DNA of 64,000 nt from Candidatus Poribacteria bacterium. GTDB taxonomy: Bacteria; Poribacteria; WGA-4E; WGA-3G. This document shows positions 1-64,000 of the stretch, one piece after another (within the stretch, counting starts at the first letter, position 1; each line of letters opens with the position of its first letter). The translations under genes were made by a program, and so were the position numbers. The stretch spans positions 25,347 through 89,346 of the forward strand of contig JAPPDN010001023.1 in NCBI GenBank assembly GCA_028824575.1. Direction: 5' to 3'. Below the pieces are notes generated by a model that saw nothing but the letters and a program-made list of their open reading frames with translations, was not told the DNA's origin and did not search any database.

Positions 1-569
1 AAGTAGGAGTAGATATGTTGTGCCTGTGTCCAGAGCATCAACTCGCGCATCTTTGTGTCCATCTCAATCACCATAATTATATGCTATTGAAGTGGTTTGT
101 GGACATCTATGCTCTTCTTCATAGATATAAGGAAGATTTGGATTGGCATTATATTATTGAAAAATTTGCAAACACTGGGACCGGGGTTTCTATTTACTAC
201 AGTCTATTACTCACAAGGCGACTTTTGGGAAGTATCATCCCCGACTGGGTTCTAAAGCCTCTCACCCCATCTGTAACCGCGAAGAAGTTATTTGAGGGGA
301 CTTGGGATATAGAAGAGATATCACAGCTCCATAATCCAACAGTAAAGCATCCGGATTTCAGAATGGCTATGATGTTGACCAAGAGGTTCCGAAACAAATA
401 CAAATTTATTCGTAATAATATCTTCCCGCCGCTGCGATGGCTTAGATGCCGATATAACGATTTTCCATCAAAGGATATATGGAGATTGTATTTTCTACAT
501 TATTGGATGATTTTTAACAAAAACAATGCTGAAGTACCAACGGAAAGTTGGACCAAAAAATCCGCATAG
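1..569 (+). CDS. PF14907-like nucleotidyltransferase-family protein, C-terminal part; 5' end outside the window
   Basis: The frame is open back to base 3, so the ATG at 15 is probably internal. CPEHQLAHLCVHLNHHNYMLLKWFVDIYALL...DWHYI aligns by eye with the C-terminal half of the 500-aa ORF at 29523..31025 (LEDCILIICSHISRHGYAKLRDLNDTHVVL...DWDYL). Confidence 0.5.
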   Translation, partial: VGVDMLCLCPEHQLAHLCVHLNHHNYMLLKWFVDIYALLHRYKEDLDWHYIIEKFANTGTGVSIYYSLLLTRRLLGSIIPDWVLKPLTPSVTAKKLFEGTWDIEEISQLHNPTVKHPDFRMAMMLTKRFRNKYKFIRNNIFPPLRWLRCRYNDFPSKDIWRLYFLHYWMIFNKNNAEVPTESWTKKSA

Positions 570-762
570 TTAAGACACAGGCAGCGTGCTCTGAAGTCCC
601 CGAAGGCCACTCAATTGGTGGGTGGAGATATGCCTGCGCGGGGGCGTTGGACGTTTCGGACGCTGGTGGGGTGTGCTTTCCTGGTGGTGTAAATCACCAT
701 CGGCTTCCAAATGCAATCGTGCGTTTAAAACTACAACTGCCCCATTCAAAGGAGAAATCAAA

Positions 763-1875
763 ATGAGAATTGTCCATTTAATTTATGATGATCTGGAAAA
801 CCCGTGGTTAGGGGGCGGAGGAGCGAAAAGAACCCACGAGATTTATAAAAGGTTAGCGAAAGAACATGATATCCTTGTTTTAACCGGAGGCTTTCCAGGT
901 GCATTACCAGAAATTGAGCGAGATCAAGTAACTTACAGAAGGATTGGACGTGGAAAAACTTACCTTCTCTCTGTGATTGATTATGTCCTTGGTGTCATCA
1001 AAGAAATCAGGAGTCTACCGTTTGATCTCCTCGTTGAAGATTTTTGTGCGTTTTTCCCGGTTTTCTCTCCACTTTGGGTGAACGCTCCAGTTATAGCCTC
1101 TATTCAGGCAATTTTTGGGATAGAAACCATCAAGAAACGGAAAGTCTTGGGACTCCCTGCCTTTGCGGCGGAAAAAGTTGGGCTACACTTTTATCGCAAT
1201 TTTATTGCTGTTTCACCTGCTCAGTGTCAATTTATAAAACAGAAAATTGGTCAAGCAACTAACATTGAATGGATTCCAAATGCCCCGGAAGAAACGCTCT
1301 TCCTTTCAAAATCTCAAGAGGAGAATTTTATACTATACCTAGGGAGGTTGGAAGTATATGGAAAGGGACTTGATACCCTGATAAAAGCATACGCCAAGGT
1401 AGCAGAGACAAAAACGCAGATTCACCTTAAGATAGCAGGGGATGGCAAAGATGCGGAAATAAAAAGATTAGAGAATTTAATCCATCGCTCCGGTTTAGTT
1501 GGTAGGGTTGAATTGGTAGGGAAAATTAAGGGTGAAAAGAAGGTTGAAATGCTATCCCGTTGTCTTTTTGTATGTATCCCTTCGCGATTTGAGGGCTGGC
1601 CTATAGTTGCTATTGAAGCAGCTGCTTCTCAAAAAGCCATCATTGGAACGAATATTCCTGGTTTATCAGATACCGTCCAGAATAGAAAGACGGGTATTCT
1701 TGTCAATCTGGAAGATATTGAAGCGTTATCAGGAGCAATGAACGATCTGATTGAAAATAAGGCGTTAAGGGTCTCTTTAGGGCAAAATGCCCGAGTGTGG
1801 GCGAGAAATTTCTCGTGGAATCAGTCAGCGATTCAACAAGAGCAATTTTATCTTCGTGTGGTTCGGCAAAGATAG
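763..1875 (+). CDS. Glycosyltransferase family 4 (GT-B, retaining type)
   Basis: The ATG at 763 is preceded by AAGGAG (749-754); the ORF-track start at 622 has no RBS. N-terminus is MRIVHLIYDDLENPWLGGGGAKR. E-x7-E motif is FEGWPIVAIEAAASQKAIIGTNIPGLSDTV. Confidence 0.85.
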   Translation: MRIVHLIYDDLENPWLGGGGAKRTHEIYKRLAKEHDILVLTGGFPGALPEIERDQVTYRRIGRGKTYLLSVIDYVLGVIKEIRSLPFDLLVEDFCAFFPVFSPLWVNAPVIASIQAIFGIETIKKRKVLGLPAFAAEKVGLHFYRNFIAVSPAQCQFIKQKIGQATNIEWIPNAPEETLFLSKSQEENFILYLGRLEVYGKGLDTLIKAYAKVAETKTQIHLKIAGDGKDAEIKRLENLIHRSGLVGRVELVGKIKGEKKVEMLSRCLFVCIPSRFEGWPIVAIEAAASQKAIIGTNIPGLSDTVQNRKTGILVNLEDIEALSGAMNDLIENKALRVSLGQNARVWARNFSWNQSAIQQEQFYLRVVRQR

Positions 1876-2001
1876 AATCAACGGCGGTCAAAATGTGGGT
1901 AAGGTAACTAATCATCCAGTTGGCACACAACTGAATTTCTGAAAAGTTATTTTTTCTTTAAGACGGCTCCTACAACTGTGGAATTTCAGTGTCTTCGCCA
2001 T

Positions 2002-3126
2002 CTACCTGGAGCGAACCACTTTGTCAATGAATCCTTCCATCTCAGAAGATGTCCTTTCCCAGTCAAATTGAGCAGCCCAGTTGAGCGCGTTTTTTTTCAT
2101 CTGGGTTCGCAAGGAATTGTTTCGCAGCAACCAAAGGATTTTTTGCGCCAATTGATTACTATTTTCCCTTTCAAAAAACAGCCCGGTGACCTGATCGATT
2201 ACCGAATCGCGTAACCCCGGTGCGTTGCTAGCTATAACAGGAGTCCCACACGCATTGGCTTCTAGGTTAGTTAGTCCCCACCCCTCAATGAGCGATGGAT
2301 TCACACAAATCCACGCTTGCTGATAATACTTCACTTTTTCCTCTGTCGATACATATCCTTTAAATTCAACCGTTCGCCAGAGTTCCAATCTCGAAGCGAT
2401 CTGCCGAAGCCGAGGCTCATCATCCCCTGTCCCTACAATGAACAGTTTGACCTGAGGAATTTGTTGAGCGACCCTTTTGATGGCAAAAAGTAGGGTTTCA
2501 ACGTTTTTATATCTTTTGAGCCTGCCGACATAAACGATAAGTGGGAAAGAAACTCTAGAAGTTGGTTTGAAAGTGTAAATGTGTGAATCAATTCCGTTAT
2601 AAATTACCTGAATTCGATTTGAATCGATCCCGTACTTCACCAATGCATCGCGGGTGCTTGGGGAAACGGCAGCAAAACGACAACGCGAATAAACCTGTGG
2701 AATAGCACGCTCTAAGAAATAAACGTAAGCAGCAAGGGGCCAGGCTGTCTGTCGAAAGATGGATCGCCCGAAAAGATGATGGGTTATCACAAGGACACGA
2801 CTTTGAGCGTATACTGGAGAAAAAAAGGGGAGCCGGTTCATATCTTCGATTAGCAAGTCAAACTTTTGCTTTCGGCAAATTTGTCGATAAAGGCGAGGAA
2901 CAAGAAAGTTAAAAATGGGACGGCTGCCGTGACGATAAATTTGAATTCCATCGATAACCTCTTTTGACGCGCCCCCCGGATACCGGCAACAGAGTAACGT
3001 TACTGAATGCCCCCGCAAGACAAGTCGCTTAAAGATTTCGTGAAAATGGACCTCGGCCCCCCCGGATCTCGGATCGGTGAAGTCATGCCAATTGATGACA
3101 AGTAGTCTTCGTTTATCAACTTGCAT
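2002..3126 (-). CDS. Glycosyltransferase family 4
   Basis: RSGGAEVHFHEIFKRL N-terminal motif and C-terminal IEGWGLTNLEANACGTPVIASNAPGLRDSV. A GGAAGGA RBS lies upstream of the ATG at 3126. Confidence 0.85.
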   Translation of the reverse strand: MQVDKRRLLVINWHDFTDPRSGGAEVHFHEIFKRLVLRGHSVTLLCCRYPGGASKEVIDGIQIYRHGSRPIFNFLVPRLYRQICRKQKFDLLIEDMNRLPFFSPVYAQSRVLVITHHLFGRSIFRQTAWPLAAYVYFLERAIPQVYSRCRFAAVSPSTRDALVKYGIDSNRIQVIYNGIDSHIYTFKPTSRVSFPLIVYVGRLKRYKNVETLLFAIKRVAQQIPQVKLFIVGTGDDEPRLRQIASRLELWRTVEFKGYVSTEEKVKYYQQAWICVNPSLIEGWGLTNLEANACGTPVIASNAPGLRDSVIDQVTGLFFERENSNQLAQKILWLLRNNSLRTQMKKNALNWAAQFDWERTSSEMEGFIDKVVRSR

Positions 3127-3503
3127 GTTTGTTTATCCTTCCGCGAATATTCAGCAATTGGCTTTACAGAGTAAGAAGTGATCACCAAGTTCCGAGGTCC
3201 ATTCGATCCGCTCCTAAAAGTGAAAACAACAACGCTTTATAGAAGAGGATACCTAATGGATATTTTAGCCGTTATCAGCCAAGAAGTCAAAACTATTTTT
3301 TCAGATGTGGTCAGTGATGCCTCGGTGTCAGAGGTTGGGAAACCTTGTCAGATAGTAGTGAAAGGAAGCATGGAAGGATAAAGCGAAAATAAGAGGTTTA
3401 AACCTCTGGTGAGAACGCAGTCGCTACGAAACCGAGGTCTCCCACGCCTTTAGGCGTTGGGGGCTATCACCGTTTGGCTACAAAAACGTCCAAGGAATGT
3501 GGG

Positions 3504-3887
3504 TCAAGGACTGACAATCCGCTGTTGCTTGATCGTTTCGATTTCCTGTGTAAGGGTTTCAATCTGTTTTTCGAGAGTGCGGTCTTTTCTGCTACGCCAC
3601 GCGATGATAACCTGTGGAAGTCCGACGGCTACCACAATGAGTGCCATAAGCCAATTGATGTGTTTGTCGAGACTGTCAAGTTTCCCGCGCGTCCATGCAA
3701 CGTCTGTCTCTACAGTTCGAAGCCGTGTGTCTAACCCATCAATTTTCGCGTTGGTTATCGTACTTTCTTTCTTGACTTCCTCGTTGACAATCAAACGGAT
3801 CTTATCCAGATCGGCATCGGTGAGTTCGCCAATTGCCGGCATCGCGATGGCACACAACAGTATTGAGAAAAGCAAAATCGGTTTCAT
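3504..3887 (-). CDS. Hypothetical secreted or membrane coiled-coil protein
   Basis: Signal-like N-terminus MKPILLFSILLCAIAMPAIG, heptad-like charged middle, hydrophobic helix WLMALIVVAVGLPQVIIAW and a charged tail. The overlapping plus-strand ORFs look low-complexity. Confidence 0.5.
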   Translation of the reverse strand: MKPILLFSILLCAIAMPAIGELTDADLDKIRLIVNEEVKKESTITNAKIDGLDTRLRTVETDVAWTRGKLDSLDKHINWLMALIVVAVGLPQVIIAWRSRKDRTLEKQIETLTQEIETIKQQRIVSP

Positions 3888-5182
3888 GGGTGTTCCAGTT
3901 CCAGTGCTTTATCCCCCTGCTACGGTGGGAGGGTGGCAGAACGGTTTGCACCGATCGTAGCAGTGCCACCCACAACTGGTTTTAAGAGTATATCAGAAAG
4001 GCGAACATTAAGCAAGTTACTTTTCGACGCGATGGATCCCCTGATCGTCGCGCGATGAAGTCCACAGATACTCGAAAACTAACTTGAACTCTTGTGCCGC
4101 CACTTACCCGATTTTGAGAATCTCTGCGGTTGTATCCTCGTGATTGCAAAGTTTTGAGAGAAGGATTCTGAGGGCAAGCGGAAGATTCAAGACGGTCCTA
4201 TCGGATTGACAAAGTCCGCCACGTGACGACTTGAGAAACTCAACGCGTGGGCGAAAGAGGTTGATGGACCTGCTGTCTTTATCTCCTATAAAGAATTTGT
4301 CAAGAGTGAGGCGTTCGCTGAAAAGGTAAGTGATTTTGAGGTCGTTACGCATTTTGATAAGATGATATCTTTATTTTTTCCTTACGTTTTGCTTGTGTTT
4401 TACCTTGTTTTTCGCTATATTCGGTGAGATACTCATTCATTGTCTGTGCCATGGCACCGCCATGTCAGAGCAGGGATCGATCCTGTCCATGATGAATGCT
4501 TCGAGTCGAAATATATCATTTTCAATGTCATTGGTTTCAAAACGACTAATAACCACGGAGGCGTTTGAAGTGGCATCAAATCGTTCGAGTCGTAAAATTG
4601 TCATCTTCGGGTCCTCAGATGCCTACCCTCGGATATCTCTACGAAATTTTTTCCGATGTGAGCGTTGATATTTCGCGAAAACGCTACCCAACCCAAAGTT
4701 CCCGTCGGACGCGATTCGCTTTCTGATGATTCCAAACGCACTGAAAAATCGTGCGATTTCTCTTGAGAACGATAAAAATCGTGATACCCCCTGGAATATG
4801 CTCACATTTTCTCAGGTATTATCGCACGTTTTTGATAAAAATCAACTGTCTTTTCACCCACAATCTAAACGGGGTGGTATCGCCGAAAATATCTGCCTCG
4901 GTGACTTTCGCAGACAGAAACACCGAGACACCCAAACGCTACATCTCATTGACGAAAACCCCATCACTCTCACCGACACCTGTCCGAGTCGCGACATCAT
5001 CCGTCAAGGACTTCGTTTTCAGGAGACTTAAACGCCTGTGGAGTCCGTGTAAGCCCTCATTTGAGAGGCAGTGGACGTCGAAGCAGGAAGTATGGCAACA
5101 GTCAAGCAAATACGTTAAATTTGTATAGATTTGAATAGATTTTAACATATTTGTGAGATTTGTATAGGTCCTACACAACGGT

Positions 5183-5923
5183 TTATCCAATCTTAACGAT
5201 TTCACCAGTTGTCAGTTTTTCTTGCTGCTCCTCGAGGTTATATCGGCGTTTTCTGAGTTCTGCTTGGAGTGTTTCTGAAGGGATGTCTTCCAGCGAGTTA
5301 TACATTTTGCCACTTCTGTAAGACTCAGAATCCAAACTGATTGCCTCTACCGCCTCGCGGGCATCAGCGTAGTTGACTCCCAAATACTGCTGTGTCGTCG
5401 AGACGTTCCGGTGTCCTAACAACTCTTTGACGAGATAGATGTCTCCGCTCTGCTCGTAAACCCGCTGGGCAAATGACTTACGGAGACTGTGCGTCGCGAT
5501 CTTGCCGTTCAAGCCTGCCGCGATAAACGCTTTTTTCAACATCTGGTGTGCGGTTTGCCGGTGCATCGGGACTGTTCCCGATTTGTGGCGCGACGGAAAC
5601 AACGGACGATCGGGTTTGGTGTTCTGGTACCGGTCCCTATGCCATTGAATCAGGCTGTCAATCGCGCCTCTGCCATCTCGGTTAACAGGGACGGCACGGC
5701 TGATCTCGCCGCCTTTTACGATGGATTTGTCAAAGAGCAGATCGGTGACGGCGGTGCGGTTCTGGTAGACATCTCCGATCGTTAGGCTGAGGAGTTCGGA
5801 GATGCGTCCGCCAGTCGAAACGCCGAGCATGAAGAGCCCGTGGTTGCGGGTCTTAAAGGTCCCGTCAAAACAGTCGGCGACTTTTCGGATTTCGTGAGTG
5901 TCAAGCGGGCGTGTGCCTTTCAT
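5183..5923 (-). CDS. Tyrosine recombinase / phage-integrase-family protein (small, Xer-like)
   Basis: C-terminal catalytic motifs ATHSLRKSFAQRVYE and LLGHRNVSTTQQYLG (H-x-x-R ... H ... Y). An AAAGGAAAAG RBS precedes the start. Confidence 0.9.
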   Translation of the reverse strand: MKGTRPLDTHEIRKVADCFDGTFKTRNHGLFMLGVSTGGRISELLSLTIGDVYQNRTAVTDLLFDKSIVKGGEISRAVPVNRDGRGAIDSLIQWHRDRYQNTKPDRPLFPSRHKSGTVPMHRQTAHQMLKKAFIAAGLNGKIATHSLRKSFAQRVYEQSGDIYLVKELLGHRNVSTTQQYLGVNYADAREAVEAISLDSESYRSGKMYNSLEDIPSETLQAELRKRRYNLEEQQEKLTTGEIVKIG

Positions 5924-5994
5924 GGTTTCTTTTCCTTTTTCGCGAAACTTACGAGAATGCCCCTTAAACGCCTTTTTAGAACATCCTCTGTGGT

Positions 5995-6273
5995 CTACGC
6001 TATCGGTGGTTTACCGTGCTTGACAAATAAGGCATTTAGCGCGTCTTTGTGTAGTTCCTGGATCGTTGTGTCCTGCTCCGCCGCCAAAATTTTCAATTGC
6101 AGATGTGCTTCCTTGCCGTAATACACCGTCACAGGTTTTTTTCCGACACGTGAAAGGCTTTGTTGACGACCCACAGGTGGTGGTGCTTTTTCCTTAGCTT
6201 CGGGTTCTGTGGGTGACAACTTCCCGCCGCTCTGCTGTAAAGCGTCTTTGAGATCTGTTTTGGGTCCTGCCAT
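5995..6273 (-). CDS. ParG-like ribbon-helix-helix partition/centromere-binding protein
   Basis: 92-aa protein starting 2 nt after the parA stop. It has a disordered basic N-terminus and an RHH-like C-terminus KPVTVYYGKEAHLQLKILAAEQDTTIQELHKDALNALF. The position is typical of type Ib par loci. Confidence 0.55.
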   Translation of the reverse strand: MAGPKTDLKDALQQSGGKLSPTEPEAKEKAPPPVGRQQSLSRVGKKPVTVYYGKEAHLQLKILAAEQDTTIQELHKDALNALFVKHGKPPIA

Positions 6274-6274
6274 A

Positions 6275-6898
6275 CTACACTCCCTTCAATTCTCTGGATA
6301 AATACGCGTACAAAATCCCGACCTCTCGGCTCGCCTTCCCCGTGGGTTCGTATTCTTGAGCGGTTATACCATCGACAACAGAATGCGAGAAAGCGACACG
6401 ATCCCCAAGGGTGCAGGGCGCGCACGGAACATCATAAATTTCCAGTGCCTTTTTCGCCTTGATAACAACGCTCCCTGACGGCTTGACGCCGTTCAAGACG
6501 ACCCGGATCGGTACCTTCGCCATATTCGCGATCTGGATGGTATCACCGACAGCCTCTAAATCAAAAATTGACGGACGCGAGGGGATCACCGCCAAGTCAG
6601 AGACTTTTGCGGCATCAAGAGCGGCTGACTCCGAATGCGGGGACGTATCTAAAATACACAAAGACACGCCTCTTTCTTCGGCAGTCTCCAAGACCTGGTT
6701 GAGTAACGTCGAATGCGCTGAGATAACCACAGGTGAATCCCCTTCGCGCCGGTGACTCCACTTCACCGCGGAAGCCTGTGGATCTAAATCTATCAGGGCA
6801 GTCGTGTGTCCAGCCTTTTCCGCAGCGACGGCGAGATGCACCGCAAAAGTGCTTTTCCCGCTTCCGCCTTTCCGGGAGAGAATCGCTAACGTCTTCAT
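6275..6898 (-). CDS. parA: ParA-family partition ATPase (deviant Walker A)
   Basis: MKTLAILSRKGGSGKSTFAVHLA (KGGxGKS/T), LIDLDPQ and ILDTSP motifs. I chose the start at MKTLAIL (6898) over the ORF-track start at 6928. Confidence 0.9.
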   Translation of the reverse strand: MKTLAILSRKGGSGKSTFAVHLAVAAEKAGHTTALIDLDPQASAVKWSHRREGDSPVVISAHSTLLNQVLETAEERGVSLCILDTSPHSESAALDAAKVSDLAVIPSRPSIFDLEAVGDTIQIANMAKVPIRVVLNGVKPSGSVVIKAKKALEIYDVPCAPCTLGDRVAFSHSVVDGITAQEYEPTGKASREVGILYAYLSRELKGV

Positions 6899-6917
6899 CA
6901 AAATACCTCTATGTATA

Positions 6918-6997
6918 CATGCCAGCATGCCAGCATGCCAGCAAACAAGTGTGACATGATGACATCATACCAGCGTGCCAGTATGACATCATGCCAG
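6918..6997. repeat. Centromere/operator-like cluster of short direct repeats upstream of parA
   Basis: CATGCCAG occurs three times in tandem (6918-6941), followed by CATACCAG, CGTGCCAG and CATGCCAG. Two ATGACATCAT copies are interleaved. The cluster begins 20 bp upstream of the parA start. Confidence 0.5.
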
Positions 6998-7020
6998 TAA
7001 TCCATCACAGAGATAAAACG

Positions 7021-7318
7021 TTAGATTCGCATCAGAGTTTCATAGGGTGGCAGAAAACTCCTGATCGGGTAATTGTCGGTGTAAGGAGCGTTGAAAACGA
7101 TATGGGTCTTGACCTGTGCCATATCCGCTATTTGGACAGTCAACTCGACAGCTTGTAAGTCAAAAATAGAAGGACGGCACGGGACGAGCGCGAAATGAGT
7201 GGCCTTTGCCGCATCCAGAGCTGCTGGTTCCGCGTGGGGTGATGTATCAATAATCGCAAGCGTGGCACCGTTGTGTTGCGCAGTATGCAAGATATGCCGT
7301 AGATTCTGAAAATCGTTT
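7021..7318 (-). pseudogene. parA fragment (internal portion only; no Walker A, C-terminus diverged)
   Basis: NDFQNLRHILHTAQHNGATLAIIDTSPHAEPAALDAAKATHFALVPCRPSIFDLQAVELTVQIADMAQV aligns with residues about 80-150 of the intact ParA (VSLCILDTSPHSESAALDAAKVSDLAVIPSRPSIFDLEAVGDTIQIANMAKV). It is bounded upstream by a stop and has no N-terminal ATP-binding region. Confidence 0.7.
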
Positions 7319-7384
7319 CAAGGCGCTCCGAGGACATCTAAGGCGAATCTGTTATTGAAGAGTAGTGTTGGTCATTGAAGAATA

Positions 7385-7813
7385 TTATGTTATGTCGTAT
7401 AACTGTAGTGCCGCTTGTAGTACCAAAGGGAGAGGTGCCGCAACCATTTGCCCACGATCGCGTCGCATGTAGGCCACTTGCTGCTCCCCTCGGGCGACAA
7501 GTTCCTCGCTTTCGCCGGTACGCCTGAAATACTCGAAAACCAATGTCACTCGGTTCTGCATACGGGTAGAAAGACGCATCCGGATCATCACTTCATCAAA
7601 CGCTTTTAGTTCCTCAAAATACTCACACGAACAACGGATCGTGGCAAGGGCAATGTCTCCAGCTTCAAGTTCCATAAGGACTTCGGGCGCATGGTCCCGA
7701 AGGAACATTTCTCGGCAGCGGCCCTGCCAACGAAGATGGTTCACATAGTACACGTTACCGACGAGGTTTGTTTCTTCAAACCCCACAATGTGTCTTAACT
7801 CATAGGTAGGCAT
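7385..7813 (-). CDS. Hotdog-fold (4HBT/YbgC-type) thioesterase; position matches the enediyne PKS partner thioesterase (SgcE10/CalE7/TEBC-like)
   Basis: MPTYELRHIVGFEETNLVGNVYYVNHLRWQGRCREMFL is a typical 4HBT N-terminus. About 142 aa, directly downstream of the PKS on the same strand. The start at 7813 has a GAGGAAG RBS. Confidence 0.75.
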   Translation of the reverse strand: MPTYELRHIVGFEETNLVGNVYYVNHLRWQGRCREMFLRDHAPEVLMELEAGDIALATIRCSCEYFEELKAFDEVMIRMRLSTRMQNRVTLVFEYFRRTGESEELVARGEQQVAYMRRDRGQMVAAPLPLVLQAALQLYDIT

Positions 7814-7960
7814 TGTCTTCCTCATGAAAACGTGACCGAGAAAGTTTAGCATTCATGCGCGCTACGGAATTAGTACAGGTATTGGTTGAATTGTAATTGT
7901 ATCCATCTTTGAGAGGAATCATTCGGCCAGTTTGCCTCTCTGAGTAGAATTTCTTATTGT

Positions 7961-10900
7961 TTAAACGAGCACAGCAAGGGTCAGGGGTTCCTCAGTTCCT
8001 CTAACAGGTGCCACAAAGGTGGCAGTGACGAGTTGTCCTGACCGAAACAAAATCCATCCATCAGGGGTAGCGGCGTGTAGCACCAATGGGGCATCTCTTC
8101 TTGCAGAAGCTTTCTTTAAGCACTCAGAAACCGTCCACACGCGAGTGGCAGCAAAAGCCAAGTCTTCTTCAGTCTCACGGGCAACAACCTTCGCTAATGA
8201 AAAACGATCGGGGCCGAGAATATCTCGCCAAACGGAAGAAGGTCTGGCAGCCACCGGTTCAATATCGCAACCTAGGGGCCCTGACCCAATAACTGCCAGT
8301 GTAAGGTCATCGGCGTGCGCCACGGATACCTCAAAATCACCAGAAACAAAGGGCTTTCCGTCGGGGCGCCTCCAAACAGACACCTTTTTGCCAAGGGCCC
8401 GCTGAATGGCCTGATTACTTTGTTGCTGTCGCTCTATTTTTGGTGAACGTTCGACGACAACAGCGGCTAAAGAGGTAGACACAAGTTCTCGCACACGGCG
8501 TTCAATATAAGGTCCCAAGAGCGATTCGACCCAGACATCTACCGGGGGAAAATCAACGACTTTGAGCCTAAGCCCGTCCCATTGCTCCAGTAATTGCCCA
8601 TCCACTCCTGTGACTTTTACGTCATAGGTGAAAATATCACCTTCATGGGATCGTTCATAGGCATGTAAAAACGCGTTTCCTAGTATCTGATCGGTAGAAG
8701 AATAAAGGCGTTCGATACCAATTGGTAACAATGTAGCATGAGGGACACAGACCTGAATCGCATGAATGGTAGCATCCCGTACCCCTGGATCGCTCATGAC
8801 TAATGTCTGGGGCAAGTACTTACTGAACCATGAGACCGTATCAGATAGAGCCACCTCGGCAAGGCACTCCCTAGCCATCAGTCGTCGGTAGCCACAGAGC
8901 CTCTGAAACCGTTCTCCTTGAAAGAGAATGCCCCCGTACAGGGAGTGTTTTGGGTCAATCGGCACAGATGGGAGATCCTCTACTGAAGTAACTCGATTTT
9001 TGTCTTTCGATTCTTCCGGAAGTCTTTTTGTTGATTCGCTTTTTTCATGAGTACTTTTGAGCCTGCACGTCGCCCGGAAGTAATCTACTTGGAAATCGGT
9101 TTCTTCGCTCCGCAGGACCACTTCAATGAGAGAATCCTCTTTGACAAGCGCAGCTAGGCGAATCGTTATCGGGTTGTTGGCCGACACGACCACTGGGCGA
9201 GCAAATTGGACGTTTTCAAAGATGGGCAAATTTTTTGTTCCCATCAGAGCCATTACCGCCTGTGCCATTGCTTCAAGCCCCATAACTGCAGGAAAAAGCC
9301 TTTCTCCCTGAAACACATGATCTAAAAGATATGGGTCTGTGCCACAAGACAATTCGGCATCAAGAACAATCTCCACACCCGGATAGAAGACACGGGGATA
9401 TTCAAGGAAACGGAGAAATGGCAGCTCGGTTTTTTCCATCTTCAGTGTCGGGGGTTCTCCAAAACGACCCGTCACCACTACAGCAACAGGACGGGATGAA
9501 GCATCACTTTGTCCATACTGGTTCATAAGATGGTGAAGCAGCCGGATGCCCTCATCCGGTGTAATAGGCGTAATTCCTTGTTGGACTAGGGCATCAATAC
9601 TTCCTAATCGCTCGCCCATTCCTATACCAGACCAGACAGACCACTTCACGGCAAGACATAGGCAATTTGGGTGGTGTGCTTGGAACTCTTCGGTCAAGGA
9701 GGTCAACCATTCGTTGGCAAGTGCGTAGTCCGCCTCGCCCTGCATGCCAGTAAGTGCAATGATAGAACTAAAGGTGAGCAAAAGTCGCAACCGTGAAGAA
9801 TTGACTGCTGCAAGCACGTTACGAAGTCCTTTTATTTTTGGTGCTAACGTTCGTTGAAATGCCGCTTCATCAAGGGAGAGAAGACGTTGTGGCACATTCA
9901 CCCCGGCACCGTGCAAGATTCCGGTGATTGGACCAAGTTCTGCTTCTGCCTTCTGGATGGCGGACTGGACGGACTCTGCTTCAGTAACGTCCGCCTGGAG
10001 ATAGCAGAAGTTGATCTTCGCCGCTTCCATCCGGGAAAGATTCGCAGCGAGGACGGCATCAGTTTCGGGATCGGATCTTCCCATGATAGCGAGGCTGACC
10101 CCTGTTTCTTTTGATAAAGAGAACGCACATTCGGACGTGATGCCTTTTCCACCTCCGGTGACGAGAAGAACATCCTCCGTATCCAAAAAATTGGTGGTTG
10201 ATGAGCCGTGCGCTACATCCAGCAACCGCAATACAGGTTCCCGTCTTGTCCCATTTGTGTCATAATGCGCCTCTGTGTACCCTGACGCAGCCCTCACTTC
10301 TGCGATCACCCATTCTATTGCCCGGGGATGGTCCTGTGGGATATCGATGACACATGTTGAAAATCTTGCTTTCTGCATGGTAGGATCAGTTAACACTTCC
10401 AAATGAAGTGTCCGAGCGAACGCAGCAGCACCCCCGCCATGCTGAAGCAGTACAAAACGCGTGAATTCGGCTTCTCTAAGAATCGCGCGGGATCCTTCCA
10501 ATAAGTAGTTAATATGGTCTTCTGAAGGGTTCGAGGGAAGACAGACGATAATTCCACCACCCCATTCCAATCGAGCAAACACCTCTTGTAGAGTTTGTGC
10601 GAAAGGATAGTCGGTCGGGGCAATGACTTTCCAAGTTGAGACATCTTGAGGTTGTTTTGAGTTCGGGAGGGCACGCTCCACGTACTCAACCGTGAAGGGG
10701 CGCACCCAAGTGTCAACCCCCGCGGGCAATTGCTCTATCACAGGTGTCCCTGGTGTAGCACCTGTATGCTTTTGTTCCTCTAACGCTTGGGCAACGGAGG
10801 CAACAGTGGCATCTGCATACTCCGTAGGGGCAACAGGTGGTGGCAAATCCAGATGTCTGTGAGCCTCGGTAACTAATTGACTCACAGAAATAGAATTTAG

Positions 10901-13900
10901 ATGAAGGTCGCTCAACAAGCGGTTGTTATCCTTTACAGCAGATAGTGGGAGCTCTGCACGTTGGGCTACAAGTTGGCGGATGAGCTCAGTTGTGGAAGGG
11001 TGATGGGTAGTTGGTGAGAGGTGAGTGTCTCCCTCTGGCATAGTTTTAGGTCGCGGTAGGGAAGCGATCGCCTCGGTTTCTTGACTTTGATTCTGGACAG
11101 GCAGAGCTCCTCCCATCGGTGCCACCGTTTCGGGCAGCGGGGCAAGTTCGCAGGGATTAACAAAGAAACGCGGCTGCCAATTGAGAGGGAATGGGCAGGT
11201 AAAACGATCGGCGAACAGTACTTTGTGGTTTACTTTAACCCCCAGGACAAACGCCGCTCCTACCACACCCAATAATCCTGTTAGCGACCTACCACAAGTA
11301 TCTAGGGAAACAACGGGGGTTTCGACTTGATCGCGGATGAGTCCACTCAGGACGTGACCCGGACCGACCTCAATGAATAGATCCACGTCCCCTACCCTGG
11401 TGAGTGCCGATGTAAATCGTACTGGCTCTGTCACCTGATGACAGAGAAGTTCGGCTATATCCGTATCTGGCATAAGAGGTGCCCCGGTCACCGTGGATAA
11501 GACCGTGCGCTGCAAAGGGCGGAAATCCTCACTGGCAAGGTGTTCGGATAATAGTGGGGCGGCTGCCTCAACTAGCGGAGAATGGAAAGCATGTGATACT
11601 GGCAAATTGACAACCTTTAATCCCTTTTCCCGGGCGCGTTTGATAATCTGCGCCACAGCGGTGGCTTCTCCAGAGATAACCGTTTGACGAAAAGAGTTCA
11701 AACCCGCAATGGCAACGCAGTCTCTCGGATTTTTCTCTACTTTCTTTTTCTGCCCGGACTTCTTATAAAAATCTAACAACAGTTCCTTCACGTCTGTTTC
11801 TCCAGCTTCAATACTAGCCATCGCACCGTTTTTCTTGCTCAACTCTTCCATCACCTGACCTCGAAGTGTAGCAACACGCTGCAGAGCCTCTGCATCGATC
11901 ACAGAAGCCCAGTGAAGAGCGGTTAATTCACCTAAGCTGTGTCCGATTGCCACAGACGCTGTGATATCAAGTGCCTCCAGGATCCGTAAACCTGAGAGAG
12001 ATGCGGTAACGATCGCTGGCTGTGCGACCTTCGTTGTCTCGGCATCACCTTCCGCCAGGAGCGTTACTTGGTCGTACAACTCTCGGACAAAGTTGAACCG
12101 ATGCCCCCAGATGCCGGGGTCTAGTCGAACTGGTGCCCCTTGTCCAGGAAAAAGAAAGGCGAGTCTTGGCACCATTTTGCCCATCCCCAGGAACACGCCT
12201 GAGTCGCTATCTATACGTGTTTGTGCTTCCTCGGTGAGCCAGGTCCGTAACATATCCAAACGACTTACCAGCATCTCAGGGCTTTTTGCAATAATAGCTG
12301 CTCGGATGACCCCCTCATCGAGTCTTCTCTCCAACTCAGAACCCAGGTCTGTCATCTCAGAAAAGGAAAGTTTTTGAGCAAAAGTCAACAGGTGTTCTAT
12401 CTGCTGCCGCAAATTATAGATGTCCGGCGCACTGAACAGGAATAACTCGGTATCCTGTGCTGTGGAGAGAAGCATGCGCTCCCGCGCGTTGAGTTTTTTG
12501 CGTCGTAAGACGGAGCCCCCTTCCAGCACAAGATGCGTATTAATTCCCCCAAAGCCCATCGCACTGACCCCCGCACGTAATAGTTGATCTTCTTGCCAGA
12601 GTTTCCCTTTGGGAAGCACTCTGAGGACAGATGATTTTTCGGTCAGCATTGGGTGGGGATTTGAACAGCCTGTCGTCGGGGGTAAGAGCTGAGTGTACAA
12701 TGCCATTGTTGCCTTAATCAACCCCGCGACCCCTGCAGCAGCCTTCGTGTGGCCAATATTCGCCTTAATAGAGGAAATAAAGGCGGGGCTTGCAGTAGAG
12801 GAGACTTCTCGACGAGCTCGTGACAGTGTTTGGAGTTCCGTAGTATCACCGACGCTAGTGCCGGTACCGTGCCCTTCAAAGTAAGGCACCGTTTCAACCC
12901 CAAACCCTGCGCGGCGATAGGCCCTACGTATTGCCAGAAGCTGTCCTTCAACTTTTGGGCGGGTGATACCACCGCTCCCATCGGAGGAGATGCCCCAGCC
13001 GCGAATGACTGCGTAAATACGGCAATCCTGTGCTACAGCATCTTGATGCCGCATTAACACCACAAATCCGCAACCTTCTCCAGGCCAAAAGCCATCGGAA
13101 CGGGTATCGTAGACTCGCATCTCTCTGGAGGTCAGTGCCCCAGTTTTGGCGAACCCGACTAGCTCGAAGGGATCCAGACTCAGATCAACTCCACCCGCCA
13201 GTGCCACATCCAAATCACCTGCCACAAGGGCGGAACACGCATTAGCGACTGCTAGCAGAGAGCTAGAACACGCCCCGTCTACCGTGTAGCCGCCCCCTTT
13301 GAGGTCAAAGTAGTTACAAATGCGCCCTGCGATAGTATTGGACAGACTGCCAGCGAGCGTTTCCGAGCCAACAGATGGGAAAGGTGCTTTGTACTGAGTT
13401 TCCAATTCCTCAAGGAACGCCCGCCGTTGCATAGGATCTTTGCCCTCCTCAATCAACAGAGACTCCACTACCCGGCGGACATAAGGCCAGCGCAGCCGTA
13501 ACGCATCTGCCCGTGAAAATTCACCTGTGAGTGTGTTCCCCAAAAGCACGCCAGTCGCTTCACGAGGGAGGGATTTGCCTTCTGGAAAACCAGCATCTGC
13601 TAGTGCTTTCGTGGCAACATCCAATGCAAGCCAATGTGCCATGTCCGCTTCCCGAAAAGTACTTCCGGAGACGCGGAAGCGTACTCGATCGAATTCATAA
13701 CCCTCAATGAGTGAGGCTTGGGCAATATAGGTAGAGTCAGGGGCATCTCTGTCTGTTGAGAGGTAATCTTCTAAACGCAAACGCGATTGAGGCATGCGCC
13801 TGAACGCCCGGCGTAGAGCGAGAACATTCTCCCACAGTTCGAGAGGGTTTCGGGCATCTGGATACTCACAAGCCATTCCAACGATAGCAATTTCAGGCAT

Positions 13901-13903
13901 CAT
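7961..13903 (-). CDS. Iterative type I polyketide synthase of the enediyne (PKSE) architecture: KS-AT-ACP-KR-DH-PPTase
   Basis: KS: DGACSSSLLAV, EGHGTGTSVGD, NIGHTKAAAG. AT: FLFPGQGAP, GHSLGE, HAFHSPL. ACP-like: DLHLNSISVSQL. KR: VTGGGKGITSE ... YALANEWL. DH: LLDHVFQGERLFPAVMGLE. C-terminal PPTase: VSVAHADDLTLAVIGSGPLGCDIEPV and WTVSECLKKA. The 1980-aa length matches PKSE proteins. Confidence 0.9.
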   Translation of the reverse strand: MMPEIAIVGMACEYPDARNPLELWENVLALRRAFRRMPQSRLRLEDYLSTDRDAPDSTYIAQASLIEGYEFDRVRFRVSGSTFREADMAHWLALDVATKALADAGFPEGKSLPREATGVLLGNTLTGEFSRADALRLRWPYVRRVVESLLIEEGKDPMQRRAFLEELETQYKAPFPSVGSETLAGSLSNTIAGRICNYFDLKGGGYTVDGACSSSLLAVANACSALVAGDLDVALAGGVDLSLDPFELVGFAKTGALTSREMRVYDTRSDGFWPGEGCGFVVLMRHQDAVAQDCRIYAVIRGWGISSDGSGGITRPKVEGQLLAIRRAYRRAGFGVETVPYFEGHGTGTSVGDTTELQTLSRARREVSSTASPAFISSIKANIGHTKAAAGVAGLIKATMALYTQLLPPTTGCSNPHPMLTEKSSVLRVLPKGKLWQEDQLLRAGVSAMGFGGINTHLVLEGGSVLRRKKLNARERMLLSTAQDTELFLFSAPDIYNLRQQIEHLLTFAQKLSFSEMTDLGSELERRLDEGVIRAAIIAKSPEMLVSRLDMLRTWLTEEAQTRIDSDSGVFLGMGKMVPRLAFLFPGQGAPVRLDPGIWGHRFNFVRELYDQVTLLAEGDAETTKVAQPAIVTASLSGLRILEALDITASVAIGHSLGELTALHWASVIDAEALQRVATLRGQVMEELSKKNGAMASIEAGETDVKELLLDFYKKSGQKKKVEKNPRDCVAIAGLNSFRQTVISGEATAVAQIIKRAREKGLKVVNLPVSHAFHSPLVEAAAPLLSEHLASEDFRPLQRTVLSTVTGAPLMPDTDIAELLCHQVTEPVRFTSALTRVGDVDLFIEVGPGHVLSGLIRDQVETPVVSLDTCGRSLTGLLGVVGAAFVLGVKVNHKVLFADRFTCPFPLNWQPRFFVNPCELAPLPETVAPMGGALPVQNQSQETEAIASLPRPKTMPEGDTHLSPTTHHPSTTELIRQLVAQRAELPLSAVKDNNRLLSDLHLNSISVSQLVTEAHRHLDLPPPVAPTEYADATVASVAQALEEQKHTGATPGTPVIEQLPAGVDTWVRPFTVEYVERALPNSKQPQDVSTWKVIAPTDYPFAQTLQEVFARLEWGGGIIVCLPSNPSEDHINYLLEGSRAILREAEFTRFVLLQHGGGAAAFARTLHLEVLTDPTMQKARFSTCVIDIPQDHPRAIEWVIAEVRAASGYTEAHYDTNGTRREPVLRLLDVAHGSSTTNFLDTEDVLLVTGGGKGITSECAFSLSKETGVSLAIMGRSDPETDAVLAANLSRMEAAKINFCYLQADVTEAESVQSAIQKAEAELGPITGILHGAGVNVPQRLLSLDEAAFQRTLAPKIKGLRNVLAAVNSSRLRLLLTFSSIIALTGMQGEADYALANEWLTSLTEEFQAHHPNCLCLAVKWSVWSGIGMGERLGSIDALVQQGITPITPDEGIRLLHHLMNQYGQSDASSRPVAVVVTGRFGEPPTLKMEKTELPFLRFLEYPRVFYPGVEIVLDAELSCGTDPYLLDHVFQGERLFPAVMGLEAMAQAVMALMGTKNLPIFENVQFARPVVVSANNPITIRLAALVKEDSLIEVVLRSEETDFQVDYFRATCRLKSTHEKSESTKRLPEESKDKNRVTSVEDLPSVPIDPKHSLYGGILFQGERFQRLCGYRRLMARECLAEVALSDTVSWFSKYLPQTLVMSDPGVRDATIHAIQVCVPHATLLPIGIERLYSSTDQILGNAFLHAYERSHEGDIFTYDVKVTGVDGQLLEQWDGLRLKVVDFPPVDVWVESLLGPYIERRVRELVSTSLAAVVVERSPKIERQQQSNQAIQRALGKKVSVWRRPDGKPFVSGDFEVSVAHADDLTLAVIGSGPLGCDIEPVAARPSSVWRDILGPDRFSLAKVVARETEEDLAFAATRVWTVSECLKKASARRDAPLVLHAATPDGWILFRSGQLVTATFVAPVRGTEEPLTLAVLV

Positions 13904-14844
13904 GATTCAGACCCCCTAATGGCAGTTGGCCCCTGTACTGCAGTCCCACTGCTCACCGCTCGGCTTAGGACCACGGATCGGACGTAAATGCCCAAACCTC
14001 GTAGCGCACAGACGACTGTCAGGGCGAAGAATAACCCAAATACCACATGCACCATCATCAGTAACGCGTAAGCGGCAGCAACACCTCCCCCGAATATCAC
14101 CTGTTTTAGCGGGTCACTTGGGGTCGTGGATGGATCTGTCACCATATAGAAGGTGTAGAGCACAAATGCTAGACCGGTCATGGGCAGCCAAGCCGCGACG
14201 GTGGGCGTGCCGAATATGACGCTTCTGAGAAGTGCCTGTATAGCAAAGCCACCTAACCAGGCAGCAATCAGAGGTATTCGCTTTGTGAACCGGACGTTGA
14301 GGAAGGTACCGGAGATCACAATCAATCCGGGTAAAATCCAATCGCCCATGCCGCTGAGATTTTCCGTGAAATGGTAAGGAGGCGCGATACCAACCCAAGG
14401 AAAGAGCAGAAGTGTTAGAGTAATTCCAAAGTTAGAGGGATTGAAGAAATGCCGACTTCCGTTCCTAAGGGAAACACGAAAGATGACCTTGGAGGACATC
14501 GCAGCAGCGGTAGCAAAGGCGATCGGAAACAATCGATCATTTGCGTAAATCAGCATGGCAACAGCAAGTCCCGTGATATGTGCAGACAATAAGAAATCGA
14601 TGAGTGTAGAAAAACCACCCGCGAAACGTGGTGGGCGTCGGTTTGTTAAAGCATCAATAAACTCGATCAGAAGCTCCGTACTGTAGGCGGTAGCCAATGC
14701 AATCAACGGCTGTCCCCATGATTGTTCAAAACCAAAAACAGTATGGCCTAAGATATTGAAGGTAGTAATGGCAAGGGCAAAGCGTCGCAATCCTCCTTTA
14801 CGGTTTGATTGGTACCAAACATCTTTTTTGTTGTTTTGGGTCAT
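13900..14844 (-). CDS. Polytopic membrane protein, UnbU/SgcE5-like by position and topology
   Basis: 314 aa with about 8 hydrophobic helices. Its stop overlaps the PKS start as ATGA (13900-13903), implying translational coupling. The placement immediately upstream of the PKSE gene matches the conserved enediyne cassette order. Confidence 0.65.
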   Translation of the reverse strand: MTQNNKKDVWYQSNRKGGLRRFALAITTFNILGHTVFGFEQSWGQPLIALATAYSTELLIEFIDALTNRRPPRFAGGFSTLIDFLLSAHITGLAVAMLIYANDRLFPIAFATAAAMSSKVIFRVSLRNGSRHFFNPSNFGITLTLLLFPWVGIAPPYHFTENLSGMGDWILPGLIVISGTFLNVRFTKRIPLIAAWLGGFAIQALLRSVIFGTPTVAAWLPMTGLAFVLYTFYMVTDPSTTPSDPLKQVIFGGGVAAAYALLMMVHVVFGLFFALTVVCALRGLGIYVRSVVLSRAVSSGTAVQGPTAIRGSES

Positions 14845-15318
14845 TATTCAGTCCTTTCACCACTTACACCAATTTTGGGGTGAGAGATTCTCTTGCCAAA
14901 GCGATTTATTAAAGCAAAAACTTATATTAATTACTAAAGTGTGGGCAATTTTTAAAAAAATAAGATGCAAAAAAGCAGATATCCTTTCGGAAATATCCCC
15001 ATATTTTGAAAGGATTGTAAAAACGGACCGCCTTTTCTGCCTAGAACGTATCCTAACAGATTTTCAGCATTTCTTCAACACACAAACTTTGCGCTTTTCC
15101 CAGCGTTTGTCATCGGACTGATAACCGACACAAAGGCGGGCATCTTGACACATCTCTATCAGGCAAGTACTTTGCAGACGCGACATTGGTCTTTTCCGAA
15201 GTTCCTTTCCCGGGGGCATTGCGAAAACAATGCTTAAGTCGCCGATAATGGCTCTCAAAGACCTGGTCCTTTTATCAGGATAACTATCAAAGGTGTAGGA
15301 GGAAAATGAAAGCACAAT

Positions 15319-17286
15319 CTACTTGACCTCCGTCCCCAGCAGCACAGTGTACCATCCCGGCAGAAGGTGTAATGTGTCCCTACAGACGCGGCCACTTGTA
15401 TCTCGCCAGTGCATCTCGACTCTCAGCTTGGTATCATCAGAGAGATGACCGAGTCCAAAGTGCAGAGCAGGACTACGTACACCAGAGTGGCCATTTCCAC
15501 CGTCCACCTGGCCCACAAGTTGCCGGCCATCTGGGAGGTAAACGGTTACAGCAGTGCCAATCGCAGGACGCCCGTAAGTGTCTGTCTCTGGATGTCCTGA
15601 ACGAGCAAAAGTCTTTGACGCATATTCCTTCTGGAGTGGCAACAGGAGATGGAGTCCCAAAAACGCACCAGGGTTGGGACTATCATTCCGGATGAAAACT
15701 GAAGGTTCCCATTGGTTAGCATAAACAAAGTCCAGATCGCCATCGCCATCCACATCAGCCGTTGCAATGCCACGAGTCACCATCGACTCATCGAGATCAA
15801 GTTCATGGGCTAGGTCATAGTACCTACCATCTTTAGCTCGCGCGAAGAAAGGATTGTGCTGTTTTCCGCTGAGGTCATCACCAGGTTGAAGACGGGGCCA
15901 ACTTTTGGGATAGGACAGCAGTTCGTCGTTTCCCATCGCCAATTCGTGTAACTCGGGCCAGCGATTAACTTCACCTTTCACAAAGCCTGTCGCCTGAAGT
16001 GCCTCGAGTACACCGTCGTTGTCGAAATCGCCTAGCCTAGATTCCCAGCCCCATCCGCTTCGGGATAGTCCGAGCGGCTCACTACAGTCTACATAGGGTG
16101 CGATACCTTTCTTCATGAGATCGACTTCGCCCGTACTGAGAAAGGCAAAATGGCTTTCTTCTAGCGCATATTCATCTGCGATGTTACTAACATAAATGTC
16201 GAGCCATCCGTCACCGTTAAGGTCACCAAAGTCAACACCCATGCCCTTAAACGAATCGCGACCCAGCACCTTTGAGTTGGGAGTCGTGAACTGTTTTTTT
16301 CCATCCAAACGCACAAACTTGAGTTCTCCTTGAGTTGAGCAGTTGTGCATCAAACGATCGGGTCCAAAATCATGGGCAAAATAGATTTCGGGAAGGAGGT
16401 CCCCATCGAGATCCGCAGCCCCAACTGCGAGCGTCCAACCCTGAGAAACTTGTTTGTCCAAAACGCCCCGTGCTTCCCAAAAATGCACCGTCGGTTGGTT
16501 TCCAGCAGTTGCCTCTGTCCATAGAAACAAGCGATTGGTCCCAGCGTTAAATGCCCGAGACATGGAATGTTGCATTTGCACACTGTCTGTTGCATGGGAG
16601 TCCAAGATGCGGTCGCCATCCCGAAAGTAATTGCCAATGATTACGTCCACATGCCCGTCCCCATCCAAATCAGCTAATGTAGCGGCATTGGTGTTCCAGC
16701 GTTCGACTTTCGGTACGAACTCGCGCCTCACAAAGCTTAAAGCATTGAGGCACTTTAGACTTGATGCGGATTCCTGTTTTCGGAGGAAAATGACAGGGGT
16801 TCGTCCCCAATAGTAGACGAGGACATCCATCAGTCCATCCTCGTTCAGATCCCCTAGTAAGGTGCCCATCGGTGCCGTTGTGGCCGGATCATAAGGAAGT
16901 GGTGCGGGATCCAACGCGAAAGGTTTATAACGCACAGGCGTTATTTCAACCTGAGCGACAATAACCTGGTCTGTCCTCGTATCCACATAACAAACGTCGT
17001 TGGGGAGTCCGTCCCTATCCAAGTCACCCAAGGCAACGGAGGCACCAACTGAAGAGACCCAAGCCTTTATGTGCTCCAGACTTGGATGAACTGCTCTGAC
17101 CAATTGGTGGGACTTTCCGGGCAACTCCGGTACCCTTTTTTTTGTGAATCGGAAGCGAGCCGCGAGGTGGGTGCGTTCAACTTCGGACAACTCTGGTAGC
17201 CGTGTGAATCCATATAGAACGACAATCAGCACGATTGCGACAATTTGCTTTATATAACGCAGAAAGAAACGGGCTAATCCTGTCAT
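15319..17286 (-). CDS. FG-GAP/VCBS repeat protein with C-terminal ASPIC/UnbV domain (UnbV/SgcE4-like)
   Basis: N-terminal signal anchor IVAIVLIVVLYGF. There are seven DxDxDG-type blades (DLDGDGHVDVIIGNYF, DLNGDGWLDIYVSN, DVDGDGDLDFVYANQ and others). C-terminal GGNGHSGVRSPALHFGLG is typical of the ASPIC/UnbV domain. ATGA overlap with the upstream gene at 17283-17286. Confidence 0.8.
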   Translation of the reverse strand: MTGLARFFLRYIKQIVAIVLIVVLYGFTRLPELSEVERTHLAARFRFTKKRVPELPGKSHQLVRAVHPSLEHIKAWVSSVGASVALGDLDRDGLPNDVCYVDTRTDQVIVAQVEITPVRYKPFALDPAPLPYDPATTAPMGTLLGDLNEDGLMDVLVYYWGRTPVIFLRKQESASSLKCLNALSFVRREFVPKVERWNTNAATLADLDGDGHVDVIIGNYFRDGDRILDSHATDSVQMQHSMSRAFNAGTNRLFLWTEATAGNQPTVHFWEARGVLDKQVSQGWTLAVGAADLDGDLLPEIYFAHDFGPDRLMHNCSTQGELKFVRLDGKKQFTTPNSKVLGRDSFKGMGVDFGDLNGDGWLDIYVSNIADEYALEESHFAFLSTGEVDLMKKGIAPYVDCSEPLGLSRSGWGWESRLGDFDNDGVLEALQATGFVKGEVNRWPELHELAMGNDELLSYPKSWPRLQPGDDLSGKQHNPFFARAKDGRYYDLAHELDLDESMVTRGIATADVDGDGDLDFVYANQWEPSVFIRNDSPNPGAFLGLHLLLPLQKEYASKTFARSGHPETDTYGRPAIGTAVTVYLPDGRQLVGQVDGGNGHSGVRSPALHFGLGHLSDDTKLRVEMHWRDTSGRVCRDTLHLLPGWYTVLLGTEVK

Positions 17287-18266
17287 CTTTTATTCTCCTT
17301 CGTAAAATGATCACGAATTCGCCGCCGCCAGACCTCATAAGCGGGTAAATTGCTATCGGATGGAAGATCCTTCAGAGCAACATCCGTGATGTAAGCAGCG
17401 GCTTTTGCCGACGTACCACACAGAATTTCACAGGCGAGTTCTGTATGCGGCGCGGGGTTCCTGGCTCGTTGACGCGCTTTTGCCGCAAAAGCTGCTCCTT
17501 GTGCCATATGAGATTGATGCACATCTGCTTGAGTCCGCAAAGTTTCTATAGCCGCACCATCCACACCGCCCGCATAAGCACAGGCAAGCCCTACGCCTGC
17601 CCAAAGGTCCTCATGCCGTGGTGGGGCGAAGGCCTTGATAGTTTTAGGAATCCTCTCAACATCGGCACCGTCCACAAACCAAAGGCTTCGCCCCAATCCC
17701 TGATCAAAAACCCGCATAGCGTAGTCAGAAAGTCGCTTAGGAGTCACATGCCCTTCAACGAAACGGGGCCAATGGAAGTATCCGGAGTGAAACCCATAAC
17801 CATCCTGAGCAAGCCAGCGCAGTAGCGGGTCCAAGCGCGCCAGAGCCCGCGTAACGTCAAGGCGAAGCCAAGGAAGCCTTGCAAGCACCCAACCAACGCC
17901 CACATGCATCATGTACACATGAGCCTCCCCTGGACCGGAAAGAAAGTCGTACAGACGTTTTCTGCGAAACGGGGAGAGATAATCAAGGAGGCAGAGGCCC
18001 ATCGCTGCTCCCTCGAATGCGAACCCGCGATGCTCAATATCAACAGCGAAAAGTCTTCTCTCAAGTATCTCTGGTTCGTCATCGAGAAGTGCCGCATGAT
18101 ATCCTACTAGGAAAGTGTGACCAATTTCCTCCAATCGCTGTTGTGCCCCAACGGGGCCCTTCCGAAAGCCACGCCGGGAAAAGGTCACTTCCTGTGGAGA
18201 GATGCCTAAGAGATGTTTCCGAATGTCCCCGAGAAAAGAAATTCCTGCTACAAGTGTTTTTCCCAC
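17283..18266 (-). CDS. Conserved hypothetical protein, UnbL/SgcE3-like (probably DUF1702, from memory) by position and size
   Basis: I chose the GTG at 18266, which is preceded by a perfect AAGGAGG with a 5-nt spacer; the ORF-track TTG at 18290 has no RBS. About 327 aa, translationally coupled to the UnbV-like gene. Assignment rests mainly on synteny. Confidence 0.6.
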   Translation of the reverse strand: MGKTLVAGISFLGDIRKHLLGISPQEVTFSRRGFRKGPVGAQQRLEEIGHTFLVGYHAALLDDEPEILERRLFAVDIEHRGFAFEGAAMGLCLLDYLSPFRRKRLYDFLSGPGEAHVYMMHVGVGWVLARLPWLRLDVTRALARLDPLLRWLAQDGYGFHSGYFHWPRFVEGHVTPKRLSDYAMRVFDQGLGRSLWFVDGADVERIPKTIKAFAPPRHEDLWAGVGLACAYAGGVDGAAIETLRTQADVHQSHMAQGAAFAAKARQRARNPAPHTELACEILCGTSAKAAAYITDVALKDLPSDSNLPAYEVWRRRIRDHFTKENKR

Positions 18267-18496
18267 TGAAACCTCCTTAAAAATATCCAAGAAATACGAC
18301 GATACGGGAGAAGAGTGTTGAAAAAGCGTTGGATCGTCCGATAACTCCCCCTTCTGAGGTACAACGCAATAGGTTCAGCATCGACACACGTCTCATCATC
18401 GCAAGGGGGCCCGGACACTACACAAGAAAACTGACGGAACTGTGTCATTGATAAATGTGGATACAAAACATTAAAGAGTGATAAAATGCCGGACAT
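18248..18496 (-). CDS. Small hypothetical protein (82 aa) heading the E3/E4 transcription unit
   Basis: ATG at 18496 preceded by AAGGAG. It overlaps the revised E3-like start by 19 nt. I recognise no family. Confidence 0.35.
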   Translation of the reverse strand: MSGILSLFNVLYPHLSMTQFRQFSCVVSGPPCDDETCVDAEPIALYLRRGSYRTIQRFFNTLLPYRRISWIFLRRFQWEKHL

Positions 18497-18620
18497 GGGT
18501 AAATCTCCTTTTTCAGTTATAGTTTTTCGTTATTCATAACTTAAGGTATTGCTGAAACGTTTCCAAAATATTCTGAGATTTTTCATCGCGAAACTCAATC
18601 CTGTGTAGCCGTAGAGCCGA

Positions 18621-20873
18621 TCATAGATTCCACAAATAAGAGATTTTGGCGACGATAACTCGATCCGAAAACCGAAGTCTGTCGGCGGAAGTGTCCCAAT
18701 CCTCATTATAAGCAATGAAGAAATGGCTTTTTGGACTGTATTCCCAACCGACAAGAAAACTGATAAGATACTTGAGGCTTATTTCTCTCTGATCGTAATA
18801 CATCCGGTTCCAGAGGGCTTGGGCGAATAACCGACAAAAAAGATCCCTCGTCAACAGATAAGTAACTCGAAAAGAATTGGCAAGAAATTTCCCGTCTGTT
18901 TCGCCATCCGGATTTGAAGTTTGGGCATAGCCAGTGGTCAACTCAAAAGTTAGGTTATTTTTAGGACGCAGGGTGCCGGAGAGATTAAAACCGCTTTGCT
19001 TACCGACGTACTTTTGGGAAAAATTATAAAAGTCGCCCATATTCAATTGCAAGGTCGTGAAAATTCGCTTGGCTGTATCGGTTCTCAGGAAAATGCTTCC
19101 TGTTTTCGCCCAGAAAAAGTCCGTGAGTTCAGATTCCTTGGAGTAACTAAACATCACTCCAAACTGCTCCAACACCGACTCTCGAAATCTCATCTGAACC
19201 CACATAATGTTTGACCAAAGGAGGATATCTGGATCAAAAAAAGGGCTGATTTTGAGGTTAGGGTTCTTTAACGCCAAATCGAGGAAGTAGTCGTCGGTAT
19301 AAAGTCCTTGAAACAGATGTCCTTGTGTCCCAATGAAAAGTTTCTCAAGTCCTAACACAGAAGGACGGGGAGTATATTCGAGTTTAGTCCCAATACCCTG
19401 CCACCCTCGGTAGAGCTCCTTTTGAAGGAAACCTGTTTGATTCGCTGAAAATTCTGGTTCCATCCGATCCATAGAGACTTCTGTGTTGAAGCGGTCAGTT
19501 TTTCTGGTGAACGTAAGCAAATACGCTCTGGCAGGTTCGAGTTTGCTCAAGGCGTTCCAACTTTGAGCGATTTGTCCGATGAAAAACGCATTTTCTCCGA
19601 CTTCAACGTTGGCATCCAAACCGAGGACCCGTTGGTTTTCATCCATCATTTCTTTCCCAGCATACAGTATGCCAATGTTAGATTTTTCAAGGATATCCCG
19701 CTTTGTTCTGAGGATGGTGAACAACGCCCGTTCTTTCGTTTCTGTTTCATCTTGGAGACCAAAATAGTTCCAGTCCCCTGTCTGGCTCGAAATAAAGCCC
19801 AGGGTGTAGTTTCCGACTTTGCCAGTCACATTAGTTCCCCATAAGATATCCCCTCTATTACCGATTCGGCGGCTATAGTAAAGTTCCAACGGGGTTGCAA
19901 AAATGCTATTTCCTTCAATGAAAAACGGACGTTTCTCCGCGAACCTTGTCGGAAATCGGGTTAGGTTGATTTCCAATTGATCGGCTTCCACCTGAGCAAA
20001 GTCTGGATTGACCATGCTACTTAACCGAAACTGATTGGTAAGTCTGTATTGAAAATCAATACCGAGGTCACTTCGACCTTTAACGCCTTTCCCTTGACTT
20101 TCTGTCGTCCCTCCCATAAAGTACGGATAAACTTCCACGTGTTCGCTTGATTGGATACCTTCTAATCCAATCAAATGTCCAAGTGCTGACATCCGGGTCC
20201 AGTATCCCCCATCACTGCCGAGGGGTTTCCATGCGTCTGTTTCCCGTTTTCGTCGAATGAACCGTTCAAAGTTAATGCCCCAAACCTGCTTTTCCGTATC
20301 AGTAAAGCGAAAATTACTGAACGGAATTTTGAATTCGGCAGTCCACCCCAAGTCATCAATATTACCTTCTGCCCACCAAACGCCCTCCCAAGAGGAATCC
20401 GCTTTTGAGTCATCATATCGATAATTGTCGTCTTTCACTCCACCAGGGGTACAGACAAACTTATATCCCGTTCGATGGTCGTGATAAGGATCGATAAAGA
20501 AAGAGATGACATCAGAATCAAACGCATTACCACGGCGGCTGATCCGGTTTACAATGTTCTCTGGTTCTGAGTCGTAACACCGAAATCCAACATATAAGTG
20601 ATACCGATCGTAAACAATATAACAAACCGTCTCCTCAGAGGCAACTTTCTCCGGAAAATCCTTCCAAACGAAACCACTGACGGGAGAAGCTTTCTTCCAT
20701 GCCTCATCGTTTAAAATTCCGTCAATCTTAGGAGGTGAGACTTCCTTTAGTGGGTATGCTCTAGCAGTATAGTTCCCTAAACCATCTTCATGAGCGTTGA
20801 GTGGAATTGAGGGCGGAAGAGATACGAAACTCATAATGAATAAAGCAAATTTCAATCGGCACATCCGGGTCAT
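18621..20873 (-). CDS. CBM9-like / DUF5916 family outer-membrane-type protein
   Basis: Signal peptide, then KIDGILNDEAWKKASPVSGFVWKDFPEKVASEETVCYIVYDRYHLYVGFRCYD (CBM9-like N-domain). A long beta-rich C-terminal region ends AKISYLWNL. AAGGAG RBS. Confidence 0.7.
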   Translation of the reverse strand: MTRMCRLKFALFIMSFVSLPPSIPLNAHEDGLGNYTARAYPLKEVSPPKIDGILNDEAWKKASPVSGFVWKDFPEKVASEETVCYIVYDRYHLYVGFRCYDSEPENIVNRISRRGNAFDSDVISFFIDPYHDHRTGYKFVCTPGGVKDDNYRYDDSKADSSWEGVWWAEGNIDDLGWTAEFKIPFSNFRFTDTEKQVWGINFERFIRRKRETDAWKPLGSDGGYWTRMSALGHLIGLEGIQSSEHVEVYPYFMGGTTESQGKGVKGRSDLGIDFQYRLTNQFRLSSMVNPDFAQVEADQLEINLTRFPTRFAEKRPFFIEGNSIFATPLELYYSRRIGNRGDILWGTNVTGKVGNYTLGFISSQTGDWNYFGLQDETETKERALFTILRTKRDILEKSNIGILYAGKEMMDENQRVLGLDANVEVGENAFFIGQIAQSWNALSKLEPARAYLLTFTRKTDRFNTEVSMDRMEPEFSANQTGFLQKELYRGWQGIGTKLEYTPRPSVLGLEKLFIGTQGHLFQGLYTDDYFLDLALKNPNLKISPFFDPDILLWSNIMWVQMRFRESVLEQFGVMFSYSKESELTDFFWAKTGSIFLRTDTAKRIFTTLQLNMGDFYNFSQKYVGKQSGFNLSGTLRPKNNLTFELTTGYAQTSNPDGETDGKFLANSFRVTYLLTRDLFCRLFAQALWNRMYYDQREISLKYLISFLVGWEYSPKSHFFIAYNEDWDTSADRLRFSDRVIVAKISYLWNL

Positions 20874-20997
20874 GAAGTATCTCCTTCTAGATTGTACCCC
20901 GCTGTTTCCTGCTCGGGGTGTGGCGTGTATAGAAAAATATCGGTTTTCGCAAAATCTGCCTGCATCATCTGTTCATGAAAGCATGTGAGCTTAACAT

Positions 20998-22557
20998 CTA
21001 CGGTTCTCCTTTCTTGGCTACCAGATAAAGATGAAACGCTTCACTGCTAACTATTGATCCCGTGAATTTTGCCAATTCCGTCAGCGAGTGCTGCGCAACC
21101 AAATCCTGCTCCAACATCCGATTAAGAATTATCAGAACATCTGCTTCGGACTCCACCCCAATTTTCTTAGCACTCTCAATGACCTGCTCGTCTGAAACCT
21201 CATGAATCCTTGCCTGATTCCAGACGATGAAAGATCCGAACCGGTCACTACGCGGGTAGTAGAACGATCTTTTTTCCGTATAGCCAACAATTGTGCTTAC
21301 AGCCGAGTCTTTATCGCCGACTATCAACATTTCTTGCAGCCCTTCGGTCTGAATGAATTCTGCTGTTGCCTTACCATAAGAGAAAACATAGCGATAATCC
21401 GTGCAAACAGCGATAATACCACCGATGAGGTGGAAGATGAGAATGAATGTTAACACCGGACGGAATGATTTCTGACAGATAGCACTAAATCTGTCAATGG
21501 ATGTTGACCCTTTTGGACCTTCACAGCTTTGGTAGATCCAAGCAACCATAACGAAGACGATAAATAAAAACCCATGATGACGAAGGCTACCATAATACTT
21601 GCTGTAGAAAAGGATAAGCAGCCCGATCGTCCCCAAAAGAAAAATCAACCACGCGATCGGTCTTCGGAATAGCATCAGTGAAAACCAGATCACCAAAAAA
21701 CAAGACAACATGAATTGAATCTTCGCATAGAATTGGAACTGTCCCAACCACTGGGTCCCCCAAAAATGGCGTGTCGCTTCCGGGACAGGGAAGAATGCAT
21801 CTGTTAGAGTCTTGATGACTTTCGCGAGGCGATCCGCATCATAATGGGTGTACCAGCCGACCGCAAAGCCGCTATCGGCAGGAGGAATGATTTGCAGGAG
21901 AGATGTCAAAATCCCAAGTCCCATCAAACTGAACCCGATAACAATATGCGATTCCTTGATTGAAGTCTCTGCCAAGATACAATTTCGACGGGAGATATAG
22001 TCCACTAATAGCGCAAAACTCACAGTTATAGCGACAATTAGGGCATGAACGCTCGTATGTCCTAATAGAAAGAGAACTGTACCGACCCATAAGAACCTGA
22101 AGTAACGCCGCTGAAATAGAACACAAAATATGCAGATTAACAGAACGCCGAGGGCATAGTTTCGACAAATAATTGAATATTCATAGAGGGAAAAATATCC
22201 GAAGGCAAACAAAAATTTGTGGAGATGTGTAAAAGGCGAGTACCGTCCAAAGAGGTAGATAGTTGTCGCGGCAATTAGCAGATGGAACACCTGCATAATA
22301 CCAGGCGATTGTGTAAAACGACTGAGCATCAGCAGACAAGCGTGCCAAAGTCCAGGGTGCCCTTCGTATTTGAGGTTACGATACAAATCAAGAAGGGATA
22401 TACTATCTCGAGCAAGCAGCCAGGCTTGAATCTCATCTCTCCACATCTCATGATGTAATGCCGTGAGCGTCCCAACACAGAGAAAAATCGTCGTCAGACT
22501 AATCCCATAGATTTGATCAAATCTATCTTTGACCATAGGACTGATGCCTATGCGCAT
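20998..22557 (-). CDS. Polytopic membrane protein, GT-C (ArnT/PMT-like) glycosyltransferase candidate
   Basis: At least 10 hydrophobic helices and an acidic first-loop motif HHEMWRDEIQAW. The start at MRIGISPM (22557) has GGAGG 4 nt upstream; the ORF-track TTG start is at 22596. The family call is tentative. Confidence 0.5.
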   Translation of the reverse strand: MRIGISPMVKDRFDQIYGISLTTIFLCVGTLTALHHEMWRDEIQAWLLARDSISLLDLYRNLKYEGHPGLWHACLLMLSRFTQSPGIMQVFHLLIAATTIYLFGRYSPFTHLHKFLFAFGYFSLYEYSIICRNYALGVLLICIFCVLFQRRYFRFLWVGTVLFLLGHTSVHALIVAITVSFALLVDYISRRNCILAETSIKESHIVIGFSLMGLGILTSLLQIIPPADSGFAVGWYTHYDADRLAKVIKTLTDAFFPVPEATRHFWGTQWLGQFQFYAKIQFMLSCFLVIWFSLMLFRRPIAWLIFLLGTIGLLILFYSKYYGSLRHHGFLFIVFVMVAWIYQSCEGPKGSTSIDRFSAICQKSFRPVLTFILIFHLIGGIIAVCTDYRYVFSYGKATAEFIQTEGLQEMLIVGDKDSAVSTIVGYTEKRSFYYPRSDRFGSFIVWNQARIHEVSDEQVIESAKKIGVESEADVLIILNRMLEQDLVAQHSLTELAKFTGSIVSSEAFHLYLVAKKGEP

Positions 22558-22718
22558 AAAGCCTCCAGAAGTTACAGAAAGTTTTTCAGAGATCAAAGCC
22601 TATTGAGAACACATCCGTAGACGATCAAAACCAATTACATTTTTTTACGAGTAATAAGTATAGCTGCGAATAAAAGTTTTAGGCATTCAAAGACAAACGG
22701 ACCCAATGTAAACACGAC

Positions 22719-23717
22719 TTAGATATCTTCCGAATATATTTCTTTCACAACTGCTTCAATTGTTGGTTCTTCAATCTTCATGTCCCGTGGATGGAAGTGG
22801 TCAAGGATCGTTTGAATGATATTAATTGCCGAAATTTCATTTTTGTCAAATGAAATCGTTAATGAGTAATCGTTTCGTTTTGTGAATTCGAGTTGGGCGA
22901 TATTTAACTTCTCACGAATAACATCTATATCAATGTGCTCATAAAGGTCTATCTGAATTTTTCGTTTTCTTGCCAACTCATTTTTTGCTTTTTCTAGGTC
23001 CCCGTCAAAGATAATTTTACCTTGATCAATAATGAGGGTTCTTTGGCAGAGATACTCGATGTCACTGAGGTCATGCGTCGTTAAAATTATGGTCGTTCCG
23101 AGACTCGCATTCATTTCTTTAATGAATTCTCGAATATTCGATTTCACTGCAACATCGAGTCCAATCGTAGGCTCATCGAGAAAAACAACAGGTGGATTAT
23201 GTAATAAAGAAGCAGCAATATCACACCGCACCCTCTGCCCCAAGCTTAATTTTCGGACAGGAATATGGAGGAGTGGACCAATTTCTAACACCTCATCAAA
23301 CTTTTTTAACTGCTTTTGAAAATCATTTTTGCTGACTTCATAGATGTCCCTGAGGAGAGTAAAGGCCTCAATGACAGCTATATCCCACCACAATTGGGAA
23401 CGTTGTCCAAAAACAACACCTATATTTTTTACATGTTGCCTTCTCTGCTTATGAGGGACAAGACCGTTCACCTCCACCCTTCCCTCGGTGGGGGTAAGAA
23501 TCCCTGTCAATATTTTAATTGTCGTTGATTTGCCGGCACCGTTTGGACCAATGTAACCGAGAGTCTCTCCTTGTTCAACATGGAAACTTATATTATCTAC
23601 TGCTTGAACGAATTGATACTCTCTTTTGACCAAGTTCATCAAAGCACCCGATAATCCCTCCCTACGCTTAGAAATTTTGAACGTTTTGGTCAGGGTTTCG
23701 ACCTCGATTAAAGCCAT
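22719..23717 (-). CDS. ABC transporter ATP-binding protein (ABC-2 exporter type)
   Basis: Walker A GPNGAGKSTT, signature LSLGQRVR, Walker B VVFLDEPTIGLD, H-loop TTHDL. GGAGGA RBS. Confidence 0.9.
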   Translation of the reverse strand: MALIEVETLTKTFKISKRREGLSGALMNLVKREYQFVQAVDNISFHVEQGETLGYIGPNGAGKSTTIKILTGILTPTEGRVEVNGLVPHKQRRQHVKNIGVVFGQRSQLWWDIAVIEAFTLLRDIYEVSKNDFQKQLKKFDEVLEIGPLLHIPVRKLSLGQRVRCDIAASLLHNPPVVFLDEPTIGLDVAVKSNIREFIKEMNASLGTTIILTTHDLSDIEYLCQRTLIIDQGKIIFDGDLEKAKNELARKRKIQIDLYEHIDIDVIREKLNIAQLEFTKRNDYSLTISFDKNEISAINIIQTILDHFHPRDMKIEEPTIEAVVKEIYSEDI

Positions 23718-23755
23718 TAGACCATTCCTCCATCATTTCAGCATGAAAAACTCAA

Positions 23756-24565
23756 TCAAGAACCAGCACTCTCATACCTTTGAAGGCCCCTCTTCCATAT
23801 GAACAACCCGATTCCCCATGTCAAAAGGGCAATGAGAGGAGTCATTCTCACGTGAAAGATATAATCCGTTCTCTCCAAAAAGAGCGTTGCCGGATAAAAT
23901 GAAGTAAATGCCAAGGGGAGTATCCAAGAAAGAAATACTTGTAATGGAGCACTGTAAATCGTGATTGGATATTTCGCGAAATCACGAATTGTCATTAAAG
24001 GCCAAGCGATTGCCCCTGTTGGATCCTTCACCCAAAAAGTTAGGCTAACCAAAATCAACACGACCCCCCCCAAAATCAAGACAGCAGAAAAAATCAGGAC
24101 AACAAAAAAGAAAAGCAAATGGTAGGAGAAAGACAAATTTAACTTAACAGCGGCGTAGGATAAAGCACCGAATCCCAGCGCTAAAGTGGAGAACGAACCA
24201 ATGTCCAATCGCTCAATGATAATCTGAAGCAGAGGTGGCAGCGGGCGAAGCAGGACGCGGTCCAAGTTTCCATCAAGAATGTAAAGACGTCCGAGGTTGA
24301 TGAGATTTGAAAAGAACATTGAAAACAAAGCCATGGAGGTTTGGGAAAACCCGTAAATAAAAAGAATCTCCCCATAACTCCAGCCATTAATGTCAGGGAT
24401 ATGGTTGAAGATAGTCAATACAAAAATAAGCGTTCCGATTTGAGCTGAGAGAGCAGATACTATCTGAATCAAAACATCGGCTCGATACTCGAGGCGGGAT
24501 TTTAAATACTGACTAAGATATCGAAAATATATCTTGCTATAAAAAAAGAGGGACCGCATCGACAA
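23756..24565 (-). CDS. ABC-2 family transporter permease
   Basis: Six-helix hydrophobic protein in an operon with the ATPase and a paralogous permease. Possible TTG start at 24565, or ATG at 24559. Confidence 0.7.
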   Translation of the reverse strand: MSMRSLFFYSKIYFRYLSQYLKSRLEYRADVLIQIVSALSAQIGTLIFVLTIFNHIPDINGWSYGEILFIYGFSQTSMALFSMFFSNLINLGRLYILDGNLDRVLLRPLPPLLQIIIERLDIGSFSTLALGFGALSYAAVKLNLSFSYHLLFFFVVLIFSAVLILGGVVLILVSLTFWVKDPTGAIAWPLMTIRDFAKYPITIYSAPLQVFLSWILPLAFTSFYPATLFLERTDYIFHVRMTPLIALLTWGIGLFIWKRGLQRYESAGS

Positions 24566-24570
24566 AAAAA

Positions 24571-25431
24571 TTAGCCCCCTTGTATAGTTATCTTTTGAAT
24601 GGAATTTTTAAATAAAAAATATCCTGCTGTGGACAAAGCGAACACCCAGACAGTTTGAGCGCACAACACAGCGATTCCGGCTTCTTTGCCTAAATGACCT
24701 AAGTAAATTTCCATAGGCTGATAAAAGATGAACCGAAATGGTAAGTAATTCATCGTTGAGACCAGCCATGCAGGATACATCACCAATGGAATCAATGTTC
24801 CCGATAACAGTTCAATAATCGCAGAGGTTGCGTGGAGAATACCTGAGTTATCTTCGACATAGAAGATGGTTAGCCCCACCAAAAAAGCGATTCCAGCATG
24901 AACCAAAGCCCCTAATACAAGACTGGTGAGAAATATTGCCAGATGGTCTGGGGCAGTTAATCCGACTAGTAATGCCCACAGGGTTAAGACTGGAACAATC
25001 CTAAAGACGGAGTGAAACAAAATGCCTCCGAATGCGTGGAAATAAATGTACAGTTGGTAACTGACTGGTTTTAAGAGATTCATAATCAGTTCGCCGGTAC
25101 GGTACTGCCCTCCCATTTCACGAGAAATTGCCCCCGAAAATTCGTTTATAAAAAAGCGAAATACACCAGCAATTGCCACGTATGTAACCATATCTTTGAG
25201 AGAATATCCTCGAATCACTCTTCCATCGGTCAAAATTGCTTTCCAAAGAAAATAACTCACGATCACTATCAGAAGATATTCCGTTAAAACTAAAAAAAAA
25301 TGGGCGCGGTAACTGAGTTTATCAACAAAGCGAATCTTGCTGAATCTGATATAAATTCTGAGATGTCTCCAAGACTTTCTGAGATTTTCCATTACAAAAA
25401 GCGAGATAAGAATTGACACTCTCATATGCAC
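24571..25431 (-). CDS. ABC-2 family transporter permease
   Basis: Polytopic protein, same operon. The start is ambiguous between 25431 and MENLRK at 25392; neither has a clear RBS. Confidence 0.65.
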   Translation of the reverse strand: MHMRVSILISLFVMENLRKSWRHLRIYIRFSKIRFVDKLSYRAHFFLVLTEYLLIVIVSYFLWKAILTDGRVIRGYSLKDMVTYVAIAGVFRFFINEFSGAISREMGGQYRTGELIMNLLKPVSYQLYIYFHAFGGILFHSVFRIVPVLTLWALLVGLTAPDHLAIFLTSLVLGALVHAGIAFLVGLTIFYVEDNSGILHATSAIIELLSGTLIPLVMYPAWLVSTMNYLPFRFIFYQPMEIYLGHLGKEAGIAVLCAQTVWVFALSTAGYFLFKNSIQKITIQGG

Positions 25432-25469
25432 TCAAAATTCTACAGCGTGTAGAGGGTATCCTTGGGAGA

Positions 25470-26474
25470 TCAGAAACTTATTTTTTCATGTGACCTTGCT
25501 AAAAATGAAAAATAAAATTCCTCGTATCGCTTGGCAACGTTTACTACGTCAAATCTTTCCCGCGCTGTTCGTAAGGCGTTTTGACTAAGGATTCGCCGTA
25601 GAGATTTATCCCTAATCAAAGAACCAATCGCTTTCTCCAATGCCCGTTGGTCGCCATAAGGCACAAGAAGACCTTCCTTTAGATGGGTGACGGCATCTCT
25701 CACACATTCAACATCTGATAAAACGCAGGCAGTGCCCATTGCCATGGTTTCAAGAACACAATTATCCATTGCTCCTCTTTGAGGGTGTGGTGTATAGACA
25801 AAAATGTCTGTTTGAGCGAGGATATCTGGAATTTCACTTGCCCGCCTCACGCCGAGAAACTTAATTCTGTCTGTTGACGTTCCGTCTTCCCCTACAATCC
25901 AGAGTTCAGCATTCTGAAAAGTTTCTAGCACTCTTTCCAAAACTGGCCAGAAGTACTCGGCACAACGTGAAGGACGGCAGACGCGCGTCAAGATGACTTT
26001 ATCTTTGTTTTGTTTTCGACGATAGGCAAATGCGCTTAAATCAACTCCATTCAAGATAGTGGTGCAATCGTTGGCAGGTTCTTGGAGTTCCCGAACGGCA
26101 GAGGCAACACAGATGATAGGACAATCTAAGACGGGTAACTTGTTAAAGTATCTCAGGGTAATGACAAAAGGTTTTCTGGTATCCTTGAGTAGTTGATAAA
26201 GTGATTCCTTGTTTCTAAATGAGAGAATATGTAGATTAATTAAGTCCGCGTTCATTAAGAGGCTGAGGGCTCGTTCTTCATCAATAATCTCATAATCAAC
26301 AGCAGGGGTCAGGAAAATCGGAATCTCTATTTTCCTGAATTCCTGAATCATTTCCCCATCACTCAGCACCAAGACGAACGGGTCGGTTTTTTGACTAAAT
26401 TGACAAAGGTTTTTTACCGACCGTTCTGTGCCTCCATAATTCGCCCATGGAAGAATATGAGCCACCTTTAACAT
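25470..26474 (-). CDS. Glycosyltransferase (GT-B, GT4/GT1-like)
   Basis: MLKVAHILPWANYGGTERSV N-terminus and C-terminal AMDNCVLETMAMGTACVLSDVECVRDAV. Confidence 0.75.
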   Translation of the reverse strand: MLKVAHILPWANYGGTERSVKNLCQFSQKTDPFVLVLSDGEMIQEFRKIEIPIFLTPAVDYEIIDEERALSLLMNADLINLHILSFRNKESLYQLLKDTRKPFVITLRYFNKLPVLDCPIICVASAVRELQEPANDCTTILNGVDLSAFAYRRKQNKDKVILTRVCRPSRCAEYFWPVLERVLETFQNAELWIVGEDGTSTDRIKFLGVRRASEIPDILAQTDIFVYTPHPQRGAMDNCVLETMAMGTACVLSDVECVRDAVTHLKEGLLVPYGDQRALEKAIGSLIRDKSLRRILSQNALRTARERFDVVNVAKRYEEFYFSFLARSHEKISF

Positions 26475-26567
26475 CTCTAATGTTATCCCTTAAAAGTTGG
26501 GTAGCACCTCAGAGACAAACTTTATACTACTTTGGAAATCGGTAGAATTCTGTCATGCTGATATTTT

Positions 26568-28328
26568 TTACTCTGAGGGACTCGTTGCAAATCGGAGTTC
26601 GGCGTTCGGGTCAGAAACGTGCAGGGAATATCCCCACATCCCGGTATATTCTGCACACTTAACCAAAACGGTGTTCCATCCCTTCTTCAACGTCAATATG
26701 AAATAGTTTGGGCGGCTGCTATAGCCGAGATATGGGAGGGTTTCCTTCTGATTAACAAGTATTTTTGTAATGTCGTCGCTCTGGATGCTGGCAAACACTT
26801 GCCGATCAGAAGGGCTATAGACATAGCTGAGCCCATAAGCGATCACAAAGTCATCGGAGTAGATAGATTTGAGGTCAAGCCATCCCTGGTTATCAGTCAT
26901 CGCCTCCTGCCACGTGACCTGCTCGGATCCTACCAAATATGTCTCTGTGCGCTCCCAGGTCTTCTCTGGTTCAAGTGCTTGCGCAAATGCGGGGATGGCG
27001 CGTTCCACTTCTGCGTCGTCCGCATCCTCCCGAACGCCAAGGTCGAAAGGACCAATCACCATCCACTCTTTTATAGGAATCAAGTTTTCGACGGGCACCG
27101 GCGCGAAATGATCCGACCACTGCCGCACTTGAGTTCCTCCGTAAGATATCTCATATGTGACAGAAGGAAGGGGTAAGAAATCCAGGCAAGATGCCTTAAA
27201 AACGAAATCCGCAGTCCTGCCTGGCTTGACGACAGCCCTGATTTCTCTCGGCGTAATGTCCCACGAACTTCCGTCCGGAATGGAAAACTTAAGGGTAGCC
27301 GTGACCTTCTTTTCCAACGTATTTTTGAGATGTCCGATGAACTGCCCTTCGTTCAGATCTTGGGTATAAGGAAAATGTTTCTCCCAAGTGAACAATTGGC
27401 TTATTTTCTCTCGGAATTCGCGCGGTGCGATATCATAAGGATGGAGACTCCCGGGTTCAATGATCGCGATATGCACAGCATCTCCGTCCACGGTGACCGT
27501 TGTATAGTGGTGAAATGATCCGTACTCCAAAACCTCGCTGGGAGTCAGTCCCCCCCCGGTTGCACTTAAAACAAAATAGGGACGATTGTGACGCATTTCG
27601 TAGGCAAGACCGTGGAAATGCCCTGCAAACACAGTTACGGGCAATCCTTCTAGCCAAGACTCAATCATCTCCCACTGGGCATATTCTTCGCCGGTGTAAT
27701 ACCAGACTGGACGATGCATAAATATAAAAATATGCTTGGTTTCCCGATGGGCAGCAATATCCATCTGGATCCATTCCATCTGTTCTAAGCCAAATGTGGT
27801 TTCGCCCGACCGCCATCCTTCTTCCGTGTTTAACAACATGAAATGGCATCCTTTATAGTTGAACGAGTAGTAGGTCTTTCCAACATTTGCTTTCCAGTAG
27901 TCATACATCACCTTATTGGAGATGTCATGGTTTCCCGGAAGAAAGAAGAGGGGGATCCGGATCCGGTTGGCGTGCTCTAGGAATTTCTTCCATTCGACCT
28001 CAACAACTTCGACATCAGAGGTGTAACCTTGGATGAGGTCACCTACCATTATAGCAAAGTCGGGTCGTAAATGGCTGACTTCATCCATGGCGCGGTCGAA
28101 GATGTACCAGTTTTTCTCGCCACCGCCGGTCTTATCGCCGATGATAGCAAATGTGAACTTCTCTTGATCCCGTGGAAAGGGACGCTCAATACCCGGCACG
28201 TTAGGAGAAAGCGTCGGAGCTAGGCCTTCTAACCCGTGCACATAGGCATTGAGGTTTTTGGGTGTAAAAAAGAGAAGCATCCCTAAGACTACAAACATGT
28301 TGACTTTTCTCATGCGTTCTGATTTCAT
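26568..28328 (-). CDS. Secreted calcineurin-like metallophosphoesterase with a C-terminal beta-sandwich-like domain
   Basis: Signal peptide. Motifs are IIGDKTGG, VGDLIQG, LPGNHD, FMHRP and AGHFHG. GAAGGAAG RBS. Confidence 0.85.
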   Translation of the reverse strand: MKSERMRKVNMFVVLGMLLFFTPKNLNAYVHGLEGLAPTLSPNVPGIERPFPRDQEKFTFAIIGDKTGGGEKNWYIFDRAMDEVSHLRPDFAIMVGDLIQGYTSDVEVVEVEWKKFLEHANRIRIPLFFLPGNHDISNKVMYDYWKANVGKTYYSFNYKGCHFMLLNTEEGWRSGETTFGLEQMEWIQMDIAAHRETKHIFIFMHRPVWYYTGEEYAQWEMIESWLEGLPVTVFAGHFHGLAYEMRHNRPYFVLSATGGGLTPSEVLEYGSFHHYTTVTVDGDAVHIAIIEPGSLHPYDIAPREFREKISQLFTWEKHFPYTQDLNEGQFIGHLKNTLEKKVTATLKFSIPDGSSWDITPREIRAVVKPGRTADFVFKASCLDFLPLPSVTYEISYGGTQVRQWSDHFAPVPVENLIPIKEWMVIGPFDLGVREDADDAEVERAIPAFAQALEPEKTWERTETYLVGSEQVTWQEAMTDNQGWLDLKSIYSDDFVIAYGLSYVYSPSDRQVFASIQSDDITKILVNQKETLPYLGYSSRPNYFILTLKKGWNTVLVKCAEYTGMWGYSLHVSDPNAELRFATSPSE

Positions 28329-28382
28329 AATTCTTCCTTCTCTGTTCCAACTTCATTTGCATACTTTTAAGAGCATCTTGTG

Positions 28383-29435
28383 TTAACCACCTTTTTGATG
28401 TCTATATTCTAAGTTATGTCCATAACGTTCACACTGATCTTTAACCAATTGATAATAATCTCTCATAACTTGTTTTTTTTCGACTAAGTCATAGTATTGC
28501 TGAACCATCACGTTATAAGTATGTATATCCAATTGGTAGGTGCTAAGGCGCCAATGAAGGTAAATCTCAATGTAGGGATGTTTTTGGCAGAATTTAATAT
28601 AATTGCCGACTTTGCTTACAATTTTATGCTCATCTGAGAGTTGATGCATCAATCGGTAAACAATTGCTTCCCTATCGAGGACAAAGCGAAGTCCCCGTTT
28701 ATAGAGACGATACCCCATCTCGAAATCTTCGAGTCCCCAACCTTTAAATTTTTCATCGAATAGTTCCATATGTCTGCCCAGATGACGCTTTTTGACAGAA
28801 ACATTTGACGTTACGAACAATAGCCATGGAAGTACAAATCCGTTCATATTAGAGGTGTAAGTGTCATAAACCTGCTCCCATCGGTCTCTCTCTCCCCAAT
28901 AAGACAATTGGACGAGTTTATCGAATCCATGACGCAGAATATCTTCTGGGCGAATCAATGCTGTGTTTTCAGGGACGTTTTTTAAATAGTGAAGCATTTT
29001 GTGCCTTTTTAATTGCTCAATCAAAATGCCTTTGTTCGCAGAGGAATCTGGGAGCATCTTAAAAAACGTTTGATACCTGTATCCAATAACGCTGAAGTTG
29101 TCGCTTTCACTGTGAAATTTCTGATGTCTTTCTATAAATGTTGGGGCCGGGATGCAGTCATCATCAATAAAAATTATCGTCTCACCTTTTGCCTGTTCTA
29201 TCCCACGATTCCGCGCAGCGGATCGTCCTTTATTCTCCTGTCGCGTGTAGTTGATCTGGTAAGGAACTTTGAGAGATGAAATGAAGTCATCAGTTTGGTC
29301 AGTTGATCCATCATTGACGACAACGACCTCATATTTATCTATTGGATAAGTTTGCAATTTAAGTGCTGTCAATGTGATTTCAAGAAATTCTTTTTTATTA
29401 TATGTCGGAATTACTACGCTTACATCAATAGCCAT
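28383..29435 (-). CDS. Glycosyltransferase family 2
   Basis: VSVVIPTYNKKEFLEITL, VVVVNDGSTDQT and IIFIDDDCIP (DxD). Confidence 0.85.
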   Translation of the reverse strand: MAIDVSVVIPTYNKKEFLEITLTALKLQTYPIDKYEVVVVNDGSTDQTDDFISSLKVPYQINYTRQENKGRSAARNRGIEQAKGETIIFIDDDCIPAPTFIERHQKFHSESDNFSVIGYRYQTFFKMLPDSSANKGILIEQLKRHKMLHYLKNVPENTALIRPEDILRHGFDKLVQLSYWGERDRWEQVYDTYTSNMNGFVLPWLLFVTSNVSVKKRHLGRHMELFDEKFKGWGLEDFEMGYRLYKRGLRFVLDREAIVYRLMHQLSDEHKIVSKVGNYIKFCQKHPYIEIYLHWRLSTYQLDIHTYNVMVQQYYDLVEKKQVMRDYYQLVKDQCERYGHNLEYRHQKGG

Positions 29436-29522
29436 TATTGTCCTCGCAAAAATCGCGGCAACTCAGCCGCCTTGTTTATACCTCGTGTAGTTTTGGTGTA
29501 TGACAAGAATTTACGAGCGTAT

Positions 29523-31025
29523 CTATAACGCAACAAGTTTCCCAAGGATCGCACCGACCTCACTCAATTGGGAGACGACTTCCCAAGCAATCCGTTGGAT
29601 TTTCTCCAGAGTATTATTACATAAATGACCGTCATAAGGACTTTGGGCGTAAATCCCCTCAGGCGTAAGTAACAACTCATTTGGATGACCTACATTCCAG
29701 ATGATTACCTGGTTCCCAACCCATTCTATAGCTATACCTGACTTTGCAGCAAATTTCTGAACCTTAGGTAGTAAAATTTGCTCGATTTGCCAGCACTCCT
29801 TGTGAGTTGTGGCTTCAATGGGAATAATAACAATTCGCCGGTTGGAAGAGAAAGATTGAATATGTCGTTGTCTCCAGAGTCGATAAGGACGTCCACTCTG
29901 AAAGAGAAAGTACAGGCCTGAAAGAGATTCCTTGGTCGCGGTAAGGAAACCCGCTCGCTCAAGGTAGTAACGATACAAGAATGCAGTTTGTAAAAAACGC
30001 CCTAAAAACAGCCGTCTCCCCCCATGAAAGTTTAGATTTTCTCTCCCGGGTTTAAACAAAAATTTTGATGTGAGTATATCAAGCCCATCTGGTTTCAATT
30101 TTGAAATGACTTCAGTGGGAAGTTCAACTTCATAGTCTCTCTGAAGTCTCAAAAGCAACCCATAAAGAATCGTTTGGAGAGAATTTTTTCGAGCAAACTG
30201 ATATAAATAATCCCAATCGAAATTATTCCCAGCATGTCTTAAGACTACATGAGTATCATTTAAATCTCTTAATTTAGCGTATCCGTGTCGACTAATATGT
30301 GAACATATAATGAGAATACAATCCTCTAACGATGCCACCAAAACTTCTCGGTGCCCCACGCGTAATGGAATTGCCCGATCCCACATATTTGATTCTAAGA
30401 TACTATCACCACATCCTGGAAATGCTCCCAAATGTAAATCAAAGGGTAAAGCCCTCGGGTCACCATCCAAGTCCAACATTTCGGCAATTCCAAAGATTCC
30501 ATCAGACGACTGTGCTGAATAAGGATACTTCTCCAATCGAATTCGCTTTGGACGATGCCGAATTCGTTTGAAGGCATCGATTCCTTTCCAGACGGTATCT
30601 TGAGAAATTACCAAGTCTATATCCCCCATCTGTCGAAAGGACTCTGCTGGATATAGATTCTGAAAACATGCGCCTTTGATGACCATGAAGCGCCCACCTA
30701 TTGCTGAGACCTCTGCATGAAATAATTCTAAATCGGCAAATAGTCTCATGATATATTTCTTTCTTTCTTCTAAGTCCTGCTGTGCCTGAAGAAAAAATTG
30801 ATTTAAGAACGTGAGGTGTTGGCTTTGTTCTTTAAGGCAAAGAATATTGTGATAAACCTGAGGAGCAACCCCCTGAGCCCATGCAATATCCACCAAAGTC
30901 GTCGCATCAAGGTTTTGATTTTCATGCAGGAAAGATTTAGCTTGTCTCATTTCTTTTTTTGATGGCCACAACTTTCCAACCAATCCTACCAGTCTATTAT
31001 ATGGGTGCTCATTTCTAAAAAACAT
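29523..31025 (-). CDS. PF14907-like uncharacterised nucleotidyltransferase-family protein
   Basis: FMVIKGACFQNLYPAESFRQMGDIDLVI (NTase G..D.D core) and downstream CSHISRHGYAKLRDLND. It is a paralogue of the truncated ORF at 1..569. Confidence 0.65.
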   Translation of the reverse strand: MFFRNEHPYNRLVGLVGKLWPSKKEMRQAKSFLHENQNLDATTLVDIAWAQGVAPQVYHNILCLKEQSQHLTFLNQFFLQAQQDLEERKKYIMRLFADLELFHAEVSAIGGRFMVIKGACFQNLYPAESFRQMGDIDLVISQDTVWKGIDAFKRIRHRPKRIRLEKYPYSAQSSDGIFGIAEMLDLDGDPRALPFDLHLGAFPGCGDSILESNMWDRAIPLRVGHREVLVASLEDCILIICSHISRHGYAKLRDLNDTHVVLRHAGNNFDWDYLYQFARKNSLQTILYGLLLRLQRDYEVELPTEVISKLKPDGLDILTSKFLFKPGRENLNFHGGRRLFLGRFLQTAFLYRYYLERAGFLTATKESLSGLYFLFQSGRPYRLWRQRHIQSFSSNRRIVIIPIEATTHKECWQIEQILLPKVQKFAAKSGIAIEWVGNQVIIWNVGHPNELLLTPEGIYAQSPYDGHLCNNTLEKIQRIAWEVVSQLSEVGAILGKLVAL

Positions 31026-31402
31026 AGAATCGTTGCCTCAAAGGGAACAGTCGACAGTTCAGAGATTATCAGTATGTCAACATTTTACCTTCTGAAGCGA
31101 TTTTCTGTCAAGATTTTTTGACATTACCGCTCTTTAGGGTTCAAAGCAGCATTGAGACCTTCAAGTGCCAAAGCCTTCCAGGTTCTCTCGATGATTCGGG
31201 GTGAAACTTCAATCGCCTCTTGTATCTGTTTATCGGTGTAAATCTTTTGGTTTTTCGAAAAATCATTGACGAATTCACCGATTTGGCATATAATCTAATA
31301 TGGAAGCCACAATTTCGAGGTTTGTCAATAAACTTGAGACACCAGAACTCTAATCATCTATGGACTGTTTTCACAGAGGAGAAGTTAAAGGGAACACGAA
31401 AA

Positions 31403-32104
31403 ATGACGGAACTAAGATACTCTCCAGAGCATGAAGTTACATTTGTCCTCCCTGCCACCGCTTTTGAAAATATATTTCAAAGCCTTCAGCCCCCGACTGG
31501 GATGATCACTGTAGGGCAGAGAGATTACAAATTATTTCGACGAAAACGCAATGTTGCTCTGCATTTTTTCGCCAAGAGTGATGACCTAGACATCAAGTTG
31601 CGATTACAATTTCGCTTCAAGAAGGGCCAGATAAAAGCTCGCTTTTCTCCCAAGATGGTCGTTGGAAATCAAATTGTGGAAGGGAGGTGGAAAGAGGATA
31701 TAGAAATTGGAAAAGCCTTTTCAAAGGTAAACGGTTTTGGCCCTATAATAGCTAGTTTCATTAAAGAACAGTTTAAGCAAACCTATGTGTCGGGAGGGAG
31801 AAGGTTACAACTCTCACTAGACAAAGTTATAGGCTTCAATCCGGAAGCTTCCGGGCAGCACGGTCTACCATTTTACCATTTAGAAGTTGAAAGTGATTAC
31901 CCACAATCCTTAGAAGAATTCACTAATTGTGATTACTTTCACAATCACATCTCACCTTGGGTCAGGTGTATGGAACACTATGATACTAAATGGCTTCAAG
32001 CCAGTTTATACTGCAAAGGAGATTTCTGCTTCAAATTTAGCACAGAGAGTAGCTTATTGGACTATTTAATGTCAATCAAACAAAAACTACTCCCAAGGAT
32101 TTGA
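31403..32104 (+). CDS. CYTH-like (triphosphate tunnel) protein with a degenerate signature
   Basis: I chose the start at MTELRY (31403). EHEVTF stands in place of the ExExK motif. Alternating charged beta strands are RLQFRFKKGQIKARF, WKEDIEIG, RRLQLSLDKV and FYHLEVES. Confidence 0.45.
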   Translation: MTELRYSPEHEVTFVLPATAFENIFQSLQPPTGMITVGQRDYKLFRRKRNVALHFFAKSDDLDIKLRLQFRFKKGQIKARFSPKMVVGNQIVEGRWKEDIEIGKAFSKVNGFGPIIASFIKEQFKQTYVSGGRRLQLSLDKVIGFNPEASGQHGLPFYHLEVESDYPQSLEEFTNCDYFHNHISPWVRCMEHYDTKWLQASLYCKGDFCFKFSTESSLLDYLMSIKQKLLPRI

Positions 32105-32191
32105 GATGAGAGCACTCCGCGATGAATGTTATTCGTGGAGGGGCTAAGTAAAAAGTAAACGAGCCCAGTCTCGTATGGAAGGAGCACTACT

Positions 32192-32938
32192 TTGATAAAA
32201 GGAATTGAACCAGTACCTTACAATGAATTAGATGCCATTGAACATGAACTCAAATTTGTGATCGATCAAGATTGTGATCAAAAGGCAATCTTGGATTTCG
32301 CTTTTTCCCCTTATGGAAAAATCCAAAAGTTCAGGACATCTTCCGTCGAGGATATCTATCTGGATACCTCCGATTATTGTCTTGCCAAACACGGTGCCTT
32401 TTTCCGGTTAAGAGAAGGTTGGAAGAAGAACAAGATCACCATAAATTTCAAGTTTCCTGGTGAACAACGCGACGGCGTTTTTGCCCGCAGAGAAGTTAGA
32501 AGTCGATTTAAGCCCGGTCCCATTGACATTAACAGGGCATTGGATGTTTCATGTGAGGCATCGCTCGCTGCCATTTCATTTTTTAAAACATATGCACCTA
32601 CGGGGTCGGACCCACAAGAGGTGTCTTGCCGTTTACGAGTGACGACTAGACGTGTGCTGTACGCGCTTTTTGGAGGCGACGATGAATGGGAAGAGTGTGG
32701 CATAATCTTCTTTGATACTTCCACATACCATCGTTCAACATCTCCGCAGGAAAAAAGAGAGGATTTCGAGCTTGAATTCGAGATTAGTTCTGACCTGATT
32801 TCCAGAAGAACATTGGATTTATTAGACGAAATAAACAATAGGTTATTGAGTTTTGGTTTGTTACCGAGCCGGAAAAATAAATATGCGCGGGGGCTTGAAC
32901 TTTTTGGTGTGGATGTTTCTAGCAAGAGTTCTACGTAA
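32192..32938 (+). CDS. CYTH domain protein (triphosphate tunnel metalloenzyme family)
   Basis: TTG start with GGAAGGAG 7 nt upstream. Canonical ExExK is present (IEHELKFVI). Other motifs are FFRLREG, ARREVRSRF, RLRVTTRR and FELEFEIS. Confidence 0.7.
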   Translation: MIKGIEPVPYNELDAIEHELKFVIDQDCDQKAILDFAFSPYGKIQKFRTSSVEDIYLDTSDYCLAKHGAFFRLREGWKKNKITINFKFPGEQRDGVFARREVRSRFKPGPIDINRALDVSCEASLAAISFFKTYAPTGSDPQEVSCRLRVTTRRVLYALFGGDDEWEECGIIFFDTSTYHRSTSPQEKREDFELEFEISSDLISRRTLDLLDEINNRLLSFGLLPSRKNKYARGLELFGVDVSSKSST

Positions 32939-33106
32939 AAACTCGCAACACTTCCCTAGTGTCTGTCTCGATGCTTATCGTTATGAGTAGTCGTATTTCT
33001 ATAACGAATTGAAACACTATAAATTAAAGAGCTATCCAGCGGCAAAAGCAAAGTCTTTCCCGATGTGTGTAGCAAATTTGAGAGTACCTCAAGGTAGAAA
33101 GTCGCA

Positions 33107-34363
33107 ATGAACTTACTAAACCAAATTCCGGAAATCGTCGCAAAATATTCAACACCTTTATATCTTGTGAATGAGGCTTTGCTACGACAAACTATTCGGA
33201 ATTTCGTTTCTGCTTTTCGCCAATTCCGTGCGAATACACAAATAGCTTATTCATACAAGACAAACCCACTCCTTGCCATCTGTCAGATTATGCATCAAGA
33301 GGGGATATGGGCAGAGGTAGTTTCTGGGGACGAACTTCAAAATGCACAGAAACTTGAAGTCCCCTATTCAAATATTGTGTTTAACGGACCATATAAAACC
33401 GATGACGAACTCGAGTTGGCTCTTCGAGAGAAAATTATCTTAAACCTTGATAATTTTATCGAATTAGAGAAGGCAGAAACGATAGCACGGTCTCTCCTGA
33501 TGAAAGGTAGGGTTGGACTACGGATATCAATGGGATATTCGACGGGGCATCTTAGCGGTTCGGACTCTAAATTTGGATTTAGCCTCAAAACTGGCGAAGT
33601 TAAACGTGCTATTGAGCGAGTTATAGAGAGCGATGTTCTAGTTCTTGAAGGGTTACACTTTCATCTGGGTACAAACCTCAAACATGTAGATTATCATCTC
33701 AAGGCAATTGAGGAAATTAACGCTTTTTTCCAAGGCTTAACACATTCGCAACGCAAAAGACTTCGCTATATAGACATAGGTGGCGGCTTTGCTATTAGAG
33801 AAAATCGCCCTCTTGACATTGAGCCGCAAGATTGGCATGTTCCCAGTGTCAATGAGCTAGCAGCAGAGATTTGTACTACGATTAATAAGGTGTTTCCTCA
33901 GGAAACCTTACTGCTTGTAGAGCCTGGTCGTGCTTTAATAGCAGACAGCTGGTGGTTTGTGGCAAAAGTTATTCATGTCAAACACCGGCAGCTGGGCTTC
34001 TACGGGATACTCAATGGTGGTTCTAATCTCGTTCCGTCAACATATTACCACGCCCACCCTATAGAGATAATCTCACACACCAATCCGGATGAGAGAACCA
34101 CTTCTATAAACGGAACAAAGGTGGATTTCTTTGGACCTTTATGCATGTCCATCGATCTTATGGCTAGTTGCCAAATGACAAATCCACCAAATGTTGGTGA
34201 TATAGTTATATTTCAAAGTATTGGGGCCTATAACTATTCAGAAGCCTGGACTTTCTCGCGCGGTAAACCTCCGGTCATTCTTTTACGAACAGATGGTTCC
34301 CTCTTCACTATTCGCGATAGCGAGCCCTTTAATGTCCTTCATCACTTAGAACATTTACTATAG
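33107..34363 (+). CDS. PLP-dependent decarboxylase, Orn/DAP/Arg decarboxylase (alanine-racemase fold) family
   Basis: PLP-lysine motif YSYKTNP. Other motifs are HFHLGT, IDIGGGF, EPGRALI, GPLCMSIDL and IGAYN. Confidence 0.85.
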   Translation: MNLLNQIPEIVAKYSTPLYLVNEALLRQTIRNFVSAFRQFRANTQIAYSYKTNPLLAICQIMHQEGIWAEVVSGDELQNAQKLEVPYSNIVFNGPYKTDDELELALREKIILNLDNFIELEKAETIARSLLMKGRVGLRISMGYSTGHLSGSDSKFGFSLKTGEVKRAIERVIESDVLVLEGLHFHLGTNLKHVDYHLKAIEEINAFFQGLTHSQRKRLRYIDIGGGFAIRENRPLDIEPQDWHVPSVNELAAEICTTINKVFPQETLLLVEPGRALIADSWWFVAKVIHVKHRQLGFYGILNGGSNLVPSTYYHAHPIEIISHTNPDERTTSINGTKVDFFGPLCMSIDLMASCQMTNPPNVGDIVIFQSIGAYNYSEAWTFSRGKPPVILLRTDGSLFTIRDSEPFNVLHHLEHLL

Positions 34364-37003
34364 TTATTCGGTCTCTAAATGGACATACCCCGACGATCCA
34401 TCCACAGTCACGATTTGATTATTAGATACAACTTTTGTGGCTATATCTGTACCAACGACTGCCGGTATCCCATATTCTCTGGCTACGACTGCTGGATGTG
34501 ATAACATAACGCCCATATCAGTAATAAGTCCTCCGATGATACCAAATAATGGTGTCCATGCGGGTGTCGTAATAGGGCACACGAGGATGTCGCCTTTAGT
34601 CACTTGTCTTGATTCAGCAATTGAGTGAATGACACGCGCTTGGGCCTTAACACGTCCAGGTGAACCCGCCTCACCCCGCAACAATTTGCTCTCACGTACA
34701 GCAGCGAGTCTGGTTTGTGGAGAGAGTATAAGTCCTTCGTTAATTTCTGGCAGGATTTTTTCCTTCTCAGGATAGAGGATATCCCATTGATATTTCATGT
34801 TAGGGGGTAGCTGCGTCGGTGGTGAGCCAATTATTCTTGGAGGAACTACCTTTTCAAAATATTTAAGTTCATCACGGCGATGGGCGATCACTTCACTCCA
34901 ATTGAAGCTTCCCCCCTTATGATTTATAATCTCCTCGACTTCATCCATCATCAAGAAAAAAATATCCTGTGGCTCTTCTATCCACGAGGAGGCAACCAAA
35001 TGGTGTCCGATTTCCAGCAGAATTTCTCGTAATATAGCATAACTTTGCGTCACATTAATAATATAACGATCCTGTCCTATTGGCAGAGCTTTTTGGGCGC
35101 GCTGAAGATTTTTCAAGAAGTGATTCAGTTGTTGTTGATTACCAGATAGATGCTTCGCTACTTCGTTGGTGGCAATCTCGCGCTTTCGCTCCAGACGCTG
35201 CAAACGTTCAGATGGTGTTTCCCCCTGTTGGCTAATTCTTTGGGATAAAATCGATAATAAAGATGTTGGTTTCTCTTTCCACGAAGGCGTTAATAGGTTA
35301 TCTCCTCCGAAATGCCCAGACTTCGTCAGGAACTGTTCAAAGAGTTGCCAGTAGCCAGTACCACGAATCATCTTCAAGGCGAGGTCTGGCGGGTTATTGA
35401 GAACAATCGATGATAATTCAGATTCCAGTTTTATCTTCTTCGTCAATTCCCATAGTGTCTCTTCCACTTCATAGGCTTTACTTTTCAGCCCCTGTAATAG
35501 CGTGTTTATATCAATTTCATAATCGTTTCCTAATAACTCTTTAAGGAATTTCGTTAAGTTTTCAACGATGGGATACCATATTACCCCGGCAATAGCACCG
35601 AGATATTCGTGGTGTTTGTGTTGTGATAGAACCTTTTGCAAATGTCCGATCAATTCTCCTAAAGACGCATTTTTCAAATCGAATTGGGACCATTCCTTAA
35701 TATCACGCTCTATTTCTGGCAACCACTCCTTATACCATTGCTCAGGAACTTCCTCCATCAATTTCACTATCGTCTGTTCATACGCTTTGCGGTAGGTAGC
35801 GATCTCTTCCTCATTTAGTTGGAGTGGAATATCGGTTGTGTAAAGGTACCCATTCACTACTAACGCACGATATCTGAAAATCGAGTGCCAATTTTTTCTT
35901 GCTTTGTTAAAAGAGTCTACAAACATCATAAATAGATGCGCTTCCCAAGGACATAAAGGTGTTGGTGCAAGTTCATCTTCGCGGCAGAATGGAAGGGTAG
36001 AATCTTGTGGATGAGTCCATACAACTGGAAAACCAGCTTCTACTCGGAGGGCAGTAATTGGGCGAGATTGAAGTAAATAAAGGGTTCCCGCACTATAACT
36101 CCATTCTATATCCTGAGGGAGCCCAAAACGTTCCTCAACTAAACGTCCAGCATCTAACAACTCAGTTATTTGTTGCTTTTCGAGTGCAGGTATGTCTCTT
36201 TGTTCAGGAGACACGGCGACTTCTAGAGTTTCGCCCTCTTCTAAGGCAATCACTTTTAATCGCTTTGATGCAACTTTGTGCTGTAGCAGTAGAGCATCGC
36301 TTTTGCGTACGATGTAAGTATCTGAAGAAACTTTACCTGAAACGATTGCCTCTCCTAGTCCGAAACTTGCATTAATGACTATTTCATTTTCGCTGCCATT
36401 GACAGGATTTGCCGTAAACATAATTCCCGATATATCGCTATCAACCATTTCTTGAACCAGGACTGCCATTCTAATGTCAGTTTCCGATATTCGGTGGTGA
36501 CGACGATAGTACAAGGCGCGTTCTGACCAAAGAGATGCCCAACACCCCTTCACTCCTTCAAACAAGGCTTTTTCGTTGCGTACATTCAGAATTGTCTTAT
36601 ACTGTCCTGCAAAACTGACATGGGGTAAATCCTCCAAACTAGCAGATGAGCGAACCGCCACGGGAACCATAAGTTTACGCCCTTGGCTTAAATGATGATA
36701 GGCCTCACGGATATCTTTCAATAAGAATTGGGGGATATCCTCGCTGAGAATGATTCCCTGACACTTTTGAGCACACACCGCCAGTTTTGAAGGATCATCC
36801 GTATCATATGATTGCAGGATTTCTCTTAGTCTTTCTTCAATACCTGTATCCCTCGCATAAGCATAGTACCCTTCTGTAGTGATACAAAAACCTTCAGGGA
36901 TATGAATTCCACAAGACATTAGTTGGCTCAGATTAGCTACTTTCCCACCAACTTTGGTTTTAAGAATTTCAGCGTTTTTTGTCAACCAGCGAATATATTG
37001 CAA
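34364..37003 (-). CDS. PEP-utilising enzyme with PPDK_N ATP-grasp N-domain and C-terminal swivel His domain (rifampicin-phosphotransferase-like architecture)
   Basis: N-terminus GGKVANLSQLMSCGIHIPEGFCITT. C-terminus GDILVCPITTPAWTPLF...TDMGVMLSHPAVVAREYGIPAVVG. 879 aa with no PEP TIM-barrel domain. TTG start with GGAG upstream. Confidence 0.8.
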   Translation of the reverse strand: MQYIRWLTKNAEILKTKVGGKVANLSQLMSCGIHIPEGFCITTEGYYAYARDTGIEERLREILQSYDTDDPSKLAVCAQKCQGIILSEDIPQFLLKDIREAYHHLSQGRKLMVPVAVRSSASLEDLPHVSFAGQYKTILNVRNEKALFEGVKGCWASLWSERALYYRRHHRISETDIRMAVLVQEMVDSDISGIMFTANPVNGSENEIVINASFGLGEAIVSGKVSSDTYIVRKSDALLLQHKVASKRLKVIALEEGETLEVAVSPEQRDIPALEKQQITELLDAGRLVEERFGLPQDIEWSYSAGTLYLLQSRPITALRVEAGFPVVWTHPQDSTLPFCREDELAPTPLCPWEAHLFMMFVDSFNKARKNWHSIFRYRALVVNGYLYTTDIPLQLNEEEIATYRKAYEQTIVKLMEEVPEQWYKEWLPEIERDIKEWSQFDLKNASLGELIGHLQKVLSQHKHHEYLGAIAGVIWYPIVENLTKFLKELLGNDYEIDINTLLQGLKSKAYEVEETLWELTKKIKLESELSSIVLNNPPDLALKMIRGTGYWQLFEQFLTKSGHFGGDNLLTPSWKEKPTSLLSILSQRISQQGETPSERLQRLERKREIATNEVAKHLSGNQQQLNHFLKNLQRAQKALPIGQDRYIINVTQSYAILREILLEIGHHLVASSWIEEPQDIFFLMMDEVEEIINHKGGSFNWSEVIAHRRDELKYFEKVVPPRIIGSPPTQLPPNMKYQWDILYPEKEKILPEINEGLILSPQTRLAAVRESKLLRGEAGSPGRVKAQARVIHSIAESRQVTKGDILVCPITTPAWTPLFGIIGGLITDMGVMLSHPAVVAREYGIPAVVGTDIATKVVSNNQIVTVDGSSGYVHLETE

Positions 37004-37100
37004 TTTATAATCTCCGCCGAATACCGGTCACTACGTAAAGAACGCGGTCATAACTCAGAATACCAATAGATGTAAAGACTCAATAGAGATTTGCCATCTG

Positions 37101-37679
37101 CTAATATTTGAGTGCCGGCTCCCAATTATTTGGACCCTCGGCGAGCAAATCAAAAAGATGCCAAACTGCACAGAAGGGATCACCCGGACCTAAATCTGCC
37201 TTTGAAATTCGAGCGATTCCGCCGTTAGTCTTTCTGTAAAAAGTTGAAACACCAGGGAGCCAACCGTCTTCGTTCTTGAAACCCATATCTTCTGTAAACT
37301 TCGATCCTTCACTGGAATACATCTGAAATCGCCAACCCCTTTTTTGAGCAAAAGTGGCTTGTCTCTCAGGAGAATCTGGTGATACTACAACAAACTCCGC
37401 ACGGCTTTCCAAGTGTTGAAGGACCCCATTAAATCCATCGGCCCACATGGTACAATAAGAACAACTGCTGCCCATAGTATGAATGACAATCAAATCATCT
37501 TTGTCATCAAACATCTCAGAAAGCTTGACCTTTTTACCACTTGGTCCCTTTAAAACATAGTCTGGCACTTCTTGTGGTGGCAGCTGTCTTCTAAGATCTC
37601 TCAATCTTTTTTGCCTTTCCATAAGTTCGGTCTCCAAGCAAGCAATTTCATTCTTAAGGGTTGTTTGATTTAATACCAT
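37101..37679 (-). CDS. DUF899 thioredoxin-fold protein
   Basis: N-terminal coiled segment ELMERQKRLRDLRRQLP, CxxC-like SCSYC, and the size and layout of DUF899. Perfect AAGGAGG RBS. Confidence 0.7.
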   Translation of the reverse strand: MVLNQTTLKNEIACLETELMERQKRLRDLRRQLPPQEVPDYVLKGPSGKKVKLSEMFDDKDDLIVIHTMGSSCSYCTMWADGFNGVLQHLESRAEFVVVSPDSPERQATFAQKRGWRFQMYSSEGSKFTEDMGFKNEDGWLPGVSTFYRKTNGGIARISKADLGPGDPFCAVWHLFDLLAEGPNNWEPALKY

Positions 37680-37852
37680 TTTATCCTCCTTAGTTAACTG
37701 CCTTTGCGGTTACACCGTTGACTCCTGAGATGCCTTTTTTCTCCTACAATACCGTCGCTTAAGAAACAGGAACAGCAGAATTGTATTTGCAGAGCGGACA
37801 CGTAAATCTGGATTGGACAGGACAATTTTGTCAAACCTTGCGCATAATGAAA

Positions 37853-38596
37853 TCAAGCAAATTCGGAAATCGAATACCCTTGATCATATAGGTGGATATC
37901 TTTGTCAGGCATCTTTACTCCAAGTAGCCGCAATCGTTGTTCACCGGCATTTTCCAGTGCCTGCCACGGTGGACTCAAATGCCAATTGTAGCGCTTAAGC
38001 CACCAGTAACCGTAGTAGGGGTGAACAACGCGCCTTAGCCCGCCGGACCGGTTGTGACCACCGGTATGCCAAATAGATGCATTAATGAATAATGCATCGC
38101 CAGCATCAGCATAGATGCTGACCTCTCCCGGTAGTGGTTCATCCGCGGATTTTTGAGGGGGCCACACTTCTCCCCGGTGACTTCCGGGCACGACTCGTGT
38201 CGGACCTTGGTCTTCTGTCATGTCATCAAGATATAGAAGACCGTTGATCGCCAGGGGCCACTCGCCTCGGAAGGTGAAGTCACGGTGCCAATGCCAATGG
38301 ACTTCGCTTGTAGGATCCTGGCGGGATAACTCGTATTGGAGGAGTTGAGTCTGTGAACCGAAGATTGCATAAAGACGCTTAAGAATCGGCGGGTGCTCAA
38401 TCAACTCAATGAAAGCCTTATGTTTGAGTACCCTTGGTTCGTTGAGAAACTGGTTAGAACTTACATGTGGTTTTTCCAGTTCCCACACACGATCAAACTC
38501 CTTTTGGATGAAAGCGAGATACTCGCTGTTAAGTATGCCACGCACATGTAGATACCCATGTTCCATAAAGAAATTCTTTTCATTTGGTGTGTTCAT
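37853..38596 (-). CDS. Phytanoyl-CoA dioxygenase (PhyH) family Fe(II)/2-oxoglutarate oxygenase
   Basis: FFMEHGYLHVRG N-terminus, HxD in WHWHRDF, distal His in IWHTGGHNRS. I chose the ATG at 38596; the ORF-track TTG start is at 38617. Confidence 0.8.
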   Translation of the reverse strand: MNTPNEKNFFMEHGYLHVRGILNSEYLAFIQKEFDRVWELEKPHVSSNQFLNEPRVLKHKAFIELIEHPPILKRLYAIFGSQTQLLQYELSRQDPTSEVHWHWHRDFTFRGEWPLAINGLLYLDDMTEDQGPTRVVPGSHRGEVWPPQKSADEPLPGEVSIYADAGDALFINASIWHTGGHNRSGGLRRVVHPYYGYWWLKRYNWHLSPPWQALENAGEQRLRLLGVKMPDKDIHLYDQGYSISEFA

Positions 38597-38636
38597 AGTA
38601 AATTCCGCGTTGGTCAAAAGTCAAGTCGATTTATTT

Positions 38637-39428
38637 CTAATTTCTCTGGGCAACCCAAATTTGCTCACTACCAGGCTTGAAAGGTTCACGTTGAAAACTT
38701 CCATATAGGGTTTTCACCCGATAACCGCACAACTGTAATAAATACTCCATCTCGTAGCGATAAAAGTAACGGAGGGAAAAGGGGTTACTATAAGTCCTTG
38801 ATACTACCCTGCCACTATCACTCAACTCCTCAAAGAGATTACGCACAACTATCATCTGCAATTCGGGATCGTGTTTATATGTTCCCCAAACAATTACCGA
38901 GTGTCCTGTATATGGAGATATGAACTCTGATTCCTTTCTTAAGGCAGGGCCAAAAGAGCCGGAATCGATGTCAGTGGGAATGTAACCTTCTTGTGGATCG
39001 AAAAGATTGAAAACAAGACATCCACCTTCTGTCAGATGCGCACGAATACAACAGAGTGCTTGTCTCTGTTTTTCTACACTCAATAAATGCATAAAGCTTC
39101 GATAAGGGATCATGATGAGTTTAAAGGACCTCTCCAACGAGAAGTTATGCATATCACCCTTTACCAACTCAATACGGCGTTGTGTTTCAATATTAAGTTG
39201 CGTTACCTTCTTTTCCAGCATCGTAAGCATCGCTTGCGAGCGATCAAGACCGACGATTGTTATTCCTGACTCTGCTACCGGAATCAAGATGCGCCCAGTC
39301 CCGCAGCCAAGATCCAAGACAGGACCTCCTGTTTTTTGAACCTCCTCAACGTAGAATTGGATGTCGCCTTTTAACCCAGTGGCGTAGTAATCATAGAAAA
39401 TTGAATTAACTTTATTATATTCTTCCAT
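38637..39428 (-). CDS. Class I SAM-dependent methyltransferase
   Basis: Motif I VLDLGCGTGRILIPVAESG and post-I VGLDRS. Confidence 0.85.
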   Translation of the reverse strand: MEEYNKVNSIFYDYYATGLKGDIQFYVEEVQKTGGPVLDLGCGTGRILIPVAESGITIVGLDRSQAMLTMLEKKVTQLNIETQRRIELVKGDMHNFSLERSFKLIMIPYRSFMHLLSVEKQRQALCCIRAHLTEGGCLVFNLFDPQEGYIPTDIDSGSFGPALRKESEFISPYTGHSVIVWGTYKHDPELQMIVVRNLFEELSDSGRVVSRTYSNPFSLRYFYRYEMEYLLQLCGYRVKTLYGSFQREPFKPGSEQIWVAQRN

Positions 39429-39469
39429 ACTAAAGTTTGACCAATATTGTAAGTTTCAAGCTGCTTTGT

Positions 39470-39650
39470 CAAAAGGCAGCGTGGTATCGTGTTCAGATAA
39501 CGATTGATGCTTTTGCGGGACTTGGCCTGATACGCATCGAAACCGAAGTGCTGCTTCGCATCTCGAAAAGAGAATAAGTCCTCGGGGTATCTTTTCGCAG
39601 ATACGTCGCAACGCTGCGTCCCCTTTATCTCTAGGCGTCTGAGGAACAAT
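39470..39650 (-). pseudogene. C-terminal remnant of a DDE transposase (IS4/IS701-like)
   Basis: YPEDLFSFRDAKQHFGFDAYQAKSRKSINRYLN matches the conserved ...E..F...K...G....Q.R.......H tail of IS4-superfamily transposases. No catalytic core is present. Confidence 0.4.
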
Positions 39651-39685
39651 GAGTTTCACCCAAATATGGACCTCTAACTATTGTT

Positions 39686-40654
39686 TTAACTATTTACTTT
39701 CAGATCGACGGGCCACATGCGAAATATTGGTAAAACGAATGCTGGGTGGTAAGAAAACTTAGCTCGGCGAACATCGCTGAAACCACAGTCATCCATGGCA
39801 TTGATCCAAGTGCATCCCACAAACTGTTCCGCAAAAGTTTTGTCGATGAATGGTGCTAATCCATTTACTTCAAGATCCGTTCTCAAGGTTAATATACATG
39901 CCGTGTCAGATGAAATTTGCACTCCAAACGTAAAAGCAGCAACCTCACCGTCCACTAAAACTATACCTCCTTTCAGCCCAAGGGAGTTATATAGATTCAT
40001 AACCTTTAGGTCCATCTCTAGTGAAAGGTTAAGGAAAGAATCATATAAGGGATGTTTGTGCAATAATCTACGATTTTGCTTTTGTTGGCACCACTTCTGT
40101 GAAACTCTCAAGCAGTCCTGTCTATACTCATTGCTAAAGTCCTTGTATTCGACTTCATGATTTCTTAACAAATAGTTGATGGAATGCCGCTTACTTTTAT
40201 AAGCACGACCACGCATCTGGACTAATGAATCTCGATGATAAATATACTCCAAGGCATCCAGATTTACCTGAAAGCGATCAATCGGAATACGGGGCACAAA
40301 TGCTTGGTCTACAATCTCTATGTTTGATTCAGGCGTGTCTTGACCGATGTGATCCATGTAGTCAGACATGTAGTCGAAACAAATATCCAGAGTCTCCACC
40401 CACGAACTGTTACCCAACGGGGGTAGAAGCATGATAATCCCCTTCTCGTTGCAAGAGAAAATACAAAGATTATCATTTATCAACATCCACTTAAGATTAA
40501 ATGACACAGACCCAAAGAGATAGAACACCGGAAAAGAGTACATAGAAAGTCGCGCTTGTGTCCGAGACGCGTAGGTCCGAAATAGTTTCCATTCACTTAG
40601 CCCCAAGTCAATTAATTGATCCATAATTATCAAAACCGTTGTCAAAACCTTCAT
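39686..40654 (-). CDS. DUF2156 (LPG_synthase_C-like, GNAT-fold aminoacyl-transferase-type) protein
   Basis: Stand-alone 310-320-aa protein. YIYHRDSLVQMRGRAYKSKRHSINYLLRNHEVEYKDF is typical of DUF2156. An alternative start is MDQLIDLG at 40624. Confidence 0.65.
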   Translation of the reverse strand: MKVLTTVLIIMDQLIDLGLSEWKLFRTYASRTQARLSMYSFPVFYLFGSVSFNLKWMLINDNLCIFSCNEKGIIMLLPPLGNSSWVETLDICFDYMSDYMDHIGQDTPESNIEIVDQAFVPRIPIDRFQVNLDALEYIYHRDSLVQMRGRAYKSKRHSINYLLRNHEVEYKDFSNEYRQDCLRVSQKWCQQKQNRRLLHKHPLYDSFLNLSLEMDLKVMNLYNSLGLKGGIVLVDGEVAAFTFGVQISSDTACILTLRTDLEVNGLAPFIDKTFAEQFVGCTWINAMDDCGFSDVRRAKFSYHPAFVLPIFRMWPVDLKVNS

Positions 40655-40788
40655 ACTTTAACTTCAGAATGTAGACAACACCTTCGTGTATCAGACTACA
40701 TACAAACAACTGCAAATTACTTGACATCTTGACCCGTTTATTGAAACTTTGAAGTGCCAACGTTTATTTACACCACAATTTAGCAAAG

Positions 40789-41011
40789 TTAAGACAAGGT
40801 TTGTTGCTGAAATTCCACAGGTGTCAAATGGTTTCCTAATGCTGAATACGGGCGTTTCTGGTGATACACTTGTGTGATAAAATGACCGATGAGATCTCTC
40901 GCTTCATGAATGTCCTCATAGTCATTGAGGTGAACTTTGACCGCTAAGTGCCTCAAGAACGACCTCTGCTTTAAACTCAGGGGTGAAGTTTCTTCGTTTT
41001 CGTTTCACCAT
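40789..41011 (-). pseudogene. Internally deleted IS3-family element relic (OrfA N-terminus joined to OrfB C-terminus)
   Basis: MVKRKRRNFTPEFKAEVVLEALSGQ (IS3 OrfA HTH start) is followed, out of frame, by YEDIHEARDLIGHFITQVYHQKRPYSALGNHLTPVEFQQQ (IS3 OrfB tail). Confidence 0.6.
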
Positions 41012-41373
41012 CGGAGACTCCTTTCAGCGAGATTGTTATTGTATCACAATCTTGGTTTAGAGAGTGGTCCAAATTTCCGATGGCAGTACACTTCCTGGAA
41101 TAGTGATATAGAAAAAATGGGAGTAACCCCTCTTTATCCCGCCTGCACAACTTATTAATTATAAAAATTATACGACTGGTGTTAGTCGTTCCATATTGAG
41201 TTTGAGGCTTAGTTTTAGGATTCCATGAAGAATTCCTGAACATGTTCTGTCCAGTTTAAACTGAGGGGCGGTTCGTAGTGGGGCAATTCATTGCGCTATA
41301 GGAGAAGCGATGAATCGCCTTACTACGAACTGGGTTTACCCTTCATTTCAAAGTTGATAAAGCACTAGAGCTC

Positions 41374-42615
41374 TCACGACTGATAGGCCCGACTGGACTG
41401 TGTGACATTTGGTACGTCGGGTACACCATCAAGATCTGTATCAACCTCTCCTGCAAGAGTCGCATGAATATCAAATGGGTTGAACTCTAGAACACCATCA
41501 CCGTCTGTATCACGCAGCCGACCCTTGAATGACCCTGTAATGAACGTATTCGTGAGTGGTCCAACTTCAGGATGATGGAGTGTAGAGAGCAGAGCATTGC
41601 CCGGTTGGATTGGGTCAACGCCGGCTTCACTAATGCGTTGCAAGTTTACATATCCCCAACCTTGGAAACTACCCCGGACGTAACGAATAGCGAGGTCACC
41701 ATTGAGCGGAAGATTTTCGTCGAGGAACCACGTTCCCATCCTCATGAATCCGACTGGAACGTCCTTAATTACGCCTTGTGAGAAATCTTCGGCTTTGCCA
41801 GATAAGAAAAAGGCACGTGGCCCGTTACTCTCAAAATAGAAGTTACCTACGGTTGATTCTGTTCGTTCGGTAAATCCGCGAAAGAGGAAACTCTCGTAAT
41901 AATCAGAACCATCGCTATGAAGCCCTTTGAGATCCTTGGCAATAACAATTTGTTGATCTCGCGTAGCGATCATAGGACACGCATATGCTTGTCCAAAAAT
42001 ACGCGCTAAACCAAGTGGAGAAAGACGCATCTTTCCCCATGCTGTACCACCTTCATTTAGACGGATGTATAGATCACAGCTGATGTGAAGGAATAAAGTC
42101 TCATCGAATAGTTTCCCAGGAACGCTTTGGGCTGTTCTGGGAATATCTGTGAATGTCACCTTACCTTCAAGAGAATTCATCTCTTCTGCAAAAATTGCAG
42201 CCCACTCGCTTACATCAGGGTCTAGATCTGATTTGGCTTCTATGATGGTTTCCTGTGCGTCAGGCGTTCCAATTTTCTGGATCGCCCATAATAGGTTTTG
42301 ACGGACCATCGTATCAGGAACTTCAAGAAAGGCTTTTTTAAGGGTAGCCAAAGCATCTGCGCCTTGGCGGCTTGCTAACTCAAAGAGGGCCTGTTCACGC
42401 ATTACCGGATCAGTATCTTCAATACCAATTTTTGCCAATAATTCGTCCGTCCGTGGATCAATAGGCGTTGCAACTCTAGATAAAGCCGCAGCAAAATTGC
42501 TATATTCTGACGGGTCGCCTAATATTCGATGACCAGTAGTAGGATCGATATGTTCTAATGGATCACGAAGGTTTACAGGAAAAGGTAGAGTTGATTGGCT
42601 AACATCAATGGCCAT
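41374..42615 (-). CDS. Hypothetical protein with a HEAT-like N-region and Ca-binding-like DxDxDG C-terminus
   Basis: The start at MAIDVSQ (42615) has an AAGGAG RBS. HEAT-like REQALFELASRQGADALATLKKAFLEVPDTMVRQNLLWAIQKIG. C-terminus DTDGDGVLEF...DTDLDGVPD. Confidence 0.6.
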   Translation of the reverse strand: MAIDVSQSTLPFPVNLRDPLEHIDPTTGHRILGDPSEYSNFAAALSRVATPIDPRTDELLAKIGIEDTDPVMREQALFELASRQGADALATLKKAFLEVPDTMVRQNLLWAIQKIGTPDAQETIIEAKSDLDPDVSEWAAIFAEEMNSLEGKVTFTDIPRTAQSVPGKLFDETLFLHISCDLYIRLNEGGTAWGKMRLSPLGLARIFGQAYACPMIATRDQQIVIAKDLKGLHSDGSDYYESFLFRGFTERTESTVGNFYFESNGPRAFFLSGKAEDFSQGVIKDVPVGFMRMGTWFLDENLPLNGDLAIRYVRGSFQGWGYVNLQRISEAGVDPIQPGNALLSTLHHPEVGPLTNTFITGSFKGRLRDTDGDGVLEFNPFDIHATLAGEVDTDLDGVPDVPNVTQSSRAYQS

Positions 42616-42900
42616 TGTAATCTCCTTTGAAAAACGCAAATCAAAATAGGAAGATTTATTTCTTAGATGTACCCGGTTAACACTCTTCAAAAACGGAAAA
42701 AATACGGACCATTGAACAATGATCGAAACCTAGTCCGTTGATCCAGACCGTCTGAAGACTTCTGTATCATTTCTCATTAAAAATTTAGCATTCTCATTCA
42801 AGAGAGAAACATTAAGATAATAGTGATATCCAGATATTGAAAGTGTTAATCGGTTGATGAATCTCCCCATGGTTGTTAACTGAAAGTGACTCTTAGTGGT

Positions 42901-42929
42901 AGTATAACCCTTTGAATTGTATTTGTCAA
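42901..42929 (-). promoter_or_regulatory. Near-consensus sigma-70-type promoter facing the 41374..42615 gene
   Basis: The minus strand reads TTGACA, a 17-nt spacer, then TATACT. This predicts a leader of about 275 nt. Confidence 0.4.
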
Positions 42930-43570
42930 GGAAATTTTTATAATTCTGCCGCTCCCATAGGAGAGTATTTTCGCATGCTTCCGGACGCTAAGCAATCGAG
43001 GGTTTACCAAGATTGACGAAATGCGCATTCAGGGCATCTGCAAGGACTTGGTTAGATGAACCCTTCCACATTTTTCCTCGATTTCTCTGACTTTTAGAAT
43101 TAAATTCAGTTTTTTCATCCTTTTGTCAATCTTGCACGTTTTCTGCGTAAAATTTAAGTCTTTAAGTATATCGCTGTGACTTTGAGTGATTTACCCCTAC
43201 AACATGCATTGCGGAAAGGGGTCTGAATTGTCGGATAAGAAAACGTTCATTTTTCTGAAAAAAAAATCGCTTTAAAAAATACCGCAGGAGAAGTGGCATG
43301 AGGATTTGGAAAAAGGTACGGAAACCTTAATAAGGGACTAAAACGAAAAGGGGGCCAGGGGAGGCCTTCAAATCTTGTCACGGAAATTACAAGAAGGGAT
43401 CTTGCAAGACGAGTGCCTCGGATTTACAGGGTTCGGTGCGGTCAACCGAAAAAAATCGGTAGATATTCAGTTTTATAAGTATATCATTTTCCGATATAAA
43501 AATGCCAATAATTTGATGGTATAGACTTAAAAGCCTCCCCTACCTCCAGTATCATAACTGGAAAATTCTC

Positions 43571-44515
43571 TTGAGAAAATCAAAATATCAAGACCAAAGG
43601 AACATAACGCATCGCCCTTTTCATGGGCTGGTAAACCGAAAGTGTGTTATTGCTTCGCTTGAGGACAAAGCCAATATTACCGGTTATCAATGGACACTCC
43701 CGCCAAATATCCCACAGGGGTTTGTCGAGAAACGCAGTAAGAACGGGGATTTCCTTCACTACTCACACACCAAGCTGGTCACAATTCAGGATGTTGATGG
43801 GCGCGAGAAGCAGACAACCCGAACCGCTTTCTTTGATGCCAATAAACAGCCGAAAAATGAACCTGCTCCGTTTCATAGGGAATGGATTCAAGGATTAGCG
43901 GGAAAGTATCACGGCAGACTTTCACACAACTGGAAACAAGAGAACCTAACGCTTACAGAGATAATTGATCTACTCAACGCCGGTTATGCGTTTGCTCCGG
44001 GCTTTTTCAACGCGCCGCCGGGTGAATCACACCGATTCGCGGATTACTGTGAACACTGCCCTCTTATTCTTTTCGACGGCAACGAATGGACAGATGAACA
44101 CGCGCCCGCTCTTGATCTTGATGATCTCCTAAACAAATACCCGAATCTATCCGAGGATTTCTACTGGATCGGTGAAAGCATCTCAAGTCGTAGCAGTCTA
44201 AAGCCTGAACTCCGTACGCGATTGATGTTAGTACTGCCGAAACCGATTTACAACTGACAAGAGGCATTATGGGAAACGGTTATTGATGCGCTGGTTGAGA
44301 AATATCCTTTTATCGCTCGGGGTGTGGGTATTGACAAGGTCCGGCTTTCGTTTAGCAATGCCCGCTCGGACTGCGAGAATCGTGTTCTTGGAGGTCGGGT
44401 TTCTCCTGATCTGTTTTCCGACTAGGACCGTATTGCAATCGAAAAGCAGGCCGAAGCGGTAGCAGAACATCAGAACCGAACTCTCAAGACGCGGGCATCC
44501 CCTCATAGACAGTAA
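43571..44515 (+). pseudogene. Disrupted mobile-element replication gene, possibly an archaeo-eukaryotic primase (Prim-Pol)-like protein
   Basis: The reading frame continues with protein-like sequence through in-frame TGA (44255-44257) and TAG (44423-44425) to TAA at 44513-44515. Weak AEP-like strings are LILFDGNEW, RLMLVLPKPI and KVRLSFSNARSD. The family call is low confidence. Confidence 0.35.
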
Positions 44516-44696
44516 AGATCTGCTTGTGGTGTTCTGCGAAACCGATGCTGCACGCGTATTACAGGATTTAGAGCTTGCCTGGCCACTTTCTGGAAACTCG
44601 TGGAATTGGCACGAGAGCTCGCCGGGCCGATTCTCGGTAACTGTGGTTTCTCAATGTTTTTCGCTGTATAGGCGGAGACAAAAAAGGAGATTTTCA

Positions 44697-46169
44697 ATGA
44701 ACCGTGACATCTTCCGAGCGTATGATATTCGAGGTATTTTTGGCGTAGACTTTGCCCAGAAGGACTTTTATAGAATTGCCCGTGCCTTTGCTGCTCGCTT
44801 TCAACCGAAAACCGTTATAGTAGGACACGATGTCCGAGAAAGTTCACCACAACTTGGGCAGCAGGTCACTGAAGGACTCCGAGACTCAGGCGTTGATGTT
44901 CTCAATCTGGGTCAGATTTCAACCGATATGCTCTACTTCGCTGTGGCACACTATCAGACGGACGGTGGCATTACCATCTCCGCCTCCCATAATCCCGCAG
45001 CATATAACGGCATGAAACTGGTGCTCCGAAATGCAACACCCCTTTCATCAGACACTGGACTCTTTGACTTGCGCGATGAACTTGAACGCGGGAGCCGATT
45101 TCGGACACAAAGCACACACAGGCAAGGCACCCTTGCGTCTCTTCCATTTCTTGAGGCATACCTCACACACCTCCGCACGTTTATTAACTGGCAACATCTC
45201 TGCCAGAAACGGATCGTCATCAACGCTAACAGTGGGCTTGCGGGGCAGGTTGCCGAACGCCTGTTAGCGGGGACACCGATTCATATCTGTGAACGGTTGT
45301 TTACACAACCCGATGGCACATTCTCCGGCATTCCGGAGGGACGTCCCGACCCGTTGCGGCCGGAGAATCGTGGATTAACCACAAGGGCGATAAAACAGAC
45401 TGGAGCCGACTTCGCTGTCGCATGGGATGCGGATGCTGATAGGTGCTTTTTCTTTGATGAATATGGTGGATTTGTCGAGGGATGCTACATCACAGCCTTA
45501 TTTGCTGAATGTCTCCTTCAGCAAAACAGGGGCGGGGGGGTCATCTTTGATCCAAGGGCGATTTGGGCGGTAGAAGATGCTGTTCAAAACGCTAACGGCA
45601 CGCCTATCCTCAACCGATGCGGACATTCTTTTATCAAAGCTCGTATGCGAGAAATGGATGCACTTTTTGCGGGAGAGGCGAGCGGGCACTACTATTTCCG
45701 AGACAATTTCTATGCCGATAACGGCATGATTCCCTTTCTGCTTGTCCTTGAAAACCTCTGTGCCAAGCGACATTCACTCGCAGAATGGGTCGCTCGGCTC
45801 CGAGCAGAATATCCGGTCTCTGGCGAAATCAACTTTGCCTTTGAAAGCCACGGCCTGATGCGTGATGCTATGAACGCAGTCCAGCACACGCTGCACCGTT
45901 GGGGGACCCCCAGCATTGAAGCACCCATCGACGGGCTATCGGTCCGATTTCTCACGTCGTCTCGAAAACACACCACAGATCCGTTCGGGCGCGGCAACTG
46001 GCGGTTCAATCTTCGAGAGTCGAACACCGAACCTCTTTTGCGACTCAACGTTGAGACAAGGGGAAACGAAAATCTACTCATCGAGAAGACTGAAATACTC
46101 AGCAACGTGTTAGAGACACTTGGAGGCCGGAGAGAAACAAGGTTTCGTTGGGAGACAGGGTCTCGTTGA
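44697..46169 (+). CDS. Phosphomannomutase/phosphoglucomutase (alpha-D-phosphohexomutase)
   Basis: The start at MNRDIFRAYDIRG has an AAGGAG RBS. Active-site TISASHNPAAYNGMKL, metal loop DADADRCFFFDE, sugar loop GEASGHYYF. Confidence 0.9.
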   Translation: MNRDIFRAYDIRGIFGVDFAQKDFYRIARAFAARFQPKTVIVGHDVRESSPQLGQQVTEGLRDSGVDVLNLGQISTDMLYFAVAHYQTDGGITISASHNPAAYNGMKLVLRNATPLSSDTGLFDLRDELERGSRFRTQSTHRQGTLASLPFLEAYLTHLRTFINWQHLCQKRIVINANSGLAGQVAERLLAGTPIHICERLFTQPDGTFSGIPEGRPDPLRPENRGLTTRAIKQTGADFAVAWDADADRCFFFDEYGGFVEGCYITALFAECLLQQNRGGGVIFDPRAIWAVEDAVQNANGTPILNRCGHSFIKARMREMDALFAGEASGHYYFRDNFYADNGMIPFLLVLENLCAKRHSLAEWVARLRAEYPVSGEINFAFESHGLMRDAMNAVQHTLHRWGTPSIEAPIDGLSVRFLTSSRKHTTDPFGRGNWRFNLRESNTEPLLRLNVETRGNENLLIEKTEILSNVLETLGGRRETRFRWETGSR

Positions 46170-46198
46170 CATACGCTCCCTGCTAAAGCATGGGAGTT

Positions 46199-46467
46199 TT
46201 AGGTTCGGAAGTTTTTGATAACACAAGGTGCGACATTCACTATCGGGCACTTCGCCATGTTACCGACGAAGATTGTCTTTTCTATTTGAGATCGAACGCT
46301 CCAAGTTTACACGGGATAATCGCCATATCTGCGGCTTTCGCGGCATCCAGTGCGATGTCCTCAATTTTTTGGGGTGTATCGAGGAGAGCGAAGGTTATGC
46401 CATGATGTTTGAGTTCGTGGAGTTCTTGGGGCAGGCGAGCGGAATGGACGGAAATCACCGCTGTGAA
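46199..46467 (-). pseudogene. parA relic (frameshifted, lacks the Walker A N-terminus)
   Basis: The minus strand translates to LPQELHELKHHGITFALLDTPQKIEDIALDAAKAADMAIIPCKLGAFDLK, then a stop. After a frameshift it continues EKTIFVGNMAKCPIVNVAPCVIKN, collinear with the intact ParA at 6275..6898. Confidence 0.6.
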
Positions 46468-46494
46468 TCAAGTTTTTAACTTTTTTCGGGATTA

Positions 46495-46521
46495 TGCACC
46501 CTTCGGACCCAAAGCTGTGTC
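46495..46521 (+). promoter_or_regulatory. Copy 1 of the conserved ECF-type promoter-like motif TGCACCCTT-N12-TGTGTC
   Basis: TGCACCCTT cggacccaaagc TGTGTC tttaagtt lies upstream of the mini-ORF, 64-aa peptide and RRE-GT operon. Confidence 0.45.
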
Positions 46522-46543
46522 TTTAAGTTACAAAGGAGGGCGC

Positions 46544-46594
46544 ATGGAAGTCGCCCTAACCCCCAAGTCAATAAACGCATTCGCAATGTCTTGA
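46544..46594 (+). CDS. Candidate 16-codon mini-ORF (MEVALTPKSINAFAMS)
   Basis: ATG 5 nt after a perfect AAGGAGG (46532-46538), about 25 nt downstream of the promoter-like motif. There is no further support. Confidence 0.25.
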   Translation: MEVALTPKSINAFAMS

Positions 46595-46636
46595 CTACGG
46601 GATTTACAAAATCTGAATGAAAGGAGGTAAAACCTA

Positions 46637-46831
46637 ATGAAAACCGCTAAACTGAATCGGATTAAAGAAGTCGGTAAAAAAACTGTTTCTGAATTCGTCC
46701 GTTCCGAAACTGGAAGTGTCGGTGTCAAGAATGCTGCAGCTATTGGAGCCTTCGCAGCCGCCCTCGCACTTAGCCAAACTCCCAGCGAAGCCATTACAGT
46801 GAGTATTGGTGGAGTTGTCACAGCAATATAA
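46637..46831 (+). CDS. 64-aa small peptide: candidate precursor or secreted peptide with an Flp-like N-terminus
   Basis: AAGGAGG RBS 9 nt upstream. MKTAKLNRIKEVGKKTVSEFVRSETGSVGVKNAAAIGAFAAALALSQTPSEAITVSIGGVVTAI. The N-terminal 40 aa are paralogous to the peptide at 58309..58581. A 13-bp stem-loop (46853-46885) follows the stop. Confidence 0.6.
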   Translation: MKTAKLNRIKEVGKKTVSEFVRSETGSVGVKNAAAIGAFAAALALSQTPSEAITVSIGGVVTAI

Positions 46832-47260
46832 CCCCACATACCCGAATCACTATGCCTTGGTTATCGTAGGCTGATAATCAAGGCACAGCGATTCGATATC
46901 AACACCCCCAACATTCCGTTCGCATAAAGATAGGGATCAGGTTTTATAGCGACTCCGTTTTCCCGATATGTCAAACGGCTGACTATTGTTCTACCAGAGG
47001 GTTAATATTCCGAATCAGATTTAGACGTTTTGTGAGGTGCGACCTGTCCCAAACCTTATCACAGGTTAGGATAGAACACTCTCAAGCGTCAAGGTCATAA
47101 TTCTATCCGGCATATTCTATAAGAGTATACTACAATTTTAAACGAAAGTCAAATTTTTAAAGCAACACTCCGTTCTCATACCCAAAGGCGGGCTGCATCC
47201 CCACGCGAAAGTGCGGAGATTTCTCCGGTAAATTTGAAAAAAATATATTGAGGAAGACCC

Positions 47261-48970
47261 ATGCTTAAATGTCCAGCAACACCCCATCGTCTCCACAAAT
47301 TCAGACACAAAGATAGGTTATATTTAGCGGATCTGAATCTGTTTCGGTTAATTGAAGTCAATCAAATTGCTTGGGATGCTGTGGAATTGTCCGTGACGCT
47401 GAAAACACCTGAGTTAATAGATCAGTTAAGCAAAATCTATCCGAAGCCATCCGTCATTGAAACTTTAGAAGCCTTGGGGGATCTTCAAAATAACGATCAT
47501 ATCTTTTATGCCGATTCACAGCAACATGCACCCACAGAAATTAGAGATCGGTTGAAAATTTATGTGCCCCAAAGCAAAGAGGCATGGTTTAAAGATCCGG
47601 AATCACTTTGCGCCGGAACGAATATCGCTTTATATCAAACAATGCAAAGTCTCTCGAAGTTCGCTGATGTTTACATATCGGGAGAATCAGAAGAAGAAAT
47701 CATTCCTGGCGTTCGCACAATAAAACTTTCGAGGGAGGAACTACAAGAATCACCGAGAAGATTCAATCAAAGCCTGAATGAATTGAAAGTGAACGGCATC
47801 TTGGCTTATCAAACCTGTGGCACTTATGACCTTTTACCCTTGCTCCGGGGCGTTAATGTGCCGATCGTTATCCAAAACCATGGTCCCCGAGGACATGCGG
47901 GTTTAGCGATTAATACCACACTGCTACATCACGCCTTAATGCGTCCGTTTGATGCCATTACGGCACCTTCAGAGTCCGTCGCCAAATTCTACGCAAAATT
48001 CGTCGGGGATACCCACCATTTTCACAGCAATCCCAATGGTGTAGATGCTCAGACCTTCAGACCCATGGATAAATCCGAGGCAAAAGCGCAACTCGCTGAA
48101 CTGATGCAAGATAATCGGATTCAAGAGCAATTCACCGTCGGATTTCTCTCGCGATTCCAACCCGAAAAGGGGGGGCATGTCTTTGTCCAATTGGCTGAAA
48201 AGCATCCGGACCTACTTTTTCTGGTAGGTGGGTCGTATTTACTCCGTCCATCCGCCCAGCAATTACCCGATAACCTCATCTATGTCGGCTTTTTACCTCG
48301 GAAACAGTTACCAATGCTCTACAACGCTTTTGATGTCTACTGTTTTCCGACAATGGCGGGAGAAGAGACGTTTGGACTCACACTCTTGGAAGCCATGGCG
48401 TGCGGGGTCCCCCCCGTGGTTCCGAGGTTTGATGGATTGCCTGAAGTTGTTGGAGAGGCAGGTGTCATTGTCGATGCCGAAGAGTTAGCAGAAGATATGG
48501 CAGGTTTCGCAGCTACTGTTTCCGCGGAGTCCCTATCTAAGGGCGTTCAGGAATTGATTGCGGATGAATTTCGCCTCGAAATCGGACAGAAGGCACGCAC
48601 TCGCGCCCTGACGCTCACATGGGATAACAACGCCAAACGTCTCGTTCAACTTTTCCAAGAATTAAATCAAATCAAACAGAACCAGCGGAACGCACCAGAC
48701 TTATCTGTGGGTTTCGTTAACCATTATGATGCGTTTCAAAATCAAGTGGAGAGTCAAGCACTCCTGCTCAATTTAACACCGTTGTTGGAGGCACCCTTAC
48801 AGAAAAAGAGTGGATATGTTCAAACAATGGAAGAAGGATTGGCACTCACTTTGCTAAAACGGCATACCCCCAAACAGGTGGAAGCCGTTCTATCGCACGT
48901 GTTAGACGATGCATCCAACGCCCCTAAAATTGTTCAAAGGGTTCTGAACTTCCTGAATGTGTTGGCGTAG
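47261..48970 (+). CDS. Fusion protein: N-terminal PqqD/RRE-like domain + GT4-type glycosyltransferase + conserved C-terminal module
   Basis: N-terminus HKFRHKDRLYLADLNLFRLIEVNQIAWDAVELSVTLKTPELIDQLSKIYP...ETLEALGDLQNNDHIF (PqqD-like pattern). GT motif GEETFGLTLLEAMACGVPPVVPRFDGLPEVV. C-terminal EEGLALTLLKRHTPKQVEAVLSHVL is shared with the next gene. Confidence 0.7.
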   Translation: MLKCPATPHRLHKFRHKDRLYLADLNLFRLIEVNQIAWDAVELSVTLKTPELIDQLSKIYPKPSVIETLEALGDLQNNDHIFYADSQQHAPTEIRDRLKIYVPQSKEAWFKDPESLCAGTNIALYQTMQSLSKFADVYISGESEEEIIPGVRTIKLSREELQESPRRFNQSLNELKVNGILAYQTCGTYDLLPLLRGVNVPIVIQNHGPRGHAGLAINTTLLHHALMRPFDAITAPSESVAKFYAKFVGDTHHFHSNPNGVDAQTFRPMDKSEAKAQLAELMQDNRIQEQFTVGFLSRFQPEKGGHVFVQLAEKHPDLLFLVGGSYLLRPSAQQLPDNLIYVGFLPRKQLPMLYNAFDVYCFPTMAGEETFGLTLLEAMACGVPPVVPRFDGLPEVVGEAGVIVDAEELAEDMAGFAATVSAESLSKGVQELIADEFRLEIGQKARTRALTLTWDNNAKRLVQLFQELNQIKQNQRNAPDLSVGFVNHYDAFQNQVESQALLLNLTPLLEAPLQKKSGYVQTMEEGLALTLLKRHTPKQVEAVLSHVLDDASNAPKIVQRVLNFLNVLA

Positions 48971-49025
48971 AACGTTTTCACATTTCTGCGGACGGGCGAG
49001 CATTTGCAACAGTGGAGGATTTACA

Positions 49026-50690
49026 ATGATTCAATTACCCAAAAGCCTTCAGCCAATTCATACATTTGAAGAAGCCGGTGTCTGGTATGTCGCACATCTC
49101 CAGAGGGGAGATGTCCTTAAAATTGACCCACTCACAGCCGATATTCTCACTTTATGTAGCACAACTGATAGCGCAGGGATTGTTAAAAAACTGGCGGACA
49201 CATACACAGAAGGCGAGATTCTTGAAAGTCTGAAAAATTTGAGTGGCGATATGGAGGAATTTCTGTTTGAACCTGAGGACATACCTGCTTTCCGCCGTAA
49301 AATAACGCAATCCAGATTAAGGATTTTTATTCCCCACGGCTTCATGAAGTATAGGGAAGTTCTGGGACCGACAGTGAATGCCGGGATTTATAACCTACTC
49401 GTAACGCTTACAAAATATGCCGATGTGTTTGTAGAGGCTGATAACAATCCTACCGTTATGGAACAGCGGGAGCAGCTAATGGCACTCGGTATTGAGTTCG
49501 TATCCGACCTCTTTGAAGCCAATAAGAATACCCCGGTGCATGCCGCAAATCGTTCTATCATTGAAGAGTGTGACGGCATCCTGACCCTTTCCCCACACCC
49601 ACATGAAGAATTGAATTATTTCCGGCATAACACGATCCCCGTAATTTCGCGCGTCTTTAGTGACAGAAATTTACGCGCAGCAACAATTAACAAAGTCCTC
49701 AGCCACCATTCCCTCCACCGCAGTTTTGATGTGGTTTGTCCAGATACGCCGTGGATATCAGAAGAGTTAGAGACAGTCACAGGGGCGCATTTCAATGGAT
49801 TAACCACGATTCCGAGCGGTGTTGATACTGAAGTCTATTCGCCTCAGAATCGTCAGAAGGCACGCGAAGTCGTCGCTTCCATCGTAGAGGAAGAAAGCAT
49901 TCTACAAATGCCATGTGTTGGATTCATTAATGGCTTTCAACCCCAAAATAACCTCAGAATGATAGAAGAGTTAGCAGTCTTACACAAAGACCTTGCCTTC
50001 ATCATCCTTGACCCAATTCTCTCGCGTCATCATTCCCAAAAACCCCGGAATGTTTTTTACATTGACCTGCAAAGTCCGGAGGATACGCTCGCGCTTTCTT
50101 GGATTTATAGCGCGTGTGAGTTTGTCATATTCCCATCCGTCATTGGGACCCCTTTTTCTATGGTCCTTGAGGCATTGGCGTGCGGGGTACCCGCACTCGC
50201 ACTCGCGCCAACACGTTTGTCTGAAGACTTGCGGGGTTGCATAAAATCCGTACCGATCACCCGAGAGACAACGACGGGTAAATTCGTTATCCCTACGGCT
50301 GCTGTCTCCGAAGAAATAAACGCCCTGCTGCGCGCGCCAAAGCAACGAGCGACCCTATCACGGAAAGCACGGGAAATCGCATCCAATTATTCCTGGGATC
50401 AAACAGCTCGAGAGATTATACAACTCTTTACTGCCCTCAATGAAAAGAAGATGCAGAAGGCAGTACCCACCTATCCCGATGTCGCTTTTTCGCCGTATTA
50501 CAACAAAGCGGAAAATGTCGTAAAAAGTGGTGCCCTACAGTTTGATGGTTTTTTTCAACATCGCGTTGAGGAAGGATTAGCGCAGACACTCTTAGCAGAA
50601 CACACGCCCGAGGAGGTCGGGGTGGTTTTGCGATACATACTCAAGGATGCAGAGAAAGCAGACGAAGTCTTATCTACACTGATATCTTAA
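49026..50690 (+). CDS. Paralogous fusion protein: PqqD/RRE-like domain + GT-B glycosyltransferase + conserved C-terminal module
   Basis: The start at MIQLPKS has a GGAGGA RBS. N-terminus FEEAGVWYVAHLQRGDVLKIDPLTADILTLCSTTDSAGIVKKLADTYTEGEILESLKNL. GT motif GTPFSMVLEALACGVPALALAP. C-terminus EEGLAQTLLAEHTPEEVGVVLRYIL. Confidence 0.7.
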   Translation: MIQLPKSLQPIHTFEEAGVWYVAHLQRGDVLKIDPLTADILTLCSTTDSAGIVKKLADTYTEGEILESLKNLSGDMEEFLFEPEDIPAFRRKITQSRLRIFIPHGFMKYREVLGPTVNAGIYNLLVTLTKYADVFVEADNNPTVMEQREQLMALGIEFVSDLFEANKNTPVHAANRSIIEECDGILTLSPHPHEELNYFRHNTIPVISRVFSDRNLRAATINKVLSHHSLHRSFDVVCPDTPWISEELETVTGAHFNGLTTIPSGVDTEVYSPQNRQKAREVVASIVEEESILQMPCVGFINGFQPQNNLRMIEELAVLHKDLAFIILDPILSRHHSQKPRNVFYIDLQSPEDTLALSWIYSACEFVIFPSVIGTPFSMVLEALACGVPALALAPTRLSEDLRGCIKSVPITRETTTGKFVIPTAAVSEEINALLRAPKQRATLSRKAREIASNYSWDQTAREIIQLFTALNEKKMQKAVPTYPDVAFSPYYNKAENVVKSGALQFDGFFQHRVEEGLAQTLLAEHTPEEVGVVLRYILKDAEKADEVLSTLIS

Positions 50691-50772
50691 CGAAGGGAAT
50701 TTTCAGTGAACAATTTCGCAAGTCAGTACGCCATACACCATTGCGATAAAATTAAAAAGAGGAAACCAAGAA

Positions 50773-52389
50773 ATGTCGAGACTCAAAATTGAACGACTTT
50801 TACGCATTGTTTTTATTTTAATTTTCTGTCTGATGCTGCTTCCATCTTTGGTTAAACGCCTGCTGCCGGCACCTAAGATTATCCAAACGATACCCGCTTT
50901 ATCGGAAACCACTAACATCCCAATTGAAACAAAACAGATTCGGATCGTATTTAATCAGCCGATGACAGAAGAGAAAAACATTCAATATCGAGGTATGCGG
51001 ATCAAAGGTCAACCGAAATGGGTCGATGAGAAGCGAACAATTTTAGCATTGACATTGACAGAACCCCTGGAACCCGAAGCGTTTTATAGTATCGTTTTGA
51101 ATGGAAGTTTAAATGGAAGATCCCAGAGCGATGACACAATGAAAGGGCAGTGGGGGAAACCGCTCCCTGAATATGCCTTGACGTTTATAACCGCGCCCTC
51201 CGAGACGATGCAAAAACGGATCGCTGCGTTTCAGTCGGGCACCCTCCATGACACCGATACCGACGGATTGGATGATACCCTCGAAGCCGAACTTGGCACC
51301 CTTTCTACAACACCTGATACGGATGGAGATGGATTGTCGGATTATGAAGAATATTGCAAATACCGAACAGATCCAACCTCAGCCGATAGTGATAGAGATG
51401 GAATCTCCGACGCAGATTGGAATGAGAGAAGGGAGTATACCTATAGTCTCAGAGTCGTTCTTGATATAAAACCGCCATGGAGTCTTGCGTCGATGAACGA
51501 CCTTTTCCAAGATGCCCGACACCTGGCGCACACGCAGTCTAATTATGAGAAGGTAGAAGTTATCGTTTATCCGTATGCTTCGCCTATGCTACTTCCGACC
51601 CGATATCCTTCTCAAATCGCATCTAAGTCCTTGAAAAAATATATTCAACCCACTTGTGATCTGAATTACTCACCAGAAATGCAGAGGGCAATAAAGGAAA
51701 TACTCTCTAATGAAACGCATACACTTGGGGTTATTGATAGATTGCAGCAGGAAGTCGGTCAAATGAAATTAACCGTGCCGCTTTACGATCCATTTATTTA
51801 TACCTATATGAATCACGGAGAATTGATAGTGGACCAAGAATTTTTCGACAGCATGGACAGAAAAATGACCGAAACAGAGATCGAAGAGGTATTGGCTGTG
51901 AATTACTTTGGGGATTCAATGTTCAAGCGAAAGCAGCACGGGGCTTGTATCTCTCGGGCTCGGATCCTTGCGACAATGTTGAGAGCTGCCGGTATCCCTG
52001 CTCGTGTAACCATGGGGGTGCCTCTGATATATTACTACAAAGGAACAGGTGAATGGGAACATCTTATTAAAAACCTAAATAATGAAGAAGTCGCAGGGAG
52101 TTTCTCTTACGAGCGTCCGTCGGCACCTAATGAAGTTGGCATCGTCGGACACAGTCAGGTTGAAGTTTATCTTAACAACCATTGGATTCGGTTGGGCTAT
52201 CAACTCAATGAAGGTCCTATATTTGCTGCGACAGACCTTGTGTTCATCAAGATCATTGACGCATCGGACTTCGCTTCAATAGATTTTACAAAAACTTGGG
52301 CACCCAGATCCTGGCTTAAAGCGCGTCCTTATCGCACTGTTGCGTTATCAGACCAAGCCGCGAAATATCAACCACATTCCTCCTATTAA
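50773..52389 (+). CDS. Secreted multidomain protein: Ig-like (SbsA/Big_5-type) + thrombospondin-type-3 Ca repeats + transglutaminase-like cysteine protease core
   Basis: Signal anchor LLRIVFILIFCLMLLPSL. IRIVFNQPM Ig-like motif. DTDTDGLDD...DTDGDGLSDYEE...DSDRDGISD repeats. HGACISRARILATMLRAAGIPARVTMG (Cys) and GHSQVEVYLNNHWIRLG (His). Confidence 0.7.
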   Translation: MSRLKIERLLRIVFILIFCLMLLPSLVKRLLPAPKIIQTIPALSETTNIPIETKQIRIVFNQPMTEEKNIQYRGMRIKGQPKWVDEKRTILALTLTEPLEPEAFYSIVLNGSLNGRSQSDDTMKGQWGKPLPEYALTFITAPSETMQKRIAAFQSGTLHDTDTDGLDDTLEAELGTLSTTPDTDGDGLSDYEEYCKYRTDPTSADSDRDGISDADWNERREYTYSLRVVLDIKPPWSLASMNDLFQDARHLAHTQSNYEKVEVIVYPYASPMLLPTRYPSQIASKSLKKYIQPTCDLNYSPEMQRAIKEILSNETHTLGVIDRLQQEVGQMKLTVPLYDPFIYTYMNHGELIVDQEFFDSMDRKMTETEIEEVLAVNYFGDSMFKRKQHGACISRARILATMLRAAGIPARVTMGVPLIYYYKGTGEWEHLIKNLNNEEVAGSFSYERPSAPNEVGIVGHSQVEVYLNNHWIRLGYQLNEGPIFAATDLVFIKIIDASDFASIDFTKTWAPRSWLKARPYRTVALSDQAAKYQPHSSY

Positions 52390-52446
52390 GGAGAGAGTGT
52401 CTGACCCTACCAAATCAGAATTTTAATGACTCAGGAGGTTTTGGAA

Positions 52447-53691
52447 ATGTTACAAATTAACGGACGGTTTAAAACAATCTCGACCCCGGCACTTTTCTTG
52501 ACGACTTTATTGATGAGCATAGGTTTGACGCTAACGCCCCACGCCGACATCGATCGAGGCCTCTTTTGTGCAGAGACACTCAGAGACCCGGGCAGTTTAG
52601 CGGTGAAACTCCAAGACAGGCGTGCCGCAGTGTCTGTATCCATAGCCAAGCGATTGCCGATTAATACACAGCAGTTGTTAGCGGAATACGATGGCCGAAG
52701 CAGTCCATCCTCTGAGCTGCAGGAAACACTACTTGCTGATTTGAATCGACTGATTCAAGTAGAATCTCTCTACGATGCTCAAGTGTTCGCAGATATTCAA
52801 CTCAGTGAACAGACGCAGGCACTCATTTCGCGAAAACCGCAAAGTAGAGAGGCACTGGTTCGCCTAAATCGGCACCTCTTAGCGGATGCCTATCCTTATG
52901 AATTAGCCTCGCCTTCAGAGAAACAGACACCTCGGCATTCTGAAGGTATTGCGCTATGTAGAGAAAATTTGCGGCGGATCAAACTCGCTCTTGACAGTTA
53001 TCGGGCTTCCACAGATACAGACCCGCAATGGCTTTCCGATCTTTCACCACACTATCTCGAGAAGAACGTGCTGCTCTGCCCCGCAGACGCGACAGCCGGG
53101 ACACCCGGCGTCCTAACTGATGGCGGTGCCGACCCAACGCATCCTTGCAGTTATCTCTATGAGATGCGTCCTGCTCAGAAAACCGATCACGAACTTTTAC
53201 GAACACTCGAAGGTGAGATGACACCTATCGTTCGGTGTGAACACCATCGTCTCAACCTAAGCATCAGCGGAAAACTCTATCGTAACGGTCCGCAAAGAGG
53301 CATCTATACCAGCAACAAGACAGAAATATCTTTGCTAACTGACTGTAGGAAAGACCTACAGATGCAACTCGGAGAAGATTTCCTAAAAACGCAGGAAAGT
53401 CGACAGAAACTCAAGAGAGAAGCTGAAAAACTGATTATCAAACAGTTGGTGCCGAAAATCATCAGCCACTCAGAGAAAGAGGTTTACTCTCAACTTGAAG
53501 CGCAACTCGGAAAAGGTCTTCTGAAAACACCAATAGGGAAGGGTGTCTTCAAACAAGTCATAACGCAGGTAAAAGAAAAGCTTAATGAAAAATTACAGTT
53601 GCAACTTCAAGCGCAACTCGGAGCGGAATTTTTTGAAACCCAAGAAGGGAAAGACGTACTTCAACAATTATCCGTGTTGATGTCCCCTTAA
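52447..53691 (+). CDS. Hypothetical secreted protein with C-terminal QLGxxF(L/F)xTQEG repeats
   Basis: The start at MLQINGRF has GGAGG 8 nt upstream. Signal-like ALFLTTLLMSIGLTLTPHA. Repeats are MQLGEDFLKTQESRQ, AQLGKGLLKTPIGKG and AQLGAEFFETQEGKD. Confidence 0.55.
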   Translation: MLQINGRFKTISTPALFLTTLLMSIGLTLTPHADIDRGLFCAETLRDPGSLAVKLQDRRAAVSVSIAKRLPINTQQLLAEYDGRSSPSSELQETLLADLNRLIQVESLYDAQVFADIQLSEQTQALISRKPQSREALVRLNRHLLADAYPYELASPSEKQTPRHSEGIALCRENLRRIKLALDSYRASTDTDPQWLSDLSPHYLEKNVLLCPADATAGTPGVLTDGGADPTHPCSYLYEMRPAQKTDHELLRTLEGEMTPIVRCEHHRLNLSISGKLYRNGPQRGIYTSNKTEISLLTDCRKDLQMQLGEDFLKTQESRQKLKREAEKLIIKQLVPKIISHSEKEVYSQLEAQLGKGLLKTPIGKGVFKQVITQVKEKLNEKLQLQLQAQLGAEFFETQEGKDVLQQLSVLMSP

Positions 53692-53784
53692 GGTCTTTAT
53701 CCCTGAATATATTCTAATCTAAGGTTTCCGCTGTTAGGAAAGATGAAGCACTTAAGTGGATAAAAAAATGGAGGAGGAATTCCC

Positions 53785-55212
53785 ATGTTAATGACATTAA
53801 TTCAAAAAGAAATTATGCATCATGTTCTGAGTGTTCGGTTTGTCGCACTCCTATTGATGTGTGTTTTGCTCATCCCACTGACCCTTTCCATCAATCATCG
53901 TAAGTATAGCCAGAACCTGATAGACTATCAGGAATCGGTGAAACGCGCCCGTACAGAAGCGAAGGAGAATCCACCAGATGCCCAGAACCCAAACACAGAA
54001 GTTTCCAAACTTTTTCTCAAACCGACACCGTTGAGCGTCTTCGCAAGCGGCTTAGAGGAGGCATTGCCTACCTATCTTGGGATGACGCGTAATGGGGTCC
54101 GGCAGGGGTCAACGGGACTTGCTCAGGCATCTGTGGCGTATGTGCTTGGTAATCTTGATTTTCTATTTATTGTGGGGACGGTTTTCAGTCTGTTGGCACT
54201 TCTGTTCACGTTTGATGCCGTTGCTGGAGAGAGAGAAGCTGGGACCCTTCGGGTAAATCTGTCAAACCCCCTTCCCCGAGATGTCTTTTTGTGGAGCAAG
54301 CTGATCGGGGGATACATTGTGTTTGTGGTTCCATTTCTGGTGTCTTTCCTCTTGGGATTGCTCATACTCGTGGGGCAGAAATTTCCTTTAGGCGAGTTCG
54401 AGGTTATTGCACCTGTGTTGGGGCTCCTGCTTATCTCGTTACTTTATATTGCTGTGTTTTTCGCAATAGGTGTGTTCATCTCAACATACCTGGATAACTC
54501 TAAGACGGCACTGATTGTCGCTTTTACGTTTTGGGTATTTGCGGTGCTGGTTGCACCCCGAGGGGCATTTGTGATTGCTAAACTTGGCGCACCTACGCAA
54601 ACACAGCAGGCTGTTTACATGAAAAAAACAGCACTTCACAATAACTTGACGCAAGATAAGCAAAGCAAAATCGATAAAAAAGTGAGTGAAACCTTGGGGA
54701 CCAATTTAAATTTAAACGCGGAGACGCAAAAAAGGTTGGATGAAATCAGAAAACCGATTGAAGAGAAATTCCGATTGGAACTTCAGAACCAATCGGCTAA
54801 GATTGACAAAGAATACCAGCGCGAAAAGGATCGTCAAGAACAGGTTGGAGAAATGCTCTCTCGGATCACGCCAACGTCTTCTCTGATGTATGCTGCGATA
54901 AACCTAACCCAAACGGGTAAGTTAAAAAGGAACGCTTATTTTCAGACAGGTGAAAAGTATTACAGTCAACTTGAGGATTCGTATTTCAGCGAAATTTCCG
55001 ACGATGTGCTGGCACAGATACTGCGAATAGCAGCTCGGATGGACACTTCTTCCGAATCAAAAACAGAAGAAATCCTACCGCCCCCAAGCCTGACGGAACC
55101 CACTTTTTCTGAAACGTTGCGTCGGTCTACCCTGGATGTGTTCCTGCTCGTTTTCGCTGCTTTAGCGTTTACAACGATGGCGTTTCTGAGATTCTTCCGT
55201 TCTGATATTTAA
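53785..55212 (+). CDS. ABC-2-type transporter permease-like membrane protein (no cognate ATPase adjacent)
   Basis: GGAGGAGG RBS. MLMTLIQKEIMHHVLSVRFVALLLMCVLLIPL is a typical ABC-2/NosY-like start. Five further helices, then a long charged coiled segment and a terminal helix. Confidence 0.6.
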   Translation: MLMTLIQKEIMHHVLSVRFVALLLMCVLLIPLTLSINHRKYSQNLIDYQESVKRARTEAKENPPDAQNPNTEVSKLFLKPTPLSVFASGLEEALPTYLGMTRNGVRQGSTGLAQASVAYVLGNLDFLFIVGTVFSLLALLFTFDAVAGEREAGTLRVNLSNPLPRDVFLWSKLIGGYIVFVVPFLVSFLLGLLILVGQKFPLGEFEVIAPVLGLLLISLLYIAVFFAIGVFISTYLDNSKTALIVAFTFWVFAVLVAPRGAFVIAKLGAPTQTQQAVYMKKTALHNNLTQDKQSKIDKKVSETLGTNLNLNAETQKRLDEIRKPIEEKFRLELQNQSAKIDKEYQREKDRQEQVGEMLSRITPTSSLMYAAINLTQTGKLKRNAYFQTGEKYYSQLEDSYFSEISDDVLAQILRIAARMDTSSESKTEEILPPPSLTEPTFSETLRRSTLDVFLLVFAALAFTTMAFLRFFRSDI

Positions 55213-55326
55213 ATCATTGGGCTGGGTCCATCCTTTGAAGGGATTGTGTAAGCAGTCCCTTCAATACGACTCCTGTTCTGACACGGAGCAACTGCAACAC
55301 CGTTTTTTTCATTTGTAAAGCACGAG

Positions 55327-55389
55327 TAAAATTCCCATAGTGACCCCTAAAATTCCCATAGTGACCCCTAAAATTCCCATAGTGACCCC
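55327..55389. repeat. Three perfect tandem copies of a 21-bp unit (iteron-like)
   Basis: TAAAATTCCCATAGTGACCCC occurs three times head-to-tail. An AT-rich stretch and the short inverted repeat GAAAGCGCGTTTCGCGCT follow. The repeats lie 200 bp from the 3' end of the Rep-like gene. Confidence 0.8.
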
Positions 55390-55588
55390 CCGTAATTCTT
55401 AATAAGTATGTAAACCCCTGATTTTACTGGGTTCGTTGAAAGCGCGTTTCGCGCTATATAAGTACTCTTATATTAAAGAAAGAATTATAGAACTCAGCCC
55501 CCACCCCTCCTGTGCAGAATAAAGGCGTTTTGGCGGAGGGGCCCATAAATTTTAATTTTCAACACAAGAAAGAGAAGATTTCGCACCA

Positions 55589-56554
55589 TCAGTCTTTCCT
55601 TTGCGACAACCGCTGAATTTGGCAATGTAACACAACATAGCGTTCAAAATCGCTGGAGATTGATTTCGGCATCACCTGGGCCCTGTGATGGTCACTCACC
55701 CGCTTCCACGTTCCGTCGCGTTGCCGTCTTTCGATCTTCATGTAATCTTCGAGCGGGCACCGATACTGGAGATTGTTGCTATACCAGTAGGTGTCATCGG
55801 TTTTCTGGCATTTCCCGTTGACCCATTCTTCGCGGATCGGTTCAGTTTGTGTCCGTCCTGGGAGGGGCTTGGGATATAACTGAAAGATCGCGGGTTTCGA
55901 TTTAGGGCTCAACCGTTCCAGCATCCCTACCTGCGTGAGTTCGGTGAGTATCGAGTGAAAAGTTGCGAGTTTGATTCGACATCTTTTCGACAGTTCGAGG
56001 AGTGTTGCCTGTTCTGTCTGTCCTGCGGTGTCCTCGTGTGCCTTCCAGTTCGATCGAAGTTTCAACACAATCCAGACGAGGGCGGCTTTCCATGAGATGT
56101 CGCCATCAAAACAGCGTTCCAAGGGACCTCCGGGCCCGCGTGGCACTGCGAACGTCAACGGCTTCCCATCTTTATTGACAGGAACATCCTGATACGGACA
56201 AAGATGATGTCGAATCCGATAGCGTTTTCCCGCAGGGTTGTCAGCGTCGATCGTCTTGAGCCAGCCTTTATCCTTGAGGCTCGTTAAATTCTTGATGATG
56301 TACGGTTTTGACATTCCCGGTCCTAATTTCCCTGATAAATAATTGCCCGACATGGGCCAGGTTATCCCAGAATCCCATGAGCTGCCGTGGTGGAGACACA
56401 GACAAATCATTGCTTGGGCTGTCGTGAGGTTACCCTCTCGGAGTTCCCACAGGACACTATATTGACCGCGGGGCACAGGCAGTGTGTCGGTTTCAAACTC
56501 ATACGGGATCGGGTATTTGCCACCAAGAGGCAGATAAATTTGCTGACTGCTCAT
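55589..56554 (-). CDS. Two-winged-helix DNA-binding protein, candidate replication initiator (Rep-like)
   Basis: Two wHTH-like segments: MSKPYIIKNLTSLKDKGWLKTID and ATLLELSKRCRIKLATFHSILTELTQVGMLERL. Iteron-like repeats are adjacent. An 11-bp perfect inverted repeat (56651-56685) lies upstream of the start. The function is inferred. Confidence 0.4.
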   Translation of the reverse strand: MSSQQIYLPLGGKYPIPYEFETDTLPVPRGQYSVLWELREGNLTTAQAMICLCLHHGSSWDSGITWPMSGNYLSGKLGPGMSKPYIIKNLTSLKDKGWLKTIDADNPAGKRYRIRHHLCPYQDVPVNKDGKPLTFAVPRGPGGPLERCFDGDISWKAALVWIVLKLRSNWKAHEDTAGQTEQATLLELSKRCRIKLATFHSILTELTQVGMLERLSPKSKPAIFQLYPKPLPGRTQTEPIREEWVNGKCQKTDDTYWYSNNLQYRCPLEDYMKIERRQRDGTWKRVSDHHRAQVMPKSISSDFERYVVLHCQIQRLSQRKD

Positions 56555-57271
56555 AGTAGAATCTTTCTAAAAAGAGAAAGGCATTGCAGAGCGGGTATCC
56601 GGAGAATGCCGGTATATTTGATAGGCATCTAAAAATCTATATGGAGATGCAGTGCTATGCAGATACAAAGCGCGTGCATAGCACTCTCTGAAGTAAAAGA
56701 CATAATATTCAAAAGTGGTATCGCTTCGGTGTTTCGCTCCGCCACTGGCAGCAAAACGTTTCCGATCTAAGCAACAACCTCCGCCAAGAGGTTGGGGAGG
56801 AGGAACCATTCCCTTGAGAGGGAATTTGGCAGAGATTCCTCCACACCGAAGCTTAGATAGGGAGTGCCAAGAAAATAGCACTCAGAATGTCTGTCTCCAG
56901 AACATTCCATAGATAATTATACCCGACTTCTTGTGAAAAAGTCAAGAAGAAATATCTTTTTCCTTATAGTGATACTTACTGATATACTTAAAGACTTAAC
57001 TTTTATGCAGAAAACGTGCAAGATTGACAAAAATATGAAAAAAACTGAATTTATAGTAGGGTCAATAATTACTTGGACACTCTGATTGTAGCGCAAACTT
57101 TTAGTTTGCGTGCCACCCCCGCACAAACTAAAAGTTTATGCTACGAATGTTCACTTATTTTTCGGTTTTACTATAATTCTGAAGATCAGAGAAATCGAGG
57201 GGAAATGTGGAAGGGGGCATCTCACCGAGAAAATTGTTGGAAAGGCTTGCTCCGCAACACCGCTGCACGTG

Positions 57272-58093
57272 CTATGTTTGCTCGGAAATGGCTCTATCAA
57301 CCCTTAAACTCACTAAACTCATAACCAAATGCTTCGCTACAACGAAAACAACGAAATACATCCCTAAGAAAAAGATAATACTCGAAAAAAACGCCTCCAC
57401 ACACACTGATAACTGCAGTGAAACCCATACGGTCAGAAAACCAGTAATCGCATAATAAACGGGCGTTCTCGGAACACACGACACCAATTTCCCCAGCACA
57501 GTGAACACGCTCAATACCATAACCAGACGCACAAATCCATCCGGCTGCCACCCTAGCCAGTCCGACAGATACGTCAACCCAGAACTGACACCGATCAGGA
57601 GAAGCACGTTAAAGCATTGCTCAAGGAGTGCGGATTTCTCGAAATTTGACATCACAAAACTCTGGAAAAGCAACAACTTGTCGCGTTTTAGGGCGAATCT
57701 GAAAAAGAGGTACACCAGCACGGCTACCGAATACGGGAGGATGATGTTCAGCGCAAGGATCAACGGGGGAAAACTGAACGTCCCGTCCAGGCGTGTCAAT
57801 AGCGATCGCGGAAAGACCAGACATAACCCGCAAAGCAATTTTGAATCCCCAGGCGAGAAAATACCGAACCAATACACCCCAAACGCCATAAAACCGATCC
57901 CTAAAAAAAGCAACAACACATAAATCGGCGCTGTCATACGAAGATACCATGCCATCAATGTGCTCAACGTCCGCGCATGAAGCAGCCCCAGCGAACAAAC
58001 ATTGCGGATCCGCCCCGTCTTCAGGTCGGTATAACCCGCATACCCACGGAAAGTAGGGACTAACGATAGAAGAACGCTCTCGTAGTGTGACAT
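57272..58093 (-). CDS. A24-family (prepilin/TadV-CpaA-type) aspartyl peptidase-like membrane protein
   Basis: The start at MSHYESV has an AAGGAG RBS. First Asp motif YTDLKTGRIRN, second Asp motif IFSPGDSKLLCGL. Polytopic. Confidence 0.65.
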   Translation of the reverse strand: MSHYESVLLSLVPTFRGYAGYTDLKTGRIRNVCSLGLLHARTLSTLMAWYLRMTAPIYVLLLFLGIGFMAFGVYWFGIFSPGDSKLLCGLCLVFPRSLLTRLDGTFSFPPLILALNIILPYSVAVLVYLFFRFALKRDKLLLFQSFVMSNFEKSALLEQCFNVLLLIGVSSGLTYLSDWLGWQPDGFVRLVMVLSVFTVLGKLVSCVPRTPVYYAITGFLTVWVSLQLSVCVEAFFSSIIFFLGMYFVVFVVAKHLVMSLVSLRVDRAISEQT

Positions 58094-58308
58094 CGGTGTC
58101 TCCTTTTCATGAAACCTGTATGCCTCAACCCCGGTAGGTGCGATTTCATGAAGTTTCAAAAAATATTTCGGTAATTCTCTATTTCCCCCGACCCGGTAGG
58201 TGTGGTTTCTAACCGCACCGGCATCGTTGGGAAATTACCAAATTAATAAATTAATCTTCATTTAACCGCACCGGAGATTATTAGAAAATTACTTACCCGG
58301 ACCACGAG

Positions 58309-58581
58309 TCAAACGCATTTGTCTACCCACTCCCCATTGCATTCGGTCCCTTGCAGCGTTCCCTCACACACCTCTTCACAACTTTCCCACAAGTTACAGT
58401 CAAAGTCACTATCACACTCTTCTTTTCCAGAATCATAAGAATGTGCAGAAGGCGGCAGCAGGGCTTGCGCTAACAGCACGCTCCCACTTGCTATGCCTAA
58501 TACCAAGGGTGTTTTCAGACCGACACGTCCCTCTTCAGATGTCAGAAATTGCTTAATTTTTCCACGAAGTTTAGTTTTCAT
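58309..58581 (-). CDS. 90-aa peptide: Flp-like N-terminus plus acidic 6-cysteine C-terminal module
   Basis: ATG at 58581 with an AAGGAG RBS; the longer ORF-track form to 58827 has none. MKTKLRGKIKQFLTSEEGRVGLKTPLVLGIASGSVLLAQALLPPSAHS then YDSGKEECDSDFDCNLWESCEEVCEGTLQGTECNGEWVDKCV. Confidence 0.55.
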   Translation of the reverse strand: MKTKLRGKIKQFLTSEEGRVGLKTPLVLGIASGSVLLAQALLPPSAHSYDSGKEECDSDFDCNLWESCEEVCEGTLQGTECNGEWVDKCV

Positions 58582-58749
58582 CTCGAATTTCTCCTTTTTG
58601 TAATGTGCTATTATCAGGATGGGGCTCCTCACCACGATGGACGGAAACCCGTTGCCGGTGCTCATCGTATTGCACGTTGGAGTAAATCTACACGCTGGAA
58701 CGGGTAATAAAGTTTTCCAGGCGATACCCTTCAGTGCTTTAAACTTAAA

Positions 58750-58776
58750 GACACCGTTATAGGCGAAAAGGGTGCA
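58750..58776 (-). promoter_or_regulatory. Copy 2 of the promoter-like motif (minus strand, GGTGTC variant)
   Basis: The minus strand reads TGCACCCTT ttcgcctataac GGTGTC tttaagttt. It lies about 170 nt upstream of the 90-aa peptide gene. Confidence 0.4.
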
Positions 58777-58974
58777 TAGTGCTAAAAAAGTCTTAAAGGT
58801 TTTAATTCCGTTCACCGATCCCTCCACAGCGAATAACAGAAAAAATTCCGAAAAAACAGATACATTCTATGCTACACTCAAAGGCAATTAACATGCCGTG
58901 TGGGGCTCCGGAACAAAATTGAATTGGCGTTAAAATAAAAAAAATCTGCATTTCCTAAATATTTTTGATACAGA

Positions 58975-59001
58975 TGCACCCTTTTGAAAATAAATTGTGT
59001 C
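58975..59001 (+). promoter_or_regulatory. Copy 3 of the promoter-like motif
   Basis: TGCACCCTT ttgaaaataaat TGTGTC ttttaatt, 85 nt upstream of the ECF sigma fusion gene and divergent from copy 2. Confidence 0.45.
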
Positions 59002-59085
59002 TTTTAATTTTAAAGAGGGGTGGACTGCTCTTAAGATTTCGGATTTTAAGAGGGGTTCATTGACCAAAAAGATGGGAGAATTCTG

Positions 59086-62016
59086 ATGGTAGATAACGAC
59101 GTTCAACTGATTCGCAGAATTTTGTCGGGCGACGATGAAGCGTTCAGTACATTAATGCGGAAGCACCAAAAAGGCGTTCACGCGCTGATCTGGCGGAAAA
59201 TTGGGGACTTTCAAATCGCTGAGGAAATTACCCAAGATACCTTTATCCAGGTTTACAAAAAACTCGGGACCCTCGACGATCCCAAACGATTTTCCGGCTG
59301 GCTTTATGTCATCGCGAATCGCCTCTGTATTAATTGGCTCCAACGCGATAAGGTAAAAATGGATAAGTTGAATACACAATCCTTCGAGGATACACATCCA
59401 GAGGAAATAGAAGAGGCCTCTCACCTACACCATGCGTCACATCAACGTGAAGCTGAAGCCGAGAGTCGTCGACGGAATCTCGTAAAAACGCTTTTGGAGA
59501 AACTCCCGGAGAGCGAACGCACTGTCGTGACGCTTTACTTTCTCGGTGAAATGACGGCCAAAGAGATCGGCAATTTTTTAGGCGTATCCATCAACACAAT
59601 TAAGAGCCGACTCCGCCGGGCGCGCAAACGTCTCCAAGAAGAGGAAGCCTTGGTCCAAGAAACGCTTAGGGGTGTGCAATTGTCTGACAGTCTCACTGAG
59701 AATGTGATGCGACACATTGCCGAGCTGAGCCCACCCGCGCCACCCCCGTCTAAGAAACCCTTACTTCCTTTGGCGGCACTCGGTGCCGTAGCCGTCTTGG
59801 CGGTCCTCTTCGGTATCGGGGGGCAATATCTCCTCCGGTTTCAGGCACCATACAGTTTCGATGCCGACGCTGAGCCTACCATCGAAATCGTTGATGAACT
59901 CGTCTACCTTGAGATTCTCGCCAAACCCGCAGTGCGGAACCGGAGCGGCAGAACGATCGCACCCGGTGAAAACAGCGGTGCCGGGATGCAAACCGCCGAG
60001 CCTCACTTCACCGCAAACGCAGCGGACGACACGGGGGCCGACTCACAGTGGACACAGGCAATCGGCCCGACAGGCAGTATTGTCTACAATATCTTTGAAG
60101 CCGCTGACGGAACCCTCTACGCTGCCGCAAAAACAGGGCTCTATAAATTGACACCCGAGGCAACATGGGTGCTTCTTAACGCTGACATCCCGATTGGACA
60201 GTACCGAATCCCTATCACCGAGCACCACGGCACCCTCTATACCGTCTCCGCTGATGAAGTGTTGGCTTCAGAAAATGGGGGTGAGACTTGGGATGCCCTT
60301 GGCGCGCGCCCAAAGGGCATCGCGAATGGACTCATCATCACCGAGTCACCCGAGACAGAAGGTATCACCCTGTCCCTCGCCCTTCAAGAGAAAGGCATCT
60401 TCCGATCTACCGATACCGGTCAGCACTGGATGCCCCTCACCACCGGATTGACAGGGAAACGGATTTATACCCTCGCTGCCATCGGAAATACCTTATTCGC
60501 TGGCACCAACCAAGGCCTCTATCGGCTCGATTCAAACGAATGGCACCCATTGCTCACAGACGCAGCCGATGCCATCTACGCCGTGACCGTTGACGGAAGC
60601 GACCTGTATGTCGGAATGGGTCGAGATGTCGAGAGGTCGGTATCCAGGAGACTCAGGCGCCCTAAATCCATAGACAAAAGAATCTTCCACTCCGCGGATC
60701 TTGGAGCGTCATGGACGGACATAACGCCTATAGATGAATCCCAAGTGATGCATCTCGACTCCGGCCTACAGATTTTGGCTGTAGATAAAACGCTCTTCGT
60801 CCTCGGCGTAACCGAATTTCGATCCGGGGATGGCGGGAAAACCTGGACACGCCTCAGATCTAACATAAGTTCAAAGGACACATCGAGATTCCCAGCGATC
60901 GCTATCGATGCGAATACATTTTACAAAGTCGATCCGCACGGAATCAGCCGCACCACCGATGCCGGTGAGTCCTGGCACCCGCTTGTAAACGGGATGACAG
61001 GTCCCAGAACATACGACTTAATTGCCCTGAATCAGAGACTCTATATGCATATCGGTGGACACCTGGTCCACTCCACCGATGCCGGTCAGACCTGGCAACG
61101 CCTGCGCTTCAATACCGATGCGCCGACACCCACATTGGATCCCGATTTTTATGCACGCATAAGACTCACAACTGCCAATAATCGCCTCTATGGCATTTCA
61201 ATTGTGGAGAACAGACCGAGTCTTTTCCGAACATCCGATGCCGGAGATGAACTCATCCCCCTCCAAGGGGTCCCCGCTTTTGAACCCGAGCCACCCCCAG
61301 CCAGGGCAAGCGATAGGTTGCGTCTATCGAGAAAAGTAGGTTTAAGAATCAAAGCCTTCGCTGTCTGGGGTGAGACGTTTTACGCGAAATATCAGGAGAA
61401 ACTTTACAAATGGCACCCCGGAGATACCGAATGGACAGACACAGGACTTGCCGATCTCGACTTTCTATCTTCTATCTTGGCTGTTTCTGGGGAAACTGTC
61501 TACATCAGTAAGCCGTACGGTAAGCCGCGCGGAACATTGTTTCAATCTTTAGACGGCGGAGACTCTTGGAAAGACATCACTGCAAGGCTGCCGAGCGGAT
61601 CCACACGTTCTTTAGACGACGGAGATGTCTTGAAACACAAGGGCATACTGACGAGAAGCCACTTCACACGTTTTAAGGAGATGACCTTCATCGGTTCAGC
61701 CGTTTGTATCGCAACCGACACAGGTGTCCTCACCTCACACACCGGAGAACACTGGCGGGTTATCACAGATAAAAACCGGATGCCCATCGTCATAGAAAAA
61801 TTCGCTACAGACGGCACAACCCTCTACGGGGTCAGCAAGAACGGTGCCTACCGCTTCAATGCTGCCGGAGACTGGGAACTGATTTCCTCAGAGGTTCCCA
61901 ACGGTTCGATTCAATCTCTCGTTATCAGTAACAATCGACTTTACATCGCAACCTCCAGCGACGGCATATTCCACATCTCGCTTGAGGAGCAGATCGATAT
62001 CGCCAACTCGTTCTAA
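59086..62016 (+). CDS. ECF sigma-70 factor fused through one transmembrane helix to a large BNR/Asp-box beta-propeller ectodomain
   Basis: Sigma region 2 AEEITQDTFIQVYKKLGTLDDPKRFSGWLYVIANRLCINWLQR. Region 4 LPESERTVVTLYFLGEMTAKEIGNFLGVSINTIKSRLRRARKRL. TM LLPLAALGAVAVLAVLFGIGG. At least 7 Asp-boxes (SENGGETW, STDTGQHW, SADLGASW, SGDGGKTW, TTDAGESW, STDAGQTW, SLDGGDSW). Confidence 0.85.
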   Translation: MVDNDVQLIRRILSGDDEAFSTLMRKHQKGVHALIWRKIGDFQIAEEITQDTFIQVYKKLGTLDDPKRFSGWLYVIANRLCINWLQRDKVKMDKLNTQSFEDTHPEEIEEASHLHHASHQREAEAESRRRNLVKTLLEKLPESERTVVTLYFLGEMTAKEIGNFLGVSINTIKSRLRRARKRLQEEEALVQETLRGVQLSDSLTENVMRHIAELSPPAPPPSKKPLLPLAALGAVAVLAVLFGIGGQYLLRFQAPYSFDADAEPTIEIVDELVYLEILAKPAVRNRSGRTIAPGENSGAGMQTAEPHFTANAADDTGADSQWTQAIGPTGSIVYNIFEAADGTLYAAAKTGLYKLTPEATWVLLNADIPIGQYRIPITEHHGTLYTVSADEVLASENGGETWDALGARPKGIANGLIITESPETEGITLSLALQEKGIFRSTDTGQHWMPLTTGLTGKRIYTLAAIGNTLFAGTNQGLYRLDSNEWHPLLTDAADAIYAVTVDGSDLYVGMGRDVERSVSRRLRRPKSIDKRIFHSADLGASWTDITPIDESQVMHLDSGLQILAVDKTLFVLGVTEFRSGDGGKTWTRLRSNISSKDTSRFPAIAIDANTFYKVDPHGISRTTDAGESWHPLVNGMTGPRTYDLIALNQRLYMHIGGHLVHSTDAGQTWQRLRFNTDAPTPTLDPDFYARIRLTTANNRLYGISIVENRPSLFRTSDAGDELIPLQGVPAFEPEPPPARASDRLRLSRKVGLRIKAFAVWGETFYAKYQEKLYKWHPGDTEWTDTGLADLDFLSSILAVSGETVYISKPYGKPRGTLFQSLDGGDSWKDITARLPSGSTRSLDDGDVLKHKGILTRSHFTRFKEMTFIGSAVCIATDTGVLTSHTGEHWRVITDKNRMPIVIEKFATDGTTLYGVSKNGAYRFNAAGDWELISSEVPNGSIQSLVISNNRLYIATSSDGIFHISLEEQIDIANSF

Positions 62017-62142
62017 ACCTTCACCGCACCCCTACCCCCCGGTTCTTTTTTTCCCCGAATACGGGTGGCAATTCAGAATCGGGGGATTCCCAATTGCCAC
62101 TTGCCACCCGGCGATTGCTGCCGACTTCCATTTCTCAGAGTA

Positions 62143-62169
62143 TGCACCCTTTTGGACACAAAATGTGTC
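62143..62169 (+). promoter_or_regulatory. Copy 4 of the promoter-like motif
   Basis: TGCACCCTT ttggacacaaaa TGTGTC cttaaatt, upstream of repeat element R1 and the 134-aa ORF. Confidence 0.4.
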
Positions 62170-62292
62170 CTTAAATTATAAAAAGCAACGCGTAGATACG
62201 ACTTTAACGGCAAGCTCCGTTCGCGCGACGCGTAGAACCCTTTCATGGAGCTTACCTCACATTTACGAAAGTTTGGACAATTTGAGGATTTA

Positions 62293-62426
62293 TGGTGAAT
62301 TATATAAATAAGTTTACATTTACAAATCGTAGTCCCTTACCGAAACCGTGGAATTCCCCCCTGATAAGGGGGGTTAGGGGGGTTAGATGTTGTTGGATGC
62401 TGTCTAAGTAATTCTAAAATCTACCA
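62293..62426. repeat. 134-bp repeat element R1 (three invariant blocks, two variable spacers, imperfect terminal inverted repeats)
   Basis: Blocks are TGGTGAATTATATAAATAAGT, AATTCCCCCCTGATAAGGGGGGTTAGGGGGGTTA and TGTCTAAGTAATTCTAAAATCTACCA. All three are identical to R2 and have identical spacing (38-nt and 15-nt spacers). Confidence 0.8.
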
Positions 62427-62451
62427 TAAATACGAACAGAGGACTAAAAAC

Positions 62452-62856
62452 ATGGATTCAAACTATAGGTATAAAGATGCACGTCTGAAGCCTAAAATCG
62501 CCAAAGCCATCATCTTAGAACAGTTTGCCGGAAAAACCATGAGCAGACGAGAGATTGATGCTGCCGTTATCCAACACCATGAATCAAACGGAGGGCTTCC
62601 GTCAACGGCTAAGACAAACCCTATCAAAGCGGCGCTTAGATATTTAAAAGACAAGAATTTTGCCGAAAATGTTTCCAGCGGTTCAGGCAGCACGTGGCGA
62701 ATTTTTGAGAATCCCAAACCTGTTTCCGAACCCTTGGGTACCCAACGGCTTATCGAAATGATTAAAGCAGAAATCCAATATCTCACAACGCTGATGAAAT
62801 CCTTTGAACATCGAGTCGCCGAACTTGAAGCGATACTCACCAAAGAAAATCAATAG
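62452..62856 (+). CDS. Hypothetical protein (134 aa) with a C-terminal coiled coil
   Basis: GAGGA RBS. I recognise no family motif. The gene is flanked by R1 and R2. Confidence 0.5.
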   Translation: MDSNYRYKDARLKPKIAKAIILEQFAGKTMSRREIDAAVIQHHESNGGLPSTAKTNPIKAALRYLKDKNFAENVSSGSGSTWRIFENPKPVSEPLGTQRLIEMIKAEIQYLTTLMKSFEHRVAELEAILTKENQ

Positions 62857-62952
62857 TATTTCGCAAGAGCATCAGCTTATGGGGAGGTCCCTAATAGCCC
62901 GGCATCCTCCCCGCCTCCCTGTCCATATCCGTTACCACCGTTCTCCAATCCT

Positions 62953-63086
62953 TGGTGAATTATATAAATAAGTAGACTTATGCAAGTCAATGTATCCTGA
63001 GCAAGACCACTAATTCCCCCCTGATAAGGGGGGTTAGGGGGGTTAAGTCCTCATCTGTAATGTCTAAGTAATTCTAAAATCTACCA
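62953..63086. repeat. 134-bp repeat element R2
   Basis: It has the same three invariant blocks as R1, exactly 660 bp downstream of each R1 block. The spacers are the same length but only about 40% identical. Confidence 0.8.
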
Positions 63087-63129
63087 CTGTTGCTGTCCCG
63101 TGAGAGCTCAAGACGATTCTTCCGCAGTA

Positions 63130-63156
63130 TGCACCCTTTTCGCCCAAAGTTGTGTC
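63130..63156 (+). promoter_or_regulatory. Copy 5 of the promoter-like motif
   Basis: TGCACCCTT ttcgcccaaagt TGTGTC cttaattg, about 50 nt upstream of the ECF sigma gene start. Confidence 0.45.
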
Positions 63157-63208
63157 CTTAATTGTAAAAGGGAGTAACACTTTATACACTGACATTCGGG
63201 AGGCAAAT

Positions 63209-63826
63209 ATGAAGGCGACTTTAACGGAACGTGGAAAACTCGATTGTCTTGATGAGCCCCAACTCATCACGCGAATTCAGAAGGGCGATACAGAGGCGTT
63301 TACGCCTATCGTGCTTATGTATCGAGAAAGAATCTATAAACTGATTTACCGATGGGTTCACCACCACGAAACAGCGGAGGATCTCTGCCAAGAAGTATTC
63401 CTGAAAGCCTGGCAGGCGTTGCCGGGGTTCAGAGGCGGCTCTTTAATCTATAGTTGGCTCTACCGAATTGCTGTCAATTGCTGTAAAGATTTCTTGCGCA
63501 GCCAACGTAAACAAATTGTATTTGCGTGTGAGGCACTCCCCGATAACCCAGATGATGTGATCCGAACAACACGGATGCACCCCAGTCCAGATGAAATCCT
63601 TGAAAAGGAGGAACTCAGAAGCATCGTAAGCGAGTGTGTGCGTCAACTTCCGTCTCCCCAGCGCCGCGTTTTTTATCTCCATTACCGAGAGGGGTACTCG
63701 ATAAAAGAGATCGCCGCACACTTGAAAAAGCCGGAAGGTACCATTAAATCGCACTTATATCACGCCCGTCAAAAGCTCCAGCACATGCTACGACCTTACC
63801 TAACACACGAGGAGACACTCCCATGA
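63209..63826 (+). CDS. ECF (RpoE-like) sigma-70 family factor
   Basis: The start at MKATLTE has a GGGAGG RBS. Region 2 AEDLCQEVFLKAWQALPGFRGGSLIYSWLYRIAVNCCKDFLRS. Region 4 LPSPQRRVFYLHYREGYSIKEIAAHLKKPEGTIKSHLYHARQKL. Confidence 0.9.
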   Translation: MKATLTERGKLDCLDEPQLITRIQKGDTEAFTPIVLMYRERIYKLIYRWVHHHETAEDLCQEVFLKAWQALPGFRGGSLIYSWLYRIAVNCCKDFLRSQRKQIVFACEALPDNPDDVIRTTRMHPSPDEILEKEELRSIVSECVRQLPSPQRRVFYLHYREGYSIKEIAAHLKKPEGTIKSHLYHARQKLQHMLRPYLTHEETLP

Positions 63827-64000
63827 AAGTAATTTTTCCATTGGCAGAACGTCGGTTTCCCTGTTTAAAGACGTGTACGCACCATACATTACAATCGCCA
63901 CGCCCGTGTAAAGCGGGACCGACACTCGCCCATCTACTGGAACCGCTGTGTCAACTGCCGGTTTCCGAGTTTATTTTTCTTGTCAATTATCAGAGTCATG
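63823..64000 (+). CDS. Partial ORF translationally coupled to the ECF sigma gene (possible anti-sigma factor by position only); 3' end outside the window
   Basis: ATGA start/stop overlap at 63823-63826, with GAGGAG upstream. The frame is open to the window end. The Cys-containing N-terminus (CLKTCTHH) is not a clean HxxxCxxC motif. Confidence 0.3.
   Translation, partial: MKVIFPLAERRFPCLKTCTHHTLQSPRPCKAGPTLAHLLEPLCQLPVSEFIFLVNYQSH

Follow-up and report, generated by a model that had tools for sequence, protein, structure and literature searches.

A probably functional five-gene minimal enediyne polyketide synthase cassette in an uncultured Candidatus Poribacteria genome

We consider it likely, judging from sequence and predicted structure, that the uncultured Candidatus Poribacteria genome studied here carries a five-gene 'minimal enediyne PKS cassette' that is intact and probably functional. 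Sets of this kind construct the reactive carbon backbone of the antitumor antibiotics known as enediynes. The cassette, E3-E4-E5-PKSE-TE, lies at positions 7385-18266 of the window (the whole 64-kb stretch of DNA analyzed, from a contig of a public Candidatus Poribacteria MAG), with all five open reading frames (ORFs) on the minus strand and no internal stop codons or frameshifts across its coding sequence of approximately 10.4 kb. The five proteins match the expected Pfam families far beyond chance, and align collinearly and over their full length with SgcE3, SgcE4, SgcE5, SgcE and SgcE10 of the C-1027 cluster (42, 45, 52, 47 and 53% identity, respectively). An earlier sequence-only reading had proposed these genes, with these sizes and in canonical order on one strand, as UnbL (DUF1702), UnbV_ASPIC, UnbU, PKS and thioesterase; ORFs and family matches agree with it, and the host is indeed not an actinomycete, as that reading had supposed. 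The interval that it gave, 7385-18496, does contain the cassette, but its upper end takes in an 82-amino-acid IS4 fragment that lies beyond the end of the cassette at 18266. The features of the cassette are as follows.

7385-7813, minus strand: TE, an E10/CalE7/DynE7-type hotdog thioesterase (142 aa; Pfam 4HBT_2)
7961-13903, minus strand: PKSE, an iterative type I enediyne-type polyketide synthase (1980 aa; KS-AT-ACP-KR-DH-PPTase)
7964-8521, minus strand: predicted integrated Sfp-type 4'-phosphopantetheinyl transferase (PPTase) domain (residues 1795-1980; GCDIE at 1878-1882, WTVSECLKK at 1923-1931)
8555-9373, minus strand: DH (residues 1511-1783; HxxxGxxxxP, His1529)
9629-10171, minus strand: KR (residues 1245-1425; GGGKGI, Tyr1393; Pfam KR 9.4e-32)
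10781-10984, minus strand: ACP (residues 974-1041; LHLNS, Ser1004 at 10892-10894)
11153-12454, minus strand: KS-AT linker and AT (residues 484-917; GHSLGE, Ser656; HAFHS, malonyl-type; Pfam Acyl_transf_1)
12518-13894, minus strand: KS (residues 4-462; Cys212, His345, His385)
13900-14844, minus strand: E5, a UnbU/SgcE5-like polytopic membrane protein, RnfD/NqrB-related (314 aa)
14845-15318, minus strand: E4-E5 non-coding spacer (474 bp; AT-rich 3' end)
15319-17286, minus strand: E4, UnbV/SgcE4-like, with an FG-GAP/VCBS propeller and an ASPIC/UnbV domain (655 aa)
17283-18266, minus strand: E3, UnbL/SgcE3-like, DUF1702 (327 aa; GTG start with AGGAGG ahead of it)

The 4-nucleotide ATGA overlaps noted in the earlier reading, E3/E4 at 17283-17286 and E5/PKS at 13900-13903, can both be read directly in the sequence. 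The five genes do not form one tightly packed unit; E3-E4 and E5-PKSE-TE are two blocks split by the E4-E5 spacer, a junction of 474 bp here versus only 3 bp in the nearest relative. The spacer possibly serves as an internal promoter region (it contains three sigma-70-like sites, a type of site whose regional count is not above chance), and it had no match in Rfam, among repeats or on plasmids.

The synthase is 47.3% identical to SgcE over 100% of its length and 55-62% identical to metagenome proteins bearing the JGI name 'enediyne polyketide synthase'. All six domains previously read from motifs are present, with the catalytic motifs of KS, AT, ACP, KR, DH and PPTase intact; the ACP and PPTase are weak in Pfam and are backed by motif and fold, respectively. 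The KS matches ketoacyl-synt (4.5e-53) and Ketoacyl-synt_C (7e-33) and contains DGACSSS, EGHGTG and NIGHTK; the DH matches PKS_DH_N (2.5e-10) and PS-DH (2.8e-15); and the AT region, compared alone with the PDB, scores 186 bits against the DynE8 AT (runner-up 98 bits). For the ACP, the PP-binding match is weak (E = 0.0012), and its LHLNS motif, with Ser1004, aligns with LHMSS of SgcE (Ser974), following a pattern found in 57 of the 57 long sequences checked. At the C-terminus, ACPS (0.0025) and 4PPT_N fall below the Pfam threshold, in the correct order. A Foldseek search of the PDB with the AF2 model of this domain (pLDDT 93.3) returned PPTases as the top 34 matches (3e-8 to 6e-6), followed by a gap to 0.01, and a profile search gave Sfp as the best PDB match, with the Mg-binding motifs aligned; on this modeled fold the C-terminal domain is an Sfp-type PPTase, as the earlier reading had predicted. 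In a neighbor-joining tree the synthase falls in a PKSE clade with 100% bootstrap support, apart from other type I PKSs. Among plasmid records, full-length matches are PKSEs at 44.6-47.3% identity, and the other PKSs align over KS-AT alone, at no more than 34%.

The remaining proteins are similarly assignable. The longest possible TE ORF is 155 aa, with the alignments to CalE7 and SgcE10 beginning at Met14, and its PDB matches are CalE7 (1.7e-42), SgcE10 (4i4j, 'ACP-polyene thioesterase'; 1.1e-41) and DynE7 (1.5e-32), with the next family at 5e-6. E3, for which the longest possible ORF is 335 aa (from TTG at 18290), matches DUF1702 at 2.4e-120 and SgcE3 at 41.8% identity (E = 5e-69), and its homologues carry the JGI name 'enediyne biosynthesis protein E3'; its AF2 model is an all-alpha repeat (pLDDT 92) with no fold match in the PDB and no recognizable catalytic fold. 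E4 has an N-terminal membrane anchor by hydropathy (residues 7-25), matches FG-GAP_3 (1.5e-29), FG-GAP and UnbV_ASPIC (1.5e-11), aligns with SgcE4 along its whole length, and resembles CRTAC1 at its C-terminus (9etn, 1.8e-7). E5, with about 9-10 hydrophobic segments, scores just over the cutoff for NQR2_RnfD_RnfE (29.8 versus 27.7 bits) and is 51% identical to a Streptomyces clavuligerus protein annotated 'enediyne biosynthesis protein UnbU'.

Two actinomycete loci offer close comparisons. The C-1027 cassette (Streptomyces globisporus plasmid SGLP1, NZ_CP013739.1) has the same E3-E4-E5-PKSE order, and SgcE shares the domain architecture and active-site motifs of the window PKSE. Its host belongs to a different phylum (GC in the window is approximately 50%), 6.5 kb separate its PKS from the TE downstream, which in the window follows directly, and it has in addition SgcE2 (a second DUF1702 protein), the E6 flavin reductase, the E7 P450, the E8 AraC protein, the E9 GMC oxidoreductase and E11; the C-1027 cluster also includes an apoprotein and large tailoring sets. 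The cryptic cassette on a Streptomyces clavuligerus megaplasmid (L086) matches as well as C-1027 does (42-55% identity) and has a compact arrangement identical to that in the window, with TE right after the PKS (its genes are annotated as DUF1702, VCBS protein, 'enediyne biosynthesis protein UnbU', type I PKS and acyl-CoA thioesterase). It differs in being a high-GC actinomycete locus beside MFS transporters and regulators, and its synthase falls in a Streptomyces clade (100% bootstrap), apart from that of the window.

Outside the actinomycetes such cassettes form a large and taxonomically scattered radiation, to which this one belongs. A thioesterase of this type occurs in at least 526 species-level genomes, the best 80 all being non-actinomycete; approximately 40 full loci have the same five-gene order; and the closest full-length PKSE relatives (55-62%) come from Acidobacteriota, Planctomycetota, Cyanobacteria and others. 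Such cassettes have been in the literature since 2014, including those of Cyanothece PCC 7822, Haliangium ochraceum, Herpetosiphon aurantiacus and Methylomicrobium alcaliphilum (Shen 2015, PMC4480864) and Methyloprofundus INp10 (PMC8788690), along with metagenomic KS clades (PMC10308959). Like ours, the reported cassettes consist of the five genes with the product unassigned, often as 'cassette only'. The rarity implied by the sequence-only reading does not hold, because there are hundreds of cassette-only non-actinomycete loci, and loci of this sort have been described before (PMC4480864, PMC10308959); stand-alone cassettes are common outside actinomycetes, and this case is not exceptional. 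The Candidatus Poribacteria cassette is a further member of a known, chemically uncharacterized kind, from a host phylum absent from those listed in PMC4480864, PMC8788690 and PMC10308959. Unlike many non-actinomycete cassettes, it has no accompanying AraC, P450 or efflux genes (an AraC regulator adjoins 23 of 80 related cassettes and a P450 9 of 80, and MMPL, RND and ABC/HlyD efflux systems recur next to them), and it differs also in having insertion sequence and partition-module remnants at its borders. In its nearest relative, contig SRR33343646_119102, the window's OrnDC, o294, CYTH and Rph-like genes have orthologues close to E3-E4-E5-PKSE (E3 to OrnDC spans approximately 7.5 kb), and the PKSE is sister to that of the window (68% bootstrap).

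The mobile-element debris on both flanks, overlooked in the earlier reading, comprises the following.

5183-6928, minus strand: plasmid-type partition/resolution module (ParA, ParG-like RHH protein and tyrosine recombinase)
5183-5923, minus strand: tyrosine recombinase without N-terminal domain (Pfam Phage_integrase 5.5e-29)
5995-6273, minus strand: ParG-like RHH protein (Pfam Antitox_RHH 3.6e-18)
6275-6928, minus strand: ParA (Pfam CbiA/AAA_31/ParA)
7087-7302, minus strand: parA pseudogene fragment directly downstream of TE (55.6% identical to residues 76-147 of the neighboring ParA, E = 6e-24; frame broken by stop codons)
18248-18496, minus strand: 82-aa N-terminal fragment, from an IS4-family transposase; outside the cassette, with an overlap at the E3 start

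The IS4 fragment has no Pfam match, and all of its tblastn matches on plasmids were transposases, cyanobacterial IS4 or unspecified, at 30-34% identity (E = 3e-6 for the best).

For characterized homologues the product of PKSE and TE is established (PMC9992847). By analogy with these homologues, the C-terminal domain would attach phosphopantetheine to the synthase's own ACP at Ser1004, the single KS-AT-ACP-KR-DH module would act iteratively on malonyl units to give an ACP-bound conjugated polyene, and the hotdog thioesterase would free this as 1,3,5,7,9,11,13-pentadecaheptaene. E3 (soluble), E4 (membrane-anchored) and E5 (polytopic) may then convert the polyene at the membrane to a polyyne-type intermediate, which in actinomycetes is a diiodotetrayne. 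Because none of the cyclization, tailoring, apoprotein, regulator or resistance genes of known enediyne clusters occurs in the 64 kb, a small metabolite derived from a polyene or polyyne is the most likely end product, rather than a 9- or 10-membered enediyne with decorations.

A true cycloaromatizing 9- or 10-membered enediyne, with genes for cyclization, tailoring, carrier and resistance located elsewhere or unrecognizably different, appears unlikely. The five proteins are well conserved and such a cassette marks every known actinomycete enediyne cluster (PMC4480864); some related non-actinomycete loci have an SgcE7-like P450 or an SgcE8-like AraC protein and one has an AlkZ-like DNA glycosylase, hinting at further processing and genotoxicity; and parts of the MAG beyond the window could hold accessory genes. 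Against this, tblastn found no homologue of SgcE6, E7, E8, E9, E11, DUF5987 or SgcR in the whole 64 kb, and Pfam scans of the larger ORFs found no P450, epoxide hydrolase, sugar pathway or apoprotein, in agreement with the earlier reading; E6, E9 and E11 occur in 0 of 80 related loci, and no enediyne has been isolated from a non-actinomycete bacterium to date (PMC10308959). It is exceedingly improbable that the large synthase is instead of the PUFA or heterocyst-glycolipid type, a grouping that the earlier reading had named as contrary to its own. PfaA (TIGR02813), likewise iterative type I with KS-AT, KR and DH chemistry and polyunsaturated chains, is the second-best NCBIfam match, and PUFA and enediyne KS domains are neighbors in KS phylogenies; however, at 507 bits PfaA reaches half of its family cutoff (1010), scoring best over residues 5-590. 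PfaA-type systems have tandem ACPs and partner PfaB/C/D, both missing here, whereas the window synthase has a single ACP and a predicted integrated PPTase and adjoins a CalE7-type TE and E3, E4 and E5. Within the references available, we rejected this identity on the PfaA score, the DynE8-type AT, the modeled PPTase fold, full-length SgcE collinearity and the PKSE clade.

The IS4 fragment abutting E3, and the parA pseudogene and recombinase module after TE, mean that the cassette could be silent or decaying mobile-element cargo from which nothing is produced. We regard this as quite improbable, although the insertion-like E4-E5 spacer, the lack of a nearby regulator and a GC content of 50-53% (40-46% in the surroundings) point the same way. 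The GC excess lies chiefly at codon positions 1 and 2, GC3 being 0.46-0.52 in the cassette, 0.36-0.48 in most host genes and 0.57-0.62 in ParA and the recombinase; neither flanking direct repeats nor a tRNA gene was found; reading frames, catalytic motifs and both translational couplings are intact; and the cassette of a related genome, with a sister PKSE, sits in the same neighborhood, which argues for long-term retention under selection. There is also very little chance that the cassette makes a cell-envelope-associated polyene or lipid together with its neighbors, as the sequence-only reading had suggested. DUF5916/CBM9, a 532-aa 8-TM membrane protein, an ABC-2 exporter and glycosyltransferases do lie directly upstream of E3 on the same strand, E4 and E5 are membrane proteins, and the efflux systems near related cassettes fit such a product. 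In 83 other loci (approximately 60 with usable flanks), however, the ABC ATPase is the sole neighbor with cassette-adjacent homologues, and these are generic matches (25-39%); none of those approximately 60 loci, nor the nearest relative, has DUF5916, the 532-aa protein, the ABC-2 exporter or the glycosyltransferases next to the cassette, and the nearest relative has HEAT, SRPBCC, PhyH and methyltransferase genes there instead. Between E3 and DUF5916 lie the IS4 fragment and a step in composition. The envelope and exporter genes thus appear to be bystanders unrelated to the cassette, and the neighbors upstream of E3 form an ordinary exopolysaccharide-type locus.

Five intact open reading frames on the reverse strand, spanning 10.9 kb of the window (7385-18266), follow one another in the order E3-E4-E5-PKSE-TE, where PKSE is an enediyne-type polyketide synthase and TE an E10-type thioesterase. 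The sequence-only reading had proposed a five-gene cassette in canonical order on one strand, with stated sizes and with ATGA overlaps coupling E3 to E4 and E5 to the PKS; all five families are present and clustered, the sizes match exactly on the minus strand and both overlaps are readable in the sequence. The observation is real and was accurately described, apart from two details: the proposed cassette end at 18496 takes in an 82-aa ORF that is an IS4-family transposase fragment, and a non-coding spacer lies between E4 and E5.

Features of the cassette and its immediate flanks (window positions)
5183-6928, reverse strand: intact ParA, ParG-like RHH protein and tyrosine recombinase, the last without its N-terminal domain
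7087-7302, reverse strand: parA pseudogene fragment, directly downstream of TE
7385-7813, reverse strand: TE, 142 aa; Pfam 4HBT_2
7961-13903, reverse strand: PKSE synthase, 1980 aa; Pfam KS, AT, KR and both DH halves
13900-14844, reverse strand: E5, 314 aa; Pfam NQR2_RnfD_RnfE barely over the cutoff
15319-17286, reverse strand: E4, 655 aa; Pfam FG-GAP_3, FG-GAP and UnbV_ASPIC
17283-18266, reverse strand: E3, 327 aa; GTG start with AGGAGG eight bases ahead; Pfam DUF1702 at 2e-120
18248-18496, reverse strand: IS4-family transposase N-terminal fragment, 82 aa, overlapping the E3 start

The TE start was set to give 142 aa (the longest ORF has 155 aa), because the alignments to CalE7 and SgcE10 start at Met14. 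E4 and E5 are separated by a 474-bp non-coding spacer (14845-15318, AT-rich toward E5), compared with 3 bp in the nearest relative (the related contig SRR33343646_119102) and less than about 110 bp in most related loci. This spacer matched no Rfam family, repeat, plasmid or other database entry, and the promoter-like sites that it contains do not exceed the number expected by chance.

The smaller cassette proteins are homologous to those of the C-1027 cluster on Streptomyces globisporus plasmid SGLP1 (42% identity for E3/SgcE3, 45% for E4/SgcE4, 52% for E5/SgcE5 and 53% for TE/SgcE10). The cryptic cassette of Streptomyces clavuligerus has the same gene order as the window, shows similar identities and carries a gene annotated 'enediyne biosynthesis protein UnbU'; with SgcE3, SgcE4, SgcE5 and this UnbU as homologues, the ORFs flanking the synthase do not belong to families unrelated to UnbL, UnbV and UnbU. 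Against the PDB, the thioesterase matched CalE7 (1.7e-42), SgcE10 (1.1e-41) and DynE7 (1.5e-32), with the next family at 5e-6, and an alignment of six TE sequences has 50 invariant columns. NCBIfam holds no model matching E3, E4 or E5. The AlphaFold model of E3 (pLDDT 92) is an all-alpha repeat of about six GxG-containing helix pairs, for which the PDB gave no significant fold match (best E = 0.49) and therefore no mechanistic clue; judging from this model, the fold of the enediyne-essential DUF1702 family appears to be structurally uncharacterised.

The synthase aligns collinearly with SgcE from end to end (100% of the length, 47% identity), and all catalytic motifs of its six domains are intact and agree with those of SgcE. 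Pfam recognizes KS, AT, KR and DH clearly and PP-binding weakly; the ACP serine motif reads LHLNS (Ser1004) in the window and LHMSS (Ser974) in SgcE. The AT region alone, searched against the PDB, matched the DynE8 AT at 186 bits (runner-up 98 bits). The C-terminal domain scored below threshold with Pfam ACPS and 4PPT_N. In a Foldseek search of the PDB with its AlphaFold model (residues 1795-1980, pLDDT 93), Sfp-type phosphopantetheinyl transferases fill the first 34 places (3e-8 to 6e-6), and the next match comes only at 0.01. A profile search likewise put Sfp on top, aligning GCDIE and WxxxECLKK with GIDIE and WSMKES of Sfp. The six domains previously read from motifs (KS-AT-ACP-KR-DH-PPTase) are thus borne out by Pfam, the Ser1004 motif, the PPTase fold and the collinearity with SgcE, and the C-terminus is a PPTase by fold. 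SgcE and CalE8 self-phosphopantetheinylate through their C-terminal domain.

As an alternative, the synthase might group with polyunsaturated fatty acid (PUFA) or heterocyst-glycolipid synthases. It does match the PUFA synthase model PfaA (TIGR02813), best over residues 5-590, at a score of 506.7 bits that lies far below the cutoff of 1010.1, and it has a single ACP in place of tandem ACPs. In a KS-AT tree (neighbor joining only, with two other type I PKSs as the outgroup and without CalE8, full-length DynE8, PfaA or HglE), the window protein, 53 non-actinomycete proteins and three Streptomyces PKSEs, SgcE included, form one clade with 100% bootstrap support. Among 72,556 plasmids, the full-length matches (44.6-47.3% identity) are PKSE genes of Streptomyces, which mostly have annotated UnbU- or RnfD-like (E5) genes as neighbors, and the remaining PKS matches are confined to KS-AT at no more than 34% identity. 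These results identify the protein as a PKSE-type synthase with a single, presumptively iterative KS-AT-ACP-KR-DH-PPTase module. The 10-membered type is represented in the comparisons by the DynE8 AT and the CalE7 and DynE7 thioesterases only, and these comparisons do not discriminate 10-membered membership.

The exact synthase and E3 proteins are deposited at NCBI under a Candidatus Poribacteria MAG (MDE0686441.1, 'type I polyketide synthase'; MDE0686444.1, 'DUF1702 family protein'), and they originate from a scaffold of 93 kb in ENA assembly ERZ23499966 (scaffold_70). The closest full-length synthases (55-62% identity) come from Acidobacteriota, Planctomycetota, Cyanobacteria and metagenomes, many of them named 'enediyne polyketide synthase' by JGI. 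A scan with the thioesterase, taking one genome per species, found a relative in at least 526 genomes; the 80 best matches, spread over about ten phyla, include no actinomycete. The order E3-E4-E5-PKSE-TE recurs in about 40 related loci with enough flanking sequence; in a second architecture, found in about ten genomes (loci L008, L015, L022, L047, L049, L052, L055, L060, L064 and L073), E3 stands straight before PKSE-TE without adjacent E4 and E5, and in L008 diverged counterparts of E4 and E5 (about 30% identity) occur downstream of TE. Such cassettes have been seen before: of the 61 that GenBank contained in 2014, seven lay outside the Actinomycetales, and the same survey describes a 'cassette only' class (PMC4480864); a methanotroph carrying the five genes was reported (PMC8788690); and 160 of 210 metagenome-derived full-length enediyne KS domains fell outside the actinobacterial lineage (PMC10308959). 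Our literature search returned no paper tying Poribacteria to an enediyne cassette. The locus joins a known group that is widespread and chemically uncharacterised; it is of interest for the phylum of its host and for its unusually bare, compact form.

The bareness is evident from the accessory genes. In C-1027- and neocarzinostatin-type clusters the cassette is adjoined by E2, E6, E7, E8, E9 and E11, whereas the window has no such neighbors: tblastn against the whole 64 kb (E <= 1e-3) found no SgcE6, E7 (P450), E8 (AraC), E9, E11, DUF5987 or SgcR, and the sole match of SgcE2 is E3. Pfam searches of the larger ORFs in the 64-kb window (mostly at least 90 aa, with small ORFs scanned in part and the apoprotein judged without a reference sequence) revealed no P450, epoxide hydrolase, sugar pathway or apoprotein, and no tailoring pathway for sugar, aromatic or beta-amino-acid moieties. 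The impression that the usual actinomycete accessory genes are not visible thus holds across 64 kb. Among 80 related non-actinomycete loci, an SgcE8-like AraC gene lies beside the cassette in 23 and an SgcE7-like P450 gene in 9, and efflux genes are also found there (MMPL in 12, ABC/HlyD in 13, AcrB in 7); E6, E9 and E11 homologues occur in none of the 80. Because partners common in other non-actinomycete loci are all missing here, the window copy ranks among the barest. In one related locus (L002), an AlkZ-like DNA glycosylase is encoded 4.4 kb from the cassette (20622-21710); this family is linked to self-resistance against DNA-damaging natural products. An NAD-dependent DNA ligase gene near the cassette in seven loci (L006, L009, L010, L031, L033, L041 and L051) was set aside as a self-resistance candidate, since every one of these loci is from Acidobacteriota, mainly Thermoanaerobaculia, and the arrangement probably reflects lineage synteny.

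E3, E4 and E5 reportedly (Gui et al. 2024) turn a heptaene into the diiodotetrayne that all enediynes share. That heptaene, 1,3,5,7,9,11,13-pentadecaheptaene, is produced by PKSE and TE and is the true precursor of enediyne cores, as shown for SgcE/SgcE10, DynE8/DynE7 and others (PMC9992847). Given that every motif is conserved, we infer that the same steps, from self-phosphopantetheinylation through PKSE/TE to E3-E5, operate in the window cassette; the later steps would take place at the membrane, as suggested by the N-terminal membrane anchor of E4 and the roughly 9-10 hydrophobic segments of E5. Since genes for cyclisation or tailoring are missing nearby, the expected product would be a small polyene- or polyyne-type compound and not a decorated enediyne. 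We consider it possible, if rather unlikely, that the bare cassette is self-sufficient in Poribacteria and in hundreds of non-actinomycete species, yielding a small reactive polyyne or ene-yne, possibly halogenated and made at the membrane, and that the actinomycete enediynes are a later elaboration of this older and wider chemistry; if so, the window copy, whose 64 kb contain neither a regulator nor a P450 or efflux gene, would be nature's cleanest test of the idea.

Few natural products are as cytotoxic as the enediynes, which are used as antibody-drug-conjugate payloads. To our knowledge all characterised producers are actinomycetes, although some enediynes were obtained from marine invertebrates whose bacterial producers are not identified. 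Which products the hundreds of non-actinomycete cassettes yield is directly testable. The locus alone leaves knowledge of the family unchanged; it adds Poribacteria, a candidate phylum whose known members are mainly symbionts of sponges, to the cassette hosts, and it is close to the minimum for a locus of this sort (10.9 kb with five intact genes, moderate GC), making it a practical construct for heterologous expression of PKSE, TE and E3-E5.

Upstream of E3 lie genes for a DUF5916/CBM9 protein, an 8-TM protein of 532 aa, an ABC-2 exporter, glycosyltransferases, a metallophosphoesterase and an NTP_transf_5 protein, together an exopolysaccharide-like set plus exporter. These envelope and exporter neighbors had been taken as a hint of an envelope-associated product, a suggestion that finds no support in the comparison: their homologues lie beside the cassette in none of the other related loci examined, where only generic ABC ATPases match (25-39% identity), and we read them as probable bystanders. 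With the IS4 fragment upstream, whose plasmid matches are only cyanobacterial (Nostocales) transposases at 30-34% identity, and the ParA-RHH-recombinase set downstream, a plasmid-type partition/resolution module, the cassette is bracketed by mobile-element remnants.

This mobile debris, together with composition (GC of 50-53% in the cassette versus 40-46% around it), suggested a recent genomic island. We came to regard that explanation as less likely: the GC excess falls mostly at codon positions 1 and 2 and the GC3 difference is small; in addition, neither a tRNA gene nor flanking repeats were found, and the related contig (22 kb, from another sample) has a cassette near the same genes. Its orthologues of window genes are o294 (65% identity), CYTH (63%), the ornithine/DAP decarboxylase OrnDC (61%) and an Rph-like gene (59%), and its E3 lies about 7.5 kb from OrnDC, followed by E4, E5 and the start of PKSE. 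The interval between cassette and shared genes holds HEAT, SRPBCC, two PhyH dioxygenase and methyltransferase genes and lacks the polysaccharide genes of the window. The SRPBCC, PhyH and methyltransferase genes, right beside E3 (loci L090/L091), are possibly lineage-specific tailoring genes; the window has its own group at 33107-39428 (ornithine/DAP decarboxylase, Rph-like PEP-utilising enzyme, DUF899, PhyH and methyltransferase), but the relative's PhyH and methyltransferase are only about 30% identical to the PhyH and methyltransferase of that group.

Identity does not single out this relative as the nearest cassette. Its cassette proteins are 63-71% identical to those of the window, no closer than those of distant phyla, and its PKSE fragment shows 69.8% identity over 643 residues, a span over which unrelated metagenome proteins reach 70-71%, so that identity alone is uninformative. 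In the tree, the relative's PKSE fragment is sister to that of the window with moderate bootstrap support (68%). The cassette has probably long resided in the lineage and region, with reshuffling of the DNA around it; the broader KS-AT tree mixes phyla freely, in keeping with horizontal spread over longer times. The PEP-utilising enzyme was rejected as a phylum marker, its homologues being uninformative (one relative at 59% identity, other full-length matches at about 30-33%), and the host phylum follows the NCBI MAG label.

Some further features were noted. The 93-kb contig may belong to the chromosome or to a large plasmid. Two NTP_transf_5 genes (15-569, cut by the window edge, and 29523-31025) bracket the glycosyltransferases, mobile module, cassette and ABC-2 exporter. 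On the forward strand, 59086-62016 encodes a 976-aa protein that joins an N-terminal ECF-type sigma-70 domain (regions 2 and 4) to a large BNR/Sortilin/Ycf48-like propeller region.

Follow-up and report, generated by a model that had tools for sequence, protein, structure and literature searches.

Five copies of a conserved element, probably autoregulated ECF-type promoters, precede sigma factor and peptide genes in Poribacteria

Five copies of a 27-bp motif lie in front of two sigma factor genes, two peptide genes and a further gene in a stretch of DNA from Poribacteria, an uncultivated phylum of sponge symbionts. Are these sites promoters and, if so, which sigma factor would read them? A pattern search for TGCACCCTT-N12-KGTGTC identified exactly five matches in the window (the whole stretch of DNA that was analyzed, 64 kb), compared to none in 100 dinucleotide-preserving shuffles (mean 0.00, largest 0), confirming that the five copies reported in a preliminary description of this locus are real. 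All of them are followed by YTTWA, as had been described (TTTAA, TTTAA, TTTTA, CTTAA and CTTAA in the order of coordinates). The form GCACC-N16-GTGTC retrieves the same five sites with 0 mismatches and, when one mismatch is allowed, a sole extra match at 22335. With a weight matrix of 56 columns trained on 86 independent Poribacteria instances, the five sites score 58.8-60.5 bits; since no other score in the 64 kb reaches 12 bits, the statement that the window contains no further copy also holds. Searches at the motif sites found no sigma-70 consensus promoter, and no Rfam family matched the element.

The conserved element is larger than the 27 bp noted earlier: it covers about 55 bp, from -13 to +41 when numbered from the T of TGCACC, and a footprint over the motif instances shows high information content only in this interval and about 0 outside. 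It consists, in this order, of a T-tract, A-TGCACCCTT, an A-rich spacer, TGTGTC-YTTWA and TTATAAAGG. Two blocks vary least; both are asymmetric and they lie at the -35/-10 distance of ECF promoters. The 12-nt spacer between them has neither a conserved sequence nor consistent pairing, and lengths of 12 and 13 nt are both tolerated among motif sites. The tail is near-palindromic (CTTTA-N5-TAAAG), with a weak symmetry (T 0.44 at +36, A 0.56 at +39). Counting against an ECF reading, the -35 reads CAC/CCC instead of the AAC of most ECF promoters and the -10 reads TGTC instead of CGTC. Both its length and its degree of conservation are unusual for a promoter; the T-tract, the A-tract of the spacer and the TTTAA-TTATAAAGG tail could be a sign that a second factor binds there.

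Each of the five elements is an exact match, and the genes located downstream are those previously indicated. Gaps are counted between the C of GTGTC and the start codon, and an SD-like sequence is present at each of the five start codons. Element 1 (46482..46536, + strand, 58.8 bits; core motif 46495-46521, GTGTC ending at 46521), made of the T-tract, TGCACCCTT, GTGTC and the tail, is found 115 nt before an ORF with a strong SD encoding a 64-aa peptide (46637..46831, + strand), itself followed by glycosyltransferase genes. Element 2 (58735..58789, - strand, 59.4 bits; core motif 58750-58776, TGCACCCTT starting at 58776) precedes by 168 nt an ORF for a 90-aa Cys-rich secreted-type peptide (58309..58581, - strand) and a putative peptidase gene. 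Divergent from it, an arrangement also found in L012, L049 and L054, element 3 (58962..59016, + strand, 60.5 bits; core motif 58975-59001) is the proposed autoregulatory site, 84 nt upstream of the gene of the sigma fusion ECF-TM-BNR (59086..62016, + strand). Element 4 (62130..62184, + strand, 59.0 bits; core motif 62143-62169) lies before repeat R1a and the 134-aa winged-helix (wHTH) protein p134 (62452..62856, + strand), with a gap of 282 nt in which repeat R1 is located. Element 5 (63117..63171, + strand, 59.4 bits; core motif 63130-63156) lies 52 nt before ECF2 (63209..63826, + strand, ATG at 63209), a 205-aa stand-alone ECF sigma.

When 185,579 species genomes were scanned with the strict motif, 79 loci were recovered, 77 of which belong to Poribacteria or to MAGs carrying the same gene families; the remaining two, from a Clostridia MAG and a Pirellulales MAG, seem to match by chance. 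Complete Poribacteria chromosomes carry 3-6 strict copies each (genome size about 5.5 Mb). Scores over 606 kb of Poribacteria DNA have a bimodal distribution: 112 sites reach at least 28 bits, with almost none between 15 and 28 bits. Only 1% of the sites (n = 91) fall within ORFs of 120 aa or more, compared to 75% of random positions, and 62% have the start of a same-strand ORF at most 450 nt downstream, compared to 21%. The sites are strictly oriented towards genes, and in many species of the phylum the motif is kept in front of orthologous genes between flanks that have diverged. A high genome-wide frequency irrespective of gene starts, previously named as an argument against promoters, was thus not observed, the copies being very few and intergenic. 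The bipartite structure with fixed spacing, the strict orientation and the intergenic placement likewise support the promoter reading, which withstood all computational tests applied. The searchable literature yielded no account of an ECF motif from Poribacteria.

Our best reading, with a probability of about 0.7, is that the sites are autoregulated promoters of ECF type, read by the sigma of ECF-TM-BNR or by close paralogues. This protein matches Pfam PF04542, PF08281, PF14870, PF15902 and PF02012, and the NCBIfam model TIGR02937 (99.4 bits for a cut-off of 42.9). It comprises sigma2 and sigma4 (residues ~1-190), a conserved juxtamembrane segment, a single hydrophobic segment as TM helix (~225-252) and, as ectodomain, a BNR/sortilin-like beta-propeller. 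In the stretch from sigma4 to the TM helix no anti-sigma domain could be recognised, and residues 193-235 have an AF2 pLDDT <50. The motif is located 97-222 nt upstream in 18 of 21 orthologues; one further orthologue (L060) has a one-base variant and the two others sit inside operons. In addition, the divergent motif pair between the GT/peptide operon and ECF-TM-BNR is present in 3/3 loci (L165-L167) that were collected by means of p134 and not of the motif. These data support the earlier proposal of an autoregulatory promoter before the sigma gene; autoregulation is the accepted basis for ECF promoter prediction (PMC7826278).

ECF-TM-BNR belongs to a very large, Poribacteria-specific paralogue family, so cross-talk is possible. 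Kelch and LRR ectodomains also occur in its paralogues, sigma2 and sigma4 are nearly invariant, and a segment of about 35 aa between sigma4 and TM is conserved, with a low-confidence model. Because this huge family has near-identical DNA-binding regions, naming one specific sigma is uncertain. Among 74 paralogues retrieved by protein similarity, 34 have the pattern TGCA[AC][CG]-N15-18-(C/T)GTC or TATC or AGTC at most 300 nt upstream, compared to 3/74 for the reverse complement and a mean of 2.4 (max 8) for random windows. About 40 of the 74 have no recognisable motif within 300 nt, and many of these appear to follow another gene after a short gap. The upstream regions grade from the motif of the window down to the classical TGCAACC-N16-CGTC: (i) at 80% sigma identity, the motif is identical to that of the window, (ii) at 59-67%, TGCACCC or TGCACGT is combined with GTGTC, GTATC or TCGTC and TTTAAT, and (iii) at 47-57%, it is TGCAACC-N16-CGTC and the tail is absent. 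Since both unrelated ECF genes of the window have the motif, the choice of ECF-TM-BNR over ECF2 rests on this family-level co-variation. Co-variation of sigma and promoter at this level is confounded with phylogeny.

Both sigmas of the window pass the ECF models of Pfam and NCBIfam and are bona fide ECFs; ECF2 shares only 28% identity with the sigma domain of ECF-TM-BNR. ECF2 could itself be the cognate sigma, autoregulating and driving the ECF-TM-BNR gene: the motif lies directly upstream of it and of four orthologues (L038, L056, L066, L073), and since no anti-sigma gene is adjacent to it, transcriptional control with positive feedback is plausible. We nevertheless regard this as unlikely. 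ECF2 orthologues from L035, L053 and L070 lie behind p134 without their own motif, as do those of the motif-independent loci (0/2), where ECF2 just follows p134; L167, anchored on p134, keeps the divergent motif pair with no ECF2 beside p134; and the promoter dialect tracks the ECF-TM paralogues, not ECF2. These comparisons favour ECF-TM-BNR as the probable cognate sigma and ECF2, which is followed by NTP_transferase genes, as a putative target. The protein with which ECF2 forms a conserved gene pair, p134, suggests another reading, even less probable, in which the 55 bp would be mainly an operator for such a DNA-binding regulator and no sigma recognition site or, in a weaker form, a promoter whose near-palindromic tail, over the start site, is bound by p134. 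The model of p134, a winged helix with a long C-terminal helix, is confident (AF2 pLDDT 90.9); p134 has no Pfam match, and its top Foldseek matches are Pex, PadR and ArsR-type wHTH regulators, with modest E-values (7.8e-4). Its 81 clusters are all Poribacteria-like, so that p134 and the motif are confined to the same phylum; the motif accompanies its orthologues in L026, L035, L049, L053, L073, L165 and L166, and its gene is inside the regulon core. Moreover, the element exceeds the length that sigma contacts require, and its partly palindromic tail is missing from the dialect of distant paralogues. However, the asymmetry of the invariant blocks, their ECF distance and the variable, non-conserved spacer do not fit an operator, a strict gene-ward orientation is unexpected for a dimeric wHTH protein, the palindrome is weak and the motif grades into the canonical ECF consensus.

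Recognition by a non-ECF sigma (a group-3 sigma-70 relative or sigma-54), or a general housekeeping promoter of the phylum, appears very improbable. One MAG (L027) has a non-ECF sigma-70-family gene under the motif, sigma-54 activators are among the regulon members and the -35 differs from the usual AAC, but the sigma-54 signature GG-N10-GC is absent from the element, the -10 ends in GTC with an ECF-like spacing and the family co-variation points to ECFs. The few strict copies per genome, restricted to few gene families, indicate that this is not a housekeeping promoter. Lastly, several copies in one MAG (L001, L016, L033) are preceded by the same ~20 nt and the separate repeat R1 is present at the locus, as might be expected if the copies had no promoter function and were left over from a dispersed repeat or a mobile element, or formed part of a structured RNA. 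This is the least probable of all these readings, since conservation ends at about 55 bp, the copies occupy orthologous positions before orthologous genes in many species, and the lack of an Rfam match and the unpaired, non-conserved spacer argue against an RNA.

The leader of the Cys-rich peptide (MKTKLRGKIKQFLTSEEGRVGLK) and the related one of the 64-aa peptide (EFVRSETGSVGVK) are both followed by a hydrophobic stretch. No orthologue of the 64-aa peptide was found in the fetched loci; those of the Cys-rich peptide adjoin the putative peptidase or end GT1-GT2-peptide-peptidase operons (L051, L062). This polytopic membrane protein (57272..58093, - strand, gene call of 273 aa), conserved beside the Cys-rich peptide, has an invariant Asp in YTDLKT and SPGDSK. 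It has no Pfam, NCBIfam or PDB match, and no profile supports the label of A24 peptidase. Downstream of element 1, the paralogous GT4 glycosyltransferases GT1 (47261-48970, + strand) and GT2 (48957-50690, + strand) together span 47261..50690 (Pfam PF00534 and PF13692 for the pair). The orthologous operon has the motif or a TGCACCTTT variant in other genomes (under the motif in L006, L019, L022, L051, L062, L075 and L165-L167). The regulon proposed earlier would be only partly compact, with a core cluster and also dispersed members elsewhere in Poribacteria: sigma-54 activators, PD40/TolB-like proteins, Kelch proteins and TIR genes.

The sequence TGCAAC/TGAAAC-N16-17-CGTC is the autoregulated ECF promoter type of Bacillus sigmaM/V/W. 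The Poribacteria sites resemble such promoters by their bipartite -35/-10 with fixed 16-17-nt spacing, a -10 ending in GTC, their location before the gene of the sigma itself and before a few envelope/secretion genes, and the presence of exactly TGCAACC-N16-CGTC before distant paralogues. They differ by the -35 (TGCACCC, without AAC), the -10 (TGTGTC) and the conservation over about 55 bp, including the T-tract, the spacer A-tract and the TTTAA-TTATAAAGG start region. ECF classification 2.0 predicts group-specific promoter motifs (PMC7826278), and the promoter of the window is predicted by this same logic of the field. Fused transmembrane ECFs activated by proteolysis have been described, the sigma/anti-sigma hybrids IutY (ECF243, Pseudomonas putida) and SCO4117 (ECF52, Streptomyces coelicolor) (PMC8999054). 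Like them, ECF-TM-BNR is a single chain in which an N-terminal ECF sigma is joined through a transmembrane segment to an extracytoplasmic sensor domain, which is carbohydrate-binding in SCO4117 and a BNR/sortilin-like propeller here. Unlike them, it has no recognisable anti-sigma or zinc-finger domain between sigma4 and TM, and belongs to a different phylum, with another ectodomain type and a massively expanded family. ECF cascades under transcriptional control without anti-sigma are also known, for instance HrpR/S-sigma54 driving HrpL, an ECF32 (PMC8999054, PMC7826278). Similarly, ECF2 lies behind the putative promoter of another sigma with no neighbouring anti-sigma gene, and the Poribacteria network includes sigma-54 enhancer-binding proteins without sensor domains; the direction is reversed, since the putative Poribacteria ECF promoter would drive sigma-54 activators.

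Taken together, each site would be an ECF-type (group 4 sigma-70) promoter of about 55 bp comprising an upstream T-tract, a -35 TGCACCC(TT), a spacer of 16-17 nt that contains an A-tract, a -10 TGTGTC with YTTWA and the A/G-rich start region TTATAAAGG, transcription probably starting about 7-10 nt past GTGTC. Its most likely reader would be ECF-TM-BNR or close paralogues with near-identical sigma2/sigma4. With a cytoplasmic sigma domain, a membrane helix and the propeller outside, a signal perceived by the ectodomain may release the sigma domain or render it active, probably via regulated proteolysis, by analogy with IutY and SCO4117. The analysis shows the motif with its statistics, placement and orientation, its conservation before orthologous genes across the phylum and the co-variation of promoter and sigma family; from these we infer which sigma binds, where transcription starts, what signal activates the system and that the release is proteolytic. 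The freed sigma would activate (i) its own gene, in a positive feedback, (ii) the divergent Cys-peptide/peptidase unit, (iii) the 64-aa-peptide/glycosyltransferase operon, (iv) p134, and (v) ECF2, at the head of an operon with nucleotidyl-transferase and export genes, as a second step of the cascade. Elsewhere in Poribacteria, the promoter would also drive genes for sigma-54 activators that lack a sensor and for secreted propeller proteins of the PD40 and Kelch types. Overall, these sites are most likely promoters through which a membrane-anchored alternative sigma would control its own gene, a second sigma and secreted-peptide genes.

The preliminary description had proposed that a motif with fixed spacing and a YTTWA tail occurs five times, and nowhere else, in the window. 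The pattern TGCACCCTT-N12-KGTGTC has exactly five matches in these 64 kb, at 46495-46521 (+), 58750-58776 (-), 58975-59001 (+), 62143-62169 (+) and 63130-63156 (+) (elements 1 to 5), all directly followed on their 3′ side by YTTWA, and none in 100 dinucleotide-preserving shuffles of the window. A shorter reading, GCACC-N16-GTGTC, retrieves the same five sites without any mismatch. The lack of further copies also holds quantitatively: with a weight matrix trained on independent instances from other genomes, the five sites reach 58.8-60.5 bits and the next-best position of the window remains below 12 bits. According to a repeat finder and an anchored alignment, the similarity among the five sites spans about 55 nt. 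Elements 2 and 3 face away from each other, as a divergent pair with 198 nt between them. The distance between the C of GTGTC and the downstream start codon is 115 nt for the gene of a 64-aa peptide (element 1), 168 nt for that of a Cys-rich peptide (element 2; 58309-58581, -), 84 nt for ECF-TM-BNR, a fusion of sigma2 and sigma4 domains with a transmembrane (TM) helix and a BNR/sortilin-like ectodomain (element 3; 59086-62016, +), 282 nt for p134, a predicted winged-helix protein of 134 aa (element 4; 62452-62856, +), and 52 nt for ECF2, a stand-alone ECF sigma factor (element 5; ATG at 63209, gene 63209-63826, +). A Shine-Dalgarno-like sequence is found at each of these five start codons. A conserved AAAGGAGG that directly follows element 1 is located 5 nt ahead of the ATG of a 16-codon ORF (MEVALTPKSINAFAMS, window 46533-46595); this ORF, in the leader that precedes the 64-aa peptide gene, may be a small upstream ORF.

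A stricter pattern, TGCACCCTT-N12-KGTGTCYTTWA, was scanned over 185,579 bacterial and archaeal species (one genome each). It retrieved 79 loci, all but two from Candidatus Poribacteria MAGs or from MAGs carrying the same gene families; the two outlying loci, on a Clostridia contig and on a Pirellulales one, seem fortuitous. This distribution indicates a poribacterial origin of the window, whose source contig is a 93.6-kb metagenome scaffold. Complete Poribacteria chromosomes (about 5-6.7 Mb) harbor three to six strict copies, some clustered and others megabases apart, which is the opposite of the high genome-wide frequency that had been put forward as an argument against a regulon. Besides the search pattern itself, 86 unique instances share a T-tract from -13 to -9 (counted from the T of TGCACC), A at -1, T at +9, AAAA from +16 to +19 in the spacer and TTATAAAGG from +33 to +41, and the information content is about zero outside -13 to +41. 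Sites in other genomes were counted with the matrix in 8-kb blocks around matches. Scores in 606 kb of Poribacteria DNA were bimodal (112 sites with at least 28 bits, and hardly any from 15 to 28 bits), the few low-scoring sites being true sites with a 13-nt spacer. Among the 91 sites far enough from locus ends for a test of placement, 1% fall within an ORF of 120 aa or more, compared to 75% of random positions in the same loci (minimum 60% over 200 trials), and for 62% an ORF of that size begins on the same strand in the next 450 nt downstream, compared to 21% (maximum 33%); many of the remaining sites precede short ORFs. This intergenic and gene-facing placement is promoter-like and differs from that expected for a dispersed repeat or a coding motif.

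In the CAXXUA01 MAG, the motif precedes paralogous genes encoding ThsB-type TIR proteins (PF08937, E = 2.5e-14; L016 390-421 and L017 5-36), and several copies are identical over about 20 nt of their upstream flank, suggestive of a recent duplication of a promoter-gene cassette. Furthermore, two assemblies of one region, L081 (948-2159) and L082, differ by a gene encoding an IS605 OrfB/Cas12f-like TnpB; in L081, this inserted gene separates a WD40 gene from the motif variant (TGCACAG, 13-nt spacer) that precedes it in L082.

The ECF-like -35/-10 geometry that had been suggested for the motif was found again at a much larger scale: the two blocks are about 16-17 nt apart in the five window sites (TGCACC-N16-GTGTC in all of them) and in the 86 independent instances, with a spacer one nucleotide longer at a few sites in other genomes. 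Compared to the AAC and CGT(C) cores of ECF promoters, the window sites have CAC/CCC in the -35 and TGTC in the -10, GTC being conserved, and the canonical form, TGCAACC-N16-CGTC, is found in the promoters of paralogues that are 47-57% identical to the fusion. As expected for ECF promoters, the sites are intergenic, face the downstream gene and are present in few copies per genome. Assuming that the -10 is GTC(TTT), as it is for other ECF promoters, transcription would start within the conserved TTATAAAGG block. A sigma-54 promoter was rejected because GG-N10-GC (-24/-12) is absent both from the five window sites and from the 86-instance profile. The GCCGATAA sequence present in some spacers could evoke a sigma-28 promoter, but it is restricted to one orthologous gene family, and this reading was also rejected. 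A scan of 46-64 kb for sigma-70 promoter and terminator consensuses gave counts equal to those of shuffles and nothing at the five sites, and an Rfam scan of the whole window for an RNA element yielded no family.

The motif could also be read as an operator of p134. The tail of the 55-bp element shows a weak palindromic symmetry (CTTTA-N5-TAAAG), and it is missing in the dialect of distant paralogues. The homologues of p134 form 81 clusters, all Poribacteria-like, and p134 has no Pfam match. Its AF2 model (pLDDT 90.9) displays a winged helix and a long C-terminal helix; the top Foldseek matches (Pex, PadR, Rv0081 and SqrR; E 7.8e-4 to 0.03, with TM scores of about 0.4-0.5) point to winged-helix regulators of the Pex/PadR, ArsR and MarR types. 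A shorter paralogue of about 100 aa is devoid of the C-terminal helix (P0169-P0199). p134 may bind a part of the element, as an additional layer that does not replace a promoter. The promoter reading was kept because the two strongest blocks show asymmetry, the spacing of -35 and -10 boxes and a strict orientation. Overall, the motif is a predicted ECF-type promoter.

Both sigma factors encoded in the window pass the ECF models (PF04542 and PF08281; TIGR02937 with 99.4 bits for the fusion and 114.7 bits for ECF2, for a cut-off of 42.9), and they are 28% identical. Since ECF sigma factors control their own genes in most cases, motifs conserved upstream of these genes serve to predict their promoters (PMC7826278). 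Autoregulation had been proposed initially, and the comparison of loci agrees with it for the fusion. The fetched loci contain 21 orthologues of the sigma domain of the fusion. Upstream of 18 of them, the motif is present at a distance of 97-222 nt; one other has a one-base variant (GTGTCATTAA), and the last two are in operons behind another gene. In three loci retrieved through p134 homologues, and thus selected independently of the motif, a divergent motif pair separates the glycosyltransferase operon and the fusion gene in all cases (3/3); p134 has its own copy in two of the three and ECF2, which just follows p134, in none of two. The ECF2 orthologues of L035, L053 and L070 also lack a copy of their own.

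The paralogue family extends this comparison. The upstream regions of 78 loci fetched from metagenomes by protein similarity to the fusion were inspected (loci L084-L161). A TGCA[AC][CG]-N15-18-(C/T)GTC, TATC or AGTC pattern occurs within 300 nt upstream of 34 of 74 paralogues, compared to 3 of 74 on the reverse complement and to a mean of 2.4 (maximum 8) in random windows. At 80% identity (one orthologue), the dialect is exactly the motif of the window; at 59-67%, it is TGCACCC, TGCACGT or TGCAAGT with GTGTC, GTATC or TCGTC and a TTTAAT tail; at 47-57%, it is TGCAACC-N16-(A/G)CGTC without tail, by its sequence a textbook ECF promoter. These graded dialects, which coincide with phylogenetic subgroups so that dialect and phylogeny are confounded, end in the textbook form and suggest that the motif of the window is one dialect of the autoregulatory promoter of the family. 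Taken together, the orthologues, the motif-independent loci and the paralogue family favour the fusion, and not ECF2, as the probable cognate sigma factor. As sigma2 and sigma4 are nearly invariant among close paralogues, cross-recognition among them is likely. No anti-sigma gene adjoins ECF2, which is best read as a putative second step of a sigma cascade; it heads genes encoding two nucleotidyl-transferases, an ABC ATPase, an outer-membrane efflux protein and a Pfam-detectable A24 peptidase (L162 14872-16041, about 6 kb past the window end; weak PF01478 match).

The fusion belongs to a Poribacteria-specific family of 1,013 protein clusters (E ≤ 1e-10), the best 120 of which (P0001-P0120) are 56-82% identical over the sigma domain, the juxtamembrane segment and the TM helix. 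At least four members are encoded on one 552-kb contig (L131, L142, L148 and L149). The juxtamembrane segment is conserved (LVQExLGGVQL..LTENIMRQVAD) and followed by one TM helix, and the ectodomains are of the BNR/sortilin type, with Kelch or LRR in some paralogues. In the fusion of the window, BNR/sortilin/YCF48-type repeats come after a single hydrophobic segment (about residues 225-252). Among characterised proteins, the closest to it are two sigma/anti-sigma hybrids (PMC8999054): IutY (ECF243), freed by Prc and RseP, and SCO4117 (ECF52), whose ectodomain binds carbohydrates. Like such hybrids, the fusion has a C-terminal extension with a TM helix and an extracytoplasmic domain. However, they carry a recognisable anti-sigma domain (ASD/ZAS) before the membrane, whereas the only approximately 35 residues between sigma4 and the TM helix of the fusion have no Pfam match to such a domain; in an AF2 model of residues 1-235, built to look for docking of the juxtamembrane segment on the sigma domain, the pLDDT is below 50 at residues 193-235. 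The sigma domain would be cytoplasmic and the BNR/sortilin/YCF48-like propeller region outside. By analogy with IutY and SCO4117, a signal would release or activate the sigma domain, which would then exert a positive feedback at element 3 and activate elements 1, 2, 4 and 5.

The genes downstream of the motif were identified by ORF clustering, tblastn with the window proteins and Pfam scans. The recurrent ones encode ECF-TM-BNR fusions (the largest group), p134, ECF2, the Cys-rich peptide with its polytopic partner (or a GT1-GT2-peptide-partner operon) divergently from the fusion gene, secreted PD40/TolB-like propeller proteins, Kelch proteins, and sigma-54 enhancer-binding proteins (PF00158 and HTH_8) devoid of N-terminal sensor domain. 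The latter (about 330-370 aa, AAA+ and Fis-type HTH; L005, L014, L018, L030, L041, L055, L063 and L078) often have 250-400-nt leaders after the ECF-type promoter, and their position under the motif implies a putative ECF-to-sigma-54 cascade. ThsB-type TIR proteins and another sigma-70-family gene were found under the motif in single genomes only. The regulon had been described as compact; this applies to the core locus, conserved as in the window, but dispersed members exist besides. The gene content of this core also varies between species: in some genomes, p134 and ECF2 are separated by a conserved gene of 98-101 aa without family match, itself preceded by a copy of the motif (L073 4582-6441, -; L053; L026).

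The leaders of the two peptides are of one type, with [EQ]F[VL]xSExGxVG[VL]K ahead of a hydrophobic stretch. A single operon under the motif groups the genes of the glycosyltransferases, of the Cys-rich peptide and of the membrane partner in L051 and L062, and this supports a functional link between the two separate peptide loci of the window. The partner (57272-58093, -) had been labelled as an A24 peptidase. Two of its Asp residues are invariant (in YTDLKT and SPGDSK), which would fit a GXGD-type protease, but the protein matches no Pfam model at E up to 1, including PF01478, no NCBIfam model, and no PDB sequence with a six-sequence profile. The label is thus plausible but unproven.

Repeats are present near some of these genes. 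R1 is a module of about 135 nt found in two copies 660 nt apart, R1a within the p134 leader (62293-62430) and R1b just upstream of element 5 (62953-63090). Variable stretches separate a central, identical AATTCCCCCCTGATAAGGGGGGTTAGGGGGGTTA hairpin from identical and partly inverted ends (TGGTGAATTATATAAATAAGT ... TGTCTAAGTAATTCTAAAATCTACCA). The hairpin is also found in two other Poribacteria loci (L043 7078-7095 and L095 3852-3869), and the RNA fold of R1a is not significant (z = -1.77). R1 may be either a MITE-like element or a regulatory module. Another repeat, a perfect tandem of three 21-nt units (TAAAATTCCCATAGTGACCCC; 55327-55389), is intergenic between an ABC-2 permease gene and the gene located at 55589-56554 (-).

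Poribacteria are uncultivated sponge symbionts. The searchable literature, whose coverage is incomplete, contains no description of this ECF promoter nor of any transcriptional regulon of Poribacteria, and nothing relevant on ECF or other sigma factors in this phylum or on ECF proteins with BNR extensions. An ECF regulon is a well-known kind of system. What appears to be new here, in an account that rests throughout on sequence comparison, is the consensus TGCACCC ... TGTGTC in a conserved 55-bp frame, its apparent restriction to, and conservation across, an uncultivated phylum and its probable association with a large family of membrane-anchored sensor-sigma fusions. A broader and rather unlikely scenario is that Poribacteria possess an expanded family of single-pass transmembrane ECF sigma factors whose eukaryote-like ectodomains (BNR/sortilin, Kelch, LRR) all feed one shared promoter dialect, a many-sensors-to-one-promoter design that would couple host or glycan cues directly to transcription; in the window, glycosylated pilin-like secreted peptides would be under the control of one such sensor, together with a second sigma factor and a winged-helix co-regulator binding the tail of the 55-bp element. 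The element provides a precise and testable promoter consensus, a short list of putatively co-regulated genes (the fused sensor-sigma, ECF2, the winged-helix protein, peptide/glycosyltransferase/export genes, sigma-54 activators and secreted propeller proteins), an aid to the interpretation of sponge metatranscriptomes and a candidate orthogonal sigma/promoter pair for synthetic biology. Overall, this large phylum-specific family of membrane-anchored ECF sigma factors, with its varied ectodomains, may be the way by which these symbionts sense the environment of their host.

Follow-up and report, generated by a model that had tools for sequence, protein, structure and literature searches.

A candidate RRE-guided peptide-glycosylation locus in Candidatus Poribacteria

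The window, by which we mean the whole stretch of DNA analysed here, comprises 64,000 nt of Candidatus Poribacteria contig JAPPDN010001023.1 (GCA_028824575.1), and all coordinates are positions in it. Two paralogues are referred to as GT-A (the first, 569 aa) and GT-B (the second, 554 aa). All the ORFs reported in an initial annotation of this DNA are present where it had placed them; two genes on the minus strand, encoding a 90-aa peptide and an A24-type peptidase, had been overlooked. The features are as follows:

44526..46169, + strand, phosphoglucomutase/phosphomannomutase (Pfam PGM_PMM_I-IV, E=1e-31 to 1e-4)
46623..46627, + strand, Shine-Dalgarno sequence GGAGG, read from the sequence, 9 nt 5' of the peptide-gene ATG
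46637..46831, + strand, 64-aa precursor peptide gene
46843..46895, + strand, RNA hairpin 3' of the 64-aa precursor gene (-29.8 kcal/mol, z=-6.6)
47261-48970, + strand, GT-A, 569 aa
47261..47515, + strand, RRE (PqqD-like winged helix) of GT-A, residues 1-85
47552..48682, + strand, catalytic GT4 domain of GT-A (GT-B fold, retaining type)
48683..48967, + strand, C-terminal module of GT-A, common to both paralogues (EEGLAxTLLxxHT)
49026-50690, + strand, GT-B, 554 aa (the ATG chosen agrees with the orthologue starts)
50773..52389, + strand, transglutaminase-core protein
52426..53691, + strand, 421-aa protein
53785..55212, + strand, ABC-2 family permease
57272..58159, - strand, A24-type peptidase, truncated copy
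58309..58581, - strand, second precursor peptide, 90 aa

The true start of the phosphoglucomutase/phosphomannomutase gene is probably at about 44694 (MNRDIF...). For GT-B, a longer 577-aa reading from 48957 is likewise open.

The 64-aa ORF, which does have the strong ribosome-binding site claimed for it, is a real gene belonging to a conserved peptide family (leader HMM E=1.4e-16); an identical Ca. Poribacteria sequence is on deposit, annotated as a hypothetical protein. Its leader, residues 1-52, has a basic N-terminus, a FVRSETGSVGVK motif, an Ala-rich hydrophobic stretch at residues 32-46 and a SQTPSEA boundary, and is followed by a hypervariable core of 12 aa, ITVSIGGVVTAI. Across 64 homologous clusters, 42 of which share the -AI C-terminus, identity is 74% in the leader versus 30% in the core. 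The 90-aa peptide is of the same family (leader HMM E=1.7e-23), with the leader MKTKLRGKIKQFLTSEEGRVGLKTPLVLGIASGSVLLAQALL and a hypervariable six-Cys core; many near-identical leaders are joined to differing cores among its relatives, and identity in the Cys-rich set is 64% for the leader versus 39% for the core. The family as a whole contains 959 clusters, and all the named ones come from Poribacteria. Its members, 64-105 aa in size, have a leader of about 50 aa, basic at its N-terminus, in which the invariant F-x-x-S-E-x-G-x-V-G precedes a hydrophobic segment (KD15 maximum 1.6-1.8), and a hypervariable core, which in dozens of paralogues is Cys-rich and knot-like. The hydrophobic segment of the leader is signal/TM-like, and the leader also has an AxA-like site; these peptides could therefore be not strict RiPPs but mini-proteins of an ordinary kind, secreted or anchored in the membrane, which counts against the reading preferred below.

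The initial annotation had placed the peptide gene directly upstream of the glycosyltransferase genes and had described a 13-bp stem-loop after its stop codon. The gene is indeed upstream but does not abut them, being 430 nt from GT-A, and the stem-loop is real and stronger than described: a 14-bp core stem, with one G-U pair, within a 22-bp structure. None of 200 shuffles equalled its stability. It lacks a T-run and is therefore not a canonical terminator; it is a candidate attenuator or mRNA stabiliser that would set the peptide-to-enzyme ratio. In the related loci L001 (z=-4.4) and L002 (z=-4.7), the last peptide gene also has a 3' hairpin, of different sequence, and none was found after the first tandem peptide copies there; the position 3' of the last precursor gene is conserved in the window and these two loci. 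The 430-nt gap and the strong hairpin separate the peptide gene from GT-A, a point that we count against the reading preferred below.

GT-A and GT-B are, as had been claimed, paralogous over their full length, N-terminal domain and C-terminal module included (26% identity, E=9e-54). Both begin with a PqqD-type RRE homologous to that of the SCIFF maturase CteB. The N-terminal-domain profile matched CteB (5WGG, residues 4-90) with E=1.9e-12, and AlphaFold gave the b1-b2-b3-a1-a2-a3 topology of an RRE with a pLDDT of 85-95 (AF2 elements in GT-A: E11-16, E19-24, E29-33, H35-43, H49-56, H62-77). The NCBIfam model not_ScfB matches the GT-A RRE with its N-terminus (E=1.3e-4), and Pfam PqqD matches 9 of 26 members below threshold; that the RRE falls short of the gathering score counts against the preferred reading. 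Among 1.84 billion representatives searched, the closest relatives of this domain outside the GTs are radical-SAM proteins, 460-500 aa long, of the CX3CX2C type. The initial annotation had staked its idea on the presence of a PqqD/RRE-like fold; profile searches and AlphaFold both found it, and on this point the idea stands.

In GT-A, R298/K303 and E369-x7-E377 are intact (LSRFQPEKG; GEETFGLTLLE), and all the catalytic residues are kept and strongly conserved. Pfam Glycos_transf_1 scores 83 bits (cut-off 26.4), and Foldseek matches include MshA, PimA and BshA, with E down to 2.5e-19. These residues and matches mark GT-A as an intact GT4 glycosyltransferase. The E-x7-E motif had been ascribed to both paralogues but holds only for GT-A; the signature of GT-B is degenerate, reading INGFQPQNN and G--TPFSMVLE. 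All 8 GT-B orthologues compared lack R298, K303, PRGH and the first Glu of EX7E, and every Pfam GT model stays under threshold. GT-B retains the RRE (HMM E=3.1e-27) and the C-terminal module (HMM E=5.6e-20), and is a degenerate, probably non-catalytic partner (a pseudo-glycosyltransferase). The EEGLAxTLLxxHTP module, correctly described as common to both C-termini, is modelled as a beta-hairpin and four helices (AF2, pLDDT 81); it has no significant PDB sequence match and no fold match (best E=0.29), its profile does not resemble that of the RRE, and it might possibly serve in dimerisation or as a second peptide contact.

A third enzyme recurs with this pair. An A24 peptidase with an archaeal-type C-terminal domain is encoded in 8/13 RRE-GT loci, and in L005 the genes for GT-A, GT-B and the peptidase are translationally coupled, each stop codon overlapping the next start codon. 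Pfam Peptidase_A24 is found in 6/8 members of its family and Arc_PepC in 7/8; the invariant residues are D45 and G104-D105-x-K107-L108. The window copy (family HMM E=9.7e-92; E=1e-17 against the L002 Peptidase_A24 protein) is truncated, with 295 aa versus about 380 aa; it lacks the Arc_PepC-like C-terminal part and retains both Asp motifs (YTD, GDSKL). The A24 prepilin-type peptidase is part of the system, and so the alternative raised in the initial annotation, an Flp-like or secreted peptide, is partly true. The window copy is truncated, on the opposite strand and 2 kb away, which we count against the preferred reading.

Among the downstream neighbours that had been assigned to the system, the transglutaminase-like protein and the permease have orthologues elsewhere, and the membership of the "repeat protein" is in doubt. 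The transglutaminase-core protein is secreted and has a Cys-His fold (Pfam Transglut_core E=5e-8, Big_5, TSP3_bac, Transglut_core3 E=0.008). Orthologues in L001, L002 and L088 conserve its motifs G-x-C-x-SRA and H...NNHWIRL, and it is a candidate extracytoplasmic processing or cross-linking enzyme. The ABC-2 permease (Pfam ABC2_membrane_2 E=3.7e-33), which has no adjacent ATPase gene and has an orthologue in L001, is a candidate exporter or immunity component. The 421-aa protein, which has a hydrophobic anchor at its N-terminus, QLG..F..TQEG repeats at its C-terminus and no Pfam or NCBIfam match, is absent from L001 and L002, and its membership is therefore doubtful. Upstream, the phosphoglucomutase/phosphomannomutase is a candidate supplier of sugar-1-phosphate for a nucleotide-sugar donor; the L001 and L002 clusters are likewise flanked by a PGM/PMM gene and an NTP_transferase gene. 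Accessory genes vary by clade, the transglutaminase-fold protein being encoded here, whereas sister clades have a DsbA-like oxidoreductase and beta-propellers; these differences, too, are counted against the preferred reading.

The initial annotation had also made its idea depend on a small ORF lying next to such GT pairs. At least one family peptide gene is present in 13/13 RRE-GT loci examined, versus 0 matches in 79 unrelated GT4 loci (1.39 Mb in total), and the idea survives here as well. In the reverse survey, which started from the peptides and had seven usable contigs (at least 6 kb), the GT pair was on 5/7 and the A24 peptidase on 4/7, all co-directional. For 22 of the 64 clusters of the 64-aa peptide, the contig is exactly the same size as that of a GT-A cluster, some being just 3-5 kb.

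The observations to be explained are the domain identities, the degeneracy of GT-B, and a peptide family whose genes are linked to those of the GT pair and the peptidase whichever side the survey starts from. We think it somewhat likelier than its converse that they reflect a Candidatus Poribacteria-specific maturation system, in which RRE-guided peptide glycosylation would precede A24 processing and export. This supports the initial reading of a RiPP-like system with a precursor and RRE-glycosyltransferase fusions, and we infer from it the glycosylation itself, with the peptide as acceptor, as well as the site, sugar, order of steps and final location proposed here. The substrates would be small ribosomal peptides, in the window the 64-aa and 90-aa ORFs, whose leader would be bound in the cytoplasm by the RRE domains of both paralogues. 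GT-A would then move a sugar from a nucleotide sugar to the peptide, most plausibly to a core Ser/Thr (or Cys). The donor could be GDP-mannose, an idea based on the flanking PMM and on the NTP-transferase or heptose-kinase gene in relatives. GT-B would hold or present the peptide non-catalytically, as GtfB does for GtfA. The archaeal-type A24 aspartic peptidase would cleave at one of the invariant glycines, and the product would go into or across the membrane, with the transglutaminase-fold protein and the ABC-2 permease as extracytoplasmic partners in this clade and beta-propellers and the DsbA-like oxidoreductase in sister clades.

Parts of this scheme have precedents. GtfA/GtfB, which add O-GlcNAc to serine-rich-repeat adhesins, consist of a catalytic GT4 and an inactive GT-B-fold paralogue that helps to present a protein to be exported while it is still in the cytoplasm, much as an intact GT-A lies beside a degenerate GT-B here. 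However, GtfA/GtfB have no RRE, act on very large adhesins and depend on accessory Sec export, and their sequence relation to the window GTs is marginal (4PQG, E=0.14). The radical-SAM/SPASM maturases of the CteB/SCIFF (ranthipeptide) type have homologous N-terminal residues (about 90) in the same position of the enzyme, and substrates whose leader is conserved and whose core varies and is often rich in Cys; here, in contrast, a GT4 catalytic domain replaces the radical-SAM/SPASM part, there is no CX3CX2C motif, and there are an active/inactive enzyme pair and an extra C-terminal module. In the case of glycocins (SunS, ThuS and GccB-type S/O-glycosyltransferases), a ribosomal disulfide-rich peptide is glycosylated in the cytoplasm before export, as is proposed here. 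Glycocin leaders are of the double-glycine type and are removed by a C39 ABC transporter, and to our knowledge the glycocin GTs carry no RRE, whereas the present system combines a GT4 with an RRE and has an A24 peptidase as well as a leader confined to Poribacteria. The characterised RiPP GTs are GT2 enzymes (GT-A fold) (PMC11912497).

RRE-glycosyltransferase fusions have been predicted bioinformatically by RRE-Finder in 2020 (PMC7470986) and in a structure-based update in 2025 (PMC12710340). The fusions here are alike in joining an RRE to a glycosyltransferase, but those predictions name PF00535 (GT2), none is characterised, and a substrate family, a partner pseudo-enzyme and an A24 peptidase are not described. 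In one supplement on such fusions, neither GT4/PF00534 nor Poribacteria is among the entries. No described system matches, and the locus looks like an undescribed route of sugar decoration for ribosomal peptides.

Another explanation, which overlaps with RRE-guided maturation and differs in the product (a filament or anchor versus a released peptide), takes the small proteins to be minimal subunits of the Flp/archaeal-pilin-like kind, or else surface peptides anchored in the membrane. The RRE-GT pair would then be a dedicated pilin-type glycosylation machine gripping the prepilin leader; the A24 enzyme would cut at the conserved Gly, the N-terminal helix would anchor or polymerise, and the variable C-termini would be displayed. 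The Flp prepilin leader reads F-L-K-D-E-S-G/ATAIEY, which F-[LV]-x-S-E-x-G and the hydrophobic stretch resemble. The Flp/Tad prepilins (with TadV) and the archaeal proteins bearing class III signal peptides (with FlaK/PibD/EppA) are likewise short precursors, basic at the N-terminus, that have a hydrophobic segment and a conserved Gly. Peptide size and hydrophobic maximum also fit, as does the A24/Arc_PepC peptidase, archaeal-type in its C-terminal domain and coupled to the GTs in L005. However, ten family members gave no Pfam Flp_Fap or pilin match even at E<=10, and Glu5/Tyr6, by which Flp and type IV pilins are defined, are replaced by Lys/Asn-Ser-Thr. No assembly ATPase, platform or secretin gene was found in the 13 neighbourhoods, and the putative anchor would be lost through the AxA-like site, which lies C-terminal to the hydrophobic segment. 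There are also dozens of paralogues with Cys-rich, knot-like cores, and the cores in general are hypervariable and either Cys-rich or Thr/Ile-rich. We consider this explanation rather unlikely.

The HXS systems suggest a further explanation. The effector HxsA is small and exported, and its N-terminal processing, cleavage and export depend on the cytoplasmic maturases HxsB, HxsC and HxsD (PMC13128918). The leader matches the N-terminus of HxsA3 weakly (E=0.004-0.2; E=6e-7 for the L088 peptide), and the hybrid L088 cluster carries both enzyme sets, a fused GT pair together with HxsB-like (6.7e-97), HxsC4-like (1.5e-39) and HxsD-like proteins, which links the system to the HXS family. The locus could be an HXS-like defence or effector-maturation variant devoid of peptide glycosylation, in which the RRE proteins are mainly leader-binding chaperones or processing factors for the export of a periplasmic effector peptide, and the acceptor of GT-A is elsewhere, for example a lipid carrier, a propeller/TGase partner or the cell envelope. 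The probably non-catalytic nature of GT-B would fit, as would the defence-type genes (ThsB_TIR, DpnII) that adjoin one locus, although this setting was seen only once. Against it, the window has no radical-SAM ORF, HxsD or His-Xaa-Ser repeats, its modification is presumably a glycan, and HXS is 99.7% Pseudomonadota. The HxsA3 matches are all far under the family cut-off (17-29 bits versus 65); by sequence the leader is distantly HxsA3-like. Moreover, a conserved catalytic GT-A fused to a peptide-binding domain is most simply explained by peptide glycosylation. We regard this variant as decidedly unlikely.

Finally, it is very improbable that these are ordinary envelope-polysaccharide or glycolipid GT4 genes that lie near an abundant small-ORF family, with a regulatory or structural winged helix: lipids and polysaccharides are the commonest GT4 acceptors, the best NCBIfam matches of the GTs are such enzymes (all far under cut-off), and a multi-copy peptide family would give some adjacency, but no flippase, polymerase or priming transferase gene was found in the cluster, the linkage is two-way and co-directional (13/13 and 5/7, with 0/79 controls), the N-terminal domain has specific homology to an RRE whose leader binding is proven by structure, and it is retained even in the catalytically dead GT-B.

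The plus-strand genes that the initial annotation had listed for 46.6-55.2 kb are all present, and a second peptide gene lies beyond them on the minus strand, next to a peptidase gene. The main features, from a scan of the ORFs of 33-64 kb, are as follows.

Features of the peptide and glycosyltransferase cluster in the window
Just 5' of the 64-aa ORF cluster: phosphomannomutase/phosphoglucomutase gene
46637-46831, plus: 64-aa ORF, a family peptide (ORF scan)
47261-48970, plus: GT-A, the first RRE-glycosyltransferase, 569 aa (Glycos_transf_1, Pfam)
49026-50690, plus: GT-B, its paralogue, 554 aa (start ATG chosen to match the orthologue starts)
46.6-55.2 kb, plus: 538-aa protein with Big_5, TSP3 and transglutaminase-core domains (Pfam)
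46.6-55.2 kb, plus: 421-aa protein, no family match
46.6-55.2 kb, plus: ABC-2 permease (Pfam)
57272-58159, minus: A24-type (prepilin-type aspartic) peptidase gene, C-terminally short, adjoining the 90-aa peptide gene
58309-58581, minus: second family peptide, 90 aa, with six Cys

The 64-aa ORF has the ribosome-binding site ascribed to it (a GGAGG box 9 nt 5' of the ATG), and the stem-loop said to follow its stop codon is found as a hairpin at 46843-46895 (-29.8 kcal/mol, z=-6.6). This hairpin is without a T-run, and no canonical terminator was found 3' of the 64-aa peptide gene. A gap of 430 nt separates that gene from GT-A; an Rfam scan of the gap and its flanks gave nothing beyond an lncRNA match attributable to chance (E=0.03). 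At two loci from other genomes, L001 and L002, the final peptide gene of each array is likewise followed by a strong hairpin, of unrelated sequence.

The 64-aa ORF belongs to a large family. Small ORFs near GT-A homologues have in common with it an N-terminal region of about 50 aa, in which a basic start is followed by an invariant F-x-x-S-E-x-G-x-V-G, and then by a hydrophobic stretch with an AxA-like end; beyond this region comes a hypervariable tail. A profile search yielded 959 peptide clusters, none with a Pfam domain, and all those with a named source come from Poribacteria; a protein identical to the 64-aa peptide has already been deposited as a hypothetical Poribacteria protein. Leader and tail differ in their conservation: in the Cys-rich set, identity is 64% in the leader versus 39% in the tail, and in the subfamily of the window type (64 clusters) it is 74% in the leader versus 30% in the core. 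The listed tails hold four to six Cys and the leaders none. The cores of the window type, which are 12-22 residues long, consist of 23% Ser/Thr and 37% Ile/Val/Leu and end in -Ala-Ile in 42 of the 64 clusters. As in RiPPs, the precursors are gene-encoded, and their leader is conserved where their core varies.

The linkage of these peptides to the glycosyltransferases was examined in both directions. The proposal that homologous glycosyltransferase pairs would have conserved small ORFs as neighbours held up in the forward direction, where a leader HMM found at least one family ORF in the retrieved flanks of all 13 RRE-glycosyltransferase loci (the window, L001-L005 and L085-L091, at about 40-93% identity). 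Among these are a MAG from Guaymas sediment and contigs of other JGI metagenomes. About 10 of the 13 are independent, because L001/L002 and L003/L004 are close relatives; L005 and L088-L091 were outside the training set of the HMM. As a control, 79 loci (1.39 Mb) with unrelated GT4 genes, among 80 from a genome-collection scan keyed on the generic GT4 motif EAMACGVP, gave no match to the leader HMM. Conversely, when JGI metagenome contigs were searched with the peptides alone, the RRE-glycosyltransferase pair was present on five of the seven contigs of at least 6 kb and the A24 peptidase on four, all being co-directional and with two to six peptide genes each. Moreover, for 22 of the 64 window-type clusters, the longest contig is exactly equal in size to that of a glycosyltransferase cluster, some being of 3.1-4.9 kb, and these are probably shared contigs. 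A candidate modifying enzyme is thus linked to a precursor gene in 13/13 loci forward and 5/7 in reverse, against 0/79 controls.

The initial annotation had also likened the N-termini of both glycosyltransferases to PqqD-type RREs (RiPP recognition elements). Single sequences give faint signals, namely a PqqD match to GT-B (E=0.02, 15.6 bits, below the cut-off of 23.4 for Pfam PF05402) and a match between the GT-A N-terminus and that of an NCBIfam ScfB-like radical-SAM maturase (E=1.3e-4). When a profile of 26 N-terminal domains, drawn from both paralogue families, was run against the PDB, a single solved structure gave a strong match, CteB (5WGG), a SCIFF thioether maturase, over residues 4-90 at E=1.9e-12; these residues form the leader-binding RRE of CteB. 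AlphaFold2, with a 65-sequence alignment, gave a mean pLDDT of 85.8 and placed the elements of the RRE topology in residues 11-77 (pLDDT 85-95) as three strands followed by three helices (E11-16, E19-24, E29-33, H35-43, H49-56, H62-77). The likeness is thereby borne out, and the domains are named RREs for their predicted fold and their relationship to CteB instead of for any Pfam membership: the gathering score of PF05402 is not reached, and 9 of the 26 members match it weakly (best E=5e-4). Among 1.84 billion representative proteins, the RRE profile had 491 matches, of which the top-scoring are the glycosyltransferase fusions themselves, followed, from about E=2e-17 on, by proteins of 460-500 aa that bear the CX3CX2C radical-SAM motif. 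On homology and modelling, then, these domains are RREs, with leader binding as their predicted function.

GT-A and GT-B are paralogous along their entire length (E=9e-54). An EX7E-type motif had been claimed for both, and this is half right. GT-A scores 83 bits against Glycos_transf_1 (Pfam cut-off 26.4), resembles MshA, PimA and BshA in a Foldseek search, which gives it the GT-B fold, and conserves the diphosphate pair R298/K303 (LSRFQPEKG) as well as E369/E377 of an intact EX7E motif (GEETFGLTLLE); its motifs and modelled fold make it a clear GT4 enzyme, of the retaining type. GT-B has lost the first Glu of EX7E in eight of eight orthologue pairs, in which R298 is replaced by G and K303 by N and PRGH is lost; it is below every Pfam glycosyltransferase threshold, the best score being 21 bits. 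To judge from these substitutions, GT-B is a degenerate homologue of GT-A, one that retains the RRE and the C-terminal module despite the loss of the catalytic motifs. The module, which is common to the two proteins, is predicted by AlphaFold2 to consist of a beta-hairpin and four helices, and neither a PDB sequence search nor Foldseek found a sequence or fold relative. The idea that it might be a second RRE is unsupported (hhalign probability 2.7%, no PDB sequence match, Foldseek best E=0.29, with PqqD at E=1.2). Homologues of GT-A number about 570, every named one being from Candidatus Poribacteria, and NCBIfam has no system-specific curated model for the glycosyltransferases, the peptidase, the propellers (see below) or the 421-aa protein.

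The best reading, which we consider somewhat probable, is an RRE-guided glycosylation of the peptide, followed by A24 cleavage and export. What the data establish are the domains, the decay of GT-B, the family of peptides and its linkage to the enzymes; the steps that follow are proposed. The RREs would bind the leader in the cytoplasm, and GT-A would glycosylate the peptide, with candidate sites in the Ser/Thr-rich cores of the window subfamily, at conserved Ser/Thr/Cys in the Cys-rich cores, and at the invariant Ser of the leader. In the GtfA/GtfB system, an inactive paralogue with the GT-B fold presents the protein substrate; the pairing of an intact GT-A with a degenerate GT-B resembles this, and the dead paralogue may likewise aid substrate presentation. 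The A24 peptidase would then cleave at an invariant Gly before the peptide is exported. For core modification and leader removal, the candidate enzymes are GT-A and the A24 peptidase, or else signal peptidase I at the AxA-like site. Since genes for a phosphomannomutase, an NTP transferase and a sugar kinase flank the clusters, the donor may be a dedicated one, for example GDP-mannose or a GDP-heptose.

Another possibility is a version of the same idea in which the product is pilin-like or an anchored peptide. A conserved Gly followed by a hydrophobic stretch is the look of a class III or Flp-type signal, and the family leader is like such signals in both respects. The A24-type family has invariant Y-T-D and G-D-x-K-L motifs, with Pfam Peptidase_A24 in six of eight members (best 4.6e-10) and Arc_PepC, the archaeal A24 C-terminal domain, in seven of eight; the assignment is that of Pfam, a sequence search of the PDB having found nothing. 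At L005, stop and start codons overlap between the genes for the glycosyltransferase, the pseudo-glycosyltransferase and a membrane protein of 383 aa, and homologues of this membrane protein occur at 8 of the 13 loci. The copy in the window, at 57272-58159 (minus), is homologous but without the last 90 or so residues (the Arc_PepC-like part), which are present in all seven orthologues. The cluster thus has the A24 prepilin peptidase expected of an Flp or type IV pilin system but neither a peptide that fits a pilin model nor the assembly genes: ten family peptides scanned have no Flp_Fap or pilin Pfam match at E<=10, their alignments show Lys/Asn/Ser/Thr in place of the Glu5 that is diagnostic of Flp/type IV pilins, and neither the precomputed Pfam annotations for 12 neighbourhoods nor the ORFs at 33-64 kb in the window include a pilus assembly ATPase, platform or secretin. 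Membership among the Flp pilins was consequently rejected and kept as a resemblance, and we regard this version as unlikely.

A further explanation, which we rate as slightly less likely still, is that the system has a chaperone or processing role like that of HXS (the His-Xaa-Ser system), with a different acceptor for the glycosyltransferase. An antiphage function of HXS was demonstrated in 2026; the system has a small periplasmic effector, HxsA, whose N-terminal processing requires radical-SAM proteins (PMC13128918). The family peptides match the N-terminal part of NCBIfam HxsA3 weakly (E=0.004-0.2); close relatives score 11-17 bits and the peptide of the hybrid locus L088 reaches 29, where the cut-off is 65. 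At L088 (ENA ERZ24794679 contig, 1-18400), the glycosyltransferase and pseudo-glycosyltransferase are fused as one protein of 1,024 aa, and the family peptide has a His-rich tail (HxsA3 E=6e-7); the locus also encodes HxsB-like (6.7e-97), HxsC4-like (1.5e-39) and HxsD-like proteins, together with an HddA-like/heptose-kinase-like sugar kinase, a transglutaminase-fold protein and an A24 peptidase. This locus links the RRE-glycosyltransferase system to the HXS antiphage family, and it is the only one of the loci to have HxsB/HxsC/HxsD-like enzymes. The 64-aa and 90-aa peptides of the window gave no HxsA3 match on scanning and have no visible HxS repeats. The window is not itself an HXS system because none of its ORFs of 250 aa or more, over its full length, contains the radical-SAM motif CX3CX2C; its system appears to be an HXS relative with glycosyltransferases in the maturase role. 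Finally, that the peptide genes lie only by chance near ordinary envelope glycosyltransferases is very improbable in view of their linkage and of the RREs.

Other conserved partners accompany the system. In the clade of the window, the ABC-2 permease and the secreted protein with the transglutaminase fold are conserved neighbours; in clades of about 40% identity, the peptide genes are interleaved with secreted PD40/TolB-like or BNR beta-propellers, and these clades further have a methyltransferase and a multihaem/DsbA-like protein. At L005, L085-L087, L089 and L090, a peptide gene or pair is followed by the gene for a secreted PD40/TolB-like or BNR beta-propeller of about 335 aa, with a Cytochrome_C554 + DsbA/GILT protein also conserved. 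This layout in the distant clades recalls the genes for quinohemoprotein amine dehydrogenase, with its small Cys-rich gamma subunit, its beta-propeller and the RRE-bearing radical-SAM QhpD. In a single case (L091, 7500-17227, minus), the cluster of RRE-glycosyltransferase, peptide and A24 genes abuts ThsB_TIR, DpnII-MboI/QueC, NUDIX and integrase genes, of the type usual in defence islands.

Taken jointly, these data allow a broader synthesis, which we offer tentatively and hold to be possible rather than probable. There would be a phylum-wide, undescribed class of ribosomal Poribacteria peptides, defined by glycosylation through an RRE-bearing GT4 and its dead paralogue. Their leader, which an A24 peptidase of archaeal type would remove, would combine an RRE-binding motif with a class III (prepilin-like) signal; the class would be an evolutionary offshoot of HXS in which glycosyltransferases replace the radical-SAM maturases; and its thousand or so hypervariable Cys-knot or Thr/Ile-rich peptides would be paired with periplasmic beta-propellers or a transglutaminase-fold protein and possibly serve in phage defence or in interaction with the host (sponge). 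Poribacteria are an uncultured phylum that is dominant in many sponges.

The general logic of leader, RRE, tailoring enzyme, peptidase and export is that of a RiPP pathway. Three aspects are out of the ordinary: the parts brought together (a GT4 and a pseudo-GT4 each with an RRE, an archaeal-type A24 peptidase, and a leader that bears a signal and is HxsA3-like), the occurrence across the whole phylum, and how large the peptide library is. The sponge 'srp' proteusins appear to be a different peptide family. Fusions of RREs to glycosyltransferases were mentioned with RRE-Finder (PMC7470986) and, in 2025, for PF00535, a GT2 family (PMC12710340), in both cases with neither substrate nor characterisation; most of the known glycosyltransferases of RiPP pathways belong to GT2, and glycosylation is described as a rare modification in RiPPs (PMC11912497). 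A literature search brought up no paper that connects prepilin peptidases to RiPPs or to the peptides of Poribacteria. A leader-guided GT4, if confirmed, would represent a new enzymatic logic for attaching sugars to peptides, the RRE and leader would be portable and could serve as a tag in glyco-engineering, and a function would be given to some thousand small genes of this phylum now annotated as 'hypothetical' and to several hundred of its glycosyltransferase genes. Three unconnected fields (RiPP recognition elements, prepilin-type peptidases and the HXS antiphage system) would be joined, and the active/inactive pair would provide a simple test case for the presentation of peptide substrates by pseudo-enzymes.

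Several other genes lie around the cluster. At 59086-62016 (plus), regions 2 and 4 of an ECF sigma-70 factor are fused, in a protein of 976 aa, with a transmembrane segment and a beta-propeller of the BNR/Sortilin type; this fusion recurs next to the RRE-glycosyltransferase/peptide clusters of L003 and L004, and it could be a sensor or regulator answering to the exported peptides. A 134-aa ORF beginning MDSNYRYKDARLKPK adjoins the sigma-propeller gene in two genomes, at 62452-62856 (plus) in the window and at 1465-1869 (minus) in L004, with high identity. A 321-aa protein encoded at 55589-56554 (minus), with the ABC-2 permease gene on one side and the A24-like gene on the other, has only weak winged-helix matches (MarR/IclR-like, E=0.008-0.03) and is possibly a regulator. 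Finally, a long run of minus-strand genes lies 5' of the cluster, with an ORF of 1,980 aa at 7961-13903 (minus).
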